Source of the DNA: Acidimicrobiales bacterium
GTDB taxonomy: Bacteria > Actinomycetota > Acidimicrobiia > Acidimicrobiales > Bog-793
DNA length: 64,000 bases
Direction of reading: 5' to 3'
Assembly (NCBI GenBank): GCA_050014835.1
Contig: JBEKCO010000003.1
Coordinates: 733-64,732 of the forward strand
Shown here: piece after piece, positions 1-64,000 of the stretch
Layout: every line of letters starts with the position of its first letter
Position numbering within the stretch: position 1 is the stretch's first letter
Made by a program: the position numbers and the translations under genes
The notes under the pieces: model-generated
Told to the model about the DNA's origin: nothing
The model's input: only the letters and a program-made list of their open reading frames with translations
Database searches by the model: none

Positions 1-943
1 ATCCCGGTCGCCGCCTCGAGATGGGCCGCCCCGCGTCGGTCCGGTGCCAGCCCGACGACCCGGCCGCCGCGCTCGTGTGCCGCGAGGGCCGCGGCACGCA
101 CCATCGCCAGGGCGCGGAGCGGATCCGTCTCGGAATCCGTCCCGACGACACCGGAAAGCGCGATACCCGTCCCGCCGAGGACCGGAGCCGAGTCCATCAG
201 CGTCGCGAGATGCTCGGTGAGCGCTGCGACCTCCCTCGTCTCGAATCGGGTCTCGATCAGACCGCCGGGGATGCGCCCGCCTCCGGCGGCCCGCAGCAGG
301 AGGGATCGCTCCCCGCAGGCGACGACCTCGCCCGAGCCCAGATGGGCGTCGACGGCGGCTTCGACGCGCCCGGCGGGGGCGCCGTCGACGAGGCGCGAAC
401 AGGTCGCTCGGATCAGCTCGCGCCGGTCGAACGCCCGGCCGAGGGAATCGGCGGCGATCCCGACGCGTGCCTCGACCTCCTGGTCGCGGTCGACCCCGGC
501 CATCGCGCCGCGCACGGCGCCCCTGTCGAGCCGGGAGACCGCCGTGCGCGACACACCGAACGAGAATGCTCGTTCGCGCCAGGCGGCGACGAGCGTCGGG
601 TAGTCGCCGCCGAGATCCTTTGGCGCGCGGGTGCGGTTCGCGGCAAGACGCGCCGAGTACGGCCCGGACCGCCCCGTCCGGGCGAGCTCGGCGGCGATCT
701 CCGCGCTCCGGCGGGAGAACCCCCGCAGCGCCGCCGCCGGAATGCCGATGAGGTCCGCGAAGCCCTCGGCGCGCGTCTGCCAGTCGACCGACAGCCGCCG
801 AGAGATCTCGTGCCGCAGCCCGGCGCGGTAGAGCGCGCCGGCCGCCGCGGCGTGCACGAAGAGCGGGCGGGCGTCGATCGCTGACCATCGCCGGTCGGCG
901 TCCGGTGCGAGGTTGGCGATGACGAGATGTGTATGGAGGTGCG
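1..943 (-). pseudogene. TrwC/MobF-family conjugative relaxase, distal fragment of a gene split by the casposon (continues past the left window edge)
   Basis: The minus-strand frame is open from 943 to 1. It is absent from the ORF track because it has no stop in the window. My translation from 943 downward reads PHLHTHLVIANLAPDADRRWSAIDARPLFVHAAAAGALYRAGLRHEISRRLSVDWQTRAEGFADLIGIP... This is the HxH half of the relaxase His-triad plus downstream helices. It joins in frame to 18092..18574. The 21..884 + ORF is its Arg/Gly/Pro-rich antisense shadow. Confidence 0.8.
930..943. repeat. Target-site duplication, left copy (TGTATGGAGGTGCG)
   Basis: The identical 14-mer recurs at 18092..18105, directly abutting the other element terminus. 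A 15th base (G) also matches, but it is equally the first base of the TIR. Confidence 0.85.
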
Positions 944-975
944 GGGATAGGTGATAGCGACGGCGGAAACGTCCG
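944..975 (+). repeat. Casposon left terminal inverted repeat (GGGATAGGTGATAGCGACGGCGGAAACGTCCG)
   Basis: The reverse complement of 18060..18091 is GGGATAGGTGATAGGGCGCGCGGAAACGTCCG. That is 28/32 identical, with the first 14 and last 13 nt perfect. Confidence 0.85.
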
Positions 976-1007
976 CTTTGCTTGGACAGAGTGGTCCCCG
1001 TGACGAG

Positions 1008-2240
1008 CTAAGTGAGAAAGCGGAACCTAGGTAACTGTGGGTTCACGAGACGTACACCCTGCTGGACCTGGAGATCGTCGATCCCATCAAGGCTGAGCGG
1101 ATCATCAAGACGACAGACCTGAATCAGGTTTCCTGCGCTCTCCAACCCGACGCGATGAATGGCGGTCAGCGTCGAGCGCAGGTCGACAGTTGGCTGTTCA
1201 CCAAACCAGAACTTGAGGTCGGGCTCGCTTAGGTCTGGTGCTGGAGTGGTCGCTAAGCGACCGACTGCACCGCCGGAAGGGTTTATCGCCAAGTCGGTCT
1301 TTGACGTTGGTGCAGGGTCATCGCTGACCACGCACTCAGCGTTCCAGCTAGTCGCCAGATCGAAGGCTGCGGTAGACATCCCGCTGGAGTGTCTGATGTA
1401 CCCAAACTGCATGTGAAAAAGGTCGAGGAAGAGGCGACTGAGTCGCTCGAGAGCATCGTTGACTGGGGTCTCGGTGATCGCCGAGTGAGGCAGGAGCACG
1501 GGTCGGCCGAACTTGGAATGGAAGAGAGCCGATCGAGTGCCGACGTAGAGGTCGTTAAACACATCGGTGACCGCGTCATGGGATCCAGTGGGCGCGTAGC
1601 GGCTCAGCGGAAGAGCTGAATCCACCTGCTGCAGGGCACGCTTCAGCCAGACGCCCTCTTTCTCGGTGGGCACTCCCGCGGCCGAGAGAAGTTGAGGGAC
1701 GATGCTGCTCAAGAGTGCCTCGAGCCCTAGATACATGTTGCGGTAGGCATCGAATAGGTCTGACGTGATTTGAGCAAGGCGGAAGTACCGAAGGCTTGGA
1801 TGCCAGACAAGGGAAGGCGGAGGATGTGAGACGACGTTCCCGTCCTTCTCGGTCCAGTACCCGGTCGCCGACCCCTTCATGCCCATGTCGGACACCCCAA
1901 ACAGTCGCGTAACCAGAGATCCGGCGTCGGTCCACCATGCAATGTGGCCACTGTCGGCGCTCTCGATGACCAGATCGGTCATGGCGTGCATCGTGAAACG
2001 ATCGAGTGCTTCTTGTGCAGCTTCGTACGCACGACCGAGCACTGCTGCATAGCTATCGATCGCTGCCGACGCTCGAACGACGATTTGCTGTGAACCCTCG
2101 ACCAGCTCCGCGGACCATCCAGCAGACAGAGCCTCGACGCAGGTGAGACTCGACGCTTGGCTCAGCTGGAACGAACCTCCACAAGCGCTACGCGGTCCGC
2201 TGACCACCAGCACTCTTGGGTCGTTGTCGATGGCAGACAT
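1008..2240 (-). CDS. Hypothetical protein (casposon cargo) with a possible HEPN-like Rx4H motif
   Basis: Long ORF with coding-like composition. The ATG at 2240 is preceded by GAAGGGA (SD-like); the track start at 2261 is an alternative. RSALFH (Rx4H) is encoded at 1518..1535. I recognise no other domain. Confidence 0.55.
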   Translation of the reverse strand: MSAIDNDPRVLVVSGPRSACGGSFQLSQASSLTCVEALSAGWSAELVEGSQQIVVRASAAIDSYAAVLGRAYEAAQEALDRFTMHAMTDLVIESADSGHIAWWTDAGSLVTRLFGVSDMGMKGSATGYWTEKDGNVVSHPPPSLVWHPSLRYFRLAQITSDLFDAYRNMYLGLEALLSSIVPQLLSAAGVPTEKEGVWLKRALQQVDSALPLSRYAPTGSHDAVTDVFNDLYVGTRSALFHSKFGRPVLLPHSAITETPVNDALERLSRLFLDLFHMQFGYIRHSSGMSTAAFDLATSWNAECVVSDDPAPTSKTDLAINPSGGAVGRLATTPAPDLSEPDLKFWFGEQPTVDLRSTLTAIHRVGLESAGNLIQVCRLDDPLSLDGIDDLQVQQGVRLVNPQLPRFRFLT

Positions 2241-2394
2241 TCGAATCCCTTCTGGGCGCAACCAACCTCAGGCATGGCGATCAGAGCGCAGAACGCGACG
2301 CTATTGCAGTTCCGATCGACTCGTGTTGGGCCCGTTCCCACTTTCCAGAGGGGACACGTCCGCCTCGTCCTCGTCATAGCGCGAAACTGGTCGT

Positions 2395-3330
2395 GTGGCC
2401 GATGCGAGACCAACGAAGCGCCTCAGCGACGATGCTTACGACGCTCTCGTCGAAGCTCTCGCAGTCTTCTACTGGTACCGCGCGGACTTCGAAACCTTCG
2501 TACGGGATGCCCTCACGGATGCTCCCGAGATTCTCGCGCGCCTCGATTTCAAGCAGTCGAAGCGGGTCGTGTCTGTCGACATTACGCGCCAACTGCGAGC
2601 AAAGGAGCCCCGCTACCAGGACCTTACGATCGATCTCCTCATGAGGCTTTCGAAGTTCGACGAACACTTCACGAAGCTTTCGAGGCTCGAGGACGGCGGG
2701 CTGAAAGTCGTCGCCGCTCAGGCTGCGCTGGCCGACGTTAGGCGAGTTGTGGAACGACACTCAGAGATGACCGAAGCTCGTGAGCGCCTCCGGGCGGAGA
2801 TGCGCTCCGAAGCAGAAACAGCGTCGCTTCGTCGAACCCATGAGTCGCTCCTCGAGAAGTTGAGACTGTCCTTCATCGAGTTACGGGGTTTGGAGGATGC
2901 CCACGAGCGCGGTCGAAAACTGGAGAAGCTTGTCAATGGCGTCTTCGAGCTGTTCGAACTGGAACCTCGAGCAGCGTACGACCTCGAGCACGAACAGATA
3001 GATGGCGCATTCACGTTTGACACCGATGACTACCTGCTCGAGGTGAAATGGTGGGCAGAGGCTCTCCAACCAGCACAGCTGCACATCCTCAAGGGCAAGA
3101 TTGAGACGAAGGCGAAGCATGTCTTCGGCCTTTTCTTAGCGATCAATGGATTTACTACCGGTGCTATCGAGGCTTACTCGCACGGAACGCCGCTCATCCT
3201 CATGGATGGAATGGACTTATACGCTGTTCTTGAAGGCCGGATCTCTCTGCGTGAGGTCCTTCAACGCAAGCGACGGTTTGCCGCAGAGACAGGAGTGCCG
3301 ATGCTGCCTGTTTCGACGATGCTCGAGTAA
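2395..3330 (+). CDS. Mrr-cat/PD-(D/E)xK restriction-endonuclease-like protein with an unknown coiled-coil N-terminal domain
   Basis: The C-terminal half reads ERGRKLEKLVNGVFELFELEP...IDGAFTFDTDDYLLEVKWW...GLFLAINGFTTGA. This matches the Mrr_cat pattern (G..FE..., D...(D/E)xK, trailing hydrophobic strand). The N-terminal ~170 aa are helical, Arg/Glu-rich and unassigned. Confidence 0.6.
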   Translation: MADARPTKRLSDDAYDALVEALAVFYWYRADFETFVRDALTDAPEILARLDFKQSKRVVSVDITRQLRAKEPRYQDLTIDLLMRLSKFDEHFTKLSRLEDGGLKVVAAQAALADVRRVVERHSEMTEARERLRAEMRSEAETASLRRTHESLLEKLRLSFIELRGLEDAHERGRKLEKLVNGVFELFELEPRAAYDLEHEQIDGAFTFDTDDYLLEVKWWAEALQPAQLHILKGKIETKAKHVFGLFLAINGFTTGAIEAYSHGTPLILMDGMDLYAVLEGRISLREVLQRKRRFAAETGVPMLPVSTMLE

Positions 3331-3334
3331 CGAG

Positions 3335-6295
3335 TCAAGCCAGGGCCTCCATCGCCTTTCGGTGTCCGGCGTGCGGCATCGCCCGCCCCTTCAAGATGTC
3401 CCTGGCCCTACGCTCGCTGATCCCGATGGCGTCGGCGACCTTCTTGGATCCCATCGCCTGCAGCTTCGGCAGTGTGATCCTCCGCCACCCGTCATCGTCG
3501 TCGTAGACGGCCAGACGATCGTCCAGCTCCTCGACCGTGACGAGCCCAGCCATCCGCTCCTCGAGCCTGTTCGACTCCTTCCCGATGAGCTTGATCTCTC
3601 CGGCGGTAACTGGCCGGCGCTGGAGCAAGCCCACGGTGCCACGCCCGCAGGGCTCGCCGTCGGGGCCGAGCGCCTTGGCCTCGGGATGGGCGGCGTACTT
3701 CTCGTCGACGTCGCCGTAGGTGTCCACCTTCGGCTGGCCGGATCGGCCAGCGACTGTCGTGATTCGGTACGAACGGCGTTCGGGATGGTGCAGGTCGACC
3801 CAGGAGAGCTTCGACCACCGTGTTGGGTCGGATTCCCACGGTGCGACGAGCCGGAAGCGGTCCCCGGGACCGACACCTGCAGGAGGTGTCACGCCGGCCG
3901 CGCTCAGCATGAAGTTGAACGGCTTGACCTGGTCCGCGTACGGCTTGCCCTCGTTGAAGCGCCGGAACGCCCGGAGCACGGCAGGTGACGTGACAGTCGT
4001 GCGGATCATCGTCGGCCGCGCGAACCATCTCGGCCGCTCGACCGGCAGCCCGAGTGCCTCGTGAAGGATGACGGACCAGATCTGAGGGATCCAACGTGGG
4101 TCCTCGCTCTTTGGGCCGAGGGGGTTCAGGAGCTGGCCGAGGCCATGCTCTGACGGTGGGTGCTCCTCGAGGAAGATTGGCTCGCCAGCCTCGTCGAGGC
4201 GGTACAGCGCGTAGCGCTTGGCCGAGATGGCGAAGCACATCGCCGTCGCCTCGTCCTTGAGGATGCTCGGGACCACCTCCTCGTCGTAGGGGTTGAGGGC
4301 CGCGAAGCGGTGCCGGATGGACTCGACCTGGTCGAAAGACAGGGCGCGAACAGCCTCAGACCCATCGGGAAGGCGCGCCGGGCCTCCGGGGCAGGCCACG
4401 AGGCCTCCTCGCTCGGAGCACACGATCGCCATGGAGTCGGTGTCGCAGAACGCCCAGCTGCCGCCCAAGTCGGTGACGTTGCGCTCCAGCACGGCGAGCA
4501 TGAGCCGCGCAGCTCCAGTGATGCAGGTGGCGAGCGGCGGGAAGCAGTACCGCCCCGGGTCCTCGGGGCCGCTAGCCCAGTCCTCGAAGGGAACCTCGGA
4601 TCGGCCGTAGACGACCATTCGGGCCTGCTTGCCCTTCGGGAGCTCGTCCCGGTTGAACTCGCCCCAGATCCCGAAGGAGCCCGCGTTGGCAACGATCTTG
4701 AGAGCCATCGAAAGGCGCTGCTTCTCTCCCTCGGGGAGGTCGGTCCTGTGCAGGATGCGCTGGCGCTCCTCGACCATCGATCGGAACGGGTCCTCCGCGG
4801 CCGGATCGAGCTGCACGGCTCCCCGCAACTTGACGGAGCGGAGCCTTCTCACCCGGCCCACAGGGACCAGGCGGAAGGCTCTCACAATCTTCGGCGTTTG
4901 ACCGGTGAGCAGCTTCGAGGCGACGCAGTCCGGTATCGAGTACCAGAGCGGCTCGCTCGAGGTCAGCGGGTTGACACCGATTCCCCATGACTGGCCGCCG
5001 TAGGCGGCGCGGACAGGGAGGATGTCGCCATCAGGCTCGACAAGCACGAAACCGACCAGCTGGGGCCAGAGGTCCTGCTCGACGGTGTCCTCCAGCGTCA
5101 CGCGCTCGAGCAGCTCCGCGACCTCCGAGGTCGCGTCCACAACTCTGACCTGCTCGGCGGTGCGAAAGCGGTGGAGGTCCATGAGCGCCCCGACGGTTGG
5201 GTACATCGAGGTGAAGTCGGTGAGCTTCACGGGGACTGGGACGCGGCGGATCCGGCATTCGGCCCTGCCGCCGAAGAACGTGGACATGGCGTAACCGAGA
5301 TCCTCGCGGGAGAAGTCCGGCTGGCGGTCGAGAATCGGCAGCAGGCCCATGGCGTTGAGGTAGGCCTTTGCCATCGAGGCAGGAGAGTAGGCGCGCTCGG
5401 GCGAGATGGTGACCGGGTGACGCTCGAACTCGGCGTTGAGCGCCATATAAAGGCCAAAGGTCGCGGCGGCGTCCTGGCGGCAGTAGTCGATGTACTTCTC
5501 GGTGATCTTCCCGTGGCCTCCGGGGTTGTCCTTGCCTTGGACGCCGAAGGCATCACACGCGTCTTGGAGGCTGTAAGCAATTCCCGTGAGGGCGAAGGCG
5601 AGCGTTCTCAGGTCGAGGAAACGCCCCCGCCAGGCGTAGCCGGGGTCGGGCTTCTGGTCCCTGGAGCCGTCGGGGATCAGGTCGACAAGGTCGGGCTCTA
5701 CAGGCTTGGTGAAGGACATGAACGCGAGCTTCGAGTTGGCGTGCTTGATGTCGACCCTGGGCCGGTGGCGGCGCTCCTTGTGAGGCGTGCCCGCCTTGCC
5801 CGGCGCGAGGACCAGGGAGAACCCGCCACGGTTCATGCGGCGTCCCTCGCTGGCCCTGATCGCCAGCCTCGACAGATCGAAAGGGAGGTTGAAGCCGACG
5901 ACCAGGTCACGACCCCCGTAAGCGGCTGAGAAGAAGACCCTCTCCACGAACTTGGACTGCGACAACAGCCGGATTCGCCGTTGCCTGCCTGTGCCGAGGA
6001 GGGTGGAGCGCTTGGCCACATAGCGCTGCAGCTCCGCGTAGCCTCCGGGGTCTCGCTCAGGAAGGACGTCGGCATAGAAGAGCCCCTCATCGATGAGCAT
6101 CGGCCCGTCGGGATCGAGGCGGTAGTAGCGCCAGGCGCCGAACTTGAGCGCCTGGGCGTAGTCCGTCGTGGTCTCCGTGTCGAACACGAGGACACCTGGC
6201 CGGACGGTGTGCCGATGGTCGGGACGCGAGCGTCGCTTGGTGTCGACCCGCTCCGTCCAGACGCGGTGCGCGATGGGAAGCCTCGGATCGGTCAT
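3335..6295 (-). CDS. polB: Family B DNA polymerase (casposon PolB), 986 aa
   Basis: Exonuclease motifs: Exo I VLVFDTET, Exo II GFNLPFDLSRL, Exo III YCRQDAAAT. Polymerase motifs: A DFTSMYPT, B KIVANAGSFGIWG, C FCDTDS (DTD encoded at 4436..4444) and KxY AISAKRYAL. About 265 aa of C-terminal extension end in an HTH-like segment (KKVADAIGISERRARDIL). Confidence 0.9.
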   Translation of the reverse strand: MTDPRLPIAHRVWTERVDTKRRSRPDHRHTVRPGVLVFDTETTTDYAQALKFGAWRYYRLDPDGPMLIDEGLFYADVLPERDPGGYAELQRYVAKRSTLLGTGRQRRIRLLSQSKFVERVFFSAAYGGRDLVVGFNLPFDLSRLAIRASEGRRMNRGGFSLVLAPGKAGTPHKERRHRPRVDIKHANSKLAFMSFTKPVEPDLVDLIPDGSRDQKPDPGYAWRGRFLDLRTLAFALTGIAYSLQDACDAFGVQGKDNPGGHGKITEKYIDYCRQDAAATFGLYMALNAEFERHPVTISPERAYSPASMAKAYLNAMGLLPILDRQPDFSREDLGYAMSTFFGGRAECRIRRVPVPVKLTDFTSMYPTVGALMDLHRFRTAEQVRVVDATSEVAELLERVTLEDTVEQDLWPQLVGFVLVEPDGDILPVRAAYGGQSWGIGVNPLTSSEPLWYSIPDCVASKLLTGQTPKIVRAFRLVPVGRVRRLRSVKLRGAVQLDPAAEDPFRSMVEERQRILHRTDLPEGEKQRLSMALKIVANAGSFGIWGEFNRDELPKGKQARMVVYGRSEVPFEDWASGPEDPGRYCFPPLATCITGAARLMLAVLERNVTDLGGSWAFCDTDSMAIVCSERGGLVACPGGPARLPDGSEAVRALSFDQVESIRHRFAALNPYDEEVVPSILKDEATAMCFAISAKRYALYRLDEAGEPIFLEEHPPSEHGLGQLLNPLGPKSEDPRWIPQIWSVILHEALGLPVERPRWFARPTMIRTTVTSPAVLRAFRRFNEGKPYADQVKPFNFMLSAAGVTPPAGVGPGDRFRLVAPWESDPTRWSKLSWVDLHHPERRSYRITTVAGRSGQPKVDTYGDVDEKYAAHPEAKALGPDGEPCGRGTVGLLQRRPVTAGEIKLIGKESNRLEERMAGLVTVEELDDRLAVYDDDDGWRRITLPKLQAMGSKKVADAIGISERRARDILKGRAMPHAGHRKAMEALA

Positions 6296-6729
6296 TTGAT
6301 CCCGGGAAGACCCCGCCAGGGGGGAAGGTGCTCGTCCAGGGATCGCACCACGCCCGCGACCTCATCAGCCCAGCGTTGGAACGAGTCCGCAAGTTGGCGG
6401 AAGAAGGCCGCGAGGGAACGCATGGCGAGGGCGAGTCGCTCCAAGCAGGTTGGGGCACGGCCGGCGGGGAGCGCACCCACGTCTTGCTGGGCAGCCGTCG
6501 CCTTCGCGTGGCAGTTGCAGCAGACCACGACTTCTACTTCTTGGTCGTTCGCCTCACCGAGGGGATGGTGCGCCTGCAGGAGCTTGCGAGTCGATCGCCG
6601 AGCGGTGGTCTTGCGAAGCACGGTTGGATCGGTCTCGCCACATAGGGCGCATGCCGCATCCGGGGGCAGCGGTCGGGCTCTTTTCCTTCGGCGAACCTCG
6701 TTCTGGATTGGATCTGGATCTTGAATCAT
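6292..6729 (-). CDS. HNH endonuclease-like protein
   Basis: The ATG at 6729 is preceded by AAAGGAA. The sequence CALCGETDP...LQAHHPLGE...VVCCNCHAKAT gives a CxxC...HH...CxxCH layout typical of HNH. Its stop overlaps the polB start by 4 nt. The N-terminal 76 aa of the track ORF were rejected because they overlap the upstream gene. Confidence 0.65.
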   Translation of the reverse strand: MIQDPDPIQNEVRRRKRARPLPPDAACALCGETDPTVLRKTTARRSTRKLLQAHHPLGEANDQEVEVVVCCNCHAKATAAQQDVGALPAGRAPTCLERLALAMRSLAAFFRQLADSFQRWADEVAGVVRSLDEHLPPWRGLPGIK

Positions 6730-6739
6730 TTCGTTCCTT

Positions 6740-7267
6740 TCATGGTCCCGTGATGTAGATGTCGTCAATGTCGATCTCGCCACGCCGGAGGAACTCCTCG
6801 ACCTGGTCAGGATCTGTCGCCAACACGGCCCCGCCGACGCGTTTGCCCGCAAAGGGCGTGAGCACTCCAACGTCGCCCGTGGCTGCGAATCGCTGGATGG
6901 CGTTCCAGTGCCGGCCGACTGCCGAGCGGGCCTGAGACCCTCTGACGTCGACGTCAACGACTCCGTCGCTCGAGAGCACGCTCATGCGCTGGAAGCTGCG
7001 ATCCGAGGGAGTGGGCACATAGCGTTGCCCTTGCCGGACGAGCGAGTCGCCTGCGTAGCGGCGCACGGTCTCTGGCGTCGTGCCGTGCCTCCTCGCCGCG
7101 GTGCGAAGCGAGACCTTCTCGGTTCTCATCGCGCTGAGCGTCTCGAAGGCCTTGTGCCTTGCTTCGCGCTCAGCAGGTCTGAGCCGCTCGTATTCGCTGC
7201 GGCCCCGCACTTTGCGGGGCATAGTGCGCTGGCGATACTCGGCTGAGAAGTCACGGGTGCGGGCCAT
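6740..7267 (-). CDS. Hypothetical protein with a predicted HTH (casposon core operon)
   Basis: 175-aa ORF in the same operon as polB/HNH. The segment VSLRTAARRHGTTPETVRRY looks like an HTH. No family recognised. Confidence 0.5.
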   Translation of the reverse strand: MARTRDFSAEYRQRTMPRKVRGRSEYERLRPAEREARHKAFETLSAMRTEKVSLRTAARRHGTTPETVRRYAGDSLVRQGQRYVPTPSDRSFQRMSVLSSDGVVDVDVRGSQARSAVGRHWNAIQRFAATGDVGVLTPFAGKRVGGAVLATDPDQVEEFLRRGEIDIDDIYITGP

Positions 7268-7275
7268 CGCTTCAC

Positions 7276-7500
7276 TTAGCCGGTTCCGCCGCGTTGAGCT
7301 CCGAGACTGCGACGGCGGGCCAGGTCACGTACGGCCGCGAGTTGCTCGACATCGTCTCGAACCCAGAGCTGACCCAGAGGGGTCATCTCTCTCGGCACGA
7401 GGCGTCCCGATCGTGCAAGCTGCCGTACTCGCTCAGCAGAGATCCCGAGCCGTCGGGCAACCTGTGATGTCGTCATGAGCTGGCTAGATTCGTCAATCAT
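7276..7500 (-). CDS. Small MerR/excisionase-type HTH DNA-binding protein
   Basis: LMTTSQVARRLGISAERVRQLARSGRL is a classic Xis/MerR-like HTH. It is the first gene of the minus-strand core operon and is divergent from the cas1 operon. Confidence 0.6.
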   Translation of the reverse strand: MIDESSQLMTTSQVARRLGISAERVRQLARSGRLVPREMTPLGQLWVRDDVEQLAAVRDLARRRSLGAQRGGTG

Positions 7501-7559
7501 CTCGTTTGGACCTTATGGCTCCACAAGCGGCTACTTCAAGACTGGTGTAACCTGCAGAC

Positions 7560-8396
7560 GTGCCACTGAGCAGGGCCGAAATGGTGCTTGCCGCCAAAGG
7601 GGCGGGGTTCAGCGAGGTCTCAGAGCGGCTCGTCACTGACTGGGCACAGCTCGGGCTGCTCGATCATCCGCGACGAGCACCGCGGCCGAAGGGCTCTGGT
7701 CAGGGCGCGTTCTACCAGTGGTCGGACAATCAGCGGGAGTTGTTCTTACTCCTGCTGAGATGGCGCCAAGTGGTCCGATCCGTTGGCGCGCTGGCGGAAG
7801 TAACCGTCGCTGTATGGCTCTACCGGGACGACGAGTGGGCGACCTTGGCACAAGTGCGACGAGTACTGAAGACCTGGCGCGGCCGGTCTCCAAGGTCGTA
7901 CGAGCAGGCCGAACGTGACGCTCGAACCATTTGGAGAGCGGCTTTCGGCGATATCCAGGTGCCGGAGGATCGTCGTCGCTTTATCAAGGCACTTACGGAC
8001 CTCACTTACCGACGGGTTGCCGATGAAGCCAATGTGCGTGAGCTGGTCGTCGCGCTGTTTAAGCGCGTCCGCGGTCACCAATCGTGGGGGCCGTTCTCCT
8101 TCGACGCAGAGGACGTCGCGCGCTGGATTTACATGCTCATCGCTGGTGTCGAACGCTTCGAGAAGCTCGACGATGATCTGTGGAACGAGGCTCGAAAACG
8201 CCATCGCCAGCTCATCTTCGTGTACAGCCGAGAGTGGTCTCGCTTGTCCCAAGATCCTCAAGTCGGCTGGTTATTCGAAGACCAGACCTCAAAACCCTTC
8301 ATCACGAACGCATGCGAAATTCTGCTCGCTGGTCTGGGGACGCTGGCGTTGGAACTAGAGAAAGGTGACCAACCTGCGCCACTGACCGACGGCTAG
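7560..8396 (+). CDS. Hypothetical protein encoded immediately upstream of cas1
   Basis: 278-aa ORF with a GTG start. The N-terminus (RLVTDWAQLGLLD) is weakly HTH-like and the rest is helical with no recognised family. It is likely co-transcribed with cas1. Confidence 0.5.
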   Translation: MPLSRAEMVLAAKGAGFSEVSERLVTDWAQLGLLDHPRRAPRPKGSGQGAFYQWSDNQRELFLLLLRWRQVVRSVGALAEVTVAVWLYRDDEWATLAQVRRVLKTWRGRSPRSYEQAERDARTIWRAAFGDIQVPEDRRRFIKALTDLTYRRVADEANVRELVVALFKRVRGHQSWGPFSFDAEDVARWIYMLIAGVERFEKLDDDLWNEARKRHRQLIFVYSREWSRLSQDPQVGWLFEDQTSKPFITNACEILLAGLGTLALELEKGDQPAPLTDG

Positions 8397-8466
8397 CAAG
8401 AGCGATCAAGTGCCCCGGGCGAGGCTGCAACCTCCCCGGGGCTGGCACCGAAAGGAGTGCTTTCGA

Positions 8467-10026
8467 ATGCACCAACAAGCTACCGAGATGTTCGCCTCGG
8501 GCGCAGTCCGGGAGGGCATCTGCGTCGTCGACGGCTACGGCCTGAGGGTCGCCGTCGAGCGCCGCCATCTCGTGATCGCCGACGGCATCGGCCGTGCCCG
8601 CAGAGTCCGACGCTTCGCCCGAGGCGACCGGTCCCTCCGGAGGGTCGTCGTGATCGGCAACTCTGGGACCCTCAGCCTCGGTGCCCTCCGATGGCTGACC
8701 GATGTCAAGGTGCCTCTCGTGCACATCGACCTCGAGGGTCGTGTGCTGGCCGTATCCGGTGCGGAAGGCACCGACAGCCCGGCCCTGCGAAGGGCACAGG
8801 CCCTCGCCATGGCGAGGCCCGAGGGTCTCGAGGTAGCTCGTGGCCTAATCGCGAGCAAGCTCCAGGGCCAGCTCCGTGTCGCGTGCGGCCTGCTCGCAGA
8901 GGCCAAGGCCACGGCGGTCATCGAGGCAGCCATCGAGGATCTCGAGGGGGCTCGGTCGCTGAGCGAGATCCTCTCGGCAGAGGCCATCGCAGCCTCGGCC
9001 TACTGGCCAGCCTGGGCGGACGTCCCTGTTCGCTTTGCCAGGGCTGACCTAGCCTCGATCCCTTCCCGCTGGCTCACAGTCGGGCAGCGCAGGTCCCCGC
9101 TCTCGGAATCGGCTAGATCGGCGGTAGCGCCTGCGCACGCCATCTTGAACTACTGCTACGCCCTCTTGGCCGCCGAGGTGCGCATCGCCTGCCTGACGAT
9201 GGGGCTCGATCCCGGCCTTGGCATCCTCCATGCGGACAAGGCCAACCGGGACTCCCTTGTCGCCGACCTGATGGAGCCGGTGAGGCCGGAGTTCGACGCC
9301 CTCGTGCTCGAGCTGCTCGACCAGCGCACCTTCCGGGCCTCCGACTTCGCCGAGACGCGGGCGGGAGTCTGCCGGGTGCTAGCGCCGCTCACGCACGAAC
9401 TGGCCGAATCGGCCAGTCGCTGGAGCAAGACCGCAGGGGCTGTCGCTGAGCAGGTGGCAGCGGATCTCTCCAAGACGAGTGAAGGCAGGGTCCGGCGGGT
9501 GTCGACGCCGCTTACCCAGCGCAGTAGGGCGGCCGCCGTGAGGCAGTCGTACGGACACGAGGCTCCCAAGCCATCCCAATCCAGGAAGGTCGCTCCGACC
9601 TGCCGGTCGTGTGGCGCTCCGACGCCGAGGCAGGGCTACCTCTACTGCAATCGGTGCCGCCCGGAGCGGAAGGCCCAGGCCCTCGCGGCGCTCCAGGAGG
9701 CCCGGCGCATTGCTCAGGACCGACGTGACAGGGAGGGGCAGGACCCCTCGCGGAGCGAAGAGGCCCTTGCCAAGCAACGCCGATCGATGCAACGGCGTAG
9801 GCGCGAGGAGCAAGAGTGGGAAGAGGCCGGTGGCGAGGCGCAGGACCCGTCCGTCTTCATCGAGGAGATCCTCCCCCTCATCCAGCCCCTGTCGACCTTG
9901 CTGCTGTCGAGGGCGACGGGCCTGTCTCGCAGCTACTGCCTAGACGTCCGAGCCGGGAAGTACGTGCCGCACCCGAGGCACTGGGAGGCGTTCCGGCGAG
10001 CTGCCGACCCCGCGGCGGGCTGTTAG
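8467..10026 (+). CDS. cas1: Cas1-family integrase (casposase) with a zinc ribbon and C-terminal HTH
   Basis: N-terminal domain: VVVIGNSGTLSLGALRWLTDVKVPLVHIDLEGRV. Catalytic-domain signatures: SAEAIAASAYW (Glu codon 8980..8982), NYCYALLAAEV and GLDPGLGILHADKANRDSLVADLMEPVRPEFD (His 9229..9231, Asp 9265..9267, Glu 9274..9276). CxxC...CxxC lies at 9601..9657. C-terminal HTH-like segment: LSRATGLSRSYCLDVRAGKYVPHPRHW. The ATG at 8467 is preceded by AAAGGAG at 9-nt spacing; the track start at 8410 (GTG) is less likely. Confidence 0.9.
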   Translation: MHQQATEMFASGAVREGICVVDGYGLRVAVERRHLVIADGIGRARRVRRFARGDRSLRRVVVIGNSGTLSLGALRWLTDVKVPLVHIDLEGRVLAVSGAEGTDSPALRRAQALAMARPEGLEVARGLIASKLQGQLRVACGLLAEAKATAVIEAAIEDLEGARSLSEILSAEAIAASAYWPAWADVPVRFARADLASIPSRWLTVGQRRSPLSESARSAVAPAHAILNYCYALLAAEVRIACLTMGLDPGLGILHADKANRDSLVADLMEPVRPEFDALVLELLDQRTFRASDFAETRAGVCRVLAPLTHELAESASRWSKTAGAVAEQVAADLSKTSEGRVRRVSTPLTQRSRAAAVRQSYGHEAPKPSQSRKVAPTCRSCGAPTPRQGYLYCNRCRPERKAQALAALQEARRIAQDRRDREGQDPSRSEEALAKQRRSMQRRRREEQEWEEAGGEAQDPSVFIEEILPLIQPLSTLLLSRATGLSRSYCLDVRAGKYVPHPRHWEAFRRAADPAAGC

Positions 10027-10204
10027 GAGCTTGAGCCGTCGAGCGGCCCTCCGCGATCAGGGTTCGAGTCCCCCAGCGTCCGGTTCCGTCGGTCGCCCGA
10101 GGGATTGGGGTTCTGGCGGCGCAGTGCGGAGACTCCCGAGGCGTGCCGGGAGGCGGTCCGGGCGGACCCTCCGGTGGAGGGAGCCCACGACCGACCCCCG
10201 GCTC

Positions 10205-10753
10205 TCATGGGTGATTATCCCGAGGTCGCGGTCGCCTGAGTCCTTGGCGGTTCGGGACATTGACGTCGCTCGGTGACTCGGCTTGTGGACGGGCGACTGG
10301 CGGGGTTTTTCCAGGTTGATGCCGTTTTGCGTCTCGGATCGCTCCGGCGACGGTTGCATAGTCGTCTTCGTCGATCGGCACGAGCGTTCGGTGCATCACG
10401 CCGGGCCATTCTCGTTCGCTCCGAATCAACTTGAGCTGTGGGATTAACACTCGAAACGGTACGCCGTGGCGGAGCGGGAGCATGTCCTGGATCGTGATCG
10501 CGCAACTCTTCGCAAATGTCTCTCCTGCGACATCCTGTGTAATGGCCCTTACTGGAGAAGCGATCGTTCCCAGAGCGAGTAGCTGTGACTCATCCAGCGT
10601 CGGGTTGCCGTACGCGCCTCGCGAGGTATAGATCGCGAATCGGTCGCCCTTGTTCAGTTCCTCTGCCTTAACGTGCGCCCGAAAGGCCATGCATTTTTTG
10701 TCCAGTATCCACTTCAGCGCATCAGACTTTCCGATGACGATTAACCAGGGCAT
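10205..10753 (-). CDS. EVE/PUA-like (ASCH-superfamily) domain protein
   Basis: MPWLIVIG...KGDRFAIYTS...LALGTIASPV...VPFRVLIPQLKLI...RTLVPIDEDDYATV follows the EVE-domain pattern (N-terminal W, GD..h.Y.S, conserved beta strands). The tail is disordered and Pro/Arg-rich. Confidence 0.5.
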   Translation of the reverse strand: MPWLIVIGKSDALKWILDKKCMAFRAHVKAEELNKGDRFAIYTSRGAYGNPTLDESQLLALGTIASPVRAITQDVAGETFAKSCAITIQDMLPLRHGVPFRVLIPQLKLIRSEREWPGVMHRTLVPIDEDDYATVAGAIRDAKRHQPGKTPPVARPQAESPSDVNVPNRQGLRRPRPRDNHP

Positions 10754-10820
10754 CGTTCATCTCCGGTCGCGGCTTCGAAAGACTCCAGCGCGAGCAGGAC
10801 ACATCGTCCTGACGGCGGCC

Positions 10821-11708
10821 TCATTCAAGCAACTCCTGTACTTCGGTTGCGGATAAGTCAAGTAGGCCAAGTTGCGCCGCCTTCGCACCTTTGCGGCCCA
10901 ATGCCCAAGGCTTAGGATACATGCCTGTTACGGAGTAATCGGCCCCGTTGTCGCGGAGGAATCTCTGGAGAGGTTGGTACGGAATTCGTTTCAACTTCCC
11001 GAAATTCGTGTCCTCATTGAAGTCGTAACCCTCAGATTCCTTGCGACCGTAGTGCTCGGTGTCGACAGGCAACCCGTTGGATTTCTTGGCCTTGCCGATC
11101 CGGCTCAAGATCGCGGGTGTCTCGAAATCCCCAAACCAGTAGCCGCCAGACACGCGGAGCCGATGGTCACGAGCGCGAATGCATTCGATCATCGAGAAGA
11201 CCGCCAGGTTCGTTATGGTCGGGCAATACAGCTCAGCGTCGTGTCTGTGAGGTTGGAGCTGATACGCGAGGAGCAACATCACGTCGCGGCTGGGGTCAAC
11301 GTTCTTCACTGTGACCTTCTGGGTAAGGCGTGCCGAGGGCTCCCGTCTCGTTTCCGTTACCTTCATCACCGCCTCAGCGGGATCGACGTAGAGCAGTTTC
11401 AACTCCAGCCGCTTCCCCGAAGGTTCGTGGAGGTAGTCCGGATACCCCTCTCTGTCCTTCAGAATGCCCTCGTGCTTGACGAGTCCGAGTGCTCGGAAGA
11501 GTTCCCCTTGGCCTTGAACGATCTTGTCGAGCTGGGGAATGCAGGCATCCATCAACACACCCACAATCGTCCCGATCTGAGACGGTTCGAATCCGATAAG
11601 GATCTCTCGTGGGAGCTTCAGGACCTCGAACTGGACTTCGATAAGGCCCGAAAGCGCGGCGTGCAGGTCGTCGAGCTCCGATTGGGTGATCTCGGGAGCG
11701 ACCGTCAC
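10821..11708 (-). CDS. Putative Type II restriction endonuclease (PD-(D/E)xK)
   Basis: YPDYLHEPSGKRLELKLLY provides a PD...ExK motif. The GTG start at 11708 overlaps the stop of the upstream controller gene (GTGA). The gene is divergent from the M/S genes. The track's 5' extension to 11846 overlaps the C gene and was rejected. Confidence 0.55.
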   Translation of the reverse strand: MTVAPEITQSELDDLHAALSGLIEVQFEVLKLPREILIGFEPSQIGTIVGVLMDACIPQLDKIVQGQGELFRALGLVKHEGILKDREGYPDYLHEPSGKRLELKLLYVDPAEAVMKVTETRREPSARLTQKVTVKNVDPSRDVMLLLAYQLQPHRHDAELYCPTITNLAVFSMIECIRARDHRLRVSGGYWFGDFETPAILSRIGKAKKSNGLPVDTEHYGRKESEGYDFNEDTNFGKLKRIPYQPLQRFLRDNGADYSVTGMYPKPWALGRKGAKAAQLGLLDLSATEVQELLE

Positions 11709-12037
11709 CGCTGACCCCTCCCTCTTGGAGTTGTGCGGTCGTGGGTAACCAGTACCCGGAGCGACGGGGGAAGGACGGAAGGGAGATCCACGCCCAGCGC
11801 CGAGCAGAGATCTAAGGCCTCGATCAGGTCGATCCGCCGCTCGCATGTTTCAATCTTCGACACGTACGCCTGTGTGCGGCTCAGTCGGGATGCAAGTTCC
11901 GCCTGGGTGAGCCCTGCTTGTCGGCGAGCGGCGCGGAGTCGCGCAATCACCTCCGCGTATCGAGGGTCGTGGATCGACGTGGGCTGGTCTCGATTCCCCA
12001 GTTTGGAGTTCGTCGATATCTTTGTCACCGGCCACAT
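11705..12037 (-). CDS. XRE-family HTH controller (C) protein of the R-M system
   Basis: RQAGLTQAELASRLSRTQAYVSKIETCERRIDLIEALDLCSALG is a canonical XRE/Cro HTH. It lies directly upstream of the nuclease gene and is translationally coupled to it. Start taken at the ATG at 12037. Confidence 0.65.
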   Translation of the reverse strand: MWPVTKISTNSKLGNRDQPTSIHDPRYAEVIARLRAARRQAGLTQAELASRLSRTQAYVSKIETCERRIDLIEALDLCSALGVDLPSVLPPSLRVLVTHDRTTPRGRGQR

Positions 12038-12091
12038 CCGAGCCGACTGGGCGGCTAACTCCAAATTCGATTATTTCACGGCCCATGACGG

Positions 12092-13468
12092 ATGACGCTC
12101 CGCAGAGCCACACTGAGCTACAATGCCCGGGAGTCGGGAGAACAACGGGAGAACATCTTGGCCAAGCGTCACCATCTTGTGCGGGGCAGCTGGGAGTCGA
12201 TCTTGGGGCGGCTCGAGGAGCTCGTGCTGGCGAACTCCGGAGAGGACGAGTTCCAAGAGATCTTCAAGCTGCTCCTCGCGAAAGTTTACGCCGAGAGCCA
12301 CCATCAGTCGGAGGGTCTGTTCGCAACCGCGAAGACACCCGAGCAGACCGCTCGAAACATCGATGACTTGTTAGGTCTTGCTGCCCGGCAATGGAAGGGT
12401 GTCCTCGAGGACGCCCCAACGATGCGGCTACGACCAGATCACATTGCGGTTTGCGTCGAAGCAATTGAACATGTCGGACTTCTCGACTCGAACCTCGAAG
12501 TCTTGGATGCGCTATTCGAGGATTTGATGAGTAAGTCATCGAAGGGAGCAAAGGGCCAGTACTTTACGCCTCGCTACGTCGTCGACTGCTGCGTAAAGCT
12601 CGTAGACCCAAAGCCCTCCGAGACTGTGATGGACCCCGCTTGCGGCTCCGCCGGCTTCCTGATTCACACGCTCACTTATGTCAAAGAGCAGAATCCGAGT
12701 CTCGATTTGAAGGAGTATGCACGATCGCGAGTCTGGGGTGCGGACTTCGACCCGCGGGCGATTCAAGTAGCTCGGGCACTTATGCTCGTAGTTGGTGACG
12801 GCCACAGCAACTTGCTGCGGATCAACAGTCTCCTGACGCCGACCGCGGCGCCTGATCTGTTCGATAGCACCCCGACGGCCATGAACGAGCCGACTCTCGA
12901 GGACCTGTTGCGGACTCGATGGAGTTCGTTCAGCGGGTTCGACGTAATCATGACTAATCCGCCGTTTGCCGGCGAAGTCCGGGAACCGGAACTTCTCGGA
13001 CGTTACCAATTGGCTCGTAAGTCTGGGCGTACGGAGCGCGACATTCTCTTTCTCGAGCGCTGCTTGTCTCTGCTGCGACCTGGGGGACGGTTAGCAATCG
13101 TTCTTCCTCACAACAAGTTCGCATCCTCGGTTTGGGCTTATGCGCGTCAGTGGCTGATTCAGCGCGCACAGATCGTCGCGGTGTTAGGTTTAGGTCGCTA
13201 CACGTTTCTTCCTCATACAAGCCAGAAGGCAGCAATCCTTTTCCTTCGCAAGCGAGATCACATCGAGCGATCCCCCGATAAAGAGCCGATTCTCTTCCTT
13301 TTGAGCGAACGAGACGGCAAGAATTCGAAAGGCGAAATCATTCCGCGGGGAGGAGTCGCGTTCGACGCTCCCGCCTGGGTGAGAGCGGATCACGACTTGA
13401 GTGAGGTCGTGCCTGTCTTCTCGGAATTCATAGAAGCCAACGGCATCGAGTGGGCAACCCATGGCTAG
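12092..13468 (+). CDS. N6-adenine DNA methyltransferase, HsdM-like (N6_Mtase family)
   Basis: Motifs seen: GQYFTPR, motif I DPACGSAGFL and motif IV NPPF (12956..12967). Confidence 0.85.
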   Translation: MTLRRATLSYNARESGEQRENILAKRHHLVRGSWESILGRLEELVLANSGEDEFQEIFKLLLAKVYAESHHQSEGLFATAKTPEQTARNIDDLLGLAARQWKGVLEDAPTMRLRPDHIAVCVEAIEHVGLLDSNLEVLDALFEDLMSKSSKGAKGQYFTPRYVVDCCVKLVDPKPSETVMDPACGSAGFLIHTLTYVKEQNPSLDLKEYARSRVWGADFDPRAIQVARALMLVVGDGHSNLLRINSLLTPTAAPDLFDSTPTAMNEPTLEDLLRTRWSSFSGFDVIMTNPPFAGEVREPELLGRYQLARKSGRTERDILFLERCLSLLRPGGRLAIVLPHNKFASSVWAYARQWLIQRAQIVAVLGLGRYTFLPHTSQKAAILFLRKRDHIERSPDKEPILFLLSERDGKNSKGEIIPRGGVAFDAPAWVRADHDLSEVVPVFSEFIEANGIEWATHG

Positions 13469-14132
13469 AAGCGCTGTGGTCCGGGTTGCCGACCTGGACT
13501 TTGGCACCGTGCTTGCGCCCGAGCGGTATGACCCCCGGCGACAAGTCGTGAGCGAAGGTATCCCACTGACCGATGTGTGCATGATTGTTCGGGAGAGCGT
13601 CAGCAGCAGCGGCAGGGCCGGGCAGGCTGATCGCCTCTACTACGTGCTCGATACATCCGCGGCTCGGGAGGGGTTTCTCGTCATTGATCGCCCACCAGTG
13701 CCTCGGGCGGACATAGGCAGCCTCAAGAAGCGGGCTCAGGCGCGGGACGTCCTGATTTCGCGCCTTCGCCCTTACCTTCGACAGGTCGCCTACGTGGATG
13801 ATGAGGCGGTGAACTGGGAAGAGGCCGAGCTCGCGTGCAGCACGGAGTTCTACGTTCTTCGTCCACTCGACGGCCGTAGCATCGCTTTCCTAATTCCGTT
13901 CCTTTTGAGCCCGGGGGTTCAGGCTCTCCTCGCGGCATCTCAGGAAGGTGGGCATCACCCGCGCGTCAACGAAGCAACGCTTCGGAGTCTCAGAATCCCA
14001 CGGGACGTGATCGCGACGCGGGCGGAAGCCTCTACCAACTTGGAGCAAGCTGCTGGTGACATGCGCCGTGCTACGCAAGTCGTCGCCAGATTGGTGGCGA
14101 AAGCATCGGAGAGCTGGGTTAACCCTACCTAA
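13461..14132 (+). CDS. Half-size specificity (S) subunit with a single target-recognition domain
   Basis: Overlaps the M gene stop by 8 nt. RDVLISRLRPYLRQV, STEFYVLRP and HHPRVNEATLRSLRIP resemble the Methylase_S (HsdS) TRD plus conserved helix. At 223 aa it is about half of a Type I HsdS. Confidence 0.7.
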   Translation: MARSAVVRVADLDFGTVLAPERYDPRRQVVSEGIPLTDVCMIVRESVSSSGRAGQADRLYYVLDTSAAREGFLVIDRPPVPRADIGSLKKRAQARDVLISRLRPYLRQVAYVDDEAVNWEEAELACSTEFYVLRPLDGRSIAFLIPFLLSPGVQALLAASQEGGHHPRVNEATLRSLRIPRDVIATRAEASTNLEQAAGDMRRATQVVARLVAKASESWVNPT

Positions 14133-14363
14133 GCCCAGACTGCCGCGGGTGCGTGCCCCCGTAATTCAGCACCTGCAAACTGGGGTGTGCCCTAAGTTTC
14201 GTTGATAGTGTCAACCAAACCCGGACCGGACTTGGGCGGCGTGAGCCCAGAATCGACCGTCCGCCGAGCCCCGTCACATCCCTATCTTGACCTGTGAATG
14301 GCCCTCATCGTGTCGACGAGGGCCGAAGGGGCGCTGGGAAGGCGGCTGACGCCCCGGAGGCGG

Positions 14364-14384
14364 CCGACGCCCCGCAGGCGTCGG
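14364..14384. terminator. GC-rich hairpin between convergent cargo modules (possible bidirectional terminator)
   Basis: CCGACGCC-ccgca-GGCGTCGG gives a perfect 8-bp stem. There is no clear U-tract. A second hairpin, GGCCCTC...GAGGGCC, lies at 14300..14324. Confidence 0.25.
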
Positions 14385-14487
14385 AAGGTTCGCAGTGCTG
14401 GGTCGGGGTGGTGATTCTCGCCGTTGTGCTGACGGCAAGCCCGCGAGACGGCTGCCCTATTCAAACGGCAACTTCTCCATCTCGCGG

Positions 14488-15120
14488 CTACAAGGTGCGA
14501 AGAAACTCAATAAGCGGTCGGAATGCGATATGACTCCAGTCGAATACGTGGTTGTCGGCGGCTTCCCCGATCAATCTCTTGCCCTTCGACGCGACCAGAG
14601 CTTGCATCTTCAATTTCGACTCGTGTGCTGCATTCATAGATACCATTCCGGTTATACAGCTAGCGAACGGCTCAACACATCCCATGTGAGGATCGCCGGC
14701 CATGCAGTCGAGGAAGATATCTTCAAAAACGCCATTTCCTGAGTTGTCGGGAGAGATGAAGACAGTCACGTCGGGTGTTCCCCGTGCTCGGCTCAATGGG
14801 GCAGCTGGAACGGATAGGCCTGCAACCTCAAGAGCACCAGTGACATTGGACCACGAAACGGCGAAGCTTTGTTCCGCGTCGCACAGAATGCCAACGGATT
14901 GGACCTCAGAGAAACCACTCGCCTTTCTGGCTACACTCAGCTTCTCACCGAGATTGGTCCTTCCGTGCAGGTCCCGCAGTCCAAGTCCCGAAATCGATTG
15001 GTCTTGCATCAACGCTGCAATCGCTCGAAACTCATCGTCGCCCTCTACAAAGAGCACCTTGCGTTGCGCAGATGCATCACCCCATTTAAGGGTCGACACC
15101 CTATCGGACCTCAAATCCAA
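14488..15120 (-). CDS. TOPRIM-like small protein (DUF4435/DUF3226/RloB-like superfamily)
   Basis: KVLFVEGDDEFRAIAALM is an EG.D motif typical of TOPRIM-like DUF4435/DUF3226 proteins, followed later by FISPDNSGNG. It lies immediately downstream of the ATPase gene. The start is ambiguous: TTG at 15120 overlaps the ATPase gene by 20 nt, while GTG at 15099 sits just after the ATPase stop. Confidence 0.5.
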   Translation of the reverse strand: MDLRSDRVSTLKWGDASAQRKVLFVEGDDEFRAIAALMQDQSISGLGLRDLHGRTNLGEKLSVARKASGFSEVQSVGILCDAEQSFAVSWSNVTGALEVAGLSVPAAPLSRARGTPDVTVFISPDNSGNGVFEDIFLDCMAGDPHMGCVEPFASCITGMVSMNAAHESKLKMQALVASKGKRLIGEAADNHVFDWSHIAFRPLIEFLRTL

Positions 15121-16264
15121 GTTCGAGAGCTTCCCCTAGTTCCTCGGCAGTAAACCCAATGGCCTTAACTGCCTCGCCATCGCGCTCAACACGAAAGACC
15201 CGGAAGTCCTCACCGCTCGGCAACAATCCAGGATCTCGACTGAAATATCGTTGCGCAGCAGCTATACACTCAAGTGAGTGCGTTGTCGCAACCAATTGGA
15301 CTCGGGACTGTCTCGTCGCCTGGTCAAGCGACGCCCAAATGGATTCGAGCACCGAGTAATGAAATCCGTTTTCAATCTCGTCAATTAGCAACAGGCCGTC
15401 GCGTGCCGAAGCGGCGTCAACAAGCAGGGAAGTGAGCTTCTCGGTCCCTTCACCCATAAGCTTCAGCGGCATCTGATGGCCGATGCCGATGTCGCCGTAG
15501 AGCTGAGCACCGATGGGAGTCGCGACAGTCGTGATGTCCTTCAGACGGGGCTCCATCATCTTAAGGCTCTCGACCAATTCTGGAACTTGCTTTTGAACCA
15601 CGAGTTGTCCAAACAGTTGTGCCAATTCGTTAGGGTTCCCATCCGCTCGACTGGGCCGATAGATAGCGGGCATGGTGGCTTGAGGAAGAGCGCCTGACAC
15701 GCGTAGTTGGCCGCTCTGTTCGAAGATTATGTAACCCGTAGTTTGTGGAATCATAAATCCGGACGAAGTTTGCTTCCCTGGGACTTGTAACTCCAAAACA
15801 TGTGGCTGCGCCCCAAAGGCCCATACCTCCGAATCAACAATTGGTTGCCCCGGGAATAGCACAGGAGCAACTTTCTCTTGGATCTCCTGGGCGTCGATGA
15901 GGTTCCTGAGGCGCAAGGTTGACGTTTCCGAATTGTTTGTGGTGATAGCAATTTCGATTGGCTGAGAGACCTCGTATCTGTGAAACCATGCTGCCCAAGG
16001 CGCCTCAACACCGCGCATAAACGGTTGGAAGCCCCAGTTTGGTGAATTTCTGACAGGGGCATTCAGGACCAGCATGAAATTGTTGAACGGCATGTTCTTG
16101 AGCTGCAGAGCTTCAAGGACCGCGGTCTTTCCAACATTGTTTAATCCTGCAATGAGGTTGATTCGGGCCAGAGGCTCAAGGATCAGGTCTTTGAATCCTC
16201 GGAAGTGCGAAATGTTCGCGCGGCGAATGAACCGACCGTCAGTCCCTGACGATTCGAAGGTCAT
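15101..16264 (-). CDS. ABC-type (AAA_21-like) ATPase
   Basis: Walker A is GLNNVGKTAVLEAL and Walker B is LLLIDEIENGFH, followed by VATTHS (H-loop). It is about 390 aa with a long insertion between the two motifs, as in OLD/AriA/RloA-type ATPases. Confidence 0.8.
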   Translation of the reverse strand: MTFESSGTDGRFIRRANISHFRGFKDLILEPLARINLIAGLNNVGKTAVLEALQLKNMPFNNFMLVLNAPVRNSPNWGFQPFMRGVEAPWAAWFHRYEVSQPIEIAITTNNSETSTLRLRNLIDAQEIQEKVAPVLFPGQPIVDSEVWAFGAQPHVLELQVPGKQTSSGFMIPQTTGYIIFEQSGQLRVSGALPQATMPAIYRPSRADGNPNELAQLFGQLVVQKQVPELVESLKMMEPRLKDITTVATPIGAQLYGDIGIGHQMPLKLMGEGTEKLTSLLVDAASARDGLLLIDEIENGFHYSVLESIWASLDQATRQSRVQLVATTHSLECIAAAQRYFSRDPGLLPSGEDFRVFRVERDGEAVKAIGFTAEELGEALELGFEVR

Positions 16265-16483
16265 TGCAAACTCAGTCTCCTACGGAAACAAGGCTTGAAT
16301 TGGCCGAAGTTAGCACCCCCGCGCGTGACCTGCTTGGGCTGCCTGAGCTTTGCGACGAGCCTTCACCATCGCGCACACCGACCGCCGACCTTGCGTGTGC
16401 CTGATCGTCGGCACTGTGCGCTACTCCGACCTATCCGGCCAGCATCCCCGACGACAAGACCGTTGAGTGCCATCCTGGATCAG

Positions 16484-17557
16484 GTGCGAATACGCGGTGG
16501 AGGTCAGCCCCTCTTCAATCGGAGCTCGCGTCACTTGGGGACTCGCGATCGCGTCGGTCGTTTTCCCCGAGACGAGGCTTGGGGTCTGATCTCATCAGTT
16601 GCCCAACGCCTCTGGCCTGCTCTGCTGGGGGTGACGTTCCTACCCACTATTTTCTTTCTGCCCGCTTTCTTCCTGCTACACGGGGCAGCGCGCTGGGTCA
16701 CAGTTGGTGCGGTAGCTATCTCTGGACCATGGATCGTCGCGCTCATCACGATTGTCATGAGCGGTGCATCCGATCTCTTCATGGGCCTTGAATCGGAAGG
16801 TGACACTGCGGATGTTCTACGAAGTCTGCGGCACGACGGCTGGAAGTTGGCGAACGGCATCAAGATTCGGGGAAACCAAGACATCGACCATCTGGTTGTT
16901 GGTCCGGCCGGGCTCTTAGTGGTCGAGACGAAATGGAGTCGACATCGTTGGCCTCTCGGAAAAGACAGCGAACCGTTCATGCGGGATCGCTTGTCCGATG
17001 CCGTGGACCAGCTGCTTCGCAATCGTGAGGATGTCATTACTCAATTCGGCAAAGTCATCAACGGTGCGCCAGTTCGGCCAGTCTGCGTTGTTTGGTCGCC
17101 GGAAGATTCAGCTGGCGATGATCCCTGGGTCGATTTCGACGGCGCCCTCGTCGTTCGCGGACCCGCCCTCAGGTCGTGGCTGCGGACCTTGACTGACGTA
17201 GCACTCGACGAGCGCGGTATTGATCGAGTTTGGCAAGAGGTAACGCTCCACTACGCGCTACGCGACAAAAATGATCGCTCGCGCTCATATCGACCTCGCC
17301 GAACGATTATCAGGGTCGCCGTGGATTGGTTCCTGGCACCATTCCTCGGCTTCGTGTTGGCTTTTTATGGATTGGTGGCCGTTGTCCGCCTTCATCAGTC
17401 ATGGCTTGATATCGCCGGCCCCCTGGTCTTCACGGCAGTTGGTGTTGCGGTACGACGCGTCGCTTTTCTCCGTCGGGTCGCTGTCGGCTGGATCGTAGGC
17501 TCCGTCGGGTCCGTTTTGATTCTCCTGGCCTTTGTCATCCGCGACGTCGTCAGGTAA
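16484..17557 (+). CDS. NERD-domain protein flanked by transmembrane segments
   Basis: GLESEGDTADVLRSLRHDGWKLANGIKIRGNQDIDHLVVGPAGLLVVETKWSRHRW matches the NERD pattern (EGE...W...DIDHLVVGP.G..VVETK). Hydrophobic helices lie before it (LLGVTFLPTIFFLPAFFLL, VTVGAVAISGPWIVALITIVM) and after it (FLAPFLGFVLAFYGLVAVV, GPLVFTAVGVAV, VGSVGSVLILLAFVI). The start is uncertain: GTG at 16484 was chosen, and the track gives TTG at 16295. Confidence 0.65.
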   Translation: MRIRGGGQPLFNRSSRHLGTRDRVGRFPRDEAWGLISSVAQRLWPALLGVTFLPTIFFLPAFFLLHGAARWVTVGAVAISGPWIVALITIVMSGASDLFMGLESEGDTADVLRSLRHDGWKLANGIKIRGNQDIDHLVVGPAGLLVVETKWSRHRWPLGKDSEPFMRDRLSDAVDQLLRNREDVITQFGKVINGAPVRPVCVVWSPEDSAGDDPWVDFDGALVVRGPALRSWLRTLTDVALDERGIDRVWQEVTLHYALRDKNDRSRSYRPRRTIIRVAVDWFLAPFLGFVLAFYGLVAVVRLHQSWLDIAGPLVFTAVGVAVRRVAFLRRVAVGWIVGSVGSVLILLAFVIRDVVR

Positions 17558-17678
17558 CTGGCCAGTGATCCCTCAGCCCACGGACTCAAGCAGCGTCCCA
17601 AGTTGTTCCTCGAAGCCCCGTCGCAGGGGTGCCTCACATCGCCGGCTCGGCGGCCGCCGCGGGGGACGATGAAGTCGG

Positions 17679-18026
17679 TTACTTGGTCGTTCTTCGGCGA
17701 CCGGAAAACCAGACTCGCTGCTGATTTCGATCAACTCGGATGACCTGCCTACCGTTGTCGAGCCAGGCGCGTGCATGCACATGTGTTGTTGCTTTACTTC
17801 GATCGAGCCACCACGCGTCGTAAGTGAACGCCGACATCGGCAATGAGATTCCGAGACGTTCGATCTCGCTGAACGACATTTGGAGAGGGCCGTCGTCGGT
17901 GGAGCTGAGAAATTCATAGAGCGGGTCATACTTGGCCACGCCCGAATCTTGACATGTGCGCCAGTCAACTGGGTCGGCTGTACCCCATAACGATGGGCGG
18001 GCACCTTCTGGTGCCCGGAGCGTCAA
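17679..18026 (-). CDS. Small hypothetical protein (conserved KYDPL...SFSEIE...LP.SA...WW motif family)
   Basis: 115-aa ORF. VAKYDPLYEFLSSTDDGPLQMSFSEIERLGISLPMSAFTYDAWW resembles a widespread uncharacterised domain often found on mobile or defence loci. An alternative GTG start lies at 17939. The gene ends 34 nt inside the right TIR. Confidence 0.45.
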   Translation of the reverse strand: MTLRAPEGARPSLWGTADPVDWRTCQDSGVAKYDPLYEFLSSTDDGPLQMSFSEIERLGISLPMSAFTYDAWWLDRSKATTHVHARAWLDNGRQVIRVDRNQQRVWFSGRRRTTK

Positions 18027-18059
18027 GTGCTTGCTGTTGCGAGCGGCGCACCCCGCTCA

Positions 18060-18091
18060 CGGACGTTTCCGCGCGCCCTATCACCTATCCC
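18060..18091 (-). repeat. Casposon right terminal inverted repeat
   Basis: The reverse complement, GGGATAGGTGATAGGGCGCGCGGAAACGTCCG, matches 944..975 at 28/32 positions. Confidence 0.85.
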
Positions 18092-18105
18092 TGTATGGAG
18101 GTGCG
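18092..18105. repeat. Target-site duplication, right copy (TGTATGGAGGTGCG)
   Basis: Identical to 930..943. On the minus strand it encodes part of PHLHT of the relaxase. Confidence 0.85.
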
Positions 18106-18574
18106 GATCCTCAGCGCGGCTCGTCCGGTGGAGGAACGACGCAGCAGCGAAACCGGGCGAGGCGACGGGCGCGCCGGAGCGGCGCACAGTCGCGGCGTGC
18201 CTCTCCAGGTACCCGAGGGCCCCGGCGACCGCACGCTCATGCGAGGCGCGCACCTGCTCCACGGTTTCCGGCCCGCCGAGGGCGTGGAGGACGCTTACGG
18301 ACTTCGGTGCGGCAAAGGTGCAGTCGAAGGCCGCGACGGTGACCCGGCCATGGCGGGGATCGAGCGCCTCGCCGCTCGTCGGATCCACGCCGGCGAGCAG
18401 CATCGTCAGATTCGCGGCGTCGACGGTCCGGTCCGCGAGGCCGAGGCCCTCGGCGAGGATCCCCCACCAGACACCGTCGGGTTCGACGAGTCCCGGCCGA
18501 TCGGGTGCCGCCGCCCGCGTCGACTCGAGGTAGTACGTCTCGCGTCCTCGCCGCACCTTCGCCACGCTCAGCAC
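18092..18574 (-). pseudogene. TrwC/MobF-family relaxase, N-terminal fragment truncated by the casposon
   Basis: MLSVAKVRRGRETYYLES...GVWWG...AAFDCTFAAPKSVSVL...ASHERAVAGALGYLERHAATVRR...ASFLHRTSRAEDPHLHT is the canonical TrwC relaxase N-terminus. After HLHT (ending at 18092) the frame runs into TIR sequence (GIGDRARG...) and stops at 18023. Confidence 0.85.
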
Positions 18575-18663
18575 GCCGAGCGACCGTACGAGGGGGCGGT
18601 CGTCCGCGACCTACCGCCGCAGAAGCGGGGTCCACCCCCGAGGCGCCCCGACGGAAGGCGTCG

Positions 18664-19623
18664 CTACGACGCGCCCCGGTAGCGGACGAGCGCGCGGCGG
18701 GCGACGTCGGCGGCGGCGCCGACGAGCTCGGGCGGGTCGACCACCTCGGCAGACGCGCCGAGCCGGAGAACGAGGCGGCCGACGAAGTACCCGTCGGCGA
18801 CCATGATCGGAGCCACGACCCGGCCGTCGGGCAACGGCGTCGGCGGCGCCGCCACGAGCCGGTCAATGAGCACGTACGCGGACCGGTCGAAGGCGACGTG
18901 GGCGATGCGGGCATCCCCACCCCCCACGAACGCCCGGGTCCCGGTGAGCTCGGGCGGAAGCGATCTCGGCGTGACGGGTTCGCCGAGGCGACGGACGGCG
19001 GTGATCCGCGCCACCTGGAACCGTCGCCAGTCCCCGGCCAGGCCGCAGAAAGCGTCGAGGTAGAACCTGCCCTCGCGGGCGACGACGGCGTAGGGCTCGA
19101 CCCGTCTCGCCGTCTCGTCGCCGCGCTTCGCCCCCAGGTAGTCGATCTCCACCGCTTCACCCGCCGCGGCGGCGGCGCGAACCGCTTCGAGGTTCTCGGG
19201 AGTGTCGAGCTCGACGGCCACGCGTTCGAGCCCGAGCGCGTTCCCGAGCTTGGCGAGGGCGGTGGCGAGCGGACCCTCCGCCTCGGCGCCCTCGACGTCA
19301 AGCATCGCCCGGGCGGCGGCGGCGAGCGCGAAGCCCTCGTCCGGCGTGAGACGTGCCGGACGCCGGAGGGCATCGAGCCCGAACGCGACGACACGCTCGT
19401 CGTCGACGATGAGCTCGAGCAGCGTGTCCGGCGTGTACGGGGGCAGCCCGCAGCAGGCGGCGAGCTCGAGCTCGCCGACGAGCGCCCGCTCGTCGAATCC
19501 GAAACGCGCCGCAAGCTCGGCGATCGAGCTCTCGCCGACGCGGGCGAGATAGCTGAGGACGGCGAGCAGCCGGCGCAACCGTGTCCCCGCGTCGAGCGGT
19601 TCGGGAGGGCGATCGACCGTCAC
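18664..19623 (-). CDS. HTH-WYL transcriptional regulator, PafC-like
   Basis: N-terminal wHTH (LLAVLSYLARVGESSIAELAARFG) and a WYL-type core (YAVVAREGRFYLDAFC). The GTG start overlaps the upstream stop (GTGA). Confidence 0.7.
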   Translation of the reverse strand: MTVDRPPEPLDAGTRLRRLLAVLSYLARVGESSIAELAARFGFDERALVGELELAACCGLPPYTPDTLLELIVDDERVVAFGLDALRRPARLTPDEGFALAAAARAMLDVEGAEAEGPLATALAKLGNALGLERVAVELDTPENLEAVRAAAAAGEAVEIDYLGAKRGDETARRVEPYAVVAREGRFYLDAFCGLAGDWRRFQVARITAVRRLGEPVTPRSLPPELTGTRAFVGGGDARIAHVAFDRSAYVLIDRLVAAPPTPLPDGRVVAPIMVADGYFVGRLVLRLGASAEVVDPPELVGAAADVARRALVRYRGAS

Positions 19624-20582
19624 GTCGTCTTCCCGGCTCGCGCCGCGGCCTCGAGGCGGCGAACAACGTTGCGGCGCATATCGGGAGGACCGATCACCTC
19701 GATCGCGTCACCAAAACCGAGCACCCACAACAAGAACGCCTCCTCGTCGCCGACGGGGAACACGAGGCGCACCGATCCGTCGTCGGCGCGGTCGCGCACC
19801 GCCGCCGTGCCGACGAGAGCGACGACCCCCGCGGCCTCGCGGGCGTCGACGGCGACCTCGACCTCGGTCCACTCCGGCTCAACCGGTCCATCCCGGCTCG
19901 GCTGGAACGGCACGAAGCGCAGCTCGTTCGCGGCGTCGAAGCCCTCGGGGCGCTCGTAGCCCCCGGGGGTTCCCGCGACCGGATCGCTTTCGAACCGGTC
20001 GACCCGGAAGCGGCGCAATCCCCCGGGGTCCGCCGCTTCGGCGTCCCGCCCGACGAGGTACCAGCTGCCGCCGCGGAAGACGAGCCCGTAGCCGTGAACC
20101 CGGCGGTCGCGTCCGTGGTAGGCGAAGGCCACCGGCGCCCGGTCCCGGATCGCCTGCTGGAGCAGCCCGAGCGCCGGGAGCGACGGGAGGACCGCGACGG
20201 GGGCGACATCTGCCGCCCCCTGGGAGCCGAGCTTGTGGAGGACCTCGTGGCCGGCCCCGCCCTCGAGGTGCACCGAGAGCAGCGCGAACGACAGCGCCGC
20301 TTCCTCCTCCGGCGTGAGACCGAGATCGGGCAGGTAGTACTGCTCGGGTAGGATGCGGTAACCGACCTGGTCGTCGCCGTCGACGCGCTCGACGGAGATC
20401 GGTATCCCGTTGTCGCGCAGGGTGCGTTTGTCGCGTTCGAATGCCTGGCGGAGCGCTCCCGGCGCGGCGGGGTAGCCGGCGACGGCGAGGCCGATCTCCC
20501 GCAACGACAAGGGACGGGGGGCGTCCAGCAGGGCCAAGACGAGGTTCGTGATCCGCTCGAGCCGGTTCAGCCTCGTCGACAT
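19620..20582 (-). CDS. HTH-WYL transcriptional regulator, PafB-like
   Basis: LERITNLVLALLDAPRPLSLREIG forms a wHTH and GLVFRGGSWYLVGRD contains a literal WYL motif. It is paired with the downstream paralogue. Confidence 0.7.
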   Translation of the reverse strand: MSTRLNRLERITNLVLALLDAPRPLSLREIGLAVAGYPAAPGALRQAFERDKRTLRDNGIPISVERVDGDDQVGYRILPEQYYLPDLGLTPEEEAALSFALLSVHLEGGAGHEVLHKLGSQGAADVAPVAVLPSLPALGLLQQAIRDRAPVAFAYHGRDRRVHGYGLVFRGGSWYLVGRDAEAADPGGLRRFRVDRFESDPVAGTPGGYERPEGFDAANELRFVPFQPSRDGPVEPEWTEVEVAVDAREAAGVVALVGTAAVRDRADDGSVRLVFPVGDEEAFLLWVLGFGDAIEVIGPPDMRRNVVRRLEAAARAGKTT

Positions 20583-20683
20583 GAACGCAATCTAAGCCCG
20601 GGGCCGGGTGCCGAGATACCGCTCAGCGGGATCGGGACCGGTGCACCGGGGGATGAACCGACGGGGCGTGACGGAACCGAACG

Positions 20684-22546
20684 ATGACGATGCGGACGAA
20701 GGACGAACTGCGCAACGTGGCGATCGTGGCCCACGTCGACCACGGCAAGACGACGCTCGTCGACGCGATGCTCCACCAGACCGGCACGATCGCGTCCCAC
20801 ACCGCCGTCGTCGACCGGGTCCTCGACTCCCTCGATCTCGAGCGCGAGAAGGGGATCACGATCCTCGCCAAGCAGGCCTCCTTCCAGTTCGGGTCGCGCC
20901 GGCTGAACGTCGTCGACACCCCGGGACACGCCGATTTCGGCGGCGAGGTTGAGCGCGCGCTCGCGATGGTCGATGGCGCGATGCTCCTCGTCGACGCGTC
21001 CGACGGCCCCGGGCCCCAGACGCGGTTCGTGCTGCGCAAGGCCTTCGAGGCGGGCCTGCCGGTGGTGCCCATCGTGAACAAGGTCGACCGGCCGGACGCT
21101 CGGATCGCCGAGGTCGTCGACGAGACGATCGAGCTGTTCATCGAGCTCGAGGCGCCCGACGCGCAGTACGACATCCCGTTCCTCTACGGCAGCGCACGCG
21201 ACGGCTGGCTGACCCTCACCCAGCCCGCTGGCCCGGTCGCGACCCCGCCCGCGGGAGGGGATCTCGCCGTCCTCGTCGAGACGCTCTTCGCCCATCTCCC
21301 GCCACCGTCGTTCACGGACGGCGCCCCCCTCCAGGCGCTCGTCACGAACCTCGACGCCTCCCCGTACCTCGGCCGACTGGCAATTTGCCGCGTCGTCGAG
21401 GGCACGATCCACGACGGCGAGACCGTCGCGTGGTGCCGGCGGGACGGGATGGTCGAGCCGGTCCGCGTCACCGAGCTCCTCGTCCCGTCCGGCCTCGACC
21501 GGGTCCCGACCGAGTCGGCGGGACCAGGCGAGCTCATCGCGGTCGCGGGCATCGCCGAGATCACGGTCGGTGAAACGCTGGCAGCCGCCGACAACCCGCT
21601 CCCGCTCCCGCTCCTCGTCGTCGACGAACCGAGCCTGTCGATGACGGTCGGGGTGAACTCCTCGCCGCTCGCCGGACGGGACGGAACGAAGCTGACGGCG
21701 CGCCTGTTGCGCTCCCGACTCGAAGCCGAGGTGCTCGGCAACGTCGCCATCCGACTCGTCCCGACGGAGCGCTCGGACACCTTCGAGGTGCAGGGCCGTG
21801 GCGAGCTCGCCCTCGCCGTCCTCGTCGAGACGATGCGCCGGGAGGGATTCGAGCTCACCGTCGGCAAGCCCGAGGTGCTCACCCGAGTCGTCGGCGGCGT
21901 GCTCTGCGAACCGGTCGAGCGGTGCTCGATCGAAGTGCCCGAGGAGCACCTCGGCACCGTCACGCAGCTCATCGCACGGCGACGGGCGCGCGTCGAACAC
22001 ATCGTCCACCACGGCACGGGCTGGGTCCGACTCGAGGGGCTCGCCCCGTCCCGCGGGCTCATCGGGATCCGCGGCGAGATGCTGACGCAGACGCGGGGTA
22101 CCGCCCAGCTCCACCACTCCTTCGACCGCTACGAGCCGTGGCTGGGGGAGATCCGCCTACGCGTGAGCGGCAGCCTCGTCGCCGATCGCCGCGGCACCGC
22201 CACGGCCTTCGCAATCACGAACCTGTCCGAACGCGGCTCGATGTTCGTCGGCCCGGGCGAAGAGGTCTACGAGGGCATGATCGTCGGTGAGAGCTCCCGC
22301 GGGGACGACATGGACGTGAACGTGACCAAGGAGAAGAAGCTGACGAACATGCGGTCTTCGACGTCGGACGAGTTCGTCAAGCTCCCGCCGATCCGCCGGC
22401 TAACGCTCGAGCAGGCCCTCGAGCACGCCGCCGAGAGCGAATGCGTCGAGGTGACGCCCACGGCCGTCCGGCTCCGCAAGGCGGTGCTCTCCCAGCACGA
22501 CCGGGCGCGCGGCCGCGGACGGGTTCGCCGGACCGCGAACGTCTGA
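20684..22546 (+). CDS. typA: Translational GTPase TypA/BipA
   Basis: LRNVAIVAHVDHGKTTLVDAMLHQTG, DTPGHADFGGEVER and NKVDRPDAR are the G1/G3/G4 motifs. The 620-aa length matches BipA architecture. Confidence 0.9.
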   Translation: MTMRTKDELRNVAIVAHVDHGKTTLVDAMLHQTGTIASHTAVVDRVLDSLDLEREKGITILAKQASFQFGSRRLNVVDTPGHADFGGEVERALAMVDGAMLLVDASDGPGPQTRFVLRKAFEAGLPVVPIVNKVDRPDARIAEVVDETIELFIELEAPDAQYDIPFLYGSARDGWLTLTQPAGPVATPPAGGDLAVLVETLFAHLPPPSFTDGAPLQALVTNLDASPYLGRLAICRVVEGTIHDGETVAWCRRDGMVEPVRVTELLVPSGLDRVPTESAGPGELIAVAGIAEITVGETLAAADNPLPLPLLVVDEPSLSMTVGVNSSPLAGRDGTKLTARLLRSRLEAEVLGNVAIRLVPTERSDTFEVQGRGELALAVLVETMRREGFELTVGKPEVLTRVVGGVLCEPVERCSIEVPEEHLGTVTQLIARRRARVEHIVHHGTGWVRLEGLAPSRGLIGIRGEMLTQTRGTAQLHHSFDRYEPWLGEIRLRVSGSLVADRRGTATAFAITNLSERGSMFVGPGEEVYEGMIVGESSRGDDMDVNVTKEKKLTNMRSSTSDEFVKLPPIRRLTLEQALEHAAESECVEVTPTAVRLRKAVLSQHDRARGRGRVRRTANV

Positions 22547-22576
22547 GCGGGACCGCCGAACGGGGGCCGGCGCGCT

Positions 22577-23068
22577 TCACGCGAGGGGCGGCAGGAATCG
22601 GGTAAAGCGTAGAGGCGGCTTGCTCAGGACGAAGGTGACGAGCACGCGGACGTCGCGGACGCGCACGACGACGATCGCGAGCGGATCGTCGTGCCGGTCC
22701 GGCGGCCAGCCGAGCGCCACGCCGCTCGTCGAGAAGCTCCCCCAGTACGCGACGGCACAAACCGCTGAGCGTTGTCGTTGGAGCGCGGCAGGGATGGTGA
22801 ACCTGAGACGCGGGCTCGTCTTCATGTCTCGGAGCGCCGCCGTGAGATCGCGCGAGCTCAGGTAGCGCACGCCGGCGAAGTGCCCGGTGTCGTTGACCGC
22901 GGCGCGGGCGACGGCGAGAACGCGGAAGCACGGGCTCTCGTTGGGCCCGAGGGCGTTGCGAGGTGACGTGCACGCCGCAATCCCGAGCGACGCGACGACG
23001 GCGAGTGACGCCGCGGTGAGCCGCGCGCCTTTGCCGATTCGTGACGACCAGAGGATGCGCCTGCTCAT
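22577..23068 (-). CDS. Putative lipoprotein, function unknown
   Basis: Signal peptide with lipobox-like LGIAAC. It overlaps the upstream gene stop by 4 nt. Confidence 0.45.
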   Translation of the reverse strand: MSRRILWSSRIGKGARLTAASLAVVASLGIAACTSPRNALGPNESPCFRVLAVARAAVNDTGHFAGVRYLSSRDLTAALRDMKTSPRLRFTIPAALQRQRSAVCAVAYWGSFSTSGVALGWPPDRHDDPLAIVVVRVRDVRVLVTFVLSKPPLRFTRFLPPLA

Positions 23069-24258
23069 ACACCCAGCTCCCCGGACACGCCCTTCACCTC
23101 ACCAACGGTCGCGCGACCCCATTGCCCTGACAACCCACTTTCCACGCCGACCGGCTGGGAATCGGCCGCGGGGGCGGTCCACCGCCCGCTCCGACGCGCC
23201 ACTCCGAGCCCGGCCCAGGTCAACCACCCGACCGGAAGGAAGCCCCAGAAGCTGACGATCCGGTAGGTGAGGACCGCGGCGACCGTCGACAACTCCGCCC
23301 CGCCGAACGCGACCAGCGCGATCGTGATGCTGCCCTCGACGACCCCGAGCCCGCCGGGCGTGATCGGGAGATTCGCGGCGAGCTGGCCGGCGCCGTAGGC
23401 GAGAAGCAGGCCACGCCACGGGACGGCGCCGCCGACGGCGAGGAACGCACACGCAAGACAGGCGCAGTCGAACACCCAGTTGCCGAGGGCGCCCGCGAGG
23501 GTGACCACGAGGTCCCGCCAGGTGAGCCGCAACCCCTCGAGCCGGGCAGCCCAAGCTGAGACGACGGCACCGCCGGTACGCCTCGGCCGGCCGACGAGGC
23601 GACGCGTCAACCCGAACGCGTGGACAGCCACCCGCGCCAGCCAGCGGCGTTGGAACACGATGGCGTCGGCGACGACCGAGACGGCGAACACACCGAGGAT
23701 GACCCAGACGAGGTCGTACGACGCGCCCTCGCTCGCCGCGAGGGCGATACCGGCGGTGGCGACGAGACCGAGTGCTGCCGCGGCGCACACCAGCGTCGCA
23801 ACGAGGACCCACGCGGCGAGGGTTTCGTCCGCGCCCCACCGCCGGTAGAAGCGATAGACGTAGATGCTCGAGAACGCCGGTCCCCCGGGAAGCGAGTCCG
23901 CGATCGCCGCGGAGGCCGCACTCAACGCGGCCATGGAACCGAGCCCCATTCGCACCCCGCCGACCTGGAGAAGACGCCTCTGCAACACGCCGAACGACAC
24001 GAGTGACGCGATCTCGAAGGCGATCGCGAGACAGAGCCAGCCGACATCGAGGTGGGTGAGCTCGGCGGAGGCGCCGACGAGCTCGCCGCGCTGGCCGTTC
24101 AGGGCCCAGAACGCGAGGGCCGCGAGCCCGAGCCCGACGACGAAGCGCAACACCTGCCACGAGCGCGTGCGCGTGATCCGACGCAGCCGGGCCCTCCACG
24201 ACACGCCGAAGCGTACCGTGGCCGCTCCTCTGGGCCACCGCTCCGTCCCCGCCGTCAC
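23065..24258 (-). CDS. Integral membrane protein, flippase-like / lysyl-PG-synthase TM-region (UPF0104) family
   Basis: Multiple hydrophobic helices. The N-terminal pattern RFVVGLGLAALAFWAL...GE is typical of this family. The exact start is uncertain. Confidence 0.5.
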   Translation of the reverse strand: MTAGTERWPRGAATVRFGVSWRARLRRITRTRSWQVLRFVVGLGLAALAFWALNGQRGELVGASAELTHLDVGWLCLAIAFEIASLVSFGVLQRRLLQVGGVRMGLGSMAALSAASAAIADSLPGGPAFSSIYVYRFYRRWGADETLAAWVLVATLVCAAAALGLVATAGIALAASEGASYDLVWVILGVFAVSVVADAIVFQRRWLARVAVHAFGLTRRLVGRPRRTGGAVVSAWAARLEGLRLTWRDLVVTLAGALGNWVFDCACLACAFLAVGGAVPWRGLLLAYGAGQLAANLPITPGGLGVVEGSITIALVAFGGAELSTVAAVLTYRIVSFWGFLPVGWLTWAGLGVARRSGRWTAPAADSQPVGVESGLSGQWGRATVGEVKGVSGELGV

Positions 24259-24335
24259 GAGAGCCTCCCCTGCCGGTCACCAGCCCGCGCGGACCTCGCG
24301 GAAGACTCGACTGACGGCTCTGCCGACATCTTCGT

Positions 24336-26009
24336 CTAGGCCGAGGACGCGACGGCGAACCAGTCCGAAGGGAGTTTGAGGCTTGACGCGAAGCTCAAAC
24401 CCGTGACCGTCGTCGTCGACGTCGTGCCCGATACGACAATGAGCTCGACCCGGCCGCCGAACGATCCCCGCCGATTGCGCGAGATGATCGAGACACCGAC
24501 GACCCGCCCAATCCCGCGGAAATCCCGGTTGACGAGCGCGGCTGAGACCGAAGTCCGCCAGGTGTGGTTCGGATTGCACTCGAGTGGATTCCCCTGCACC
24601 ACGCAGACGTCGCCCACATCCGGAACCGCGGGAAAGGCGCTCTGGGCGGTCCACCCCCCGGACGAGGCGGAGTACGAGGTGAGCGCGACGGCACCGGTCG
24701 AGGTCTCGGCGCGCACCTCGCCCGACGTGGCCGCGACCGCGGCGTTGGTCAGGGGCGATTCGAAACGCTCGCCGACATACGCCTCGCAGACCGTGTCACA
24801 GACGCTCGCGTAGCCCTCCCAACCACCGGACTCCATTTCGGACACGGCGTAGGAGCGGGACGCGATCGCCTGCGCCTCGAGGGTCTGAAACCCCCAGGCG
24901 TGGCCCTGCGGGGCTCCGGTGAAGGCCCCTGCGGTGCCCCAGGCCGGCGACTCCTCGGCGGGGACGACACCGTCGAGATACGACTGCAGCGGAAGGACGT
25001 TGAGCGTCCGCTCGTATCCGGTTCGGTCGTACGCCTCGATGTCGCCACGGACGACCTCATCGATGCCGTCGTATCGGCACAGCGTGAGGAGCGTCTCGGG
25101 CGCGGCGTTGGGGCTCGCGTCTGCCGGGCGGATCGTCGGATCGACGTACCCCGTCGCGATCGGCCTCGAACCGCCTGCGGCCGCCTTAGCCGCGCTGCAC
25201 GAGGCCCCCTCGTACACGCTCCAAGTGCCGGCGCGCGTCAGCCGGAGGTCGACCGCCACTCCGGCCCGGACAGTGAGCACCCGCGACGTGACCGTCGACG
25301 TGGTCGTCGGCGGCAGCGTCGTGGCCGATGTCGTCGTGGCCGATGTCGTCGTGGCCGATGTCATCGTGGCCGATGTCGGGGAGGTCGTCGTGGTCGGAGA
25401 CGTGGTCGTCGTCGTTGACGTCGAGGATGTGGTCGTGGTCGAGGAAGTGGTCGGTGGAATCGTCGTCGTCGAGGACGGCTGTGTCGACGTTGTCGGCGCC
25501 AGTGTCGTCGGAGGCGTCGTCGACGTCGTCGTGGTCGGGATCGACGTCGTGGACGTCGTCGAGGACGTGGTCGTCGTGGTCGGCGGTGCCGATCCCGCGC
25601 TCGTGATCGTGAAAGCCGACGGCGACGTAACGACCGGGTCGTAGCCGACGGTGCCTTTCGCATTGACGTTCTCGAGGATCGCGACCGAGATCACCGGGTT
25701 CACCCCGAGCCTCGATCCTTTGAGACTCGACGCGACCGTCCCTCCGTAGAAGTGGTCGAGGATCTGCGTATAGGTCTCGTGGTAGCGGACCGCGTCGCCG
25801 AAGGCCCCCCACTGGCCCATTCCGAACCCCGGACCGAAACCGTGGCCGACGAAGCTGAACGACGTGACCGGCGGCGCGGTCGCGGCACCGGATGAAGCGA
25901 CCAGGATCGAGAAGGCGAGGGCGGCGCAGGACGCGAGAACAACGCACGTCCGGGGGCGTGGAACACGGCGCGGATGAACTGCACCGTGACGGACGATGCT
26001 GCTGTGCAT
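24336..26009 (-). CDS. Secreted SpoIID/LytB-domain protein with a long Thr/Ser/Pro-rich linker
   Basis: Signal peptide present. C-terminal SpoIID signatures: LEAQAIASRSYAV, VCDTVCEAYVG and TSYSASSGGWTA. The central low-complexity TTTTSSTTSTT...TSATT repeat tract is about 100 aa. Confidence 0.75.
   Translation of the reverse strand: MHSSIVRHGAVHPRRVPRPRTCVVLASCAALAFSILVASSGAATAPPVTSFSFVGHGFGPGFGMGQWGAFGDAVRYHETYTQILDHFYGGTVASSLKGSRLGVNPVISVAILENVNAKGTVGYDPVVTSPSAFTITSAGSAPPTTTTTSSTTSTTSIPTTTTSTTPPTTLAPTTSTQPSSTTTIPPTTSSTTTTSSTSTTTTTSPTTTTSPTSATMTSATTTSATTTSATTLPPTTTSTVTSRVLTVRAGVAVDLRLTRAGTWSVYEGASCSAAKAAAGGSRPIATGYVDPTIRPADASPNAAPETLLTLCRYDGIDEVVRGDIEAYDRTGYERTLNVLPLQSYLDGVVPAEESPAWGTAGAFTGAPQGHAWGFQTLEAQAIASRSYAVSEMESGGWEGYASVCDTVCEAYVGERFESPLTNAAVAATSGEVRAETSTGAVALTSYSASSGGWTAQSAFPAVPDVGDVCVVQGNPLECNPNHTWRTSVSAALVNRDFRGIGRVVGVSIISRNRRGSFGGRVELIVVSGTTSTTTVTGLSFASSLKLPSDWFAVASSA
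25321..25377. repeat. 15-bp tandem repeat (GTGGCCGATGTCGTC x ~3.8) inside the SpoIID-like gene
   Basis: Read directly: gtggccgatgtcgtc / gtggccgatgtcgtc / gtggccgatgtcatc / gtggccgatgtc. On the minus strand this encodes TSATT pentapeptide repeats. Confidence 0.9.
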
Positions 26010-26057
26010 ATTGGTACTGATGTTACGTTCGTCTGCGTTGGCGGCGGCGCGCGATGC

Positions 26058-27179
26058 CTACGGGCTGCGAAGCGCCGCCTCGATCGCCTGGCGGAAGGCC
26101 GCGGCGGCGATGTCGGGCGTGAAACGGGCCGCTCGGGCCCGTCCGGCGGCAATGAGGTCGTCGCGCGCCGTGGGCTCGGTGAGGACGCGGTGCACCGCCG
26201 ACGCGACGAGCACGGGCGACTTGTCGGGCACGAGCACGCCGGCGTCACCGACCGTCTCTGGCACGGCCGCCGCGGCGTACGCCACGACGGGGACCCCCCG
26301 TGCCATTGACTCGACGATCGGCGCGCAGAACCCTTCGTGGTCCGAAAGGCACACGAACACGGTCGCCGCCTCGTAGTAGGCGACGAGCGCCCCGGCCGAC
26401 ACCGATCCCGGCAGGCTGACGGCGTCCTTCAGCCCGAGCGCGACAGCGAAACGGCGCAGCGCGTCGATGTACGCGCTCCCCATCTCGCGCCCGACGAGGT
26501 GCAGCCGGGCGTCGCGGTCGTAGACGCGCCGATAGCAGGCAAAGGCCTTCACGACGTCGTGCTGCGCCTTGTGCGGCGCGATCTGGCCGACGAACAGCCA
26601 ATCCGCGCCGCCCGCTTCTTTCAGCGAGATGAGCCTCCGCAGCGCCACCGGGTCCGGCGACCGCTCCAGGGCGTCACCGTCGCCGAGCAGCGGAACGACC
26701 GTCGTGCGCCCGAACCCGTTCTCGTCGAGCTCCGCCGCGTTGTAGGCCGACCGGGCGATGGCGAAGGGCACGAGTGGGGCGAGCTGCTGCAGCTGCCGGC
26801 GGCCGAGTCGCGACTCCTCGCCGAGGGGCGGGAGCCAGCGTTCGACGAGCGGAGCTGGCGTGATGTTGTGGTAGTCGAGGAGCTTGCGTCCCGGGTGACG
26901 GGCGACGACGTCGCCCGTCGGACCGCCGATCGAGCACTGGTAGAGGATCCACTGGCTCCCGTCTTCGACCATCGGCAGCTCGTCCAGGGGATGGACCCGT
27001 CCCGCGCAGCCCGGACCAATGATCGAGGCGTAGATCTCCGACACGAATCCCATCTCGCGCAGCAGTATCTGGGCGACGAAGGTGTGATTGCTCACCGCGT
27101 CGTGCTCGATGATCGAGGGGATCACCTGGTCGATTCGCGCTGGACGGCCGGGCGCGACTCCCGGTCCCGTCGGGTTCAC
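26058..27179 (-). CDS. Glycosyltransferase family 1/4
   Basis: LFVGQIAPHKAQHDVVKAF ... FVCLSDHEGFCAPIVESMARGVPVVAY is the GT-B C-terminal EX7E region. Confidence 0.8.
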   Translation of the reverse strand: MNPTGPGVAPGRPARIDQVIPSIIEHDAVSNHTFVAQILLREMGFVSEIYASIIGPGCAGRVHPLDELPMVEDGSQWILYQCSIGGPTGDVVARHPGRKLLDYHNITPAPLVERWLPPLGEESRLGRRQLQQLAPLVPFAIARSAYNAAELDENGFGRTTVVPLLGDGDALERSPDPVALRRLISLKEAGGADWLFVGQIAPHKAQHDVVKAFACYRRVYDRDARLHLVGREMGSAYIDALRRFAVALGLKDAVSLPGSVSAGALVAYYEAATVFVCLSDHEGFCAPIVESMARGVPVVAYAAAAVPETVGDAGVLVPDKSPVLVASAVHRVLTEPTARDDLIAAGRARAARFTPDIAAAAFRQAIEAALRSP

Positions 27180-27469
27180 CGGTCCCTCCGCGCCGCCAGG
27201 ACTCCGAGCGGGCGTTCCACGATCGCGAGCACCCGCCGAAGGTACGGTCGCGCCGGTCGCGGCACGAAGAGCCGGGCGACCCGCCGTAAGACGAGCGAAC
27301 GCTCCGAGTAGCGCGGGGCACGCAACGCCACCGTCGCCGACCGCTCGAACGCACGGTCGAGATCGGCAGTCATTTCCGCCGTCCAGAGCCCTGTTGCAGC
27401 GAGATTCCGCACATCGGCGCGAGCCGCGTCGAGGATCGAGGTTGCCGCCCGGCCCGATCGCTCGTTCAC
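27176..27469 (-). CDS. Hypothetical small protein
   Basis: 97-aa ORF with a 4-nt overlap to the downstream glycosyltransferase gene. No recognisable domain. Confidence 0.35.
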   Translation of the reverse strand: MNERSGRAATSILDAARADVRNLAATGLWTAEMTADLDRAFERSATVALRAPRYSERSLVLRRVARLFVPRPARPYLRRVLAIVERPLGVLAARRDR

Positions 27470-27500
27470 GCCGACGCGCCGCTCGGTTCGACGCGACTAC

Positions 27501-28736
27501 TCACGGGCTCGTGACCCGGACGGAACCGGGCACGACGACCTCGATGCGCATCGGGAGCGCCACCACGCCGGTTGCCTTGCTCGGGTTCATCACCTCAAAG
27601 TCGCACGCCGGCTCGGCGAGGCCGATGACGACACCACCCGCGTCGCGCACATCGATGTTCACGAGATAACGGCCGTCGAGGAGCGGCAACGAGTCAAAAC
27701 AGAACGTCACGGACCCCGCCCCCGTCGCGAGCAACATGGCCTCCTCGGATCCGCTGCTCCGGGTCGCGAACAACGTCTGATCCTTGTCGGAGAGGATCTC
27801 GATCGCGAACTGTGCGCCGTCAACAGCCGAGTGCACCGCGTACTCGACACGGATCGTCAACGGCTCCCCGGTGACGACATAGGGGCGTTCGCCGATCCCG
27901 GGGTGCTCGACGGTGACCGAGGTGATCTCGACCTGGGGACGGGCCGGAGCGACATCGATGTCGACGCTGACTGGCAGTTCGGCTTCGGGCACAGGGGTGG
28001 CGTCGAGGGCGAGGAGGCCCTCCTTGAACACCCTGATCGCCTCCCCTGGCGGCGCGTAGGTGACGAGATGACCGGCGTCGAACACGAGGATCTCGTCACA
28101 GATCGAGCGCAGCATGTCCGACGAGTGCGAGACGACGACGATCGTCCGCCCGTCCTCCTGGAACAGCTTCACCCGCTCGAGACACTTCTGCTGGAAGCGC
28201 TCGTCGCCCACGCTGAGCACTTCATCGACGAGCAGGATGTCGGGATCCATGCTCACGGCGATCGAGAAGCCGAGCCGCACGGTCATGCCGGACGAGTAGT
28301 ACTTCACCTGGTTGTCGATGAAGTGTTCGAGCTCGGCGAACTCGACGATTTCGTCGAACCGGTGGCTGATCTCCCTGCGCGAAAGCCCGAGGAGCGACCC
28401 GTTCAAGAAAATGTTGTCGCGCCCCGAAAGGTCCGGCTGGAACCCTGCGCCGAGCTCCAGCATCGCCGCGACCTTGCCGCGCACGACGACCTGGCCGAAG
28501 GTCGGCTGGAGGATCCCAGCGATGCACTTCAGCAGCGTCGACTTGCCCGAGCCGTTGCGACCGAGGATCCCGACGGTTGAGCCCGGCTGGATCTCCGCTT
28601 TCACATCGCGAAGTGCCCAGAACTCCTCGTATGGGATGTGCCCGAGGTGCATCAGGCGCTCTTTCAGCGACGAATACTTCTCGAGATAGAGGTGGAAACG
28701 CTTCGAGACGTTCTGGATCTCGACCGCGGAGCTCAC
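27501..28736 (-). CDS. Polysaccharide/teichoic-acid ABC exporter ATP-binding protein (Wzt/TagH-like) with a C-terminal substrate-binding-like domain
   Basis: Walker A is GRNGSGKSTLLK, the signature is YSSGMTVRLGF and Walker B is ILLVDEVLSVGD. There is an extra ~160-aa beta-rich C-terminus. Confidence 0.85.
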   Translation of the reverse strand: MSSAVEIQNVSKRFHLYLEKYSSLKERLMHLGHIPYEEFWALRDVKAEIQPGSTVGILGRNGSGKSTLLKCIAGILQPTFGQVVVRGKVAAMLELGAGFQPDLSGRDNIFLNGSLLGLSRREISHRFDEIVEFAELEHFIDNQVKYYSSGMTVRLGFSIAVSMDPDILLVDEVLSVGDERFQQKCLERVKLFQEDGRTIVVVSHSSDMLRSICDEILVFDAGHLVTYAPPGEAIRVFKEGLLALDATPVPEAELPVSVDIDVAPARPQVEITSVTVEHPGIGERPYVVTGEPLTIRVEYAVHSAVDGAQFAIEILSDKDQTLFATRSSGSEEAMLLATGAGSVTFCFDSLPLLDGRYLVNIDVRDAGGVVIGLAEPACDFEVMNPSKATGVVALPMRIEVVVPGSVRVTSP

Positions 28737-28742
28737 GTGGAC

Positions 28743-29735
28743 TCAGAGCTCCTCAGCGAAGTTGCCGCTGATACGCCCGAAGATCAGCATCGCGCCGAAG
28801 AACAGTCCGATCGAGACGACGAGAAGCCCCCCGAGCAGCTCCAGGAAGAAGTGGTACGGGTAGTTCGCGAGCACGACGTAATGCGGGTTACCGGTGATCT
28901 TCACGAACACATGGCCGTATATCGCCCGCTGGAACGCGATCACGACGGTCGTGATCGGGTTGGCGAGGTACAGCTTCTCGAGCCACCCGAGATTGTGCCG
29001 GGCGAACATCCCGTAGACGAGGTCGTAGCTGTAGATGATCGGCACGCCCCAGAACCAGGCGTTCAGGAGCACGAGGATGAGGTGCTCGATGTCGCGGAAG
29101 TACACGTTCACGGCCGACAGGAACACGGCGAGCGCCGCCGAGAAGACGATCAGGTCGACGAGCGCGAACACGGCGATCGGCAGGTAGCTCCAGGCAGGCG
29201 AGTACTGGAACCCGACGAGGAACACGACGAGCACGAGGGCCTGGAAGAAGAAGAACACGGTCGCCGTGCCCACCTGCGAGAGGGCGAGGATCTCGCGGGG
29301 GAAGGCGACCTTCTTCACGATGCCCGAGTTCGCGACGATGACGCTCGCCGAACCGGTGGTCGCCGTCTGGAACAGGTTCCAGATGAGCAGTCCCGAGAAC
29401 AGGTAGAGCGCGAAGTACGGAGTCGGGTTCTTCAGGAAGTACTTGAACACGACGTAGTAGACGAGCAGCACGAACGCCGGGTTGAGCATCGACCACAAGA
29501 ACCCGAGGAAACTGTTCTTGTACTTCACCTTCAGGTCCTTGCGGACGAGGAAGACGAAGAGCTCGCGGGCGTTCCAGAGCTCCCGCAGCCGCGCCCGAAG
29601 CGTCACGCGTGACGAGACGATTCGGGCCACCAATTCCTGGCCGTCCCCGCCCCGCCCCCCGCGGGGGACGAAGGAGCGCTGGCGCGACGACACGCCGACG
29701 ACCGTCGGCACGTCGGTCTCGCTCACCGTCCCCAT
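28743..29735 (-). CDS. ABC-2 type polysaccharide exporter permease (Wzm/TagG-like)
   Basis: Six hydrophobic segments and the ELWNARELFVFLVRKDLKVKYKNSFLGFLWS motif typical of ABC-2 permeases. Adjacent to the ATPase gene. Confidence 0.8.
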   Translation of the reverse strand: MGTVSETDVPTVVGVSSRQRSFVPRGGRGGDGQELVARIVSSRVTLRARLRELWNARELFVFLVRKDLKVKYKNSFLGFLWSMLNPAFVLLVYYVVFKYFLKNPTPYFALYLFSGLLIWNLFQTATTGSASVIVANSGIVKKVAFPREILALSQVGTATVFFFFQALVLVVFLVGFQYSPAWSYLPIAVFALVDLIVFSAALAVFLSAVNVYFRDIEHLILVLLNAWFWGVPIIYSYDLVYGMFARHNLGWLEKLYLANPITTVVIAFQRAIYGHVFVKITGNPHYVVLANYPYHFFLELLGGLLVVSIGLFFGAMLIFGRISGNFAEEL

Positions 29736-29909
29736 GACGCCTCACACCTCTTATGCTGCCGGCGATCACGGGTCGCGACCGCCAGGGCGCGTGCCTAGCT
29801 CATCCCATGTTCGCCGATCGAGGCGACGGTATCGGACTGGTGTTCCGGGGCGCCGCCGTACTCCGGACCAGCTCTGATTTATCCTAGTGGCCGGGCTTTC
29901 AGGTGGGCG

Positions 29910-30260
29910 GTGCATGCCGGCGTCTACCATCGAGATCCGGATCATCGGCACGAAGGAGTCGCCGTGGACAAGGTGCGGGTCCGGTTGTGGCGCAAGACAC
30001 GAACCGCGGCGTCGCTCCCGGGCCGGGTCGCAGCGAACGAGGAGAAGATCGAGTCGCTCGAACGTCACGTCTCGCTGAAGATCGACGAGATGCGCTCCGA
30101 GCTCGCCGAGATCCGCTCGCTGCTGCGTACGCAGATCGAAGGCGACGCCGAGGCGACTGAGCTGCTCGGACGGCTCCTGCAGGCTGCGGAGAAGCGCCTC
30201 GGGGAGCTCGAGGAGTCGGTCGCCACGACGGCCGCCAGGGCCGACCGCGCTCCTCGATGA
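29910..30260 (+). CDS. Hypothetical coiled-coil protein
   Basis: Heptad-like EEKIESLERHVSLKIDEMRSELAEIRSLLRTQIE. Its stop overlaps the start of the downstream glycosyltransferase (ATGA). The start is uncertain. Confidence 0.35.
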   Translation: MHAGVYHRDPDHRHEGVAVDKVRVRLWRKTRTAASLPGRVAANEEKIESLERHVSLKIDEMRSELAEIRSLLRTQIEGDAEATELLGRLLQAAEKRLGELEESVATTAARADRAPR

Positions 30261-32746
30261 CTCCCGGCCGGCCCCCGGAGTCGGCCGGGACGGTCGTCGT
30301 CGACCTTCAGGCTCTCCAGAGCCCGAGTTCACGCACCCACGGCATCGGCCGCTACGCCACGAACTGGGCCCTCGCCATCGAACGACTGCGACCCGATCTG
30401 GTCGGGACCTACCTGCTCAATCCCGATCTGCCGCCACCCGGCCCGATCGAGGAGCTGGTCTCCACGGGCAAGGTCGCCTACCGCGGCGCGCCGGACGCGA
30501 TCAGTCCGCAGGCGCGCGTCTTCCACGCCCTTTCGCCGTTCGATCTTGCGGTCGAAACGAGCGCCATCTGGCCATCGCAGGCCGACGCGCGTGACCTCGT
30601 GCTCTCGGTCACCGTGTACGACCTCATTCCGGCACGCGACCCCGCGACCGAGCTCGTCGACATCGGTGAGCGCCGCCGCTATCGGACGCGCCTCGAACTC
30701 GTCCGCTCGGCGGCCGCCCTCCAGGTCCTCTCCGCCGCGGTCGGAGAGGACCTCGTCACGCGACTCGGTGTCGCGCCGCAACGGGTGCACGTGGTCGGCG
30801 CGGCGCCCGACGACCGTTTCCGCCCTGCGCCGTCGCACGACGCCGCGACCGAGCACGCGATCCGTCTCCTGCGATCAGCGGGCCTCGCGCGGCCGTACGT
30901 GCTCTGTCCGAGCGGCAGCCACCCTCGGAAGAACAACGAACGGATCGTCGGGGCGTGGTCCCGCCTCGGAGACGCGGTGTGGGATCGGCAGCTCGTCATC
31001 ACCGGCGAGCTACCGGAATCGACCGCCCACCATCTCCGCCACCTCGCGTCCCAGGCCGCCGTCGCCGATCCGGTGGTCGTGACGGGGTTCGTCGGCGACG
31101 ACGACCTCGTCGCCCTGTACCAGGGAGCAGACCTTGTCTGCTTCCCGTCGCTCGCCGAAGGTTTCGGCCTGCCCGTCGCCGAAGCCCGCGCCTGCGGCGC
31201 GACCGTCGTCTGCTCGGACCGCCCGCCCCTCGACGAACTCGTTGCGCCGGAGAACCGGTTCGACCCTGAGGACGTGGACGACATCGCGCGGGTGATCGCC
31301 GCGGCGCTCGGCCGTCACGACCCGGGCGCGGCGCCGTCCCGTGAGCTCGGCCGCATCGCGAGCTGGCCGGAGGTCGCGGCGCGCAGTGCAGAGGTTTTCG
31401 AGGATCTCGTCGCCGGGTCCGCGAGGCGGGCGCGCCCGCGGGGAGGGCGCCAGCGTGCGCTCCCCCGCGTGGCCTTCGTCACGCCACTCCCGCCGGCGCC
31501 TTCCGGCGTCGCCGCCTACAACTTCCGCCTCATCGAGGAGCTCGTCGCGACGAACGAAGTCACCCTCGACGTCTTCGCCGACGGACCGACGCCCTCCCCG
31601 ACCGCCCCCGCCGGCGCGCCGGTGTACGCAGCACCAGCGCTCGCCGCGATCGAGCGGCTGACCGGGCGCTACGACCGGGTCGTCTACACCCTCGGCAACA
31701 GCCACCATCACCTCGGAGCGCTCGCGCTCCTCCGCGAACGCCCGGGCGTCGTCGTCAGCCACGACGTGCGGCTGACGAATCTCTACCGTCACGAGACTGG
31801 GGACCCGGGCCTTCTGCCACACGGCCTGGCGGGCCGGATCCGCGAGATGTACGGCGAATCCCTGCCGCCGCGTCTCGGCGCATTCAACGAGGTCGGGGCG
31901 GAGGATCTCGCCCGCTACGGGCTCCTCATGGCACGCGAGGCGATCGGGTTGTCCGAGGTCTTCCTCGTCACGTCGCGCGCCGCCGCGGCGCTCGCCCGAG
32001 TCGACGCCGGACCGCTTCTCGCGGGACGCGTCGACATCCTCCCGTTCGCCATCGAATCGCCCCGGGACAGCCGGTCGGCCTTCGCCGAGACGACCGAGGC
32101 ACCGGATGGCTGCCCGATCGCCGCCAGGTGGTGGGGTCGGTCACCGGAACCCCGGGATGATCAATCCGTCGTGGCCCACTTCGGGATCGTCGACCCGGTG
32201 AAGGCCCCGGAGCTGTTGGTCGACGCCTTCGCGGCACTCGTCCGGGGGGCGCGGCACGACGACGCCGCGATGCTCGCCTTCGTCGGGCCGGTCTCGCAGG
32301 ACCTCGCTCGCGCGCTCGCCGATCGCGCCTCGGCCCAGGGGATCGGAGACCGGCTCGCGCTCACCGGACCGCTGCCACAGGAGCGCTACCGCGCCTGGCT
32401 CGCCGCGGCGACGCTCGCCGTCCAGCTGCGCCGGTCCTTCAACGGCGAGGCCTCCGCCGCGGTCGGCGAATGCCTTGCTTCCGGGGTGCCGACCGTCGCG
32501 ACGAACCTCGGTTGGCTGCGCGAGCTGCCCGGGGCGGCGGTTGAGCTCGTCCCGGCCGCCGTCGACGCCGAGGGGCTCGCCTCCGTGCTCGCCGGCCTTC
32601 TCACCGACCCGGCGCGCCGCAGCCTCCTCGCCGGGGCCGGTCGCGACTTCGCGGCGCACCAGACGTTCGCCGCCACCGCCCATGCGCTGCTCGCCGCGGT
32701 CCTCCCCGAACGCGCCATGGTCGGCGTCCCGCGACCCGGGGCCTGA
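30257..32746 (+). CDS. Large two-domain glycosyltransferase (tandem GT1/GT4 modules)
   Basis: Two GT-B C-terminal signatures: CFPSLAEGFGLPVAEARACGATVVCSD and later RRSFNGEASAAVGECLASGVPTVATN. Confidence 0.7.
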   Translation: MTPGRPPESAGTVVVDLQALQSPSSRTHGIGRYATNWALAIERLRPDLVGTYLLNPDLPPPGPIEELVSTGKVAYRGAPDAISPQARVFHALSPFDLAVETSAIWPSQADARDLVLSVTVYDLIPARDPATELVDIGERRRYRTRLELVRSAAALQVLSAAVGEDLVTRLGVAPQRVHVVGAAPDDRFRPAPSHDAATEHAIRLLRSAGLARPYVLCPSGSHPRKNNERIVGAWSRLGDAVWDRQLVITGELPESTAHHLRHLASQAAVADPVVVTGFVGDDDLVALYQGADLVCFPSLAEGFGLPVAEARACGATVVCSDRPPLDELVAPENRFDPEDVDDIARVIAAALGRHDPGAAPSRELGRIASWPEVAARSAEVFEDLVAGSARRARPRGGRQRALPRVAFVTPLPPAPSGVAAYNFRLIEELVATNEVTLDVFADGPTPSPTAPAGAPVYAAPALAAIERLTGRYDRVVYTLGNSHHHLGALALLRERPGVVVSHDVRLTNLYRHETGDPGLLPHGLAGRIREMYGESLPPRLGAFNEVGAEDLARYGLLMAREAIGLSEVFLVTSRAAAALARVDAGPLLAGRVDILPFAIESPRDSRSAFAETTEAPDGCPIAARWWGRSPEPRDDQSVVAHFGIVDPVKAPELLVDAFAALVRGARHDDAAMLAFVGPVSQDLARALADRASAQGIGDRLALTGPLPQERYRAWLAAATLAVQLRRSFNGEASAAVGECLASGVPTVATNLGWLRELPGAAVELVPAAVDAEGLASVLAGLLTDPARRSLLAGAGRDFAAHQTFAATAHALLAAVLPERAMVGVPRPGA

Positions 32747-32755
32747 ACCGAGCCC

Positions 32756-33517
32756 TCAGGACCTGTCCGTCGCGGAGATCCTCTCGACGAGACGGCGACA
32801 GAGCGCGATCGCCCCGCGCACGAAGGCTTCGGGGTCGGGCGCGCGACTGCGGTCACCTGCGAAGGGCGATCCCGGAGCGGCGCCGATCTCGCCGCCGAGC
32901 GCGACGCGGGCGGCGCGGGCGGCGCGGTCATGCGCGGACCGTGCCCGAACGAGCTCGAGCACCTCGGTCCGCGGATCATCGGCATCGGCGGCGGCCCATC
33001 CCCGGGGGACGTGGACGCGGCGCTCCGGACGCTCCTCGGCCACGGTGACCCTCTCCTCGGGCAGTCCCCAGATCGCGATGAGCTGGGCGCGGTCCTGCTC
33101 GCTCGCCACGACGACGTGCGAAGCCGTCGTCCAGATCTCGCCCATCGCCCGGCTTCCGATGCCGCCGGGGATCGGCGAATCGGGGTCGAAGCGGAGGTTC
33201 CTTTCGGGGAACATCCGCAACGCCGCCGCGAAGAGCGTCAGCGTCACGGCACGCCACCACCGCCCGGCGCGGGCGCGCAGTGGCAGGCCCTGTTCGAAGT
33301 GAACGACGACGGAGTCGAAGCGGCGCGAGAGCCAGGCGAGCCGCAAGCAGAAGAGCGGGCCTTCGGTCCGGCCACTGCGGTGGGCGGCGCTGCGGTCGTC
33401 GGGCGAGAACATCTCGACGTCGTGTCCCTCCGCGATGAGCGCCGTCGCGATCTCGGCGAGCGCGAGCGCGGCATCTCCGCCGGGAGGAGGCACCGTGCCG
33501 ACGATGAGGATCCTCAC
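32756..33517 (-). CDS. Hypothetical protein (glycosyltransferase N-domain-like start)
   Basis: The GTG at 33517 overlaps the upstream stop (GTGA). It begins VRILIVGTVPPPGGDAALALAEIATALIAEGHDV, like a GT-B N-terminus. The track's 5' extension to 33664 was rejected. Confidence 0.4.
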   Translation of the reverse strand: MRILIVGTVPPPGGDAALALAEIATALIAEGHDVEMFSPDDRSAAHRSGRTEGPLFCLRLAWLSRRFDSVVVHFEQGLPLRARAGRWWRAVTLTLFAAALRMFPERNLRFDPDSPIPGGIGSRAMGEIWTTASHVVVASEQDRAQLIAIWGLPEERVTVAEERPERRVHVPRGWAAADADDPRTEVLELVRARSAHDRAARAARVALGGEIGAAPGSPFAGDRSRAPDPEAFVRGAIALCRRLVERISATDRS

Positions 33518-34728
33518 CGCGCCGTCCTTCCCGTGAGCCCGACAAGCGAGCGCTCCATCGCGTCGAGCACTACCTCCCACGTGTAGTTGCCAAGCACGTA
33601 TTGCTGGCCGCGCGCCGCCATCGCCGCGGCGGCCTTCGGCGCCTCGGCGACGAAACGGAGGCACTGCGCGAACTCGAGATCGCCGGCGTAGGTGAGACCG
33701 CCGCCCGACCGTTCGCAGTGCCAGGTGATCACCTCACCGGCCGCCGAGGCGATGACGGGGGTTCCCGCGAGCCACGACTCCATCAACGTGCGCGAGAAGC
33801 TCTCGTTGGCGCTCGGCTGGACGAGCGCCTCGGCCGCGGCGAAGGCGTTCGGCATCTCGTCGGCGTCGAGGTAGCCGAGGTCGATCACCCGTCCGGCGAG
33901 ACCTTCGGGGATCTCGGGGGCTCCGACGCCGACCGTCACGAGGTCGAAGGGGGCGTCGTTGCCGACGACAGCGGCGGCGTAGGCCGCGAGGAGCTCTCGC
34001 CAGCCCTTGCCATCCTCGCGCCGGCCGGCGAAGAGGACGAAGGGCCGCCGCAGGCCGTGACGCTCCCGAAACCCGGCCGCGTCGTAGGAATCGGGGACCT
34101 CGACTGCCGCGCCCACGACGCCGTGGCGCGGTGGGAGGTCGGGTGCGATTCGGTGGGCGAGCAGGTGCTCGGGCTCAGAAAGGAACCAAACGGCCGCCAC
34201 CGACGCGAGCGTGGAGCGGACGACGGAGAGTCGCGCGTACGGCTCGTCGTGCAGGCACGGCATCACGATCGAGCGCTCGGGGGCGACCTGGGCGCCGTAG
34301 ATCGTCGACCAGAACAGGTACGGAGACAACACGATGACGTCGTAGCGCCGCGCCTCGGCGAGCAGGTGAAGGTACAGCTCGGGCACGCGGAATCGGCTGT
34401 TCACCCAGGCAATCTCCGCCGCCGTGCCCAACTCCTCGCCGCGCTGGACGCGCTGTTCGAGGCCGGAGGCGACAAGCCGACGCCGCGAAGTGACCGTCGG
34501 GAACCGCCGGACGACCACCCCCGCATCCTCCGAGGTCCCGTCGTCGAACTCGTTCGCCCAGCTGAAATGCGACCGGGCGCAGGTCGTGAGGATGTCGACC
34601 TCGTAGCCACGGCGAACGAAACCGCGTGCCGCCTCGGCCATCACGGCCTCGGAGCCTCCTACGACGCCGGGACCGTACCGCGGCGTGACGAAGGCAAGCC
34701 GCACTCGCGTCCTCGCCTTTCGCGCCAT
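33514..34728 (-). CDS. Glycosyltransferase family 1/4
   Basis: Start taken at MARKARTRVRLAFVTPRYGPGVVGGSE. The C-terminal region VQPSANESFSRTLMESWLAGTPVIAS is EX7E-like. Confidence 0.75.
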   Translation of the reverse strand: MARKARTRVRLAFVTPRYGPGVVGGSEAVMAEAARGFVRRGYEVDILTTCARSHFSWANEFDDGTSEDAGVVVRRFPTVTSRRRLVASGLEQRVQRGEELGTAAEIAWVNSRFRVPELYLHLLAEARRYDVIVLSPYLFWSTIYGAQVAPERSIVMPCLHDEPYARLSVVRSTLASVAAVWFLSEPEHLLAHRIAPDLPPRHGVVGAAVEVPDSYDAAGFRERHGLRRPFVLFAGRREDGKGWRELLAAYAAAVVGNDAPFDLVTVGVGAPEIPEGLAGRVIDLGYLDADEMPNAFAAAEALVQPSANESFSRTLMESWLAGTPVIASAAGEVITWHCERSGGGLTYAGDLEFAQCLRFVAEAPKAAAAMAARGQQYVLGNYTWEVVLDAMERSLVGLTGRTAR

Positions 34729-34841
34729 GCCGGCCGCCTTCTTCCCCGAACTCCCTGCACGACTGCACCCGACGAGGAGAAGCGTAGGCGACGAACAATC
34801 CCCACCGGATGCTGGTCGTGCGAGTAGCGACGACCTTGGCA

Positions 34842-35083
34842 GCCCGACCTCTTTCTCGTCACCGGTCCGCGTCCCTTTGTGGGGCGGAACGACGAACGAC
34901 GTTCTCATCTGCTCGGGCGCGGGCCTTGACGCGATCTGCGGTCAGACCGGGGCGTACCTCTACGGAGCATCTCCCTCGGGCGAGGCGATCGATCCCCGCT
35001 GCCGCGACTACAACGTGGTCGCGGTGGCAGACGTCCTGGCCGCGGGTGCCGGCGCAGGCTGGAGCGTCCTCGAGGCTTGCGGC
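34842..35083 (+). pseudogene. Orphan duplicate of the 3' end of the beta-propeller gene (remnant of a paralogue)
   Basis: The 242 nt align colinearly and without gaps with 36610..36851. The translated fragment PTSFSSPVRVPLWGGTTNDVLICSGAGLDAICGQTGAYLYG...GWSVLEACG compares with PTSFSSPVLVPLQGEATNDVLVGSGAGLYAISGQTGAYLFG...GWSVLEACG. No N-terminal part is present. Confidence 0.7.
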
Positions 35084-35360
35084 CGGCGATCTTGTGCCAG
35101 ACCTGCGAGCGGCATCCGGCGGCGAGCCGGACACCCAGGCGCGCGTGGCGGAAGCGGCGCGGGATCCCGCTTGCCGAGACGACAAGGACGGCACCGTCGC
35201 GGCGGGTACCGATTCCGCTTCGGGGCACAACGTGGGTAAATCGCGAGCGCGCTCTCGCCTTTCGCGCCAAATCCCTAACTTCTTCCCTGGGATCCCTGCA
35301 CAAATGCACCAAGCGATGACACATTTAGGTGCCGGAAGAACCCGAGTGAATGCGACCGAG

Positions 35361-36974
35361 ATGGCTAGCGTCCGCGTCATGGTTAGGATCGCGAGCCCGC
35401 CCACCCCCCGTCGTATCTACGGCCCACGGCACAGTCGGTTCCGCAGCATCCGACTCATCACCGTGTGCGCGCTCGTGGCGTTCGCGACCGCGACCGGTAT
35501 CGGGTTCGCCGCCGCGACGGGAGGGGGAGCGGCAACCACACGACAGTCGGCTTGCTCCGTTCTCCAGGGTCACGGCATCAGCTGGCCGGGGCCGTCCTGG
35601 GTCACGTGTCTGCCCGGCGCGGTCGCCCAGAGCTCGCCGACCGTCGCGGACTGGCACGGTATGACGATCGTCGCGGTCGGCGACGAGAGCGGCAGGGTGA
35701 GCGTCTTCAACGCCGCGACCGGTGAGGAGCTCCCGGGTTGGCCGAAGAGGCTCGCCGCACCCGCTGGCGCGGCCGTCGCCATCGAGTCGAGTCCCACGAT
35801 CGCGTTCCTCGACGGCCCGAACAAGCCGCCGTCGATCATCGTCGGCGCCGCCTCGACGTGGGTCAACAACACGGCGCGCGAGGTCGAGGCCTTCCATCTC
35901 AGCGGGGCTACCCGATTCATCTTCCACGTCGGCACCGCCCCGGGAACGGCGGTCGGCGTCATTTCCTCTCCCGCGGTCGGCAGCCTCACGGCAAGCGGGC
36001 AGCTGGACATCGTCTTCGGATCCTGGGACCACTACATCTACGCGCTCACGCCCGCTGGAAGGCTTCTGCCGGGTTTCCCGATCAACACCGCCGACACGAT
36101 CTGGTCGTCTCCGGCGCTCTACCGGGTCCCCGGAACGATCGGCGCCAGCATCTTCATCGGCGGTGACGCGCACGGTTGGCAGGGTTGCCGAGGAGGCTGG
36201 ATCACCGATTACCACTACGTCGGAACAGCGCCGACGATCGTCTGGCAGCACTGCGAGAGCCAGACCATCTGGTCGAGTCCCGCGGTCGGGGTGATCAACT
36301 CGACGGGACGGGCCGTGGTCGTCGTCGGGACCGGCTTCTACTGGCAGCCCTTCCCGTCGGGTACCTACAGGATCTTCGCCTACTACGCCGACAACGGAGC
36401 ACCGGTGCCTGGCTGGCCCGTGAAGACGACTGGTCCATCGCTCGGTTCCCCCGCGATCGGGGTAATCAACAACACCGGCACGCCGGCGGTCGTCGAGACG
36501 TCGTGGGTGTGCTCCGGCCTCACCAACGCGAGCTGCCTCGGACCGAACACGACCATGGTGACCGCCTGGAACGGCGGCGGCCAGCGGCTCTGGACCGATA
36601 AGTTGCACGGCCCGACCTCTTTCTCGTCACCGGTCCTCGTGCCGTTGCAGGGCGAAGCGACAAACGACGTTCTCGTCGGCTCGGGCGCGGGCCTCTACGC
36701 GATCAGCGGGCAAACGGGGGCGTACCTGTTCGGGACGTCATACGCCGGCGAGGCGATCGACCCCGGCTGCCGAGTCTTCAACTCCGTCGCGGTCACCGAC
36801 GTCCTCGGAACGGGCACCGGCTCAGGATGGAGCGTGCTCGAAGCCTGCGGCGGTCCTGCCGCGTTCAACTACACAGGCAGGCTCGTGTCGTATCGAATTT
36901 CAACCCCGCCGACGGTTCCGCCGGCGTGGCCGATGTTCCATCAGAACGCCACTCACGACGGCGTGGCGCCCTGA
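35361..36974 (+). CDS. Secreted beta-propeller repeat protein (FG-GAP/PQQ-like blades)
   Basis: ATG at 35361, followed by a hydrophobic signal/anchor (LITVCALVAFATATGIGFAAA). The blade motif SSP(A/T)(V/I)... recurs at least 7 times (SSPTVADW, SSPTIAFL, SSPAVGSL, SSPALYRV, SSPAVGVI, GSPAIGVI, SSPVLVPL). The track's 184-aa N-terminal extension was rejected. Confidence 0.65.
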   Translation: MASVRVMVRIASPPTPRRIYGPRHSRFRSIRLITVCALVAFATATGIGFAAATGGGAATTRQSACSVLQGHGISWPGPSWVTCLPGAVAQSSPTVADWHGMTIVAVGDESGRVSVFNAATGEELPGWPKRLAAPAGAAVAIESSPTIAFLDGPNKPPSIIVGAASTWVNNTAREVEAFHLSGATRFIFHVGTAPGTAVGVISSPAVGSLTASGQLDIVFGSWDHYIYALTPAGRLLPGFPINTADTIWSSPALYRVPGTIGASIFIGGDAHGWQGCRGGWITDYHYVGTAPTIVWQHCESQTIWSSPAVGVINSTGRAVVVVGTGFYWQPFPSGTYRIFAYYADNGAPVPGWPVKTTGPSLGSPAIGVINNTGTPAVVETSWVCSGLTNASCLGPNTTMVTAWNGGGQRLWTDKLHGPTSFSSPVLVPLQGEATNDVLVGSGAGLYAISGQTGAYLFGTSYAGEAIDPGCRVFNSVAVTDVLGTGTGSGWSVLEACGGPAAFNYTGRLVSYRISTPPTVPPAWPMFHQNATHDGVAP

Positions 36975-37036
36975 GGACACGCGCACAGGTCTTACCGAGA
37001 CCATCACCCGCTAGCGCCGGACCAAGAGACGCCTCG

Positions 37037-37069
37037 GGCGTTCGGCGGCTGGGCGACCGACCGAACGCC
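37037..37069. terminator. Hairpin between convergent genes (propeller gene / clpP)
   Basis: GGCGTTCGG-(15 nt)-CCGAACGCC forms a 9-bp GC-rich stem. It is located between stop codons at 36974 (+) and 37076 (-). Confidence 0.35.
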
Positions 37070-37075
37070 GCCCGG

Positions 37076-37699
37076 TCATTGGCGCTTGCCTGCGTGCACG
37101 CTCGAGCGGTCGATGACCTTGTCGATGAAGCCGTACTCACGGGCTTCGTCTGCGGTGAACCAACGATCGCGGTCCGAGTCGGCCTCGATGCGCTCGACAG
37201 TCTGACCCGTGTGGAATGCGATGCGCTCGGCCATCATCCGCTTGAGGTAGACGATCTGTTCCGCCTGGATGGCGATGTCGGCCGCCTGGCCCTGCATCTG
37301 ACCCGAAGGCTGGTGCATGAGGATCCGGGCGTGCGGCAGTGCGTACCGCTTGCCGGGGGTGCCGGCACACAGGAGAAACTGACTCATCGAGGCAGCGAGC
37401 CCGAGACAGATCGTCGAGACGTCGCACCGGACATACTGAATCGTGTCGTAGATCGCGAGTCCGTCGGTCACCGAACCGCCGGGCGAGTTGATGTACACCG
37501 AGATGTCCCGGTCGGGATCCTCGGCCTCGAGCAGCAGCAACTGCGCACAGATCGCGTTCGCCGAGTTCTGGTCGACCTGGGTCCCGAGGAAGATGATCCG
37601 CTCCCTCAGCAGGCGCTGATAGACGTCTGCCGACGGGTCGGCGGTCAGATTGAGCGACGCCTTGACGACGCCGGACGGCACGGAGAGCTCTTCAGTCAT
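37076..37699 (-). CDS. clpP: ATP-dependent Clp protease proteolytic subunit
   Basis: [54 protein letters not shown]...[11 protein letters not shown]...ILMHQP contains the Ser/His catalytic context. Confidence 0.92.
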
Positions 37700-37791
37700 G
37701 GTCCGAGACTAACCCGAGCACACCCCAGCCGCGACCCGTGCCTCGGTAAGCTTCTGCGTTGAGCGGCTTGCTGGGGCGCTCGTTGCCCCAT

Positions 37792-37873
37792 GCGGGTGTG
37801 GCGAAACTGGCATACGCGCCGGGTTTAGGTCCCGGTCCCTTCGGGGTTGGAGGTTCGAGTCCTCTCGCCCGCA
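37792..37873 (+). tRNA. tRNA-Leu (anticodon UAG)
   Basis: The acceptor stem GCGGGTG/CGCCCGC has one G-U pair. The anticodon arm CCGGG-TTTAGGT-CCCGG carries TAG at positions 34-36. It has a long variable arm (CCCTTCGGGG) and a T-arm GGAGG-TTCGAGT-CCTCT. CCA is not encoded. Confidence 0.85.
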
Positions 37874-38001
37874 CGATTGTGATGTGTCGAGACATCGGCG
37901 ACCGATGTGTCAGGACATCGTAGAGGTCCACCCGAGGGTCTGGGGGTGCTAGTCGAGCTCCGGATCGAGGGTGAGATGCCCTCGGGACCGCCGCCGGTCG
38001 C

Positions 38002-38235
38002 TCAGCGCTCTTCGCCGTCGAGAGACTCGGGATCGTCGAGCAGAGCGTCGACCTCAGCCGCTTCTACGACGTCGAGGGGCGGAACCTCGTCTTCGACCTC
38101 GTCGTCGAAGTCGACCGCGTTGTCACACGACGCGACGTCCGCGGCGTCCTCGCGTACAAACGCCGCCGGTCCCTCGACAATCGGGACATCGTCCGCCTCG
38201 TCCCTCTTCCCAGGTCCCCGTTCGCGCCGTTTCAC
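38002..38235 (-). CDS. Small acidic hypothetical protein
   Basis: 77-aa ORF with strong GC3 bias in this frame and an Asp/Glu-rich sequence. The overlapping + strand ORFs are Arg/Pro/Ser-rich shadows. Confidence 0.4.
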   Translation of the reverse strand: MKRRERGPGKRDEADDVPIVEGPAAFVREDAADVASCDNAVDFDDEVEDEVPPLDVVEAAEVDALLDDPESLDGEER

Positions 38236-38378
38236 CTTCGGGCTCCTCCGCCCCTACTTTGCCGCGGCCGGTCGCCAAGCGTCAGTCGGCTGGCACCGGA
38301 CCGCTCCGGACGGGACCAGCCGAGGGATGCCTCGTCCGGTGGGTCGACGGGCGCCATGGGTGCGCCGGCGGGCGCCGG

Positions 38379-39440
38379 TCAGTCCGACCGCAGCTCCTCG
38401 GCCACCGCCTGGGCGAACGCGTCGACGTCGGCCTCCGTCGTGTCGAACGCCGTCATCCAGCGGACCTCGCCGCTCGCCTGGTCCCAGACGTAGAAGTGGA
38501 ACCGCTCCTGGAGCCGGACGGTTGCGGCGGCGGGCAATCTGGCGAACACCGAGTTGGCCTCGACGGGCCGCGCGACCTCGACACCGGGGAGGCGCCTGAC
38601 CTGCTCCGCCAGCCGACGCGCCATCGCGTTCGCGTGCTGCGCGTTCCGTAACCAGAGGTCCCCCGCGAGCAGCGCCTCGAACTGCACCGACACGTAGCGC
38701 ATCTTGGAGGCGAGCTGCGTCGCTGCCTTCCGGAGGTGCAGCATCCCCCGGACCGCCTCGGGGTTCAAAACGACGATCACCTCGCCGAAGAGCAGCCCGT
38801 TCTTCGTGCCGCCGAAGGAGATGACGTCGACCCCGACGTCCGTGGTGAACGCTTTGAAACCGGTCCCGAGGGTCGCCGCCGCGTTGGCGAGGCGTGCGCC
38901 GTCCACGTGCACTTTCATGCCGAACTCGTGGGATCGCGCACAGATCAGTGCGATCTCGTCGGGCGTGTAGCAGGTGCCGAGCTCCGTCGACTGTGTGATC
39001 GAGACGACCCGCGGCGAGGCCCGATGCTGGTTGTCCCATCCCCAGGCGTGGACGGCGAGCGAATCGGCGGCGATCTTGCCGTCGGGCGCGTCGAGCGTGA
39101 GGAGTTTGATCCCGGCCACGCGCTCGGCTGCGGCGCACTCGTCGGTGTTGAGATGCGACGAGGTCGCGCAGATCACGGCGTCCCAACGTTCCGTCATCGC
39201 CTGCAGGCTCACGATGTTCGCGCCGGTTCCGTTGAAGACCGGGTACGCCTGAGCCTCCTCCCCGAAGTGGTGCTTGAAGACCCGTTGGAGGTGTGCGGTG
39301 TAGACGTCGTCCCCGTAGGAGTCCTGGTGTCCTCCGTTCGCGCACGCAATGGCCGCGAGCACGTCGGGGTGGACGGGCGCGCAGTTGTCACTCGCGAATC
39401 CACGCAGTTCAGGGTCGTGACGGCGGGTGGCGTCGGTCAC
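38379..39440 (-). CDS. ltaE: Low-specificity L-threonine aldolase (Beta_elim_lyase family, PLP-dependent)
   Basis: FASDNCAPVHPDVLAAIACANGGHQDSYGDDVYTAHLQ...FNGTGANIVSL...SFGGTKNG, with the PLP Lys in GGTKNG. Confidence 0.75.
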   Translation of the reverse strand: MTDATRRHDPELRGFASDNCAPVHPDVLAAIACANGGHQDSYGDDVYTAHLQRVFKHHFGEEAQAYPVFNGTGANIVSLQAMTERWDAVICATSSHLNTDECAAAERVAGIKLLTLDAPDGKIAADSLAVHAWGWDNQHRASPRVVSITQSTELGTCYTPDEIALICARSHEFGMKVHVDGARLANAAATLGTGFKAFTTDVGVDVISFGGTKNGLLFGEVIVVLNPEAVRGMLHLRKAATQLASKMRYVSVQFEALLAGDLWLRNAQHANAMARRLAEQVRRLPGVEVARPVEANSVFARLPAAATVRLQERFHFYVWDQASGEVRWMTAFDTTEADVDAFAQAVAEELRSD

Positions 39441-39519
39441 GACGAGAGATTAACCGTGGAACAGGATGCTCTTCGCCGGAATTCGCATCCGCGGATCGGA
39501 AGGCAGCACGGCGGATCCG

Positions 39520-40593
39520 TCACGAATTCGTGAATAGCGTCAGTTCGCTCACGAACTCCGACGAGTACTGGAAGATGCTCGCGTATCCGGCACCGGAAAA
39601 GATGATGAGCCGCGAATGGGCGATCGCGCGCGACAGCTCGCGGGAGTTGGCGACCGGCACGACCACGTCCGCGGACCCGGCGAAGATCAGAGTCGGGATC
39701 CCGATCGTTGCGAGGTCGTGCGCGACGGCGCTCGCGCGATCGGTCTGGGCAACGAGGGAGCCTTCTGCCTCGATCGCCGGTGCGGTGATGTCGTCCGGGT
39801 TGACCTGACCGACATCGGCGAGCCAGCGCGAGCGCGTCAACCGCGCGCTCGCCGGGAAGAAAAGGCTAGAGAGTTCGACCGTCGTCGCCCACCCCGACGC
39901 GAACAACGCCGAGACTGCTGCGGCCGGCCGGTAGGACTTCGGGCCTCCGGCCGTCGAGTCAGCGAGGACGAGGCGCCACACAAGACCCGCGTGACGCTCG
40001 ACGAGGGCCATCGCAATCTCCCCGCCGAGCCCCCAGCCGACCACTGTCGGCTGGGATAACCCCAATGACCAGATCAGTCCCGCCGTCAGGTCCGCGAGAC
40101 GCGGGACCGTTTCGGTGCCCCTGCTCGGCTCCGAGTAGCCGACCCCGGGGAGGTCGAAGACCGTCACGCGGTAGTACGCGCCGAGCGCAACGAGCACCTG
40201 CGGGTCCCAAGAGGTCAACGAACCGTGCTCGCCCGTGATGAGAACCAGATCGGGTCCCGAGCCGAACTGGCGGTACGCAACGCGCAACGACCGGGCCGGC
40301 ATCGTCCCGTCAGCGAGGAGCTTCGGCGCGACTCGGCCCGGAACGACCGGCAGCACGGCGACTCGCCTGACCGGACCGAGCGCCGCGAACGCACCACCGG
40401 CGGCCGAGCCCGGAATATCGATCGCGACGGGCAAGGTCGTCGTCGGCGCGGGTGACGCCGACGAGTCGCCGAGTGCCGCGGAACCGCCGTCGAAGGCCGC
40501 GATGAACCAGGAGAGGGTGCCGACCGCGACAAGAGCCCTCACGAGGTGCCCGCCAGGCGCGGTCATGCCGACACGCCGGATCCCCGGTTTCAA
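39520..40593 (-). CDS. Secreted alpha/beta hydrolase
   Basis: Signal/anchor segment present. The nucleophile-elbow-like GWGLGGEIA and an overall alpha/beta-fold pattern are seen (LVLITGEHGS, VFDLPGVGYS). Confidence 0.6.
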   Translation of the reverse strand: MKPGIRRVGMTAPGGHLVRALVAVGTLSWFIAAFDGGSAALGDSSASPAPTTTLPVAIDIPGSAAGGAFAALGPVRRVAVLPVVPGRVAPKLLADGTMPARSLRVAYRQFGSGPDLVLITGEHGSLTSWDPQVLVALGAYYRVTVFDLPGVGYSEPSRGTETVPRLADLTAGLIWSLGLSQPTVVGWGLGGEIAMALVERHAGLVWRLVLADSTAGGPKSYRPAAAVSALFASGWATTVELSSLFFPASARLTRSRWLADVGQVNPDDITAPAIEAEGSLVAQTDRASAVAHDLATIGIPTLIFAGSADVVVPVANSRELSRAIAHSRLIIFSGAGYASIFQYSSEFVSELTLFTNS

Positions 40594-41975
40594 CCGGCGC
40601 GTCGCAACGAGCCCTTGACGAGAGTCTTGCCGAATTCGACGATCAACGACGAGTTCTTCTCGGCGTCCGTCAGGACGTCGTCGAGGGCGGCAGCGAAGTA
40701 ATCGACCTCGTACTGGCCGATGACGAGGGGCGGGAGCAGCTTCACGACGTTCATCGAGTCGGCCGCGACCTGGGTGAGAATCCCGTGCCGGGTGAACAGC
40801 GGCCCGACGACGATCTGCGAGAACAGCCCCGTCCGGGCCGCCTCGAGCAACCGGAAGCGCGTCCGCTGGCGGAACGACGTCGGCTCACCGAAGACGAGCC
40901 CGACCATCAGCCCCTTGCCGCGCACCAACTGGAAGGTCTCGTGGCGCTCGACGAGCGGCGCGAGCGCTTTGTCGAATGCGTCGCCGTTCATCCGAGCACG
41001 GTCGACGAGGTTCTCGTCGTCAATCGTCGCGAGCGTGGCCAGCCCGGCGACCATCGCGAGCTGGTTGTTCTTGAATGTCGAGGAGTGGACGAGCGCCCTC
41101 GAGATCGACGAGTAGACCTTGTCGGAGACCTTCGTCGAGCACACCATCGCCCCGATCGGGACGAACCCGCCCGACAGCGCCTTCGACATCGTCACGATGT
41201 CCGGAACGAGGCCGTAGTGCTCGTGTGCCCACAGGCGGCCGGTGCGCCCGAGCCCCGTCTGCACCTCGTCGGCGATGAGCAGGGTCCCGTAGCGGCGACA
41301 CAATTCAGAGACGGCGTCCCAGTACTCCTGCGGCGCGACGAAGACGCCATGGCCCTGGATCGGCTCGACGACGAAGGCGGCGACATCACGCGAACGCAGC
41401 TGACGTTCGAGGGCTTCGGCATCTCCGAAGGGCACCTGGGTGAAACCGGGAATCAACGGCCCAAAGCCCTTGCGGAACTCGGAACCGCCGTTCGCTGAGA
41501 GCGCGCCGAGCGTGAGGCCGTGGAAGCCGTGTTCGCAGTACAGAACCCGGGACCGCCCCGTCGCATAGCGGGAGAACTTCAGCGCGGCCTCGACCGCCTC
41601 GGCCCCAGAGTTCGTGAAAAAGACGCGCCCCATTCCGGGGTGACAACGCTTCAGGATCTCTGCCGCCAACACCCCTGGCAGCAGCGCGGCGTCCATCTGG
41701 ATGAGGTTCGGCAGGTCGGCATCGATCGCCTCGTGGAGGGCCTTTTTCAGGGCCGGATGGCTCCGGCCGAGGGCGAACACCCCGAACCCGGAGAGGAAGT
41801 CGAGGTAGCGGCGGCCTTCGTCGTCATAGAGGTAGGCGCCCTCGGCGCGCGAGTAGAAGCGGTCGAAGCCGATCGACCGGAGGACGTTCACCAGCTGGGG
41901 GTTGATGTTCCGGCCGTAGAGTCGGAAGTTCTCGCCCTTGTGGCTCGCCAGCACCTCAGTGAGATCGAAGCTCAT
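40590..41975 (-). CDS. Class III (omega) aminotransferase, PLP-dependent
   Basis: Start at MSFDLTEV (ATG 41975). Motifs seen: FFTNSGAEAVEAALK, LLIADEVQTGLGRTG and TMSKALSGG (PLP Lys). Confidence 0.8.
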   Translation of the reverse strand: MSFDLTEVLASHKGENFRLYGRNINPQLVNVLRSIGFDRFYSRAEGAYLYDDEGRRYLDFLSGFGVFALGRSHPALKKALHEAIDADLPNLIQMDAALLPGVLAAEILKRCHPGMGRVFFTNSGAEAVEAALKFSRYATGRSRVLYCEHGFHGLTLGALSANGGSEFRKGFGPLIPGFTQVPFGDAEALERQLRSRDVAAFVVEPIQGHGVFVAPQEYWDAVSELCRRYGTLLIADEVQTGLGRTGRLWAHEHYGLVPDIVTMSKALSGGFVPIGAMVCSTKVSDKVYSSISRALVHSSTFKNNQLAMVAGLATLATIDDENLVDRARMNGDAFDKALAPLVERHETFQLVRGKGLMVGLVFGEPTSFRQRTRFRLLEAARTGLFSQIVVGPLFTRHGILTQVAADSMNVVKLLPPLVIGQYEVDYFAAALDDVLTDAEKNSSLIVEFGKTLVKGSLRRAG

Positions 41976-42087
41976 TGCCTGCCTCCGTCCGCTGAAGGTC
42001 CAAGCGTATAGGCGTGGCGACGCCCCGCACGGGCCACGAACGAGCGGGTGGTACTGTCCCCGAAAGTGCGTGCCCGGGCCACCTTCG

Positions 42088-44052
42088 ATGACGGACGCGC
42101 GTGACCCGGCCACGGTTCGTCACCGCCGGGACCGGCTATCCACTCCCTCGATGAGCGATTTAGCGGCCATCGAGCAAATCACCACCCGCCGCCGGGCCCG
42201 ACTGCGGCGTTACGGCCCGCCGGCGCTCTGCGCACTCGTCTACTGCGTCCTCGCCGCCTTCGTCTACGGCGTCCACCCGCCCGCGACGAGCGCGACCCTG
42301 CCGCCCTGCGCCTGCGGCGACATCCCCGAAGGAGTGTGGTCTCTCGCCTGGCCGGCGTACGCCCTCGCCCACGGCCTCAACCCGCTGTACACGAACTGGG
42401 CTGACTGGCCCTACGGCGTGAACCTCATGAACAACACCTCCACACCGCTGCTCGGCATTGTCTTTGCTCCGTTCACGCTCGTTTACGGGGCTCTCTCGAC
42501 GTACAGCCTGCTCATGCGGCTGGCGCTCGCCCTCTCGGGAATCTCGATGTGTTTCGTGTTGAGGCGCTGGACGAAGTGGTGGCCCGCCGCGTTCATCGGC
42601 GGCCTCGTCTACGAGTTCTCGCCCTTCATGGTCGGGCAGTCCCAGTCCCACCTCTTCCTGACGTTCATCCCGTTGCCCCCGATCATCGCGGCGCTTCTCG
42701 ACGAGGTGTTTGTCAGACGACGTCACGTCGTCCGTAACGGCATCGTGTTGGGCCTCGTCGTCGCCGCGCAGTTCATGATCTCAGCGGAGATCCTCGGCAT
42801 CACCCTGTTCGCCACGGCCCTCTGCCTCGTCGTGCTCGTCGTCCTGCACCCCGTGGCGACCCGCGAGCGGCTCAGGGACATCGGTCGGGGGGCCGCGGCG
42901 GCCGTCGTTACCGCGGTCGTCGTCGCGGGATACCCGCTCTGGGTCTACTTCCGCGGGCCCTACCACGTGAGCGGCTCGCCCCACCCTCTTGCTGAACTCG
43001 AGAGCTACGAATCGAGCCTCGGATCTCTCATCTACCCGACGAACCTGCAGCACTTCGGGTTCGGCAGCTGGTTGGCCAAAGGGATGGCGCTCACCCTGCA
43101 AAACGGAGTCGAGTCGACGACCTACGTTGGGATTCCCCTGCTCGTACTGCTCGCCTACATCGTGTACCGATGCCGACGGGTCGCCCAGGTCCAGCTGTTC
43201 GCCGTCGTCGCCTTCGGTGCCTGGGTGATCACACTCGGGGCGAAACGACACGGCGTCCGACTGCCCTACGACCTCATCACGAGGATCCCGCTCCTCAACG
43301 GCGCGCTCGACCTGCGCTACTCGTTCCTCATGTACCTCGCGATCGCGGTCGTCTCGGCGATCGGGCTCGATCGGATGGCACGTGAAGGCATCATCACCGG
43401 TCTCTGGCGCCCGCGCCGGGCCGCAGCGACAAGTGGGTCACCCGGCGACGCGGAGCCGAAACGGCTGTCCGCGCGGCGTCAGCTCGGCCGGCGGCTCGCC
43501 AGTTCCGCCATCTTCGCTCTGGCGCTCGTGCCGCTTCTCCCCGCCCTGCCGTACGCGTCGACCGATCCCGCGGTGCCGGCGCTTTTCACCGCGGCCGACT
43601 CTCCTCTGCGCCCCGGCTCGGTCGTCCTCTCCTACCCGCTACCCATCGGTTACGTGGGCTTCAACGACCAGGCCCTGCTCTGGCAGGCGGCGGGGGACAT
43701 GCGCTTCAAGCTGATCGCCTTCCGCGGCTCCGTCTCCAACCGGGCCGGTGGCAAGCCGTTGCGCGACGCCGCGCTCTTGATTCCGCCCTACGCCGTCGAG
43801 AAGGCCCTCGTCTACTGGCTCTACCGCAGCCCGAGCCCGCCGCCGCCCCACGACGCCGCGACGACGCGCGAGTTCCGCATCTTCCTCCGTCGCTACGACG
43901 TCGGTGCGGTCACCGTTGTGCGTGAGGGCCGGCCCGTGAAATACGTGCTCAAGTACTTCGAAGCGGCGCTCGGCGTGCCGCCGGTCAGCTTCGAAGGCTC
44001 GTTCATCTGGCCGGACGTGCAAAAGGACCTTCGGCGGCTCTCACCTTCCTGA
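42088..44052 (+). CDS. Large polytopic membrane protein (possible envelope glycosyltransferase-like), function unknown
   Basis: At least 10 hydrophobic helices followed by a soluble C-terminal domain. The start is uncertain (ATG 42088 or 42151). Confidence 0.45.
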   Translation: MTDARDPATVRHRRDRLSTPSMSDLAAIEQITTRRRARLRRYGPPALCALVYCVLAAFVYGVHPPATSATLPPCACGDIPEGVWSLAWPAYALAHGLNPLYTNWADWPYGVNLMNNTSTPLLGIVFAPFTLVYGALSTYSLLMRLALALSGISMCFVLRRWTKWWPAAFIGGLVYEFSPFMVGQSQSHLFLTFIPLPPIIAALLDEVFVRRRHVVRNGIVLGLVVAAQFMISAEILGITLFATALCLVVLVVLHPVATRERLRDIGRGAAAAVVTAVVVAGYPLWVYFRGPYHVSGSPHPLAELESYESSLGSLIYPTNLQHFGFGSWLAKGMALTLQNGVESTTYVGIPLLVLLAYIVYRCRRVAQVQLFAVVAFGAWVITLGAKRHGVRLPYDLITRIPLLNGALDLRYSFLMYLAIAVVSAIGLDRMAREGIITGLWRPRRAAATSGSPGDAEPKRLSARRQLGRRLASSAIFALALVPLLPALPYASTDPAVPALFTAADSPLRPGSVVLSYPLPIGYVGFNDQALLWQAAGDMRFKLIAFRGSVSNRAGGKPLRDAALLIPPYAVEKALVYWLYRSPSPPPPHDAATTREFRIFLRRYDVGAVTVVREGRPVKYVLKYFEAALGVPPVSFEGSFIWPDVQKDLRRLSPS

Positions 44053-44135
44053 CCCGGTGAGCCTTCGGGAGCGGGCGCGTGACCAGCTCGGTCAGAAACC
44101 GGGGTACGAGGCAGCCGATCGGTAGCCTCAACGTG

Positions 44136-45437
44136 ATGGCCGACAGCCCCGAGGCGTCGTTCTGTTTCGTCCACGCGGCCGATCTGCACCTCGACACACC
44201 GTTCCGGGACGTCCACGACCTTCCGCACCACGTCGCCGAAGCGCTGCGGGAAGCCTCGCTGCAAGCCTTCGACTCCATCGTCGAGCTCGCCCTCGAACGC
44301 CGGGCGGCGTTCGTCGTCATCGCCGGTGACATCTACGACGGCCTCGAGCGCGGGCTTCGCGCCCAGGTGCGCTTCCACAAGGGGCTCGCGCTGCTCGCCG
44401 GAGAGGGGATCCCGAGCTTCGTCGTGCACGGCAATCACGACCCGGTGTCGACAGGCTGGTCAGCGATCAGCTCCTGGCCCCGAGGCGTGACGATCTTCGG
44501 CGCCGAATCTGTCGGCCTCGTCCCGGTGGAGAAGGACGGTGCGGTGATCGCCACCGTCCAGGGCATCAGCTACGCCACCCGGATGACAACCGAGAACCTC
44601 TCCCTGCGGTTCCGGCGCCCCGACGGACCCGGAGTCCACGTCGGGCTGCTGCATTGCAACCTCGAAGGGAGCGTGGACCATGACGCCTACAGCCCCTGCA
44701 GCCTCGACGACCTCCGATCGGCGCGCCTCGACTACTGGGCGCTCGGCCACATCCACCTCCGCCGGGTGATCGAAGGGAGCGGACCCGGGAATCCCTGGAT
44801 CGTCTACCCCGGGAACAGCCAGGCCCGCAGCCCCAAGCCGAGCGAACAGAGCGCCAAAGGGGCGATCGTCGTCCACGTCCGCCAGGGCGTCGTCGACGAC
44901 GCCGAGTTCGTGCCGTGCGACCGCGTTCGCTTCGAGGAGATCGAGAGCACGATCGAAGGCGTCCCCGACCTCCCTTCCCTCGTCGAGAACCTCGGAGAGC
45001 AAGGGGCAGCGCGCCTCGCCGCGGCAGAGGGACGTTCGGCCATCTTGCGCGCCCGGCTCACCGGACGCGGTGTCCTGCACGCGCTCCTCGCCCGGCCCGG
45101 CGCGACGGACGATCTCGTACGGGCGCTGCGCGAGGAGACGGGCGACCGCCAGCCGTTCTGCTGGTGGGACGAGATCGAGGATCTGACGAAGGGAATCGTC
45201 GACCTCGACGCGATCCGTCGCCGCGGCGACTTCGCGGCGGACCTTGTCGAGCTCGCCGAGAACGTGGGTTCGAATCCGGCCGCGGCCGCCGAACTCGCCG
45301 GCCGGGTCGTCGCCGGCGCGCCGCGCGCCTTGGCCGGGGCGCTCGACGGGATCGCCGGAGACGACGACACCCTCGCCCGGCTGTTCGACGAGGCGATGTC
45401 GACCGCGCTCGATGCGATCGCCGGAGACGAGCCGTGA
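44136..45437 (+). CDS. Metallophosphoesterase DNA-repair exonuclease (SbcD/YhaO-like)
   Basis: FCFVHAADLHLDTPF, VVIAGDIYD, FVVHGNHD and WALGHIH are calcineurin-like phosphoesterase motifs. Confidence 0.8.
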   Translation: MADSPEASFCFVHAADLHLDTPFRDVHDLPHHVAEALREASLQAFDSIVELALERRAAFVVIAGDIYDGLERGLRAQVRFHKGLALLAGEGIPSFVVHGNHDPVSTGWSAISSWPRGVTIFGAESVGLVPVEKDGAVIATVQGISYATRMTTENLSLRFRRPDGPGVHVGLLHCNLEGSVDHDAYSPCSLDDLRSARLDYWALGHIHLRRVIEGSGPGNPWIVYPGNSQARSPKPSEQSAKGAIVVHVRQGVVDDAEFVPCDRVRFEEIESTIEGVPDLPSLVENLGEQGAARLAAAEGRSAILRARLTGRGVLHALLARPGATDDLVRALREETGDRQPFCWWDEIEDLTKGIVDLDAIRRRGDFAADLVELAENVGSNPAAAAELAGRVVAGAPRALAGALDGIAGDDDTLARLFDEAMSTALDAIAGDEP

Positions 45438-47989
45438 AGCTCACCGGGATTCATGTCGACGGCTACGGCACGCTCGCGGATCTCGACCTCGACGGGATCG
45501 CGCCCTCGCTCACCGTCGTTTACGGGCTGAACGAAGCGGGCAAGTCGACCCTCCTCGACTTCGTGCGCGCCGTGCTCTTCGGCTTCCCGGATCGAAGGAG
45601 TCGCCAGAACGCGCGCCCGCCACTGCGAGGGGGCCGGCACGGCGGGTCGCTGCGGCTCCTCGACGAGGACGGGCGACCCTGGGTGATCGAACGGCACGCC
45701 GATGCCCGCGACCCCGTCATCACGGGTCCGGACGGGCGCCTCGGCGGCGACGCGGAGCTGCACGCGCTGCTCGGGGGCGCCAACGCCGGGCTGTTCCGTT
45801 CGATCTTCGCCTTCGGACTCGACGAGTTGACCTCGCTCGAGAACCTCGACGACGACGACGTGCGGGACCTCGTCTTTACGGCCGGGGTCCTCGGGGCCGG
45901 CCGGTCGGCGACACGCGCGATGCGCGAGCTCGAGAACCGACGAGGGACGATCGTCCGCCAACGCAGTTCCGACGCCCGCGCCAACCAGTTGCGCCACCAA
46001 CTTGATGACACCGAGGCGCGGTTGCGCACGACGCGCGCCGCGGCCGAGGGATACGCCTCGGCCGAGGCAGGACACCGGAGGCTTCAAGGAGAGACCGGCA
46101 CCGCTCGGGAGCGCCTCGACGAACTCCGTCGTCGGGACGTCGAGCTCGACCGCCTGCGGTCGTGCTGGCCCTATTGGAACCGGATCCACGACGCCGAGGC
46201 GAGGCTCGCCGCGCTCGGACCACCGAGCGCGGCCGCCGAGCAGCTGACCAGGCTCGCGTCGGAGATCCGGCGCCTGGACGCCGAATGCTCGGCCCACGAG
46301 CTCCGTCTCGGCGCGCTGCGCCAGAGCCAGGTCGAGCTGGCCGGGATCGAGCGGTCACGTGCCGACCTCGTCGAGCAACGGACGCACCTCGAACAGTCCC
46401 GTCCACCCGTGCCGGCGCCTGGCGGGCGGGACCGCTCCGACGACCCGGGCGTGGCCCCCCGGGACGAGGCGGAGCTGCGGCGTGCCGATCAGGAGGTCCT
46501 GCTGCTGCGCGGCCTCATCGGCCAGCGTGACCAGCTGCTCGCCGCGCAGAGCCAGCGAGAGACGATGGAACGGCTCGCCAGGCGCTCTCCCGGGGTGTCG
46601 CGGCCCGCGATCGCGCTCGTGTTCGTTACCCCGGTCTTGATCGCCACCGTTGTCGTCGCGGCGTTTGAGTTCTCGAAGCACAACGCCGCGCTCGGTGCCG
46701 TTGGCGCCGTCGCGGCGCTCGCCCTCGGCGCGGCGGCGGCGCTCATCATCACCGGTGCGCGGGTCGGGACCATCTCGGTGCCCGACCGGGCGGACTCGCG
46801 TCTCGCGCCCGTCGACCCGAAGCGCCTCTCCGCCGAGATCGCCCGCGCTGCCGAGGTGCTCAGCCTCGACCGGTCCCCCGCTCTCGTCGAGGTCGACGCG
46901 GTCGCCACCCGCCTCGACGAGGAACGGGACGAGCGGCGGCGCCGCGACGAGCTCGAACATCGCCTCGCCGAGCTCGAGACCAAGATCGCCGAGCGCGACG
47001 CCGCGCATCGGCGGCTGTCCCGGGCGATCGAGGCGGAGACTGCGACGGTCGAAGGCTTCGATGCCTCCGCCCGCCGCGTTGCCGCGGCGTGCGGTCTCGA
47101 AGGCGGCGAGTCCGCTGCCGAGCTATGCCGGCAGCTGGCCTCGGCTCTCGCCGCGGCCGAGCAGGCGCGGGACGAACGCCGCGGCCTGAAAGAGACGATC
47201 AACCGGGCGAACTCGGATCTCGCCGAGGCGGCGGGCTTCGGCCCGGAGGCCGACCGGTTGCGCGACGAGCTCGCCACGGGGGATCCGGCAAGCTGGGAGT
47301 CGCAGAGCGCGGCGATCAAGGCCGACGTCGCCGCCGCCGAAGCCGTGTTCCAGGACGCCCGTGACGCGGAACGTGACGCCGAACAATCGCTCGAGGCCCT
47401 GCGGTCCTCGGACGAGATCGCCACGCTCGAGATCGAGCGCGCCGCGCTCGCGACCCAGCTCGAGGACGCGCTGCGCGAATGGATCGTGCTCGGTCTCGGC
47501 CAGGCGCTGCTCGAGGCGACCTTCGCCCGTTACGAGCGCGAGAAGCAACCCGCCGTGATCGCCCGCGCCGCTGAGTTGTTCCGTGACGTGACCGCCGGCC
47601 GCTACGTCCAACTCGTCGCGCACGAGGACGAGCGCGCCGCACACCACGGCATCGACGCGATCACGGCCCGCGGCGAGCGGGTCGATTCGGGATCGCTGAG
47701 TCGCGGGACGGCCGAGCAGCTCTACCTGTGCCTGCGGCTCGGTCTCGCCGCAACCCACGCCGAGCGCACCGTCTCGCTGCCGTTCGTCCTCGACGACGTG
47801 CTCGTCAACTTCGACCCGGGTCGCGTCACCGCTGTCGGTGGCGCGATCGGGAACCTGGCGCGGTCCCACCAGGTGCTCGCGTTCACCTGCCATCCGCACA
47901 TCGTCGACGTGTTTCGGCAGGCCGACCCCGACTGCACCGTGATCGAGCTCGCCCTCACCGACACGATCGGCGCGCCACCGGTCGCCTGA
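45434..47989 (+). CDS. AAA/ABC-type ATPase with long coiled coils (SbcC/YhaN-like)
   Basis: The GTG at 45434 overlaps the upstream stop (GTGA). It begins VKLTGIHVDGYG...VVYGLNEAGKSTLLDF (Walker A), followed by long Arg/Glu/Ala coiled coils and a C-terminal LSRGTAEQLYLCLRLGL...FVLDDVLVNFD (signature + Walker B). The track's 173-aa N-terminal extension was rejected. Confidence 0.8.
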   Translation: MKLTGIHVDGYGTLADLDLDGIAPSLTVVYGLNEAGKSTLLDFVRAVLFGFPDRRSRQNARPPLRGGRHGGSLRLLDEDGRPWVIERHADARDPVITGPDGRLGGDAELHALLGGANAGLFRSIFAFGLDELTSLENLDDDDVRDLVFTAGVLGAGRSATRAMRELENRRGTIVRQRSSDARANQLRHQLDDTEARLRTTRAAAEGYASAEAGHRRLQGETGTARERLDELRRRDVELDRLRSCWPYWNRIHDAEARLAALGPPSAAAEQLTRLASEIRRLDAECSAHELRLGALRQSQVELAGIERSRADLVEQRTHLEQSRPPVPAPGGRDRSDDPGVAPRDEAELRRADQEVLLLRGLIGQRDQLLAAQSQRETMERLARRSPGVSRPAIALVFVTPVLIATVVVAAFEFSKHNAALGAVGAVAALALGAAAALIITGARVGTISVPDRADSRLAPVDPKRLSAEIARAAEVLSLDRSPALVEVDAVATRLDEERDERRRRDELEHRLAELETKIAERDAAHRRLSRAIEAETATVEGFDASARRVAAACGLEGGESAAELCRQLASALAAAEQARDERRGLKETINRANSDLAEAAGFGPEADRLRDELATGDPASWESQSAAIKADVAAAEAVFQDARDAERDAEQSLEALRSSDEIATLEIERAALATQLEDALREWIVLGLGQALLEATFARYEREKQPAVIARAAELFRDVTAGRYVQLVAHEDERAAHHGIDAITARGERVDSGSLSRGTAEQLYLCLRLGLAATHAERTVSLPFVLDDVLVNFDPGRVTAVGGAIGNLARSHQVLAFTCHPHIVDVFRQADPDCTVIELALTDTIGAPPVA

Positions 47990-48010
47990 CGTGCCGCGCG
48001 CCGGGCCGGT

Positions 48011-48550
48011 TCAGGTTGCGGCGTCGCCCTCGCGGGAGTACGCCACCGTCTCGTCCCATCCCGTCACGACGGCGATGAAGATGACGAGCGTGAGGACATG
48101 GACCCCGGTGCACCACAGGCAGAGCTTGCCGACCTCGTAGAGCTCGGCGTAGAGCAGGTAGCAGACGAACCCGATCCCCCCGACGGCGAGCGCGAGCCGC
48201 GCCGGGGCGACGTAGGGGTGACGCGCCCGCCACACCGGCGGCAGCGCGAACACGAGCACGACCACGAAGTAAACGAGTCCGAGGACGGCGACCGGGATGC
48301 CGAAGAGATAGGACTCCGAACTCGTCGTCACCGCGTCGCAGCTGATCGGGCCGGAATTCGGGCACACGAGAGACACGACCGACGTGTAGTGGGCAAGCGT
48401 GAGATAGGAGGCGATCCCGAGACCGGCGACCGACGAGCCGAGCGTGATCAGCATCCGCGCGCTGAACCGCGGCCGGGAGGCGTCGCCCGGCGCCGCCGGG
48501 AACGGGCGCAGGCGGCGGTCGCGCGCGGGCAAGGCGAACACGCCGAGCAC
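48011..48550 (-). CDS. Vitamin K epoxide reductase (VKOR) family protein
   Basis: Four TM helices. CPNSGPISC forms the loop Cys pair and CLWCTGVH is the CxxC active site. Start tentatively at GTG 48550. Confidence 0.75.
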   Translation of the reverse strand: MLGVFALPARDRRLRPFPAAPGDASRPRFSARMLITLGSSVAGLGIASYLTLAHYTSVVSLVCPNSGPISCDAVTTSSESYLFGIPVAVLGLVYFVVVLVFALPPVWRARHPYVAPARLALAVGGIGFVCYLLYAELYEVGKLCLWCTGVHVLTLVIFIAVVTGWDETVAYSREGDAAT

Positions 48551-48630
48551 GCTCCGCCGCGGCGGCGGGGGCGGCGGGGGCGGGGCCAGGACGCGTCGGC
48601 CGCGCGCCGCGGTCGGGGGTTTCGGCACTC

Positions 48631-49650
48631 CTACGAGATCTTCTTCGCCGCGGCCATCACCTTCGCCGCAGCCCGGACCCCCGGCGTCGCGCACACGCTC
48701 GACGGCCTGCCGCCGTCGGAGCGGCAGATCGCCGCCGTGATGTAGTTCGCCTCGACGACGAACGCCGTCGCGTCGATCGCCTTGGCGACCGTCGAGTTCG
48801 GATGGGCGATCGCCTGCGCGATCCTCAGCATCCCCGGGCCGCCCCCGGCAAGCGGGTCGATCGTCGGGTCGAGGAAGGCCGCATCACCCGACGAGACGTG
48901 CTCGTTGGCGATGTCGAGGAAGGGGATCCCCGACTGGGAGCCCCCGGTGAACTTGGTCGCCGTCGTGGCGGTGCCGTCGTAGGTCGTATAGAGCTTCTCC
49001 ACCTTGGCCGGCAGCTTTTGGAGCGCGGCGCCGTTGCGGTCGCTCGTCTCGTAGGGGGTGAAGCGGATGTACTTGCTCGTATAGGTCGAGCCGAGGAAGG
49101 CGAACGTCGGGATCGGCGCGACGTCGGCCGTTGACGATGTCTCCTTCAGTCCCTTGAAGGTGCCGAAGCGGCTGAGCGCGGCGACGAGCGACCAGCGGAG
49201 AATGGCGCAGTAGGGGCAGTACTCGGCACCGACGTAGACCACCCGGGCGAGCCCGTCTTGGGCGAGCGCCGGCTGGTCCTTCGTCTCGACGAACGGATCC
49301 GCCTGACCGTCGGTTCCGACGGCGTTGAACGTCGACAGCGGGATCTTCGTTATCGCGGCGACGACCTGCGCCGGGACGGCGGCCGGGTCGTCTCCCGAGG
49401 AGACGCCACCGCTCGCGGAGCTGTTCGAGGTCGTGACCTTCACGATGACGAGCACGGCGACGACGATGACGACGACGCCGACCGCGACCCAGCTCATCCG
49501 TGAGGATCCCTGGCGGTGCGAGCGCTGGTAGCGGCGGTTGGCGCTCGCCGAGCGCGGCAGGGGCGCCGCCTGGGCGCCGAGCCGCCGTGGACCGGCACCG
49601 GGTTGCTGGGGACGGGTGGGCCGGCGCGAACGCCTTTTCCGTGAAGCCAT
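48631..49650 (-). CDS. DUF929-type thioredoxin-like membrane-anchored protein
   Basis: Basic N-terminus plus one TM helix. VVYVGAEYCPYCAILRWSLVAALSRFG carries a CxxC in a thioredoxin-like context characteristic of DUF929. Confidence 0.65.
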   Translation of the reverse strand: MASRKRRSRRPTRPQQPGAGPRRLGAQAAPLPRSASANRRYQRSHRQGSSRMSWVAVGVVVIVVAVLVIVKVTTSNSSASGGVSSGDDPAAVPAQVVAAITKIPLSTFNAVGTDGQADPFVETKDQPALAQDGLARVVYVGAEYCPYCAILRWSLVAALSRFGTFKGLKETSSTADVAPIPTFAFLGSTYTSKYIRFTPYETSDRNGAALQKLPAKVEKLYTTYDGTATTATKFTGGSQSGIPFLDIANEHVSSGDAAFLDPTIDPLAGGGPGMLRIAQAIAHPNSTVAKAIDATAFVVEANYITAAICRSDGGRPSSVCATPGVRAAAKVMAAAKKIS

Positions 49651-49752
49651 GAGATTGCCTGCTCCCTCGTCGAGACGGTCGGCATCCTACCGGCCGAAGC
49701 TGGGCGCGACCTGTTCGGCCACCTGGCGGCCCAGTGCGGCGGCGCGCCCGCC

Positions 49753-51015
49753 TCAGGTGTCGCGGTCGCCGGCCCCGTCGCCAGCGTGGTCCGCGAGCGT
49801 CTGACGGACCTTCACGACGACTTCCTCGGAGCCGTTCGCGTCGGCGCCCTTCTGCACGACGAGAACCTGCCGGTCCGCCGCGGCCTCGGCCTCGGCTCCC
49901 GCGTCGGCGGCGGCGAGACGGGCTTCGATCCCCTCGGCGACGATCCGCTCCGCCTCGGTGACGAGGGCCTCGACCATCTCGTCCTCGGGCACGACACGGA
50001 CGATCTTGCCCTTGATGAAAAGGTGGCCCTTGTGGCGACCGGCGGCGATCCCGAGGTCGGCGCCGCGGGCCTCGCCCGGACCGTTCACGACGCAGCCCAT
50101 GACCGCCACCTGGAGCGGGATCCGGCGCGCTTCGAGCGCCTCCTGGGCGAGCCGTGCGACCTCGATGACGTCGATCTCCGTGCGCCCGCACGACGGGCAG
50201 GCGATGAGGTCGAGACCCCGGCGCTCGCGCAGCCCGAGCGCCTCGAGGAGCTTGCGGCCGGCCCGCGCCTCCTCGACGGGGTCGGCGGTGAGCGAGAAGC
50301 GGATCGTGTCGCCGATCCCCTCGCACAGCAGCGTCGCGATGCCCGCCGTCGTCTTGATGAGCCCGCCGGGCAGCGGACCGGCCTCCGTCACGCCGAGGTG
50401 GAGGGGGTGGTCGAAGGTCTCCGAGGCGAGCCGGTAGGCGGCCACCATGAGCGGCACGTTCGAGGCCTTCACCGAGATCTTCACGTCCTCGAAGCCCACC
50501 TCGGCGAAGTAGGCGAGCTCGATCTGGGCAGACTCGACGAGCGCCTCGGGGGTCGCGCCGCCGTACTTCTTGTAGAGGTCGGGGTGGAGCGACCCGGCGT
50601 TCACGCCGACGCGGATCGGCACGCTCCGGTCGCGCGCCTCGGCGGCGACCAGCCGGATCTCCTCGGGCTTGCGGAGGTTGCCCGGGTTGAGGCGGAGCCC
50701 GTGGACGCCGGCCTCCAGGGCCGCCAGCGCCATCTCGACGTGGAAGTGGATGTCGGCGACGATCGGCACCGGCGAGCGCGGCACGATGCGGGCGAGCCCT
50801 TCGGCGGCCTCGGCGTCGTTGCAGGTGCACCGCACGATGTCGGCGCCGGCCCCGGCGAGGTCGTAGATCTGCTGCAGCGTCCCCTCGACGTCGCCCGTCT
50901 TCGTCGTCGTCATCGATTGCACCGAGATGGGCGCGCCGTCGCCGATCGGCACCGAGCCGACGTTGATCCGGCGGGTCGGCTTCCTCGGGGCCATGTTCAG
51001 CTCCGCTATCTCCAC
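49753..51015 (-). CDS. ispG: 4-hydroxy-3-methylbut-2-en-1-yl diphosphate synthase
   Basis: INVGSVPIGDGAPISVQSMTTTKT, RLNPGN and CPSCGRT...MGCVVNGPGE (Fe-S Cys ligands). It has a ~40-aa C-terminal extension. Confidence 0.92.
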   Translation of the reverse strand: MEIAELNMAPRKPTRRINVGSVPIGDGAPISVQSMTTTKTGDVEGTLQQIYDLAGAGADIVRCTCNDAEAAEGLARIVPRSPVPIVADIHFHVEMALAALEAGVHGLRLNPGNLRKPEEIRLVAAEARDRSVPIRVGVNAGSLHPDLYKKYGGATPEALVESAQIELAYFAEVGFEDVKISVKASNVPLMVAAYRLASETFDHPLHLGVTEAGPLPGGLIKTTAGIATLLCEGIGDTIRFSLTADPVEEARAGRKLLEALGLRERRGLDLIACPSCGRTEIDVIEVARLAQEALEARRIPLQVAVMGCVVNGPGEARGADLGIAAGRHKGHLFIKGKIVRVVPEDEMVEALVTEAERIVAEGIEARLAAADAGAEAEAAADRQVLVVQKGADANGSEEVVVKVRQTLADHAGDGAGDRDT

Positions 51016-51106
51016 GTCAGTCCTTCCTCGGGCAGGTCCCGCCGCCGCGCCCGCGGCCTCGCCACTAGCCTACGGCCGCTCGACCGCCCGGCCCACCCGG
51101 GCCTGG

Positions 51107-52444
51107 TCAGCCGCCTGGGAGGTGGGGCGGCTGCAGCAGGTTGACGTAGAGGGCGCCGATCCCGATCGCCACGATGAAGATGAGGAAGGCGTAGGCGACC
51201 GGCATCAGCTTGTTCACGTCGGCGTGGTAGGGGCGGCCGCGCCGGGACCTGATCCGCTCGTAGACGGCGATCACGACGTGGCCCCCGTCGAGCGGCAGCA
51301 TCGGGAACAGGTTGACGAGACCGACGAAGACGTTGATGGCGACGAGGATCGACAAAAGGTCGGTCACGTTGATCTGCAGCGCCTGCACCGCGATCTCGAC
51401 CGCCCCCGGCAGCGACAGGATCTCACCCGAACCCGTCGACGCGGTGCCGCCCGAGGCGCCCGAGACCGGTTTCGACGGCGCGGTCCGGTTCGCCGTCGCG
51501 ACGTCGTGCGCGAAGGCGCGCAACCCGTGGAACGAGAAGACCTGGCCGATCCCCTCGCCGGTCCAGGCGAACTCCCGGCCGAGCACGGTGCCCGCCCGGC
51601 CGAGCGCGTCGAAGGCGTTCTCCGTCACGAGCCGCTGACCGCCGAGGTAGATCCCGATCACGCCGACCGGCTTCTTGCCCGTCTTTTCGGCGACGAGCCG
51701 GCCGGACGTCGACCTGACGTCAGCTGTCCGCCCGTCGACCGGCCGGACGTGGAGCGTGACGAGGTGGCCGCCGCGCTCGACGACGAGGCTGAGCTCGGCC
51801 CCGGCGTGGTCCTCGATGAACGAGATGAACGCCGGCAGCGACGTGTAGTGGTGCCCGTCGACCGCCTCGAGGACGTCGCCGGCCCGCACCCCGGCGGCCC
51901 GGGCGGGGTTCGGCTCGTTCACGAACGCGACGAGTCCTGTCACCTCCCGGCTCGGGACTGCCACCGGGAGCCCGGTGAACGCGACCATCCCCCAGAGAAG
52001 CCCGAAGGCGATGATGAAGTGCATCGCCGACCCGGCGACCGCGACGACGAGCCGGCGGGGGAAGGTCGCCTGGCGGTAGCTGCGCGCCTCGTCGGCGGGA
52101 TCGACGTCTTCGAGCATCGTCATGCCGACGACCCTCACGTAGCCGCCGGCGGGGATCGCCTTCACGCCGTACTCGGTCTCGCCCCGCCGGATCGACCACA
52201 GGCGCGGCCCGAAGCCGAAGAAGTACTCGGTGACCTTCATGCCCGACGCCTTCGCGGCGACGAAGTGGCCGAACTCGTGGAGCATCACCATGACGACGAG
52301 CGCGGCGACGACGATCAGCACGTCGAGACCGTGCAACACCACGGCGAGGACGATCACCGCCGCGGCGAAGGCCGCGAGCCGCAACAGCGCGCTCGCGTTC
52401 GGCGGTTCGGCGTCCACCGGGGGTCGTGCCGGGATAGCGCTCAC
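51107..52444 (-). CDS. rseP: Site-2 (M50) zinc metalloprotease RseP/Rip1-like with PDZ domain
   Basis: The GTG at 52444 overlaps the dxr stop (GTGA). HEFGHF (HExxH) and a C-terminal NLFPMLPLDGGH are present. The track ORF's extra 248 N-terminal aa run through dxr in another frame and were rejected. Confidence 0.85.
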   Translation of the reverse strand: MSAIPARPPVDAEPPNASALLRLAAFAAAVIVLAVVLHGLDVLIVVAALVVMVMLHEFGHFVAAKASGMKVTEYFFGFGPRLWSIRRGETEYGVKAIPAGGYVRVVGMTMLEDVDPADEARSYRQATFPRRLVVAVAGSAMHFIIAFGLLWGMVAFTGLPVAVPSREVTGLVAFVNEPNPARAAGVRAGDVLEAVDGHHYTSLPAFISFIEDHAGAELSLVVERGGHLVTLHVRPVDGRTADVRSTSGRLVAEKTGKKPVGVIGIYLGGQRLVTENAFDALGRAGTVLGREFAWTGEGIGQVFSFHGLRAFAHDVATANRTAPSKPVSGASGGTASTGSGEILSLPGAVEIAVQALQINVTDLLSILVAINVFVGLVNLFPMLPLDGGHVVIAVYERIRSRRGRPYHADVNKLMPVAYAFLIFIVAIGIGALYVNLLQPPHLPGG

Positions 52445-53655
52445 GCGCTCCAATTCTCGTTCGCCAGGGCCCGGCGCGCGACGGCGCGCGCCGCGGCGTC
52501 GGCGGCCAGCACGTCGTCGACCTCGACGAGCTTGGTCGGCTCGTGGGCGGCGAGGGTCGCCGCGACGACCCCGGCGATCCCGGGCCAGGGGATCTGCCCG
52601 GCGAGGAAGGCGGCGACGGCGACCTCGTTGGCGGCGTTCAGCCAGGCCGGCGCGCTCCCGCCGGCCCGTCCGGCTTCGATCGCCAGGCCGAGGCAGAGGA
52701 AGGTTTCGGGGTCGGGCGGAGAGAAGTCGAGGCGGGCGACGTCGCGCCAGTCGATCCGGCCGTAGGGAGCGGCGAGCCGCTCCGGGTACGCCAGGGCGTA
52801 GCCGATCGGGAGCCGCATGTCGGGCTGGGAGAGCTGGGCGATCGTCGCCCCGTCGCAGAACTCGACCATCGAGTGCACGATCGACTGCGGGTGGACGACG
52901 ACCTCGATCCGGTCGTAGTCCACCCCGAACAGCTCGTGCGCCTCGATGACCTCGAGGCCCTTGTTCATGAGCGTCGAGGAGTCGATCGTGATCTTCGGGC
53001 CCATCTGCCAGGTCGGGTGGGCGAGCGCGTCGGCGACCGTGACCGCGGCGAGTTCCGCCGCCTGACGCCCCCGGAACGGCCCCCCGCTCGCCGTGAGGAC
53101 GAGCCGGGCGACCTCCACCGGCGCTTCCGGCGCGCCGGACCCCCCGGCGCCGGGCGAGAGCGACCGCTGGCGGCGTTCGCCGAGGCACTGGTGGATCGCG
53201 CAGTGCTCGGAGTCGACCGGGATGAGTTCCGCCCCGGGGCTGGCGCGGGCCACCTGGACGACCGGCGCCCCGGCGACGAGCGACTCCTTGTTGGCGAGGG
53301 CGAGCCGCCGCCCCGAGCGCAGCGCGGCGACGGTGACCTCGAGCCCGGCGAACCCGACGACGGCGTTCAGCACGACGTCGCCGATCTCGCCGAGCGAGGC
53401 GAGGCCCTCGGTGCCGGCGCGCACCTCGACCCCGGGTGGGGCCGCCGCGGCGAGCTCGGGCGCGAGCGAGGCGTCCCCGATGGCGACGACCTGCGGGTGG
53501 AGGGCGGCGGCCTGGCGGGCGAGCTCGCCGACCGAGCGGTTCGCCCCGAGCGCGACGACGCGGTAGGCGTCGCCGGCGCCCGCCACGACGTCGAGCGCCT
53601 GGAGCCCGATCGAGCCCGTCGATCCGACGATTGCGACCGTGCGGGCCGGCGTCAT
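52441..53655 (-). CDS. dxr: 1-deoxy-D-xylulose 5-phosphate reductoisomerase
   Basis: VAIVGSTGSIGLQALDV, LANKESLV, IPVDSEH and SSTLMNKGLEVIEAH. Confidence 0.92.
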   Translation of the reverse strand: MTPARTVAIVGSTGSIGLQALDVVAGAGDAYRVVALGANRSVGELARQAAALHPQVVAIGDASLAPELAAAAPPGVEVRAGTEGLASLGEIGDVVLNAVVGFAGLEVTVAALRSGRRLALANKESLVAGAPVVQVARASPGAELIPVDSEHCAIHQCLGERRQRSLSPGAGGSGAPEAPVEVARLVLTASGGPFRGRQAAELAAVTVADALAHPTWQMGPKITIDSSTLMNKGLEVIEAHELFGVDYDRIEVVVHPQSIVHSMVEFCDGATIAQLSQPDMRLPIGYALAYPERLAAPYGRIDWRDVARLDFSPPDPETFLCLGLAIEAGRAGGSAPAWLNAANEVAVAAFLAGQIPWPGIAGVVAATLAAHEPTKLVEVDDVLAADAAARAVARRALANENWSA

Positions 53656-55211
53656 CCGATATGGACGAGCCGGACCAGGAGATACGTCGCCGGCAGGACG
53701 AAGAGCATCGCGTCGATGCGGTCGAAGACGCCTCCGTGGGCGGGCAGCAACCGGCCCATGTCCTTCAGGCCGAGGTCGCGTTTCACGACCGACTCGAACA
53801 GGTCGCCGATGGGCGCGAACACAACGACGACCGCGCCGAGCGCCAGCGCCGTGCCGATCCCGAACGGGTGGACCCGGGCGACGACCCCGGCCGCGAGGCC
53901 GAGGGTGAGGACGGTACCGCCGATCAGGCCCTCGATCGTCTTACCCGGGCTGACCCGGGGCGCCAGCCGGTGCCGGCCGAGCTTCGAGCCGACGGCGAAC
54001 GAGCCGACGTCGTGGGCGACGGTCAGCGCGACGGCCGCGCCGAGGTAGGCGACTCCGTGGCGCAGCGGGTACGCCGTCGGGTTGAGAAGCAGACCGGCGA
54101 AGGAGCCGAGCACGCCGACCCAGGTGACGACCAGCATCGTGACGGCGAGGTCATCGACCGGCGAGTCCCCGGGAGCCATGACGATGCGCGACGCACCGGC
54201 AAGGATGACGACGAGAGCGACGACGACCGGGACGGCCTCGGGTCCTTTCAGGTAGCTGGCGACGACGAGGACGGGCACGGCGACGAGACCGACGAGCGCC
54301 GCGGGCTGGTAACCCGAGAGGCGCACGGCGCCGAAGGTCTCGCCGGCGGCAACGCCGAGAACGACCGCGGCGAGGACGAGGGCAGGCAACGGCCCGTTGG
54401 CGAAGCACAGGACGGCGACCCCGGCGAGCACGATGCCCGTCGCCGCCGCGATGGCGGTGTTGCGCCGCGGCGGGTTCTCCGGTGGCGGTTCCGCCAGCCG
54501 CCAGCCGGCACGGTGGGCCGCCCGGGGCCGCCGACGGTTCCGGGAGGCGCCGACGACCTGCTCCCACGCCGCGTCGTCGGCCAGGCCGGAGTCCCCGGGG
54601 ACGGTCACGGCCGCGGACGCCGCGATCTGGCGCTCGCGCAGCCGGCGCCGCGTCGTCGGCGCGTCGAAGTCGAACTCGAACTCGAACGGGCCGGCGATCG
54701 CCGTCGGATCCTCGCCGCGCCCGGCGATCACCGACAACTCGTCGCCCACCTCGCCGGCGGCGTCAGGGTCCTCGCTCAGGTACTCGAGGCCGGACTCGTC
54801 CTCGTCCCAGTCGGCCGGGGTCTGGCGCCAGGTCGGGCCGTGGACTCCCCGCTCGAGGGCCCCGGGGGCGTCGGAGTCCCCGCGCAGCACGCTCGGCACC
54901 TGACCCGTGGGCGGCGCCGTCCAGTCCGGCAGCTCGTAGGGCGTGCCCTCACCGGCCTCCAAGGGGCCGGACTGGCGCTGCGCCCCGACGTCGTCCGGGA
55001 AGGGGTGGCGGGACTCGGGGACGAGACCGGCCGCGACGGCGGCCTCGACGGCGACGACGCGCACCTCGTCGCCCGGGACGACGGGAGGCCGGACCGGGGT
55101 CTCGCCGGGCGCCGGGGCTTCCCGGTCGGCGTCCTCCGCCGAGTCATCCCCGCGGGTCCGCCTCTCGTCGTCGTCCAATTTCCTTCCCTCCGCTGCTACC
55201 CCTGATGGCAC
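53652..55211 (-). CDS. cdsA: Phosphatidate cytidylyltransferase with a long acidic/Pro-rich N-terminal extension
   Basis: The C-terminal ~280 aa are polytopic and contain SPGKTIEGLIGG and GDLFESVVKRDLGLKDMG...HGGVFDRIDA (the CdsA signature). The ORF starts 17 nt after the frr stop, so the ~230-aa extension fills the whole gap. Confidence 0.8.
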   Translation of the reverse strand: MPSGVAAEGRKLDDDERRTRGDDSAEDADREAPAPGETPVRPPVVPGDEVRVVAVEAAVAAGLVPESRHPFPDDVGAQRQSGPLEAGEGTPYELPDWTAPPTGQVPSVLRGDSDAPGALERGVHGPTWRQTPADWDEDESGLEYLSEDPDAAGEVGDELSVIAGRGEDPTAIAGPFEFEFDFDAPTTRRRLRERQIAASAAVTVPGDSGLADDAAWEQVVGASRNRRRPRAAHRAGWRLAEPPPENPPRRNTAIAAATGIVLAGVAVLCFANGPLPALVLAAVVLGVAAGETFGAVRLSGYQPAALVGLVAVPVLVVASYLKGPEAVPVVVALVVILAGASRIVMAPGDSPVDDLAVTMLVVTWVGVLGSFAGLLLNPTAYPLRHGVAYLGAAVALTVAHDVGSFAVGSKLGRHRLAPRVSPGKTIEGLIGGTVLTLGLAAGVVARVHPFGIGTALALGAVVVVFAPIGDLFESVVKRDLGLKDMGRLLPAHGGVFDRIDAMLFVLPATYLLVRLVHIG

Positions 55212-55227
55212 GGGCGGAAGCCCGGCG

Positions 55228-55800
55228 TCAGACCTCCAGCAGCTCCTGCTCCTTGTGGGCGAGAAGCCGGTCGATCTCGGTGACGAACTCGTGCGTCAGC
55301 TTGTCGAGCTCCTTGTCGGCGCGCTCGACGTCGTCGACGGAGACCGCGCCGTCGTGCTCGTGGGTCTCGAGGTCGTGGCGCGCGTGCCGCCGGACGTTGC
55401 GGACGGCGACCCGGCCCTCCTCGGCGCGCTGGCGGACCACCTTCACGAGCTCGCGCCGGCGTTCCTCGTTCAGTTGTGGGAACGACAACCGGATGACCTC
55501 GCCGTCGTTCGACGGGTTCAGGCCGAGGTCCGAGGCCTGGATCGCTTTCTCGATCGCCTTGATCGCGCCCTTGTCGTAGGGGTGGATGACGAGCGTGCGC
55601 GCCTCGGGCACGGTGATCCCGGCGATGCTCTGCAGGGCGACCTCGGCGCCGTAGTAGTCGACCTTCAGCTTCTCGACGAGGACCGGCGCGGCACGGCCCG
55701 TGCGAATGGCGCCGAACTCCCCCTTGGCGTGCTCGACCGCCCGGACCATCTTCTCGCGGGCATCGGCGATCGCTTCTTCGATGATCGCGTCGGCCGTCAT
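55228..55800 (-). CDS. frr: Ribosome recycling factor
   Basis: RTGRAAPVLVEKLKVDYYG...IHPYDK...IQASDLGLNPSNDG..IRL.FPQLNEERRREL. Confidence 0.92.
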   Translation of the reverse strand: MTADAIIEEAIADAREKMVRAVEHAKGEFGAIRTGRAAPVLVEKLKVDYYGAEVALQSIAGITVPEARTLVIHPYDKGAIKAIEKAIQASDLGLNPSNDGEVIRLSFPQLNEERRRELVKVVRQRAEEGRVAVRNVRRHARHDLETHEHDGAVSVDDVERADKELDKLTHEFVTEIDRLLAHKEQELLEV

Positions 55801-56558
55801 CTAATCAGCGTACCGATCCGCTCACCGGCGATGGCCCCCCGGATGTTCCCGGGCGTCATCAGGTCGAACACGAGGATGGGCAGCCCGTTGTCCTTGCAGA
55901 ACGTGATCGCGGTGAGGTCCATCACCCGCAGGTCGCGGGAGATGATCTCCATGAAGCCCAGCTCGCTGTAGCGGGTCGCCGCGGGCTCGAGGCGGGGATC
56001 GGCGCTGTACACGCCGTCGACCCCGGAGTGCGTCCCTTTCAGGATCACCTCCGCCTCGATCTCGGCCGCGCGCAGCGCCGCCGGCGTGTCCGTCGTGAAG
56101 TACGGATTCCCCATGCCCGCCGCGAAGATGACGACCCGGCCCTTCTCGAGGTGGCGGATCGCCCGGCGCCGAATGTAGGGCTCGCACACCTCGGCCATGT
56201 GGATCGCCGAGAGCACGCGCGTCGGGTGCCCCTGGCGCTCGATCGCGTCCTGGAGGGCCAGCGCGTTGATGACGGTGCCGAGCATCCCCATTGTGTCCGA
56301 GGTGGCGCGGTCGATGCCGCCGCCCGCGCCGGTCTGGCCCCTCCAGATGTTGCCGCCGCCGATCATGATAGCGAGCTGCACGCCGAACTCGTCGGTCGTC
56401 TCGGCGATCTCCTTGGCGATCCGGTTGACCGTCGTGGCGTCGATCGTCTCGTCCGACGCCGAACTGGCGAAGGCCTCCCCGCTGATCTTCAGGACGGCGC
56501 GCCGCCAGCGGGGCGCCGCGGCGGCGACGACAGCCGGGCCGGCCTGTCGGGGCGTCAC
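55797..56558 (-). CDS. pyrH: UMP kinase
   Basis: RAVLKISGEAF...IMIGGGNIWRG...DTMGMLGTVINALAL...FAAGMGNPYFTTDT. Confidence 0.92.
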   Translation of the reverse strand: MTPRQAGPAVVAAAAPRWRRAVLKISGEAFASSASDETIDATTVNRIAKEIAETTDEFGVQLAIMIGGGNIWRGQTGAGGGIDRATSDTMGMLGTVINALALQDAIERQGHPTRVLSAIHMAEVCEPYIRRRAIRHLEKGRVVIFAAGMGNPYFTTDTPAALRAAEIEAEVILKGTHSGVDGVYSADPRLEPAATRYSELGFMEIISRDLRVMDLTAITFCKDNGLPILVFDLMTPGNIRGAIAGERIGTLIR

Positions 56559-57355
56559 GTCCCGACGACGACCTGGGCGAACCGGCGGACGACGGCCGAA
56601 CCGAGGAGCCCGGAGATCGACACCTTCTCGTCGCGCGCGTAGGGCTGTTCAAGAAGGACGTGCTCTTTGAACCAGCCGTTCAGGCGGCCCTCGACGATCT
56701 TGTCGAGCTGCGCCTCGGGTTTGCCCTCGTTGCGGGAGGTGGCGAGGATCGTCTCGCGTTCGGCGACGATCACGTCGGCGGGGACGTCGTCGCGGGCGAG
56801 GTACTCGGGACGGCCGAAGGCGATGTGGACGGCGACGTCGTGGGCGAGCGAAGCGGTCCCCCCGACGAGCTCGACGAGCACCCCGTTCACGCCGCGCCCG
56901 TTCTGGATATGGAGGTAGCTCTCGAGCACCGCCCCCGGTTCGGCCTCGAAACGGGCGTGGCCCCCGACGGCGATGTTCTCTTTCAGCGTGACCTTCAGCT
57001 CGTCGACGCTGCCGGCGTGGGCGTTGAGCGCCTCCTCGCCACCGGCGGCGAGCGCCTCGGCGAGGGTGTCGACGAGACGAACGAAGTCCGCCGATTTCGC
57101 CACGAAGTCCGTCTCGCACTCCAGCGCGACGACAGCGGCGACACCCTTGGCCCCGTCGACGACGACGGCGACGGCACCCTCGGAACGTTCGCGCCCGGCG
57201 CGCTTCGCTGATCCGGCGAGGCCCTGCTCGCGCAGCCAACGCTTCGCCTTCTCAAAGTCGCCGTCCGTCTCGACGAGCGCGCGGCGCGCATCGAGGATCC
57301 CCGCGCCCGTCGCGGCGCGCAGCGTCTTCACGTCCTGTGCCGTGACCCCGGCCAT
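56555..57355 (-). CDS. tsf: Elongation factor Ts
   Basis: VKTLRAATGAGILDARRALVETDGDFEKAKRWLREQG is the UBA-like N-terminus. The position between rpsB and pyrH is conserved. Confidence 0.9.
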   Translation of the reverse strand: MAGVTAQDVKTLRAATGAGILDARRALVETDGDFEKAKRWLREQGLAGSAKRAGRERSEGAVAVVVDGAKGVAAVVALECETDFVAKSADFVRLVDTLAEALAAGGEEALNAHAGSVDELKVTLKENIAVGGHARFEAEPGAVLESYLHIQNGRGVNGVLVELVGGTASLAHDVAVHIAFGRPEYLARDDVPADVIVAERETILATSRNEGKPEAQLDKIVEGRLNGWFKEHVLLEQPYARDEKVSISGLLGSAVVRRFAQVVVGT

Positions 57356-57356
57356 C

Positions 57357-58145
57357 TCAGACCTTCGCCGCCGACGTGGCCGTCGCGAGCTCGTCCCGCG
57401 AGCTGCGCGGGACCGGCTCCGGACCGCCGGCCACCGCGAGGTTCGCCGCGGCGCGCCGTGAGTAGATGAACCGGCCCTCGGACACCGCGTCGGACATCAC
57501 GCGGCACAACAGGCGGCCGGAGCGGATGGCGTCGTCGTTCCCGGGAATGACGTAATCGATGATGTCCGGGTCGCAGTTCGAGTCGACGATGGCGATCACC
57601 GGGATGCCGAGCTTGTTCGCCTCGGTCACGGCGATGTGCTCCTTTTTCGTGTCGATGACGAACAGGGCGTTCGGCAGCTTCGTCAGGCGCCGGATGCCGC
57701 CCAGGTTGCGCTCGAGCTTCTCGAGCTCGCGCCGCAGCATGAGGGCCTCCTTCTTCGGCAGCGCGTCGAACTCGCCCGAGTCACGTGCCGCCTCGAGCTC
57801 GCCGAGCTTGCGGACACGTCCCGAGACCGTCTCGAAGTTCGTCAGCATCCCGCCGAGCCAGCGCTCGTTCACGTACGGCATGCCGCAGGCCGTCGCGTAC
57901 TCGCCCACCGGGTCCTGGGCCTGCTTCTTCGTGCCGACGAACAGGAGCGTCCCGCCCCTCCCCACGAGATCGCGCACGAACGCGTAGGCGATCTCGATCC
58001 GGGCGAGGGTCTGGTGAAGGTCGATGATGTAGATGCCGCTGCGCTCGCCGTAGAGGAAGCGCTTCATCTTCGGGTTCCAGCGGCGGGTCTGGTGTCCGAA
58101 GTGGACCCCCGCCTCGAGCAGTTGCTTCATCGTGACGACGGCCAC
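57357..58145 (-). CDS. rpsB: 30S ribosomal protein S2
   Basis: [22 protein letters not shown]... is present. The GTG at 58145 is preceded by AAGGAG with a 6-nt spacer; ATG at 58130 is an alternative. The track start at 58208 is unlikely. Confidence 0.9.
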
Positions 58146-58278
58146 GCGTCGCTCCTTCCCAACGGTTCTGCTGAACCGGACGTCGCGCCGTGAGGCGACC
58201 GTGGGCACGTCCGGCCGATTGGTCGTGAGGCCCGGACGGGCCTCGGGAGCATGGTAGCCGCTCGCCTGGCGGCGGCGG

Positions 58279-59169
58279 TCAGGCCCTCGGGTGGGCCCTC
58301 TTGTACACGCCGATGAGGCGCTCTTTCGAGACGTGCGTGTAGCGCTGAGTCGTCTTCAGGCTCGAGTGCCCGAGGAGCTCCTGGACGACGCGCAAGTCCG
58401 CGCCCCCGTCGAGCAGGTGCGTGGCGTAGGTGTGGCGCAAGGCGTGCGGGTGCGTCGGCACGACCGTGCGCCGGTCGATGATGCGGCGCACGTCGCGGGG
58501 CCCGAGACGCCGACCCCGCGAGTTCAGAAAGACCGCCTGCGGCGGCGACTCGGGCCCGCAAAGGACAGCCCGGGCCGAGCCGAGGTAGCTCCGGCAGGCG
58601 TCGACGGACGGCTCGCTCATCGGCACCCGCCGCTGCTTGCCGCCCTTGCCCCACACGGTGACGGTCCCGCCCGCGAGGTCGAGCCCGTCGGCGTCGAGCC
58701 CGCAGCACTCGCTCACCCGCAGTCCGGAGCCGTAGAGCAACTCGAGCACGGCGTCGTCGCGCCGCCGGGTCGCTTCGGCGCGGGGATCGCCGGGAGGTGC
58801 CACGTCCGGTGAGCTCTCGAGGAGGGCGTCGAGCTCGCCGGGCGAGAGCACGCGGGGCAGGCGCCCCTCGCCCGAGGAGGCGGTCAGCCGGCGTGACGGG
58901 TCGTCCGCGATGAGCCCCCGACGCTTGGCGAAGGCGAAGTAGCGGCGCAGGGCGGCCGCCTTGCGGGCGACCGACCGGCGCTCGTAGCCGCGGGTCGCGA
59001 GGTACGCGAGGTACCGGCGGAGGAGCAGCCGGTCGACGTCGGCGGGCCCGGTGACCCCGGACCGGGCCGCCCACCCGGCGAACAAGTCCACGTCCGAGCG
59101 GTACGCCCGGACGGTCGCCGGAGACGACGCCCCGAGCGCCTGGACGAACGCGTCGAACTCCCAGGTCAC
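58279..59169 (-). CDS. xerC: Tyrosine recombinase XerC/XerD family
   Basis: The N-terminal SAM-like domain contains [12 protein letters not shown]. The catalytic domain contains [38 protein letters not shown] (RHRY context). Start at GTG 59169, because longer versions overlap the divergent regulator gene. Confidence 0.85.
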
Positions 59170-59239
59170 GACCCGAGCGTAGCGAACCGTCGCGGCGATC
59201 CCGGGGAACACTGCGGTCCGCGACGCGGCAAGATTGGGT

Positions 59240-59932
59240 ATGGCAAGTCGGATTCTCATCGTCGAGGACGACGAGCGCATCCGGGCCTCGATGGGCCTCG
59301 CGCTCGAGGACGAGGGCTACGACGTCGTCGAGGCCGGCAGCGGCGAGGAGGCGCTTGTGCGCTTCACGCAGTCGCTCAGCTTCGAGCCCCTTGACCTCGT
59401 CATCATCGACATCATGCTGCCCGGAATGGACGGCTTCGAGTGCTGCCGGGAGGTCCGCCGTCAGAGCGCTGTCCCGATCATCATGGTGACGGCGCGCACC
59501 GACACCCACGACGTCGTCGCCGGCCTCGAGGCGGGGGCCGACGACTACGTGACGAAGCCGTTCGAGCCCAAGGAGCTCGCGGCACGCATCCGGGCGCTGC
59601 TCCGGCGGGCCCGTTCGACCGAGGGCGGCCCGTCCACGATCACCTTCGGCGACCTCGAGATCATGCCGGAGGCGGGCGTCGTTCGGCTCGCCGGCGAAGA
59701 GGTCCACCTCACCCGCACCGAGTTCCTCCTGCTCTGCGAGCTCGCCGCCAACCACGGCAAGGTGCTCTCCCGCGAGCAGCTCCTCGAGAGAGTGTGGAGC
59801 TACGACTACTTCGGTGACGGCCGGCTCGTCGACGTGCACGTCCGGCGGCTGCGCACGAAGGTCGAACCCGATCCCGCCAATCCCCGCTACGTGCTCACTG
59901 TGCGCGGTCTCGGCTACAAGCTCGCCCCCTGA
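59240..59932 (+). CDS. OmpR-family response regulator (MtrA-like)
   Basis: The receiver domain has ILIVEDDE...DLVIIDIMLPGMDG...TARTD..KPF. The winged-helix output has LTRTEFLLLCELAAN.GKVLSREQLL..VW...VDVHVRRLRTK. Confidence 0.88.
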   Translation: MASRILIVEDDERIRASMGLALEDEGYDVVEAGSGEEALVRFTQSLSFEPLDLVIIDIMLPGMDGFECCREVRRQSAVPIIMVTARTDTHDVVAGLEAGADDYVTKPFEPKELAARIRALLRRARSTEGGPSTITFGDLEIMPEAGVVRLAGEEVHLTRTEFLLLCELAANHGKVLSREQLLERVWSYDYFGDGRLVDVHVRRLRTKVEPDPANPRYVLTVRGLGYKLAP

Positions 59933-61449
59933 TGCCCGCCGGGAAACGGCTCCGACGGCTCGCCCCGAACCGGCGCACCGGTCGCCGACGCGGCGGACTC
60001 CTCCAACTCGGGCTGCGCGCCCGCATCACCGCCGTGTTCACGCTGGGCGCGCTCGCGCTCTCCCTGCTCCTCACGTCGATCACGTACTTCACGACGAGCT
60101 CGTCGATCGTCTCCCAGGACGAGCACTCCTTCGAGCTCCAGGCGATCGCCAACGCGACCTCGCTGCACGAAAGCGTCTACGCGCTCGACCCGGCCGTGGT
60201 CCGGGAGAACGTCTTCGGGCTCTCCGACGAGCTCCGCTCGACGACGTCGTACTCGCTCATCTACATAACGTCCCTTTTGACGTGGTTCCCGTCGTCCCCG
60301 GTCACGTTCTCCGAGGACGACCTGCCGGCGTCGTTGCGCACCCTGACGCTTTCCGGGAACTCGGGGGAACAGACGTTCATTTTCCGTGGCGAGCCGCATT
60401 TCGCCGTCGGGATCGCGATCCCCCATGGCACCTACTACTTCGGGGTATTCAGCCTCAGCCAGGCCAACGCCGAGCTCCACGTCCTTCTGGCCTCGCTCAT
60501 CGGCGCGGCGGCCGTGACGACGCTGCTCGGCGCCGCCCTCGGCCGCTGGGCGGCGGGACGCACGCTGCGCCCGCTGCGCGACGTCTCCGAGGCCGCGTCG
60601 TCCATCGCGAGCGGCATGCTCGACACCCGGCTCGAGACGGGCGACGCGCGCGACCTCGCCGTGCTCACGTCGTCGTTCAACCGGATGGCGGACCGGCTGC
60701 AGCAACGGATCGAGCGGGACGCGCGTTTCACCTCGGACGTCTCCCATGAGCTCCGCTCCCCTTTGACGACGCTGGCGACGTCGCTGTCAGTGATCGAGTC
60801 GCGCCGGGACGAGCTGCCCGAGCGCTCCCAGCGGGCGCTCGACCTTTTGAGCACCGAGGTGCGCCGCTTCCAGCGCATGGTGCGCGACCTGCTCGAGATC
60901 TCGCGTTTCGACGCGCGCTCGGCGGACTTCGCGACGAGCCAGGTGGAGATCGGCGACCTCGTCCGGCATGCCGTCGCCCCGGCGGGCCACCCGCCGCTTT
61001 CCGTCACGATCAGCCCCGCCGACGACCATCGCGAGCTCTCCGTAGACAAGCGCCGGATCGAACGCGTCTTCGGAAACCTCATCGAGAACGCCGACCGCTA
61101 CGCCGGGGGGGTGACCGAGATCGTCGTCGAGACGGGTGAACATTCCGTGCGGGTCTGCGTCGACGATTCCGGGCCCGGCATACCGCAGGCGGATCGCGAT
61201 CGCATCTTCGAACGCTTCGCCCGCGGCCCCGGCACGGCGGGCAGCCGGGGCGCCGGGGTCGGCACCGGTCTCGGCCTCGCGCTCGTCCAGGAGCACGTCC
61301 GGCTCCACGGGGGAAGGGTGTGGGTCTCCGATTCGCCGACCGGCGGGGCGCGCTTCGTCGTCGAGCTTCCTCTCTCCCAGGGCGGAGAGGAGTCGGCGAA
61401 GACGCCGGACGGCGGATCTGACGCGCCCGACCGGGAGACGGCGCGATGA
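59932..61449 (+). CDS. Sensor histidine kinase (MtrB-like): two TM segments, HAMP, HisKA, HATPase_c
   Basis: H-box FTSDVSHELRSPLT, N-box IENADRYA, and G-boxes DDSGPGI and GTGLGLALV. The ATG overlaps the regulator stop. Confidence 0.88.
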   Translation: MPAGKRLRRLAPNRRTGRRRGGLLQLGLRARITAVFTLGALALSLLLTSITYFTTSSSIVSQDEHSFELQAIANATSLHESVYALDPAVVRENVFGLSDELRSTTSYSLIYITSLLTWFPSSPVTFSEDDLPASLRTLTLSGNSGEQTFIFRGEPHFAVGIAIPHGTYYFGVFSLSQANAELHVLLASLIGAAAVTTLLGAALGRWAAGRTLRPLRDVSEAASSIASGMLDTRLETGDARDLAVLTSSFNRMADRLQQRIERDARFTSDVSHELRSPLTTLATSLSVIESRRDELPERSQRALDLLSTEVRRFQRMVRDLLEISRFDARSADFATSQVEIGDLVRHAVAPAGHPPLSVTISPADDHRELSVDKRRIERVFGNLIENADRYAGGVTEIVVETGEHSVRVCVDDSGPGIPQADRDRIFERFARGPGTAGSRGAGVGTGLGLALVQEHVRLHGGRVWVSDSPTGGARFVVELPLSQGGEESAKTPDGGSDAPDRETAR

Positions 61450-62054
61450 GGCGTCGGCACCGGATCGTGGCGGTGGCGCTCGGCGCCACCGCTCTCGCCA
61501 TCACCGCGTCGGGCTGTGGCATCGCGCCGCAGTCGACGGCGCAACCCTTCAACGTCCCGGCGAATCAGTTCACCTCGCCGACGACCCCTCCGACGACGCC
61601 CCACCCCGGACGGGCGATCGACGTCTTTTTCATCACGGACGGGTACCTCGTCGCCTCGGTCCGCCACCTGCCGAGGAGGAAGCTCACCCTCGATGACAAG
61701 CTCCAGCTCGCGCTTAACGGCCTCGACGCGGGTCCGACGAGTGCCGAGTTCCGGCTCGGCGTGACGACTGCGCTGAGCGTCGCTCCGGCGGCGACGGTGA
61801 CGGTCATCGGCACGGTCAACCACCACGTCGCCTCGGTCGACCTCGACTCGACCTTCGACGATCTCGACACGACCCAGCTGTTCCAGGCCGACGGGCAGAT
61901 CGTCTACACGCTGACGCAATTCCGCGAGGTCGACGCCGTCAACCTCGTGCTGAACGGCGAGAAGATCGCCTATCTCCCGAACGGCGGCGTGAAAAGGAAC
62001 CTTTCCGTCAGTCGCGTCGACTATCGCGCGATCGCGCCTCCGACCAGCCCCTGA
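61446..62054 (+). CDS. Small GerMN-like lipoprotein in the LpqB position
   Basis: Signal peptide ending in TASGC (lipobox-like). It has a 4-nt overlap with the kinase gene. The body resembles a single GerMN/sporulation-germination-like domain (VFFITDGYLV...LALNGL...VDLDSTF). Confidence 0.5.
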   Translation: MRRRHRIVAVALGATALAITASGCGIAPQSTAQPFNVPANQFTSPTTPPTTPHPGRAIDVFFITDGYLVASVRHLPRRKLTLDDKLQLALNGLDAGPTSAEFRLGVTTALSVAPAATVTVIGTVNHHVASVDLDSTFDDLDTTQLFQADGQIVYTLTQFREVDAVNLVLNGEKIAYLPNGGVKRNLSVSRVDYRAIAPPTSP

Positions 62055-62061
62055 GTGGCGC

Positions 62062-62433
62062 TCAGCTCCCGGCGACCTCGGCCGGGACGGTCTCGTCGAC
62101 AACGACCCGGGGCGCGTCGGCCCACAGCCGCTCCAGCGAATAGAGCGACCGCGCCTCGGTGTCGAAGACGTGGACGACGAAGTCCCCATAGTCGAGGAGC
62201 ACCCAGTGCGAGCCCTCGAGGCCTTCGACCTGCCGCGCCGAGAGGCCGGCGAGCTCGCGCAGCCGCCGTGAGACCTCGTCGACGATGGAGCGGACCTGCC
62301 GCTCGTTGCGCCCAGCGGTGATGACGAAGTAGTCGGTGATGCCGATGAGGTCGCCGACGTCAAGCACGACCGTCGTCTCCAGCGTCTTCGCCGCGGCCGC
62401 ACGGGCGGCGACAAGCGCAGCGGGCGACGTCAA
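62062..62433 (-). CDS. rsfS: Ribosome silencing factor RsfS (iojap)
   Basis: TTVVLDVGDLIGITDYFVITAGRNERQVRSIVDEV...WVLLDYGDFVVHVF...R..Y.LERLW. Confidence 0.88.
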   Translation of the reverse strand: MTSPAALVAARAAAAKTLETTVVLDVGDLIGITDYFVITAGRNERQVRSIVDEVSRRLRELAGLSARQVEGLEGSHWVLLDYGDFVVHVFDTEARSLYSLERLWADAPRVVVDETVPAEVAGS

Positions 62434-62512
62434 CGAGGAAGGCCGCCGATCGGTGCGGGACTGCGAACCGCTTCGACCCGGGAGGTCTCGGGTCTGCGCA
62501 GCGGGCGGCTCG

Positions 62513-63112
62513 TCATCTGTCGCGAGCGTACAGCCCGCGTTGTTTGATCATGCGGACCGCGCCCTCGGGGATGAGATAGTCGAGCGGACGCCCCGTAGCA
62601 GCCCTTTCGCGCAGATCCGTACTGGATATCTCGAGCGCCGGGATCTCGATCGCGACGGCGTTCCAGCCGGCGAGCGGACCGTCCTGCCCCGGCAGCACCG
62701 GCGTCGAACCGGGTCGGTTAACGACGACCATCGTCGTCTCGCGCCGAACATCGTCGAGACGCTCCCAGGTCGCGAGCCCGGCGATCACGTCGGCCCCGAC
62801 AATCAGATAGAGATCCGCCGTCGGTTCGAGCCGCCGCAGCTCCTCGATCGTGTCGACGGTGTACGAGGGCCCGCCGCGGTCGATCTCGAGCCGCGACGCT
62901 TCGAGCCCGTCCACGTCGCCGAGGGCGGCGTCGACGAGGGTCAGCCGGTCAAGCGCCGGCGACACCGGCCGGTCACCCACCTTCTGCCACGGCTCGTTCG
63001 CCACGACAAACAGCACCCGGTCGAGACCGAGCGTGTGGCGGGCGTTCACGGCCGCGACGAGATGGCCGACGTGGATCGGGTCGAACGTGCCCCCGAAGAC
63101 ACCGATGCGCAT
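62513..63112 (-). CDS. nadD: Nicotinate-nucleotide adenylyltransferase
   Basis: The ATG at 63112 gives MRIGVFGGTFDPIHVGHL, followed later by ISSTDLR. The track's 38-aa extension was rejected. Confidence 0.88.
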   Translation of the reverse strand: MRIGVFGGTFDPIHVGHLVAAVNARHTLGLDRVLFVVANEPWQKVGDRPVSPALDRLTLVDAALGDVDGLEASRLEIDRGGPSYTVDTIEELRRLEPTADLYLIVGADVIAGLATWERLDDVRRETTMVVVNRPGSTPVLPGQDGPLAGWNAVAIEIPALEISSTDLRERAATGRPLDYLIPEGAVRMIKQRGLYARDR

Positions 63113-63257
63113 GGACTCCCCGGACGCGTGCCACGGGCCGGACGGCGGATCCGTCCCGGTCCTGCACCCCGCGTCGCCCGACCAGCGTAGGCGCCGCCGA
63201 ATCCTCCGTACTCGGGGTGTCGGCACGCCCGCGGTCAGCCTTGCCTACTCTGGAGCC

Positions 63258-64000
63258 ATGCCTCCGTTCGCCCCCGAGCCGGTAGGTACGCGCCCCCCCG
63301 ACGACGCCACGACCTGGACCGTCGAATCCTGGCGGTCGCGTCCCGCCGAGCAGGGGCCGGAATGGCCGGATTCAGCCGAACTTGGGCGCGCTCTCGACGA
63401 GCTCGCCGCCTTTCCGCCGCTCGTCTTCGCGGGCGAGACGCGTCGACTGATCGAGACGCTCGGTCACGTGGCCGATCGCCGGGCCTTCGTCCTCCAGGCC
63501 GGCGACTGCGCGGAGTCGTTCAGCGAGATCAACGCCGACGCGATCCGCGACAAGCTGAAGGTGATCCTCCAGATGGCCGTCGTGCTCACGTACGGGTCCG
63601 GTGTCCCCGTCGTGAAGATCGGTCGCATCGCGGGACAGTTCGCCAAGCCCCGCTCTTCGCCCACCGAGTCGTTCGGCGACGGGGAGATCCCGTCGTTCCG
63701 GGGCCACATCGTCAACGACGACGCGCCGAGCCTCGAGGCGCGCCGCGCCGACCCGTTCCGGATGATCGACGCCTACCGGCACGCCGCGGCGACGCTCAAT
63801 CTGGTGCGCACCTTCACGAAGGGCGGCTTCGCGGCGCTCGGACAGGTGCACTCCTGGACCCAGGAGTTCGTCGCCACGAGCCGCGAGGGCCTCCGCTACG
63901 AGGAGACCGCCCAGGCGATCGACCGCGCCCTGCGATTCCTGGGGGCGTGTGGCGTGAACCTGGAGTCCGACACCCCCACCCAGCAGGTCGACCTGTTCAC
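63258..64000 (+). CDS. Class II (plant/AroH-type) 3-deoxy-7-phosphoheptulonate (DAHP) synthase, 5' part (runs off the window)
   Basis: Not in the ORF track because there is no stop in the window. My translation from ATG 63258 reads MPPFAPEP...WRSRPAEQGPEWPD...FVLQAGDCAESF...KIGRIAGQFAKPRS...FRGHIVND. These are hallmark class II DAHPS motifs. Confidence 0.8.
   Translation, partial: MPPFAPEPVGTRPPDDATTWTVESWRSRPAEQGPEWPDSAELGRALDELAAFPPLVFAGETRRLIETLGHVADRRAFVLQAGDCAESFSEINADAIRDKLKVILQMAVVLTYGSGVPVVKIGRIAGQFAKPRSSPTESFGDGEIPSFRGHIVNDDAPSLEARRADPFRMIDAYRHAAATLNLVRTFTKGGFAALGQVHSWTQEFVATSREGLRYEETAQAIDRALRFLGACGVNLESDTPTQQVDLF

Follow-up and report, generated by a model that had tools for sequence, protein, structure and literature searches.

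The DNA analysed here (the window, 64 kb) very probably carries, at positions 944–18091 (17,148 bp), an intact family 3 casposon (AceAut-C1-like), which was recently integrated into the chromosome of an Acidimicrobiales-like soil actinobacterium, with sequence-specific targeting of the MOBF relaxase gene trwC. Casposons, transposons that replicate themselves, are relatives of the CRISPR spacer-integration machinery. The element, its target-site duplication (TSD) and the split target gene comprise the following features:

1–929, minus strand: 3' part of the target gene (C-terminal portion of split trwC), extending past the window start
930–943, no strand: left TSD copy, TGTATGGAGGTGCG, from sequence and empty-site comparison
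944–975, plus strand: left TIR, bipartite (14-nt terminus, 8–9-nt spacer, AAACGTCCG box)
1008–2240, minus strand: left arm, 410-aa protein absent from relatives
2395–3330, plus strand: left arm, Mrr_cat-type restriction endonuclease-like protein, 311 aa (PF04471, E 5e-7)
3335–6295, minus strand: predicted family-B DNA polymerase (PolB), 986 aa, intact, from motifs and predicted fold
6292–6729, minus strand: probable HNH (His-Me finger) nuclease, 145 aa, core gene directly downstream of PolB
6740–7267, minus strand: core protein of 175 aa, conserved, weak helix-turn-helix (HTH) signal
7276–7500, minus strand: 74-aa HTH protein, weak HTH_17/MerR-type matches
7581–8396, plus strand: 271-aa protein immediately upstream of cas1, function unassigned
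8467–10026, plus strand: predicted casposase (Cas1), 519 aa, ORF open from 8410
10205–10753, minus strand: right arm, 182-aa protein, PRK00809-like by a weak match below cutoff
10821–11708, minus strand: right arm, 295-aa protein, function unassigned
12092–13468, plus strand: right arm, HsdM-like N6-adenine methyltransferase
13461–14132, plus strand: right arm, half-size specificity subunit (HsdS-like)
14488–16264, minus strand: right arm, AbiL-like / PDC-M38 two-gene defence pair
14488–15099, minus strand: gene 1 of the pair, DUF3226 protein
15101–16264, minus strand: gene 2 of the pair, AAA_21/AAA_15 ATPase
16295–17557, plus strand: right arm, membrane-anchored NERD nuclease-related protein
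17679–17939, minus strand: right arm, 86-aa DUF7662 protein, called as a gene in L003, L004 and L008
18060–18091, minus strand: right TIR
18092–18105, no strand: right TSD copy, from sequence and empty-site comparison
18106–18676, minus strand: 5' part of the target gene (N-terminal ~190 codons of trwC), ending ...TSRAEDPHLHT at the TSD

The initial annotation had proposed 32-bp TIRs, identical at 28 of 32 positions, and a 14-bp TSD, and both proposals stood up to a renewed scan. The TIR pair, GGGATAGGTGATAGCGACGGCGGAAACGTCCG on the left and GGGATAGGTGATAGGGCGCGCGGAAACGTCCG on the right (given as the reverse complement), surpasses every other inverted repeat of positions 1–22000 in length and quality, and each TIR abuts the 14-mer TGTATGGAGGTGCG, found on the two strands of the window only as these two TSD copies. 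Taking as criterion a 10-nt inverted seed, 6–30 kb apart and flanked by a direct repeat of at least 13/14, exactly one such structure was found in the real sequence of 1–22000 and none in 100 dinucleotide shuffles of it. All four TIR mismatches lie inside the 8–9-nt spacer, which diverges from arm to arm in every relative too, and therefore the TIR is bipartite and not decayed; the terminal 14 nt, built of two 7-nt units (GGGATAG GTGATAG), and the subterminal AAACGTCCG box are invariant in the window element and its relatives. The G+C content is 0.72–0.75 in the flanks against 0.54–0.69 within the element.

The Cas1 protein matches Pfam PF01867 (E 6e-39) as well as TIGR00287. In addition to the Cas1 domain it has a zinc module (CxxC..CxxC) at the C-terminus and an HTH-like tail. 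As had been claimed from the sequence, the catalytic residues are in place, with E172, H255, D267 and E270 invariant across 35 aligned family members. In an NJ tree that includes the casposon and CRISPR Cas1 rows published in Krupovic 2014, the protein falls inside casposon family 3, apart from CRISPR Cas1, as the sister of AceAut-C1 (bootstrap 87–88/100), with which it shares 45% identity. The best Foldseek match of its predicted structure is the M. mazei casposase 6opm (E 2.6e-18, TM 0.78). By sequence and structural model this Cas1 is a casposase and, together with the TIRs and the TSD, it bears out the original casposon reading. The refuting outcomes named in the initial annotation were checked, and each check favoured a casposon.

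While the casposase passes its Pfam profile, the polymerase is missed: its 986-aa ORF has no match by Pfam, NCBIfam or PDB sequence profiles, the only hint from Pfam being a sub-threshold PF03175. Despite these misses, the early call of a complete family-B polymerase is sustained by six motifs, three of the exonuclease (ExoI FDTET, ExoII NLPFD, ExoIII YCRQD) and three of the polymerase (A DFTSMYP, B KIVANAGSFG, C FCDTDS, the 'PolB_CDTDS' type), and by the predicted fold. The best 50 PDB matches listed by Foldseek for the AlphaFold model (pLDDT 85) are all family-B polymerases, with TM-scores of only about 0.3 for this multidomain protein. By motifs and model we identify the ORF as a family-B polymerase; since the profiles are blind to it and the TM-scores are this low, its subgroup is read from motif C alone, CDTDS being a feature of the A. 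boonei casposon PolB group (PMC7544198).

For the adjacent 145-aa protein, we keep the proposed HNH nuclease as a probable assignment: the motif CALCG..HHPLGEAND..CCNCH (that is, CxxCG..HH..ND..CxNCH) is present, and C27, C30, H55 and H74 are invariant in the family alignment, but profile support is weak, with Pfam HNH matches in only 4 of 20 family members (best E 0.07). Counts over 78 related loci delineate a conserved core, PolB-HNH-HTH-...-Cas1 (about 3335–10026), with a cargo arm on each side. The Cas1-PolB pairing is kept in 57 of these loci and the 175-aa core protein in 54, while the slot immediately upstream of cas1 holds a poorly conserved gene in the relatives. Cas1, PolB and HNH are all full-length when compared with their homologues.

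The arm genes are mostly devoted to defence (the Mrr-like nuclease, the HsdM/HsdS-like methylase, the AbiL-like pair and the NERD protein), and the 295-aa protein might be the nuclease that goes with the neighbouring methylase. Searches of Pfam, NCBIfam and PADLOC matched nothing to the 410-aa protein of the left arm. Cargo content differs among relatives, arms being exchanged wholesale even between close ones.

The insertion splits trwC at the P-H-L-H-T codons of its histidine triad. In-silico removal of the element and one TSD copy yields a TrwC ORF of 710–732 aa (PF08751, E 7e-64), whose N-terminal ~190 codons contain the ETYY tyrosine motif. On the coding (minus) strand of trwC the TSD reads CGCACCTCCATACA, (C)CG CAC CTC CAT ACA, for P-H-L-H-T. 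The initial annotation had called the target atypical, and it does differ from known casposon sites, but the active-site codons of trwC had been overlooked; we found no report in the literature of such codons as a casposon target.

An empty site is present in contig L097: its left flank is identical at 943/943 positions, the 14-mer occurs once, and the right flank agrees at 99.3% over 10.4 kb. The single copy establishes the 14-mer as a true target-site duplication, and flanks of 99.3–100% identity show that the insertion, with its 14-bp TSD, is recent. The same element with the same junctions recurs in at least 24 contigs of ENA, JGI and Logan assemblies, which argues against an assembly artefact. 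The description 'intact, probably recently active' thus agrees with the full-length core genes and the existence of an empty allele.

Five related elements, with Cas1 63–90% identical, different cargo and both orientations represented, lie at the same trwC codon register. Their TSDs are CGCACCTCCATACG (L011), CGCACCTCCATACA (L105), CCCACCTTCACAGC (L015), CGCAGCTGCACACC (L100, a single junction within the stretch compared) and CACACCTGCACACC (L107, with a flank of only 15–21 nt). The TSD runs from nt 2 of the Pro codon to nt 3 of the Thr/Ser codon within the histidine triad D-P-[H/Q]-L-H-[T/S]-H, and the target consensus is CNCASCTNCAYASN plus conserved flanks. The trwC genes used include at least three diverged ones, at 59% to about 100% amino-acid identity and in differing neighbourhoods. 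One codon register in diverged genes and in both orientations means that target choice is sequence-specific, though not absolutely so, since L099 (Cas1 84%) adjoins similar but non-trwC sequence. L105 shares the host site of the window element in the opposite orientation; its flanks are 99.9% identical to the empty allele, and its core has 90% nucleotide identity to that of the window element, with different cargo. L011 occupies the orthologous site and has the orientation of the window element, with host flanks about 90% identical and a frameshifted PolB, and could derive with the window element from a single old insertion and not from two events. The Cas1/PolB pair is a member of a large family, widespread in soil bacteria, so of the earlier picture of a casposon with few bacterial examples the bacterial casposon stands, but not the rare oddity.

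The L011 arrangement, together with the possibility that recombination without transposition turned over the cargo, could suggest a fixed, immobile defence island with a fossil casposon core, its TIRs and TSD being relics of one ancient, vertically inherited insertion. We consider this very improbable, and reject it for the window element because alleles of the same host site exist that are empty or filled in the opposite orientation; full-length Cas1, PolB and HNH and the perfect TIR ends and TSD also speak against it. The PF03175 hint (protein-primed/organellar PolB, a profile that also detects piPolBs) and the same annotation on some homologues would favour another PolB-bearing element such as a pipolin, or else an isolated CRISPR adaptation module beside an unrelated polymerase. 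Such origins appear extremely improbable: no other recombinase or transposase, tyrosine and serine recombinases included, was found among the ORFs scanned by profile, the ends are inverted repeats and not att-type direct repeats, and PolB searches of plasmids and phages gave no match (by tblastn, no detectable similarity to anything in a 72,556-plasmid collection). Likewise, no CRISPR array was found in the 64-kb window and no cas2 match among the ORFs scanned, and motif C, the recurrent Cas1-PolB pairing and the grouping of Cas1 with casposases by tree and structure all oppose these origins.

It has also to be weighed whether relaxase targeting is itself functional, the element homing to MOBF active-site codons to spread with conjugative elements, or to disable conjugative DNA as an anti-plasmid weapon complementing the defence cargo. 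Among the catalytic motifs of TrwC-family relaxases the target is indeed the most conserved one, hit in diverged genes of different neighbourhoods, and defence systems dominate the cargo; moreover, intact trwC is under purifying selection (dN/dS 0.18–0.42), so that insertion costs a working gene. Against this, trwC copies with readable surroundings are chromosomal, the trwC-T4CP pair being syntenic between pafBC-like regulators and housekeeping genes in hosts down to 63% TrwC identity, with no plasmid or obvious ICE; tblastn of Cas1 and PolB against the 72,556 plasmids returned no family member, and a split relaxase would block transfer in cis. We regard functional targeting as unlikely.

As a casposon, the window element shares with family 3 (PMC4046053, PMC4779613) the Cas1 clade, the zinc-binding and HTH C-terminal extension, a family-B polymerase with the CDTDS motif C, HNH-like and HTH core genes, TIRs with a 14–15-bp TSD (14 bp in NitAL212-C1, 15 bp in AceAut-C1), a size of 12–20 kb and methyltransferase and nuclease cargo. 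It differs in its bipartite 32-bp TIRs (602 bp in AceAut-C1), in cargo arms consisting largely of defence systems, and in its population-level empty and filled alleles, the mobility evidence that we found in the casposon literature being for archaeal casposons only. Its clade, furthermore, repeatedly splits a protein-coding gene in a catalytic motif, in one register and both orientations. Family 2 casposons of Methanosarcina mazei and Aciduliprofundum boonei, for which a casposase structure (6opm) and integration in vitro and in vivo have reportedly been obtained, likewise combine a single-protein Cas1 integrase, 6opm being the best match, with a PolB, HNH and HTH core, a sequence-specific target, a TSD of about 14–15 bp and repeated use of one site. 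However, their hosts are archaeal, their Cas1 is only 25–27% identical to that of the window and without the zinc module, and they target tRNA gene 3' ends or intergenic sites, keeping the gene intact.

Outside casposons, Tn7-like transposons (attTn7/glmS via TnsD; plasmids via TnsE) also have a conserved coding sequence as recognition element, one preferred chromosomal site and variable cargo including defence genes, but their DDE/TnsABC machinery is unrelated and their TSD is 5 bp long; Tn7 inserts downstream of glmS and spares the gene, whereas the window casposon inserts inside the motif and destroys it. Pipolins (PMC5695915, PMC11551731) are likewise PolB-encoding integrative elements with a small core and a large, fast-changing defence cargo, but they have tyrosine recombinases, tRNA-gene sites and direct-repeat bounds, none of which is found in the window element.

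By analogy with characterised archaeal casposases, the casposase would bind both TIR ends, whose 3'-OH groups it would join to the two strands of the target at points 14 bp apart, and subsequent gap repair would make the TSD. As in archaeal casposons, the element's own family-B polymerase would copy it, probably with the help of the HNH nuclease and HTH proteins encoded alongside. The target is probably read by the C-terminal zinc/HTH module of the casposase or by the HTH partners. The relaxase motif would serve as a conserved, reliably present attachment sequence, and loss of the relaxase would look like a tolerated side effect. The use of a relaxase active-site coding sequence as target is, in our opinion, the most interesting part of the finding.

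Our analysis supports the identification of the window element (944-18091, 17,148 bp) as a family 3 casposon with a new class of target and clear recent mobility. The casposon identity, already proposed in the initial annotation, is supported by a casposase Cas1, a PolB, terminal inverted repeats (TIRs), a 14-bp target-site duplication (TSD) and the finding of no other recombinase. Re-reading of the ends gave the same picture as that annotation: the left TIR (944-975) agrees with the reverse-complemented 18060-18091 in 28/32 nt, and the 14-mer TGTATGGAGGTGCG lies directly outside both TIRs, at 930-943 and 18092-18105, these being its only 2 copies on either strand of the 64-kb window. The TIR pair is the top-ranked inverted repeat within the first 22 kb, and 100 dinucleotide-preserving shuffles yielded no inverted 10-nt seed with a flanking direct repeat of at least 13/14, against one in the real sequence. 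G+C falls from about 0.73 outside the element to 0.54-0.69 inside.

Between the two arms of the 32-nt TIR, the terminal 14 nt and a subterminal stretch of 9-10 nt are perfect, and both are conserved in relatives. The TIR is bipartite in the window and in six related elements (L011, L015, L099, L100, L105 and L107), with an invariant 14-nt terminus composed of two 7-nt units (GGGATAG GTGATAG), 8-9 variable nt and an invariant AAACGTCCG. The terminal repeat block and the TSD are equal in length (14 bp), and in the family member L023 the 7-nt unit of the TIR terminus is exactly duplicated, GGGATAGGGGATAG.

Core genes of the window element
3335-6295, minus strand: family-B DNA polymerase (PolB), 986 aa, from motifs and predicted fold
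6292-6729, minus strand: HNH-like protein, 145 aa, CALCG...HHPLGEAND...CCNCH
8410/8467-10026, plus strand: casposase Cas1, PF01867 E 6e-39; TIGR00287

The Cas1 had been described as carrying all catalytic residues, and this holds: in addition to the PF01867 match, the protein scores 108 bits against TIGR00287 (cutoff 71.7), and E172, H255, D267 and E270 (catalytic Glu/His/Asp-Glu) are invariant in an alignment of 35 relatives, all of which share a C-terminal CxxC...CxxC module and a conserved HTH-like tail. The published family 3 casposon AceAut-C1 likewise encodes a Cas1 with a C-terminal zinc-binding domain and an HTH. The window Cas1 aligns to PDB 4n06 and 6opm, and the best fold match of its predicted structure (pLDDT 83) is the M. 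mazei casposase-DNA complex 6opm (E 2.6e-18, TM 0.78). BLASTP identities are 45% to AceAut-C1, 38% to S. spinosa, 34% to StrAlb-C1, 33% to NitAL212-C1 and 32% to HenMar-C1 (the C1 names being published casposons), and 22-27% to casposon families 1 and 2.

We then compared casposases with CRISPR-associated Cas1, as the initial annotation had proposed, in a neighbour-joining tree that joined the window Cas1 with eight relatives and with the Cas1 rows published by Krupovic et al. 2014 (Additional file 2). The window protein falls within casposon family 3 (88/100 for family 3 plus the window family; 65/100 for the casposon clade plus the window family), where it and its eight relatives are sister to AceAut-C1 (87/100), apart from casposon families 1 and 2 and from CRISPR Cas1. 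A CRISPR adaptation module was ruled out, with no CRISPR array found in the 64-kb window, no Cas2 match among the ORFs scanned and a Cas1 outside the CRISPR clades; a Cas1 failing its profiles, or grouping with CRISPR Cas1 beside an array, had been named as evidence against a casposon, and the outcome favours the casposon. The ORFs scanned (at least 74 aa; Pfam, NCBIfam, PADLOC) contained no DDE, tyrosine or serine recombinase. The window Cas1 is a 'solo' casposase of the family 3 clade.

The polymerase was likewise confirmed as a complete family-B enzyme. Its translation holds the full set of six motifs (FDTET, NLPFD, YCRQD, DFTSMYP, KIVANAGSFG, FCDTDS), and the best 50 Foldseek PDB matches of its AlphaFold model (pLDDT 85, pTM 0.81) are all family-B polymerases (E 5e-11 to 7e-9). 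No match was obtained in Pfam (E<=0.01), in NCBIfam, with phmmer against the PDB or with a 25-sequence profile against the PDB. The suggested HMM search thus succeeded for Cas1 and failed for the polymerase, which is identified by its motifs and predicted fold alone since the sequence profiles fail. The window protein has the CDTDS of motif C in common with the group named after it, 'PolB_CDTDS', which includes the A. boonei casposon polymerase (Kazlauskas et al., PMC7544198). Among casposons, families 1 and 4 carry a protein-primed PolB and families 2 and 3 a different type, to which the window PolB may belong. A weak Pfam hint to PF03175, a family to which some PolB homologues are annotated, prompted us to consider a pipolin. 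Such elements pair a piPolB with a tyrosine recombinase, lie between direct att repeats and are usually found at a tRNA gene. This reading was ruled out by the lack of a recombinase, by terminal repeats that are inverted and not direct, and by the CDTDS motif; the same examination revealed no PolB similarity to plasmid or phage polymerases and no tRNA at the insertion site.

The HNH nuclease of the initial annotation corresponds to the 145-aa ORF, for which the assignment is tentative: the CxxC..HH..N..CxxCH pattern is kept in 20 relatives, but a Pfam HNH scan of the family alignment was marginal (E 0.07, in 4/20 members). We searched every window protein by tblastn against 78 genome-collection loci and recovered Cas1 in 78, PolB in 57, a 175-aa protein with a weak HTH match in 54 and the HNH-like protein in 31, while every other protein was found in at most 9. 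On these counts, the element consists of a core at about 3335-10026 with one cargo arm on each side.

Removing 944-18105 from the window rebuilds one long minus-strand ORF whose product is a relaxase of the TrwC family (PF08751 E 7e-64, over nearly the full profile). With the restored TrwC as query, we retrieved P0241, an uninterrupted protein of 732 aa that is 100% identical. It is encoded on contig L097, where the left flank of the window is matched at 943/943, TGTATGGAGGTGCG occurs once, and the right flank is 99.3% identical over 10.4 kb. L097 is the empty site that the initial annotation had suggested looking for; DNA scans of metagenome contigs for the empty site (exact 40-mer; wobble-degenerate 56-mer) gave no match. 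At locus L105, flanks 99.9% identical to the empty allele enclose a related element with the same TSD as in the window and in the opposite orientation; within one host population, this site was hit independently a second time. That a single natural population has the site unoccupied, occupied by the window element and occupied by a second, related element the other way round is direct evidence of recent, recurrent and site-specific casposition in bacteria. At least 24 contigs in assemblies from ENA, JGI and Logan encode the identical Cas1, and the context is the same in all ten listed; this speaks against the assembly artefact that had been raised as a concern. The description of an intact, probably recently active casposon is borne out by the empty and filled alleles and the intact casposase, PolB and HNH-like genes. 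The allelic polymorphism also gives an indirect indication that the casposase can integrate TIR-ended DNA.

Wherever its surroundings are readable, trwC is chromosomal. On L097, L098 and L102/L103 (TrwC 100%, 89% and 63% identical), it takes its place in the series BipA, WYL, PafC-WYL, trwC, convergent T4SS coupling protein (T4CP), followed by housekeeping genes. A location in a plasmid or ICE was ruled out for the copies with visible context, where trwC and the T4CP are syntenic among housekeeping genes down to 63% identity. The protein has N-terminal ETYY tyrosines and the histidine triad, and no recognisable helicase domain. Its gene shows dN/dS values of 0.18-0.42 in the comparisons made, with 0.23-0.37 for the whole gene, indicating purifying selection; the insertion therefore knocks out a gene that is functional and conserved, yet evidently dispensable. 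The trwC-like relaxase and the convergent T4CP make up a two-gene module (window 1-929 and 18106-20582; L097 7993-13481; L098; L102/L103) that adjoins a pafB/pafC-like WYL regulator pair in Acidimicrobiales hosts, with no T4SS visible.

On the trwC coding strand, the window TSD reads (C)CG CAC CTC CAT ACA, which encodes P-H-L-H-T within ...HRTSRAEDPHLHTHLVIAN..., the relaxase's histidine-triad motif. Five related elements lie in the same motif.

Related elements in trwC (Cas1 identity to the window protein; TSD on the coding strand; remarks)
L105: 90%; CGCACCTCCATACA; core about 90% nucleotide identity, cargo different
L011: 89%; CGCACCTCCATACG; orthologous site, host flanks about 90% identical
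L015: 83%; CCCACCTTCACAGC (P-H-L-H-S); opposite orientation
L100: 65%; CGCAGCTGCACACC (...D-P-Q-L-H-T); right end abuts the motif, one junction within the fetched stretch
L107: 63%; CACACCTGCACACC; flank on the contig only 15-21 nt

In the window and in all five, the TSD keeps one register: it starts at the second nucleotide of the Pro codon and stops at the third of the Thr/Ser codon. The target consensus is CNCASCTNCAYASN, and conservation at the DNA level extends to the adjoining codons, HRTSR on the upstream side and HLVxAN on the downstream side. The trwC homologue of L015 is only 59% identical and has ABC-permease neighbours, and the site is empty in L098, a relative of the L011 host with flanks 94-97% identical. 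Random insertion followed by selection was ruled out by the single-nucleotide precision in both orientations; since one exact register is used in both, targeting is sequence-specific. In L011, PolB is frameshifted into two overlapping frames (3625-6766; aa 1-728 and 723-986 of the window protein) while Cas1 and the TIRs are intact, and this may be a decaying or non-autonomous copy.

Targeting of trwC as a family-wide property was ruled out, as 0/78 genome-collection loci (Cas1 at most 63%) have a trwC fragment nearby. In L019, whose Cas1 is 63% identical, TIR and flank differ from those of the trwC-targeting group. The element of L099 (Cas1 84%; 1-160) abuts CACAGCTTGGAACC, 9/14 identical to the L100 site and with similar upstream bases, in a 146-nt flank that does not read as trwC. 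It may represent an off-target insertion, in which case the site would be informative on the bases needed by the integrase. Published family 3 casposons are all described as intergenic (PMC4779613), a descriptive trait that does not formally define the family, whereas the window element sits inside the P-H-L-H-T codons of trwC.

Members of the family abound in Actinomycetota, Chloroflexota, Acidobacteriota and Gemmatimonadota. Among the candidates scored, protein searches returned 885 Cas1 and 3,908 PolB relatives at E<=0.001, nearly all unnamed or 'hypothetical', and a genome scan gave 204 Cas1 matches; the retained genome-collection loci come from Acidimicrobiales, Thermoleophilia/Gaiellaceae, Chloroflexota, Gemmatimonadota, Acidobacteriota, Eremiobacterota and others. 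Our literature search returned nothing relevant on relaxase-targeting casposons or on casposons in these phyla. Cultured carriers include Granulicella sp. L46 (L070), Tunturiibacter lichenicola MP8S11 (L074) and T. psychrotolerans X4BP1 (L075), the latter two on chromosomes; TIRs were delimited and 14-bp TSDs found in L070 and L075. These Granulicella and Tunturiibacter strains are possible experimental hosts.

Both ends were delimited in 17 genome-collection loci, where the TIRs start with GGG, often GGGATAGGnGATAG. A 14-bp TSD is present in 15 of the 17, or in 17/19 family members when L011 and L015 are included. TSDs starting GTCAA or ending TTGAC occur in ten loci (L023, L030, L031, L045, L060, L063, L072, L075, L082 and L091). 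Four elements (L075 13993/14092; L028 956/981; L032 19875/19901; L071 1570/1632) sit upstream of a tRNA gene (Gln, Glu, Glu and Trp, respectively) at a distance of about 25-100 bp, and most other delimited elements are at gene ends or intergenic. This suggests that these clades target promoter (-35-like) regions, in contrast to archaeal casposons, which use tRNA 3' ends. Tandem or nested casposons have been described for Methanosarcina, and a similar arrangement is suggested by loci with two Cas1 copies or an extra PolB fragment within 10 kb (L036 800-2302 and 10299-11816; L057 8822-9799 and 10001-11101; L047 14446-14808; L064 19705-20001).

Cargo of the window element
Mrr-type nuclease
HsdM-like methylase and half HsdS
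AbiL-like pair (PADLOC AbiLi E 1.5e-49; PDC-M38B)
NERD protein, DUF7662 protein and three proteins without assignment

Close relatives, with cores 80-90% identical, have entirely different cargo arms: type I R-M, NYN and pP_pnuc_1 in L011; GmrSD, HEPN and ResIII with MTase in L105; GmrSD, HEPN, McrBC and DUF87 in L099; MmeI, NERD, DUF4917 and E1/E2/JAB in L100; HNH and an ion channel in L015. The family behaves like a vehicle for fast-exchanged defence systems. Within the window cargo, a 182-aa protein (10205-10753) has a weak, below-cutoff PRK00809-like match, and a 295-aa protein (10821-11708) beside the methylase and specificity genes might be their nuclease partner. Outside the casposon, a 704-aa protein without Pfam match (41938-44052) adjoins a 1024-aa AAA_27/SMC-like ATPase (44915-47989), and the two may form another defence-type pair.

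Mechanistically, by analogy with the archaeal casposon systems (structure 6opm; PMC6977970 and PMC10359463), the casposase would attach the element by its 3' ends to the two strands of the target at positions 14 bp apart, gap filling would follow, and PolB would copy the element. As to why a relaxase gene is used, the trwC motif could serve as a conserved attachment sequence, with the loss of the relaxase incidental, or the targeting could be adaptive, acting against conjugation or allowing the element to hitchhike. An adaptive role sits poorly with trwC targets that are chromosomal wherever visible and with the finding of no family member on the 72,556 plasmids searched; on both grounds we favour the incidental reading, which we consider probable, and regard the adaptive one as unlikely. 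More tentatively, and with considerable doubt, we propose that this casposase lineage evolved to read MOBF (TrwC-type) histidine-triad DNA, placing a 17-19-kb defence-laden element there in either orientation.

CRISPR spacer integration is proposed to descend from casposons. To our knowledge, the mechanistic and mobility evidence comes nearly all from a few archaeal casposons, and the bacterial examples are a handful, all called intergenic. The window element adds a new class of target: it lies inside a protein-coding gene, at codons for the active site of a relaxase, and the gene is lost. Its clean target consensus gives a handle on DNA reading by a Cas1-family integrase that has a zinc/HTH extension, and target reading by a casposase bears on the origin of the leader-repeat specificity of CRISPR Cas1. 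If targeting were adaptive, these elements would be natural, single-protein 'gene-drive-like' agents that disrupt conjugation genes in a sequence-specific way, or that hitchhike on such genes. If the proposed evolution of target reading is true, the family, with hundreds to thousands of members, TSDs of 14 bp as a rule and clade-specific targets, among them sites shortly upstream of tRNA genes where the TSD contains TTGAC, would be a large untapped source of retargetable Cas1 integrases capable of kilobase-scale insertion.

Follow-up and report, generated by a model that had tools for sequence, protein, structure and literature searches.

RESULTS

Organization of the locus

The window is the whole stretch of 64,000 nucleotides analysed here, from a contig of an Acidimicrobiales bacterium. 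Positions 945–18091 hold a casposon of 17,147 bp, which encodes a Cas1 casposase, a PolB of the protein-primed type and an HNH-like protein and has inverted ends and variable defence cargo; the two parts of a relaxase gene flank it. By position, the features are:

3..944, minus strand: relaxase C-terminal part, from P157 and including the duplicated PHLHT; runs past the window's left edge
930..944: target-site duplication, left copy, TGTATGGAGGTGCGG; codons P157–T161 on the minus strand; single copy in the empty-site contig L019
945..975: left terminal inverted repeat (inverted repeat I1, 88% complementary), tip GGGATAGGTGATAG ... AAACGTCCG
1008..2261, minus strand: cargo ORF of about 410–417 aa, called as a gene in L001–L005
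2395..3330, plus strand: Mrr_cat restriction-endonuclease-like cargo gene (PF04471, 5.2e-07)
3335..6295, minus strand: putative family B DNA polymerase, protein-primed type, 986 aa; Exo I–III and Pol A/B/C motifs read by eye
6292..6729, minus strand: HNH-like small protein, 145 aa, adjoining PolB and conserved there; CxxC...HH...CxxCH pattern
6740..7267, minus strand: conserved core ORF, 175 aa, no assigned function; called in all related loci
7581..8396, plus strand: ORF of 271 aa directly upstream of cas1; called in L001–L010, with equivalent upstream genes in L011 and L015
8467..10026, plus strand: casposase, a Cas1 homologue of 519 aa whose C-terminal region bears a Cys4 cluster and an HTH-like tail (PF01867, 6e-39)
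10205..11708, minus strand: two cargo ORFs, 182 aa and 295 aa, called as genes in L001
11705..12064, minus strand: HTH_3/HTH_31 (XRE-type) regulator (PF13560, 2.3e-11; PF01381, 1.8e-10)
12092..14132, plus strand: N6-adenine methyltransferase (type I-like HsdM) and specificity-subunit-like gene (PF02384, 1.7e-32)
14488..16264, minus strand: two-gene candidate defence module (PADLOC and Pfam), DUF3226 protein at 14488–15120 and AbiLi-like ATPase at 15101–16264
16295..17557, plus strand: NERD-domain nuclease-related protein (PF08378, 9.2e-11)
18060..18091: right terminal inverted repeat, partner arm of the left repeat, 88% complementary
18092..18106: target-site duplication, right copy, exact repeat of 930..944
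18092..18574, minus strand: relaxase N-terminal fragment, aa 1–161 (YY at 14–15, H149, H160); the ORF continues into the repeat arm and stops at 18023
18664..20582, minus strand: pafC-like and pafB-like WYL regulators, host context (PF19187, PF13280, PF25583)
20672–22546, plus strand: typA/bipA, after the paf genes (GTP_EFTU, BipA_C)

The insertion lies in the histidine-triad codons of a MobF relaxase

The N-terminal relaxase ORF begins with a GTG at 18574, reads MLSVAKV...FLHRTSRAEDPHLHT to 18092 and then runs through 22 codons of terminal inverted repeat. The C-terminal frame, PHLHTHLVIANLAPD..., starts at base 944 and is open to the window edge; it is 100% identical to the intact relaxase P0121, and the gene called there in L001 encodes a 513-aa TrwC fragment. 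A sequence-only reading of this DNA had described both fragments in these terms, its start at 943 for the second being one base off, and had proposed that deletion of 944..18105 restores a seamless ORF across the His-triad codons. This proved right when the fragments were joined and aligned to PF08751 as it had suggested. Excision of 17,162 bases in silico gave an open frame, with an identical product for 944..18105 and 945..18106, and this product had a single Pfam TrwC match (PF08751, 2.8e-64, residues 30–282) that spans the join and aligned without gaps to the TrwC structures 1omh and 2cdm (FLHRTSRAEDPHLHTHLVIANL versus FRHETSRERDPQLHTHAVILNM). By alignment to TrwC the triad of the relaxase is H149, H160 and H162, which we take to be the equivalents of H150, H161 and H163 in TrwC, and the element interrupts the protein between T161 and H162. 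The protein scored 194 bits against the MobF model NF041492 (cutoff 100), and the relaxase domain, the His triad and the N-terminal YY at 14–15 place it among MobF/TrwC relaxases. A C-terminal helicase domain of the TraI/TrwC type is absent in P0121 (732 aa; PF08751 only), such domains (PF13604 and others) being confined to more distant homologues, for example P0211, P0215 and P0226. Because H149, H160 and the N-terminal tyrosines are cut off from H162 and everything after it, the insertion is predicted to inactivate the relaxase.

The element is a casposon

The 32-nt terminal inverted repeats (944/945–975 and 18060–18091, 88% complementary) lie directly inside the duplication, which is an exact 15-mer (14 bp with the shared G given to the repeat arm) and which was verified against a real empty site in L019. 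The tip of the left repeat is kept in L011, L015, L342 and L344. G+C content is 61.4% in the element vs 70–75% in the flanks. The casposase scored 107.9 bits against TIGR00287 (cutoff 71.7) and matched the PDB entries 4n06 (Cas1, 2e-20) and 6opm (Methanosarcina mazei casposase, 2.3e-16); its H255, D257, D267 and E270 are invariant in 38 homologues. The profile matches of the 986-aa protein itself are weak (PHROG DNA polymerase, 3.7e-4; PF03175, 0.043) and PDB sequence searches gave none, and its assignment as a PolB comes from motifs read by eye (DTE, NLPFD, YCRQD, DFTSMYPT, KIVANAGSFG, CDTDS) and from full-length homologues (46–80% identical), 13 of 22 of which match PF03175, at best with 1.1e-9. 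The HNH-like protein gave weak PHROG HNH matches only (0.003–0.02) and has copies 67–85% identical in L269, L280 and L320, where the 175-aa core ORF is 82–92% identical. No family match was found for the 271-aa ORF in Pfam, NCBIfam and PHROG scans. Among the element's ORFs, Pfam scans found no other cas genes, in keeping with a Cas1-family integrase that has neither cas2 nor a CRISPR array linked to it, and scans of Pfam, PADLOC, NCBIfam and PHROGs, which covered ORFs below 100 aa in part, found no tyrosine or serine recombinase, DDE transposase or other integrase or transposase family. Casposase, PolB, inverted repeats and duplication thus bear out the identification as a casposon made on first reading.

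Among the cargo, PADLOC assigned the methyltransferase and specificity genes to MTase_I (1.1e-90) and Specificity_I (1.1e-13), and the candidate defence module to AbiLi (1.5e-49), PDC-M38A (2.3e-43) and PDC-M38B (1.4e-07), the latter module also matching PF13304, PF13175 and PF11536 in Pfam. The ORF at 1008..2261 and the 182-aa and 295-aa ORFs had no match in Pfam, PADLOC or PHROG.

The insertion is recent and its host gene is chromosomal

An uninterrupted allele of the relaxase, P0121, 100% identical, lies on metagenome contig L019, which has one copy of the 15-mer and flanks identical over 944/944 and 1000/1000 bases. Because L019 is an isogenic empty site, the insertion is recent and polymorphic, as the sequence-only reading had supposed. 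The absence of decay on which that reading relied holds inside the window; just left of it, in all casposon-bearing contigs the homology with the intact allele ends 174 nt short of the relaxase stop codon. In a related species, contigs L339 and L340 have the site of the L015-type element unoccupied (target CCCCATCTTCACAGC, flanks 91–93% identical).

The same reading had placed an ICE or integrated plasmid to the left, so that one mobile element would be nested in another, and had advised looking there for T4SS and coupling-protein genes. A coupling-protein (T4CP) gene is indeed present in L019, convergent with the relaxase, and housekeeping genes (PIG-L, cofC and others) come next; no T4SS genes lie around the relaxase, nothing there makes up an ICE or integrated conjugative plasmid with an integrase and defined borders, and for the window copy the nested arrangement was not upheld. 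The pair is flanked by pafBC and typA on one side, in the same order in L019, and by (HU, PIG-L) cofC, gpsA and rnhB on the other, HU being called in L336 and L339 and PIG-L in L019 and L339. Genomes with relaxases of just 37–64% identity share the order relaxase, T4CP, cofC, which suggests a chromosomal pair passed on vertically and unaccompanied by T4SS genes. The pair is evidently dispensable in the host, which is Acidimicrobiales-like by the names of homologous MAG proteins, since filled and empty alleles both occur.

Related casposons occupy the same codons

The search for an uninterrupted gene and for further copies at the same codons, also advised beforehand, yielded both, the copies being in L011, L015–17, L342, L344 and L225. 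Related casposons with Cas1 62–89% identical split the same five codons of relaxases about 37–94% identical, in both orientations, with differing cargo and with duplications matching each local gene, and this amounts to at least five independent site-specific insertions. The relaxases struck by these five or more elements have diverged to about 37–58% identity. L011 (Cas1 89% identical, type I R-M cargo) has ...ACG in both copies of its duplication vs ...ACA in the window, and L015–17 (Cas1 83%, relaxase 58%/49% identical) lies in the opposite orientation with the duplication CCCCACCTTCACAGC. L342 (Cas1 65%) has the duplication CCGCAGCTGCACACC (PQLHT) in a relaxase closest to helicase-bearing MobF proteins, L344 (Cas1 63%) has CCACACCTGCACACC, and L225 has a DPQLHT junction. 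The motif DP[HQ]LH[TSA]H is found in 117 of 120 relaxase homologues and the whole 45-bp target region is conserved as coding sequence; being near-invariant, the motif therefore offers a landing site wherever such a relaxase exists. L020 (Cas1 63% identical) does not adjoin a relaxase, and its visible end abuts a low-complexity repeat. At 79 loci from species-representative genomes (Cas1 ≤63% identical), no TrwC fragment lies within 10 kb, and relaxase targeting is hence restricted to a rather narrow clade that metagenomes alone have revealed. Many junctions retain a relaxase relic of only 13–60 codons, which we read as probable eroded old insertions.

A tandem pair and Cas1 relics adjoining relaxase leaders were also seen. 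The pair, in L306, shares one relaxase-type duplication between two ends, like the tandem arrays formed in M. mazei by reuse of a target (PMC4779613, PMC10359463).

DISCUSSION

We are highly confident that positions 945–18091 are an intact bacterial casposon whose Cas1-family casposase inserts site-specifically into the MobF/TrwC DNA that encodes relaxase motif III (…FLHRTSRAxD-PHLHT-H…). With AciBoo-C1 of family 2 and the Aciduliprofundum boonei casposase (PMC6614799, PMC5137440) it shares a Cas1-family integrase, PolB, inverted ends and a 14–15-bp duplication; unlike AciBoo-C1, which is archaeal and sits at a tRNA-Pro 3' end with the gene intact, it is bacterial and splits a protein-coding catalytic motif. 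Family 3 casposons (PMC4046053) resemble it in bacterial hosts (including Actinobacteria), Cas1 with Zn-binding/HTH extras, PolB and methyltransferase or restriction-type cargo, and they carry an HNH gene, for which the element has an HNH-like candidate; its own host, Cas1 Zn-cluster with HTH tail and HNH-like gene are consistent with that family, features that fit membership and do not define it. M. mazei casposons likewise have filled and empty sites within the species, a sign of recent mobility, but they are archaeal, belong to families 2 and 4 and use tRNA-Leu and other non-disruptive sites (PMC4779613, PMC10359463).

The difference lies in the target. Described casposons use tRNA and aEF-2 3' ends, and Krupovic et al. 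(2014) stated that they leave their target genes unaltered (PMC4046053), whereas here the relaxase ORF is split and its N-terminal fragment terminates inside the repeat arm. The different target logic proposed from the DNA alone is supported, the same codons having been taken independently by related casposons. A target choice that destroys the gene is new for casposons, and no paper linking casposons with relaxases was found in the literature. More distant relatives with the same end sequence (Cas1 31–47% identical) sit at the 3' ends of tRNA-Arg, Val and Gly, and the relaxase target therefore seems to have arisen by retargeting from tRNA 3' ends.

Tn7 at attTn7 (glmS) also takes a highly conserved, ubiquitous coding sequence as its recognition site; unlike the window element, which lies inside the recognized motif, it inserts downstream of the glmS 3' end and preserves the gene. 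Tn7 reads the glmS 3' end and has a dedicated targeting protein, TnsD. The casposon follows a conserved-site logic as with Tn7 or tRNA, with the target gene paid as the price. A parallel in position is given by the group II introns Ll.LtrB and Ef.PcfG, which specifically invade the catalytic histidine-triad codons of relaxases (PMC7947834, citing Staddon et al. 2004), where the conserved motif offers many unoccupied sites in orthologous genes. These introns are retroelements that find the site by RNA base-pairing and keep the relaxase functional by splicing, and they enter IncP-type relaxases carried by Firmicutes conjugative elements; the window element, in contrast, is a 17-kb DNA transposon without splicing in a MobF relaxase, and the gene would be inactivated.

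One may ask whether the relaxase is more than a mere landing pad, the casposon disabling or riding the relaxases of conjugative elements in an adaptive conflict or by hitch-hiking. The relaxases in L342 and L225 are most like helicase-bearing MobF proteins of conjugative type (P0215, P0226), defence genes dominate the cargo, and group II introns spread along with conjugative elements by way of this motif (PMC7947834). We nevertheless think it unlikely, since the target of the window and L015 elements is the syntenic chromosomal relaxase–T4CP pair without T4SS, the context of P0226 also lacks a recognisable T4SS, relatives of the casposase Cas1 are on 0 of 72,556 plasmids, and insertion into a relaxase would halt the carrier's own transfer. 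Far less probable is a reversible switch, like skin/sigK or phage regulatory switches, in which regulated precise excision restores the relaxase. Restoration in silico is seamless, filled and empty alleles coexist and 15 bp are five codons and frame-neutral, but no sign of excision products has been seen, the filled haplotype carries another lesion close to the 3' end of the relaxase gene, and old insertions are eroded relaxase relics with decayed casposons, the gene being lost and not maintained.

Spread from one relaxase gene to another through homologous recombination, or through HNH-driven homing as for inteins and introns, in place of Cas1 transposition, can hardly be maintained. Homing elements are typically located in conserved catalytic motifs and the element has an HNH-like gene; however, homing needs flanking homology and leaves no target duplication, whereas here a 15-bp duplication adjoins 32-nt inverted ends and duplications of 14–15 bp are a signature of Cas1/casposase (PMC6614799), and in L015 the flanks differ far too much to recombine (58%/49% protein identity) and the orientation is reversed. 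The weakest alternative, a single chance insertion or one ancient, vertically inherited insertion by a casposon without preference for relaxase DNA, could appeal to the low specificity of casposases in vitro absent a cognate site (PMC6614799) and to the pafC context common to the window and L011, but is practically dismissed by the use of the same five codons in relaxases 37–94% identical in differing genomic contexts, by both orientations, by duplications of which both copies match the local gene each time (ACA, ACG, AGC and PQLHT variants) and by the isogenic empty site, which makes the window copy recent.

How site-specific casposition into the relaxase motif would proceed can be modelled on the A. 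boonei casposase, whose strong site preference comes from an upstream leader and from CC at the first two bases of the duplication (PMC6614799); the duplicated segment here also starts with CC. The casposase would read a 'leader' lying immediately upstream of the duplication, together with the first bases of the duplicated segment, staggered attacks 15 bp apart followed by gap repair would create the duplication, and the element may then be copied by its own PolB.

It is possible, though we hold it only tentatively, that a casposase lineage was retargeted from tRNA 3' ends to a ~45-bp coding sequence of MobF relaxases and acts as a sequence-specific 'relaxase killer'. Were this true, the element could enter any replicon with such a gene (chromosomal pairs, ICEs, plasmids), and new copies would be stacked leader-proximally, as in a CRISPR array, delivering ever-changing defence cargo. 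It would then represent a natural reprogramming of a Cas1 target and a conflict between casposons and the conjugation machinery.

The relaxase gene is split by a 15-bp duplicating insertion

The interrupted relaxase gene was followed from both sides. On the minus strand, the N-terminal ORF starts with GTG at 18574 and reads MLSVAKV...FLHRTSRAEDPHLHT to base 18092, and then runs on for 22 codons in foreign sequence before it terminates at 18023. The C-terminal frame, which begins PHLHTHLVIANLAPD..., is open to the window edge; its first base is 944, one base off the 943 given in the sequence-only reading. The borders are as follows.

930-944 and 18092-18106: the two copies of the duplication, TGTATGGAGGTGCGG
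944/945-975 and 18060-18091: 32-nt inverted repeats directly inside the duplication, 88% complementary

The repeat tips are GGGATAGGTGATAG, and an inner box AAACGTCCG is present in each arm. The two duplication copies enclose 17,147 bp with a G+C content of 61.4%, versus 70-75% in the flanks. When the element and one duplication copy were deleted, an open frame resulted, which bears out the proposed in-silico excision to a seamless ORF. The rebuilt ORF gives one Pfam TrwC match across the join (2.8e-64), and aligns without gaps through the histidine motif to the sequence of the TrwC crystal structure. Followed further left in the related contig L001, which reaches 751 bases beyond the window's left end, the rebuilt relaxase runs to 698 codons and then a stop. 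H162 is cut off by the insertion from H149, H160 and the tyrosines near the N-terminus, so the metal site can be formed by neither fragment.

An isogenic empty site and a second lesion in the filled haplotype

A search of relatives with the rebuilt relaxase found the uninterrupted protein P0121, 732 aa in length and 100% identical. Its contig, L019, has the 15-mer only once, and the duplication is thus directly verified; the flanks of L019 and the window are identical at 944 of 944 bases on one side and 1000 of 1000 on the other. Over 20 contigs, which come from several samples, have the filled allele. Because L019 is an empty allele with identical flanks, the insertion is recent, as had been proposed, and polymorphic. 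Intact orthologues of the target in another filled locus, L015, were found in L339 and L340, with flanks 91-93% identical. Moreover, a 17.8-kb metagenome contig (L344:1-17768) consists of exactly one casposon with 21 and 15 bases of flank and the duplication at both ends, a shape expected from an assembler where filled and empty alleles coexist.

The earlier claim that the split gene shows no decay holds for the part within the window, which is identical to the intact allele, but a second rearrangement lies just to its left. In every filled-allele contig the match to L019 breaks off at L019:12025 (L001:139), 1.56 kb left of the casposon and 174 nt short of the relaxase stop, indicating that this rearrangement belongs to the filled haplotype, and the contigs stop within 138 nt of unrelated DNA past the break (L001:1-138). 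This stretch of L001 is 92% similar to L231:2262-2389, which lies ~50 nt away from a further casposon end. Through the rearrangement the 3' end of the relaxase gene is lost, possibly along with the coupling-protein (T4CP) gene.

Gene content of the element

The genes of the element are listed below.

8467-10026, plus strand: Cas1 homologue, 519 aa, with a C-terminal Zn/HTH region (PF01867, 6e-39; TIGR00287 above cutoff; Methanosarcina mazei casposase 6opm, 2e-16)
3335-6295, minus strand: family B polymerase (PolB), 986 aa, Exo I-III and Pol A/B/C motifs seen on visual inspection, own profile matches weak
6292-6729, minus strand: HNH-like ORF, CxxC...HH...CxxCH, PHROG matches weak
remainder of the element: cargo, comprising an Mrr-like nuclease, a type I-like methyltransferase and specificity gene, an AbiLi-like ATPase with a DUF3226 partner (PADLOC PDC-M38), a NERD protein and an XRE regulator

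The window PolB has no match in Pfam or NCBIfam at default thresholds, nor in two PDB sequence searches (with the single protein and with a 22-sequence profile), and its identity is settled by the matches of its homologues, since 13 of the 22 full-length ones contain PF03175. The Cas1 homologue, PolB, the inverted ends and the 15-bp duplication confirm the element as a casposon, the last two features being the signature of a casposase (PMC6614799). No second recombinase was detected in it.

Across the window element and the related L011, L015 and L342 casposons the core (PolB, the HNH-like ORF, a 175-aa ORF and Cas1) is conserved, and the cargo of the arms is wholly different. The window arms (1008-3330 and 10205-17940) hold the AbiLi-like/PDC-M38 pair, the methyltransferase and specificity genes, Mrr and NERD; L011:12146-19254 holds a complete type I R-M system, L015:11800-21319 an ion channel and HNH, and L342:1-5062 plus 11627-17941 an MmeI-type enzyme, NERD and a Prok-E2/ThiF/JAB module. 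With such cargo, the relaxase-site casposons behave as carriers of defence genes.

The same relaxase codons are struck repeatedly

Further casposons were found at the same codons in related loci.

Casposons at the relaxase site in other loci, with Cas1 identity, cargo and junction
L011: Cas1 89%; type I R-M; same orientation as in the window; both duplication copies end in ACG, versus ACA in the window
L015-17: Cas1 83%; ion channel, HNH; opposite orientation; relaxase 58%/49% identical; ABC-permease neighbour; duplication CCCCACCTTCACAGC
L342: Cas1 65%; MmeI-type enzyme, Prok-E2/ThiF/JAB genes; relaxase nearest to helicase-bearing MobF proteins; duplication CCGCAGCTGCACACC (PQLHT)
L344: Cas1 63%; duplication bounding the contig, CCACACCTGCACACC (PHLHT)
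L225: 1.4-kb contig; DPQLHT junction

The relaxase is split in L011 and L015 into aa 1-161 on the N-terminal side and a C-terminal piece from aa 157 onward. The motif DP[HQ]LH[TSA]H is present in 117 of 120 relaxase homologues. Since the duplications match locally, both orientations occur and the flanks are highly divergent, the insertions cannot stem from chance, vertical inheritance or homologous recombination. At L306:859-936, two facing casposon ends enclose one 14-nt relaxase-type duplication, CCCACTTCCACAAG, and form a tandem pair that arose through reuse of the site. Known casposon targets are the 3' ends of tRNA or aEF-2 genes, which are left intact (PMC4046053). Whereas those casposons spare the target gene, the window casposon destroys the relaxase, and the repeated splitting of the gene at the same codons agrees with the suggestion of a different target logic.

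The borders combine precise ends, a 15-bp duplication and a single site used repeatedly, and the relaxase-site duplications start with CC in every case. By analogy with the Aciduliprofundum boonei enzyme, the casposase would read the leader upstream of the duplicated segment together with its first CC, and would make staggered attacks 15 bp apart followed by gap repair; the element would be replicated by its own PolB. We considered that the relaxase leader mimics the tRNA T-arm or acceptor end, and rejected this since an anchored consensus comparison gave no positional match to GGTTCGAATCC; close to the border, relaxase and tRNA have only CC..CAC in common, displaced by 2 nt. A casposon-borne internal copy of the target was likewise rejected, none being present in the window element, L011 or L015.

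Relatives share the end motif and use other targets

A Cas1 alignment scan of species-representative genomes found 344 relatives, at most 63% identical, in MAGs of Actinomycetota, Chloroflexota, Acidobacteriota and Gemmatimonadota. No TrwC fragment was present within 10 kb at the 79 fetched loci, and these elements use other targets; where their ends are clear, the tip is the related GGGATAGGnGATAG and the duplications start with GTCAA. An outlier, L020:18222 (Acidimicrobiales MAG CAVWWR010000001.1; Cas1 63% identical), has a visible tip GGGATAGGAGATAAGG that abuts a GGCATGGG-type low-complexity repeat, and a relaxase fragment is absent within 10 kb. The plasmid collection held no relative of the window Cas1 at a 1e-20 cutoff. 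Viral contigs scanned with the 14-nt end sequence gave, among the matches listed, chance-level ones only, and a 22-base pattern was used instead for metagenomes.

This metagenome scan yielded 117 loci with 97 distinct junctions. A tRNA T-loop precedes 29 of the junctions, which lie at tRNA-Arg, Val and Gly 3' ends; a relaxase-type leader precedes at least 21, and ~13 adjoin a further casposon end. The remaining junctions are downstream sides. The tRNA-site casposons (L221, L224, L234, L251, L261, L273, L331 and ~20 more among L219-L335) share the exact 22-nt end motif GGGATAGGTGATAG-N10-AACGTCCG with the window element, and their Cas1 proteins are only 31-47% identical to that of the window (31-37% in L224, L276, L331 and L334). 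Thus, end recognition is conserved across very different casposases and target choice differs. Judged from these comparisons, use of the relaxase site seems to be derived, on a background of tRNA targeting.

In a wider bacterial casposon family (Cas1 37-46% identical), the duplications are 12-20 bp and begin with GTCAA or end with TTGAC. Host DNA beside these promoter-type casposons (L024, L030, L031, L046, L062, L064, L066, L071, L073, L080, L084, L087, L092, L093, L095 and L098) resembles a sigma-70 promoter, TTGAC(C)-N17 followed by TACACT, TATACT, TAAGAT or TAGACT, so placed that the GTCAA duplications look like sitting on the -35 box. The downstream genes vary (trigger factor, valyl-tRNA synthetase, rhomboid, TPR-like protein), and Rfam recognised no RNA gene at six of the loci, so the promoter-like sites have no RNA gene downstream. 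This family may thus be targeting the promoter as such.

The target is a chromosomal gene pair

In L019 the relaxase is followed by a coupling-protein gene that converges on it (TrwB/TraG-D_C domains). Small ORFs come next, then PIG-L, cofC, a gene resembling acetyl-CoA synthetase, gpsA and rnhB; on the other side are pafC, pafB and typA, matching the window. The relaxase-T4CP-cofC order recurs in genomes with relaxases 63% (P0126) and 37% (P0187) identical, HU and PIG-L being called in some contigs. This block of a helicase-less MobF relaxase, a convergent VirD4/TraG-like coupling protein and cofC (with HU and PIG-L in some) is syntenic in Acidimicrobiales-like genomes (L019:10001-16000; L336 and L337:10001-16100; L339 and L340:10001-16400), with relaxases only 37-64% identical. 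No T4SS genes near the pair and no integrase beside it were seen in these syntenic contigs.

The ICE or integrated plasmid presumed to lie to the left is therefore contradicted, as only the T4CP gene and then housekeeping-type genes follow, in an order kept at 37-64% relaxase identity without a T4SS; nesting of the window copy in another mobile element is equally unsupported. Gene order instead points to a long-resident chromosomal pair, which is dispensable because the site is polymorphic for filled and empty alleles. Nesting may apply to L342 and L225, whose relaxases have helicase-bearing nearest relatives; around one such relative, P0226, Pfam recognised no T4SS gene.

Relaxase relics beside casposon ends

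At many junctions elsewhere, just 13-60 codons of the relaxase N-terminal side are left, some beside a Cas1 C-terminal relic or casposons cut to PolB fragments. We also observed mini-targets of ~45 bp just outside a casposon end, reading ...LHRTSRASDPH[LF]H.. in frame without an upstream relaxase ORF (L237, L245, L252, L271, L277, L294, L303, L312 and L314-L316; also L230, L256, L283, L222, L278, L319 and L270). One group of them has a Cas1 C-terminal-domain relic ~100 nt further out, and some associated elements are PolB fragments only. The short relics are probably what is left of old insertions after the inactivated relaxase and the elements beside it had worn away; the mini-targets may have this origin too, or may be a portable landing pad. 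Relaxase pieces caught between two casposon families 30 bp apart were rejected as the origin of the mini-targets, since relic lengths are continuous (13, 25-27, 43, 58 and 163+ aa) and an upstream N-terminal fragment was not found; erosion probably fits better.

Relation to known systems and significance

Casposons are studied as forebears of CRISPR spacer integration, and their recent mobility is documented chiefly in Methanosarcina. Searchable reviews and later papers make no mention of a relaxase target of casposons. The nearest precedent for this target choice is given by the Ll.LtrB/Ef.PcfG group II introns, which enter IncP-type relaxase genes at their conserved catalytic histidine triad and presumably gain from the conservation of this motif (PMC7947834). 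The convergence on the same triad is striking; however, these introns are retroelements that splice out, whereas the window element is 17 kb of DNA and inactivates the gene. A gene-disrupting target class is new for a genuine casposon, and the locus gives direct evidence of recent mobility in bacteria.

The filled and empty alleles with identical flanks mean that a bacterial casposon clade has been recently active, and a site inside the catalytic motif of a protein-coding gene shows that the specificity of casposases can shift to other targets in nature. The 45-bp site, the 22-nt end motif and tRNA-targeting relatives with the same ends constitute a testable system for target reading by the Cas1 family. 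The locus also reveals that Acidimicrobiales have a conserved pair of chromosomal genes for a relaxase and a coupling protein, and for the field of transposons and CRISPR origins it provides a natural example of retargeting in the Cas1 family.

Follow-up and report, generated by a model that had tools for sequence, protein, structure and literature searches.

The presence in a bacterial genome of a Cas1 gene with a long C-terminal extension and with neither a cas2 gene nor a CRISPR array beside it raises the question of what kind of system the gene belongs to, and of what the extension contributes to it. The gene considered here lies in an Acidimicrobiales genome, in a 64,000-nt stretch of DNA referred to below as the window, and its features are collected in Table 1. 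Casposases are Cas1-family integrases that work without Cas2 or a CRISPR array, and the ORF at 8467-10026 is very probably one of these; the bacterial casposon that carries it is 17.1 kb long and probably of the AceAut-C1 type (family 3).

Table 1. Positions in the window of the casposon, its flanks and the parts of its casposase gene.
Feature	Position	Strand	Evidence and remarks
TrwC relaxase gene, C-terminal continuation	3..944	-	PF08751, E 8e-26, profile positions 154-283; leaves the window
Target-site duplication (TSD), left copy	930..943	.	TGTATGGAGGTGCG, 14 bp
Left TIR	944..975	+	32 bp; box 1 GGGATAGGTGATAG, box 2 GAAACGTCCG
Family B DNA polymerase (PolB) of the casposon	3335..6295	-	986 aa; motifs and homologue matches
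PolB C-terminal HTH	3338..3529	-	homologous to the casposase HTH: blastp E 2e-6; hhalign probability 97.8%, E 9.6e-13
Shine-Dalgarno sequence	8451..8458	+	GAAAGGAG; spacing to the start codon (ATG, 8467) 8 nt; direct reading
Casposase gene (Cas1-ZBD-hairpin-HTH)	8467..10026	+	519 aa, stop included; no internal stops
Cas1 core	8515..9471	+	N-terminal beta domain (about residues 17-100), alpha-helical catalytic domain (about 105-335); AlphaFold2 pLDDT mostly >85; Pfam and TIGRFAM matches
Catalytic codon span	8980..9276	+	E172 (8980), H255 (9229), D267 (9265), E270 (9274)
Connector	9484..9591	+	residues about 340-375; low confidence (pLDDT 49-64), poorly conserved (A1 columns variable, gappy); dN/dS 0.12-0.21
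Four-Cys zinc ribbon	9592..9660	+	C379, C382, C394, C397; conserved Cys, weak profile matches; dN/dS 0.05-0.23
Charged alpha-helical hairpin (predicted)	9658..9825	+	helices 398-422 and 431-453; 16 K+R and 13 D+E per 56 residues; dN/dS 0.15-0.28
XRE/Cro-type helix-turn-helix (HTH) domain	9838..10011	+	residues about 458-515; motif ATGLS...VPHPRHW
Right TIR	18060..18091	-	28/32 complementary to left TIR
TSD, right copy	18092..18105	.	perfect 14-bp match
TrwC relaxase gene, N-terminal fragment	18092..18574	-	PF08751, E 2e-35, profile positions 22-158

The casposon is a self-replicating transposon, and it interrupts a TrwC relaxase gene, the two parts of which are found on either side of the TIRs. 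Its cas1 and polB operons are divergent, with a 59-bp intergenic region between them on the ORF map. Neither the PolB sequence alone nor a 12-sequence profile found any match among solved structures, so its identity rests on the exonuclease and polymerase motifs conserved in alignment A2 (DTET, FNLPFD, YNRRD, SMYPT, KVLANAxSYG, CDTDS and KRY), on weak PHROG matches and on DNA_pol_B_2, which 10 out of 12 homologues match, at E 9e-9 for the best, and for which the window's own protein scores under the Pfam cut-off (E 0.043). PolB ends in an HTH that is homologous to that of the casposase, and the recognition helices of the two domains are unlike each other within this one element.

The casposase frame itself presents few difficulties. 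Its Met start is the one used by homologues in alignment A1, and a GTG start at 8410, which would give 538 aa, was dropped because both the Shine-Dalgarno sequence and the homologue starts favour the ATG at 8467; the extra C-terminal residues are part of the same ORF as Cas1, as the first-pass annotation had it, and the identical 519-aa protein has been recorded on 11 contigs. Pfam Cas_Cas1 (PF01867) matches residues 21-301 with an E of 5e-39 (134.5 bits; cut-off 22.3), and TIGR00287, whose cut-off is 71.7 bits, scores 108.1. The codons that the first-pass annotation assigned to the catalytic Glu, His, Asp and Glu map exactly, the corresponding columns show no variation across the 33 sequences of A1, and the residues line up with those of the active sites of 4n06 and 6opm. 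When the predicted structure was compared with known Cas1 and casposase structures, as the same annotation had proposed, the best fold match of the core was to the M. mazei casposase, 6opm (TM 0.79 on the target, E 1.8e-17). In sequence comparison 6opm, at 63 bits, came just behind 4n06, the CRISPR Cas1 of A. fulgidus, at 76 bits. This is apparently an active, stand-alone Cas1 in the role of a casposase.

Beyond the core and a connector lies a tail of three parts. The motif CRSCGAP...YCNRC, at 9601-9657, had been read as a CxxC...CxxC zinc ribbon, with the suggestion that its conservation among homologues be examined: in A1 there is no variation at C379, C382 or C397, and conservation of C394 is 90% or more, and the four-Cys pattern is kept in all 117 full-length homologues. 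Weak matches to DZR_2 or other zinc-ribbon Pfam families were obtained for 18 of 30 tails, and a tail profile run against PDB sequences gave weak matches to zinc-ribbon proteins alone, RPA12 (E 0.006) and eL37. The Arg/Glu-rich stretch that follows (residues 418-452) is there as the first-pass annotation described it, but what had been called a linker is predicted to be a conserved helical hairpin rather than a loose connection: the AlphaFold2 model of the tail (pLDDT 93) has two long helices running across the charged stretch, and G424, P427 and W451 are conserved in A1. As for the HTH-like end, it is an XRE-type domain: homologues' tails match HTH_31 or HTH_3 (best E 1.4e-7), a VIA fold search gave Z scores of 5-6 to C.EcoT38IS, Aca10, ClgR and others, with matches covering only the HTH, and Foldseek with the tail gave consistent weak matches to XRE proteins (prob 0.7-0.87), none of its matches to solved structures reaching E <= 0.001. 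Residues 368-519, modelled as a homodimer from alignment A3, scored 0.00, which speaks neither for nor against dimerisation. Purifying selection acts on the tail, which occurs throughout the family: its dN/dS is 0.12-0.21 versus 0.11-0.16 for the core, and the hairpin is its least constrained part.

The relatives bear on both questions. The tail profile retrieves 3357 cluster representatives, with E <= 1e-30 for 341, and a PolB homologue adjoins cas1 in 60 of 79 related loci, in Actinomycetota, Chloroflexota, Acidobacteriota and other phyla. It had been suggested that the zinc ribbon and charged stretch might be a lineage-specific module; this is not supported, as the tail is present in every full-length homologue examined, in several phyla, and a 2014 paper had already given AceAut-C1 the same layout. 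The same anatomy of TIRs and TSD is seen in 10 related loci and in the relatives L081 and L085. Box 1 is recognisable at the tips of all 11 complete elements found, which come from three phyla, and is nearly identical in most of them, whereas their TSDs differ; in 6 of the 11, one edge of the TSD carries G[TA]CAA or, on the other strand, TTGAC. Box 2, about 22-32 nt inward, is the same at the left and right ends and in the three relaxase-targeting relatives, with a variable stretch of 8-9 nt between the boxes, and it is different between lineages. These three relatives, whose casposases are 83-100% identical, are inserted at precisely one 14-nt site in TrwC genes, even where those genes differ at wobble positions, and the element is found there in both orientations. 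The finding of close relatives at the same target elsewhere, in either orientation, indicates recent mobility, and the precision of their insertions lends indirect support to the predicted joining of TIR 3' ends to a target with a 14-bp stagger. In a tblastn search of PLSDB plasmids with the casposase, the matches were partial and to CRISPR Cas1 genes alone, with no member of the family.

How might the tail serve integration? By analogy with published casposase work, dimers of the enzyme would come together as a tetramer on DNA, and the tetramer would join the 3' ends of both TIRs to the target with a 14-bp offset between its strands; we infer that the tail would supply the sequence-specific DNA binding on which integration by the core depends. 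The reading that we tentatively favour is that it anchors the enzyme on a bipartite TIR, with box 1 (GGGATAGGnGATAG), at the TIR tip, as the place where the catalytic domain would act, box 2 as the putative site of the HTH and/or the zinc ribbon, and the PolB HTH as the means by which the polymerase would be brought to the same ends. It is favoured because an HTH is common to Cas1 and PolB, because box 1 is conserved at the tips while the TSDs differ, because box 2 is the same at both ends although the spacer between the boxes varies, and because deletion of the HTH abolished integration by the M. mazei casposase (Hickman et al. 2020, PMC6977970). As the recognition helices of Cas1 and PolB differ, the two HTHs need not occupy the same site. 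Counting against end-anchoring, in the M. mazei enzyme, the one casposase with a structural study, the HTH was disordered in the crystal complex, the isolated domain was not shown to bind DNA, and the authors favoured the target flank (PMC6977970); the first-pass statement that it is established that the casposase HTH binds the TIRs is thus overstated. The tail profile also failed to retrieve the 6opm chain from PDB sequences at E <= 10, and we count the lack of a sequence link to the family 2 HTH against this reading as well.

The main alternative, possible if on balance rather unlikely, is that the tail is a target selector that reads the integration site or the sequence beside it while the Cas1 core alone handles the TIR ends. 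TrwC relaxase genes are hit at their His-triad codons in this clade, and many relatives are found at a TTGAC-like motif; on this view, differences in the recognition helix would account for the switches of target between lineages. The proposal of Hickman et al. that the HTH of the family 2 enzyme might read sequence adjoining the target speaks for this, as does their finding that the M. mazei core bound single-stranded ends with no visible contact from the HTH (PMC6977970), and so do the precision with which three relatives reach the same 14 nt, the differences in TSD between lineages and the shared edge motif. The recognition helix of the relaxase-targeting clade (SRSYCLDVRAG) departs moreover from that of the family majority (SLRYCSxIRRG). 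A comparison of helix, box 2 and target, made by eye on 13 elements with several acidobacterial tails missing, covers too few elements to tie the helix to either. As the target of this clade differs too, the altered helix might follow it just as readily as box 2. However, the same type of HTH is found on PolB, which needs no target reading in any obvious way, and the occurrence of both orientations at the relaxase site offers no evidence of an asymmetric flank reader that fixes orientation. It is tempting to go further and to regard the tail as a retargetable site selector, in which changes to the recognition helix shifted one clade from TTGAC-type (-35-like) sites to the catalytic His-triad codons of TrwC; this we consider doubtful. 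Were it true, a self-replicating transposon would be homing into conjugative elements and inactivating them, and the tail would be a natural handle with which to reprogram Cas1-type integrases.

It is also improbable that the tail is mainly a module of assembly or regulation, one that contacts proteins (the tetramer, PolB, small HTH proteins) through the zinc ribbon and hairpin, or whose HTH represses the divergent promoters, with any DNA contacts non-specific. In favour are the high charge of the hairpin, which is under less constraint than any other part of the tail, the need of casposases to form tetramers on DNA (PMC6977970), the typical role of XRE-type HTH domains as repressors, and the 59-bp divergent region between the cas1 and polB operons. 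Yet conservation of the HTH and zinc ribbon over phyla suits DNA reading at least equally well, and a repressor would leave unexplained why the family 2 enzyme needs its HTH for integration in vitro.

There remains the immune system itself. The first-pass annotation had noted no cas2 and no CRISPR array for this Cas1. The contig runs just 732 and 599 bases past the ends of the window, and in the whole 1.93-Mb assembly (92 contigs, 94.8% complete) the outcome was the same: no match to PF09827 (cas2) and no second cas1 were found in the assembly, no repeat-spacer array was found across the 92 contigs, and no CRISPR-DR Rfam family was matched within the window. A CRISPR-like candidate on contig C63, three copies of a 16-mer, was ruled out as an array because it is too short and isolated. 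A Cas1 of CRISPR adaptation with its cas2 and array in unassembled sequence, or a solo Cas1 domesticated for some host task other than transposition, is close to refuted and very improbable as an explanation: about 5% of the genome is unseen and 4n06 does outscore 6opm, but the gene lies between TIRs with a perfect TSD in a split relaxase gene, most relatives are linked to PolB, close relatives sit at the same target elsewhere in both orientations, and the assembly holds neither cas2 nor array.

For this gene, then, the value of the analysis is mostly confirmatory. The Cas1-ZBD-HTH layout was described in 2014, so this casposase is an ordinary, intact and typical member of a large and little-studied family, and its one unusual trait, the targeting of a relaxase gene, belongs to the whole element and not to a unique domain. 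What has changed is the scale, as the bacterial Cas1-ZBD-HTH type was represented in 2014 by a single fosmid and is here a very large family across soil phyla; the literature that we searched holds no description of a large soil expansion of this family, which is not proof of absence. Casposases are regarded as the ancestors of the integrase that inserts CRISPR spacers, yet biochemical work has been confined to archaeal casposases of families 1 and 2 (PMC8464041). With its conserved bipartite TIR, its constrained tail, an HTH shared with PolB and cultured hosts that include Granulicella sp. L46 and Tunturiibacter, the family is well suited to the study of how a Cas1 reads ends and target.

Among characterized elements, the closest in kind is AceAut-C1 of family 3, whose Cas1 likewise has a ZBD and an HTH at its C-terminus (Krupovic 2014, PMC4046053) and which shares with the element here a stand-alone Cas1, a PolB gene, TIRs and a TSD of 14-15 bp. 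The two casposases are 56% identical over a 77-residue catalytic segment, the tails having been compared by description, but AceAut-C1 has TIRs of 602 bp and an intergenic target in place of 32-bp TIRs and a relaxase gene, and its host phylum and cargo are also unlike. NitAL212-C1 of Nitrosomonas sp. AL212, also of family 3, is again bacterial; its TSD is 14 bp long, its Cas1 has a ZBD as well as an HTH, and its TIR begins GGGGTA..., as in some of the relatives here (L012); its ZBD, however, is N-terminal and not between core and HTH (PMC4046053), and identity over the catalytic segment is 47%. The placement in family 3 is suggested by these two segment identities.

The M. mazei casposase shares with the enzyme here the core fold, a 14-bp TSD, a C-terminal HTH, essential in that enzyme, and independence from Cas2 (PMC6977970), at a whole-core identity of only 22-23%. 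It is archaeal, it targets the 3' end of tRNA-Leu, and it has neither the zinc ribbon (zinc is unmentioned in PMC6977970) nor the long helical hairpin. A similar HTH on PolB was noted for family 2 casposons too (Krupovic et al. 2014, PMC4046053), so that a PolB-borne HTH is common to those elements and this one. The CRISPR adaptation Cas1 proteins (such as 4n06 of A. fulgidus and the type I-C Cas1) have the same fold and catalytic residues, but they partner with Cas2, have an array alongside and lack a ZBD-HTH tail, whereas the Cas1 described here is part of an element bounded by TIRs.

On the evidence of its sequence, the casposase is an intact Cas1 integrase. Residues 21-301 match Pfam Cas_Cas1 (E 5e-39), the NCBIfam cas1 match exceeds its cut-off, and the catalytic Glu/His/Asp/Glu codons that the first-pass annotation had read as intact map exactly to E172, H255, D267 and E270, which are invariant in our 33-sequence casposase alignment (A1) and line up with the active-site residues of 4n06 and 6opm. 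Eleven contigs on record encode an identical 519-aa protein. A GTG at 8410 would open a longer ORF, but the placement of the Shine-Dalgarno sequence and the homologues that share the Met at 8467 speak against it. Because the frame is free of stops and the CRSCGAP...YCNRC run lies within it, where it had first been placed, the C-terminal extension is part of the same ORF, and a separate ORF or a mis-joined frame is ruled out.

Coordinates of features in the window, in two related loci and on one further contig of the assembly
Feature	Position	Strand	Details
Terminal inverted repeats (TIRs), 32 nt	944-975 and 18060-18091		28/32 complementary
PolB ORF	3335-6295	-	986 aa; family B exonuclease and polymerase motifs (alignment with 11 homologues)
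ORF directly upstream of cas1	7560-8396	+	278 aa
Shine-Dalgarno GAAAGGAG	8 nt ahead of ATG at 8467		
Casposase ORF	8467-10026	+	519 residues, stop-free translation
CRSCGAP...YCNRC	9601-9657		
L081 element in split TrwC gene	L081:2260-21427		cargo: ion-channel gene and HNH gene
L085 element in split TrwC gene	L085:1124-19526		cargo: type I R-M system
Gene between 175-aa ORF and cas1	L081:7904-8638; L085:7743-8444		233-244 aa; weak ParB_N and HTH_23 matches
16-mer CCTTCTTGGCCGGAGC, three copies	C63:6388-6499		spacing ~55 nt

The full-length AlphaFold2 model (pLDDT 86, pTM 0.74, low confidence at residues ~340-375) has the M. mazei casposase 6opm as its best PDB match (E 1.8e-17), and CRISPR Cas1 structures come next. 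A model of the tail alone (residues 368-519, 30 homologues, pLDDT 93) has two zinc knuckles, helices at 398-422 and 431-453, and, behind them, a domain of four to five helices. The segment once described as a highly charged linker is indeed charged, with 16 K+R and 13 D+E in 56 residues, but the tail model predicts a conserved helical hairpin there, not a disordered spacer. Zinc-ribbon profiles match the ribbon weakly, and fold searches were uninformative for ribbon and hairpin. The last domain resembles XRE/Cro-type HTHs consistently, if weakly (Foldseek probabilities 0.7-0.87; VIA Z 5-6 over ~55-62 residues), and HTH_31 is matched by 5 of 30 homologous tails (best E 1.4e-7).

This tail of metal ribbon, hairpin and HTH is conserved and is not the lineage-specific module first proposed as a possibility. 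A word-index search found 435 casposase homologues, most of them 505-530 aa long and covering 95-99% of the query, and the pattern C-x2-C...C-x2-4-C occurs past residue 300 in every one of the 117 full-length homologues retrieved. The ribbon cysteines are indeed kept (A1 shows no variation at C379, C382 or C397 and at least 90% conservation at C394), as are G424, P427, W451, T484-G485-S487, G497, P501-H502 and W506. Comparison of the casposase gene with two relatives whose proteins are 83-89% identical to it gives dN/dS values of 0.11-0.16 for the core, 0.05-0.23 for the zinc ribbon, 0.15-0.28 for the hairpin and 0.08-0.16 for the HTH; those for the tail indicate purifying selection on every part of it. 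Relatives are encoded at 222 places in one-genome-per-species contigs, the best 79 of which span Acidimicrobiales, Thermoleophilia/Gaiellaceae, Chloroflexota, Acidobacteriota (including cultured Granulicella sp. L46 and two Tunturiibacter species), Gemmatimonadota, Eremiobacterota, Dormibacterota and Myxococcota. In the flanking sequence covered, 60 of the 79 loci have a PolB homologue and 59 a 175-aa ORF; the loci lacking PolB mostly have little upstream sequence.

A profile built from only the tail (A3) and searched against 1.84 billion proteins matched 3357 cluster representatives at E <= 0.001, 341 of them at E <= 1e-30. The matched stretch is always C-terminal in the protein; many of the matched proteins are short and probably cut off where contigs end. 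Several matches show two or three matched stretches, and the homologue P0016 (596 aa, 57% identity) has a second C-terminal HTH copy (TGLS...VPHPKHW) behind the first. The metagenomic protein P0149 (190 aa), in which a PolB motif-A-like SMYPTV is fused straight to the casposase-tail zinc ribbon, may reflect a frameshift or a chimera in gene calling.

On either side of the TIR pair stands the direct repeat TGTATGGAGGTGCG, a 14-bp target-site duplication (TSD), and beyond it lie the two halves of one TrwC relaxase gene, which match PF08751 positions 22-158 and 154-283, the overlap being the five TSD codons. G+C is 0.56-0.67 inside the repeat-bounded segment versus ~0.70-0.73 in the flank beyond 18,000, and the short left flank is likewise below that flank. 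Box 1, the TIR tip, is absent elsewhere in the assembly, so the casposon is single-copy. The 278-aa ORF directly upstream of cas1 gave zero family matches and has homologues in only 9 of the 79 related loci; it is not a conserved casposase partner across the family.

A scan of related loci for inverted repeats bordered by 14-mer direct repeats turned up ten more complete elements, 12.7-19.1 kb long, each with a TSD of ~14 bp. The TIRs are bipartite in the window and in loci L005, L009, L013, L044, L059, L060, L064, L066, L081 and L085. Box 1, GGGATAGGnGATAG, sits at the extreme tip and is conserved across phyla, being closely related in most complete elements; box 2, ~22-32 nt inward, combines a shared AAC with lineage-specific bases after it, and reads (A)AACGTCCG at both ends of the window's element and also in L081 and L085. 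The 8-9-nt spacer between the boxes is variable, in the clade of these three even between the two ends of a single element. TSD sequences vary among elements, with G[TA]CAA or its complement TTGAC at one edge in 6 of 11 (the left edge in L005, L012 and L061, the right in L064 and L066, and also L059). This TTGAC edge motif, found in either orientation, resembles a -35 hexamer and is missing from the window's element.

Two close relatives of the casposase, P0003 (89%) and P0007 (83%), likewise sit between two TrwC fragments. The L085 element, with TSD CGTATGGAGGTGCG, has the orientation of the window's; the L081 element, with TSD CCCACCTTCACAGC, has the opposite orientation and occupies the same PHLH[T/S] codons at the same 14 positions. 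Since all three hit the same TrwC codon positions, in both orientations, site choice in the relaxase-targeting clade is precise, wobble-tolerant and orientation-free. L081 and L085 also carry a 233-244-aa gene between the 175-aa ORF and cas1, and no gene of that size occupies this position in the window's element.

PolB has no Pfam match over cut-off and zero PDB sequence matches, even with a 12-sequence profile, and DNA_pol_B_2 is matched by 10 of the 12 members of its alignment (best E 9e-9); it carries all family B motifs, and current profiles represent its clade poorly. Its C-terminal 64 residues align to the casposase HTH (BLASTP E 2e-6), as do the respective family alignments (hhalign probability 97.8%, E 9.6e-13), and some PolB homologues match HTH_3 or HTH_31. 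Within a single element, the two HTHs have different recognition helices.

What might the tail do? By analogy with the M. mazei enzyme, a tetramer would clamp the target and join two TIR 3' ends 14 bp apart, and the tail may anchor the enzyme on the bipartite TIR. We tentatively favour this end-anchoring role because the polymerase bears the same kind of HTH, because the element ends are the one DNA that both casposase and PolB must find, and because box 2 is lineage-specific and suitably distant from the tip. That casposase HTHs bind TIRs had been taken as established at first pass; in view of the M. mazei results it should be treated as a hypothesis only, as the HTH of that enzyme is essential for integration, is disordered in the complex and in isolation showed no DNA binding (PMC6977970). 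The main rival, possible but less likely, is that the tail reads the target or its flank. The M. mazei authors raised the possibility that the HTH recognises sequence upstream of the target (PMC6977970), and in the relaxase-targeting clade recognition helix and target both differ. An assembly or regulatory module accounts for most of the remaining probability.

The earlier report of no cas2 and no CRISPR array extends from the window (bases 733-64732 of a 65,331-base contig) to the whole assembly (1.93 Mb, 92 contigs, 94.8% complete, 70% G+C), which holds one Cas1 and zero Cas2 matches. A regular-repeat scan of all contigs gave no CRISPR-like array, its sole match being a three-copy 16-mer on contig C63 that is too short and isolated to be one, and within the window Rfam found no CRISPR family, its only match being a tRNA. 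The case for absence is strong but, with ~5% of the genome unseen, not absolute.

In the literature searched, no description was found of a large soil expansion of the casposase family. The M. mazei enzyme is the only casposase studied structurally (PMC6977970). Krupovic et al. report a similar HTH on PolB in family 2 casposons, as in the window's element, and describe a C-terminal ZBD and HTH on the Cas1 of AceAut-C1 (PMC4046053), repeated in a 2023 review. The catalytic segment of AceAut-C1 Cas1 in their supplement is 56% identical to the casposase (77 residues, E 4e-27) and that of NitAL212-C1 47%. Judged from these printed catalytic segments, the casposase would belong with family 3, with AceAut-C1 closest, and it is an ordinary, intact representative of a known yet barely studied kind.
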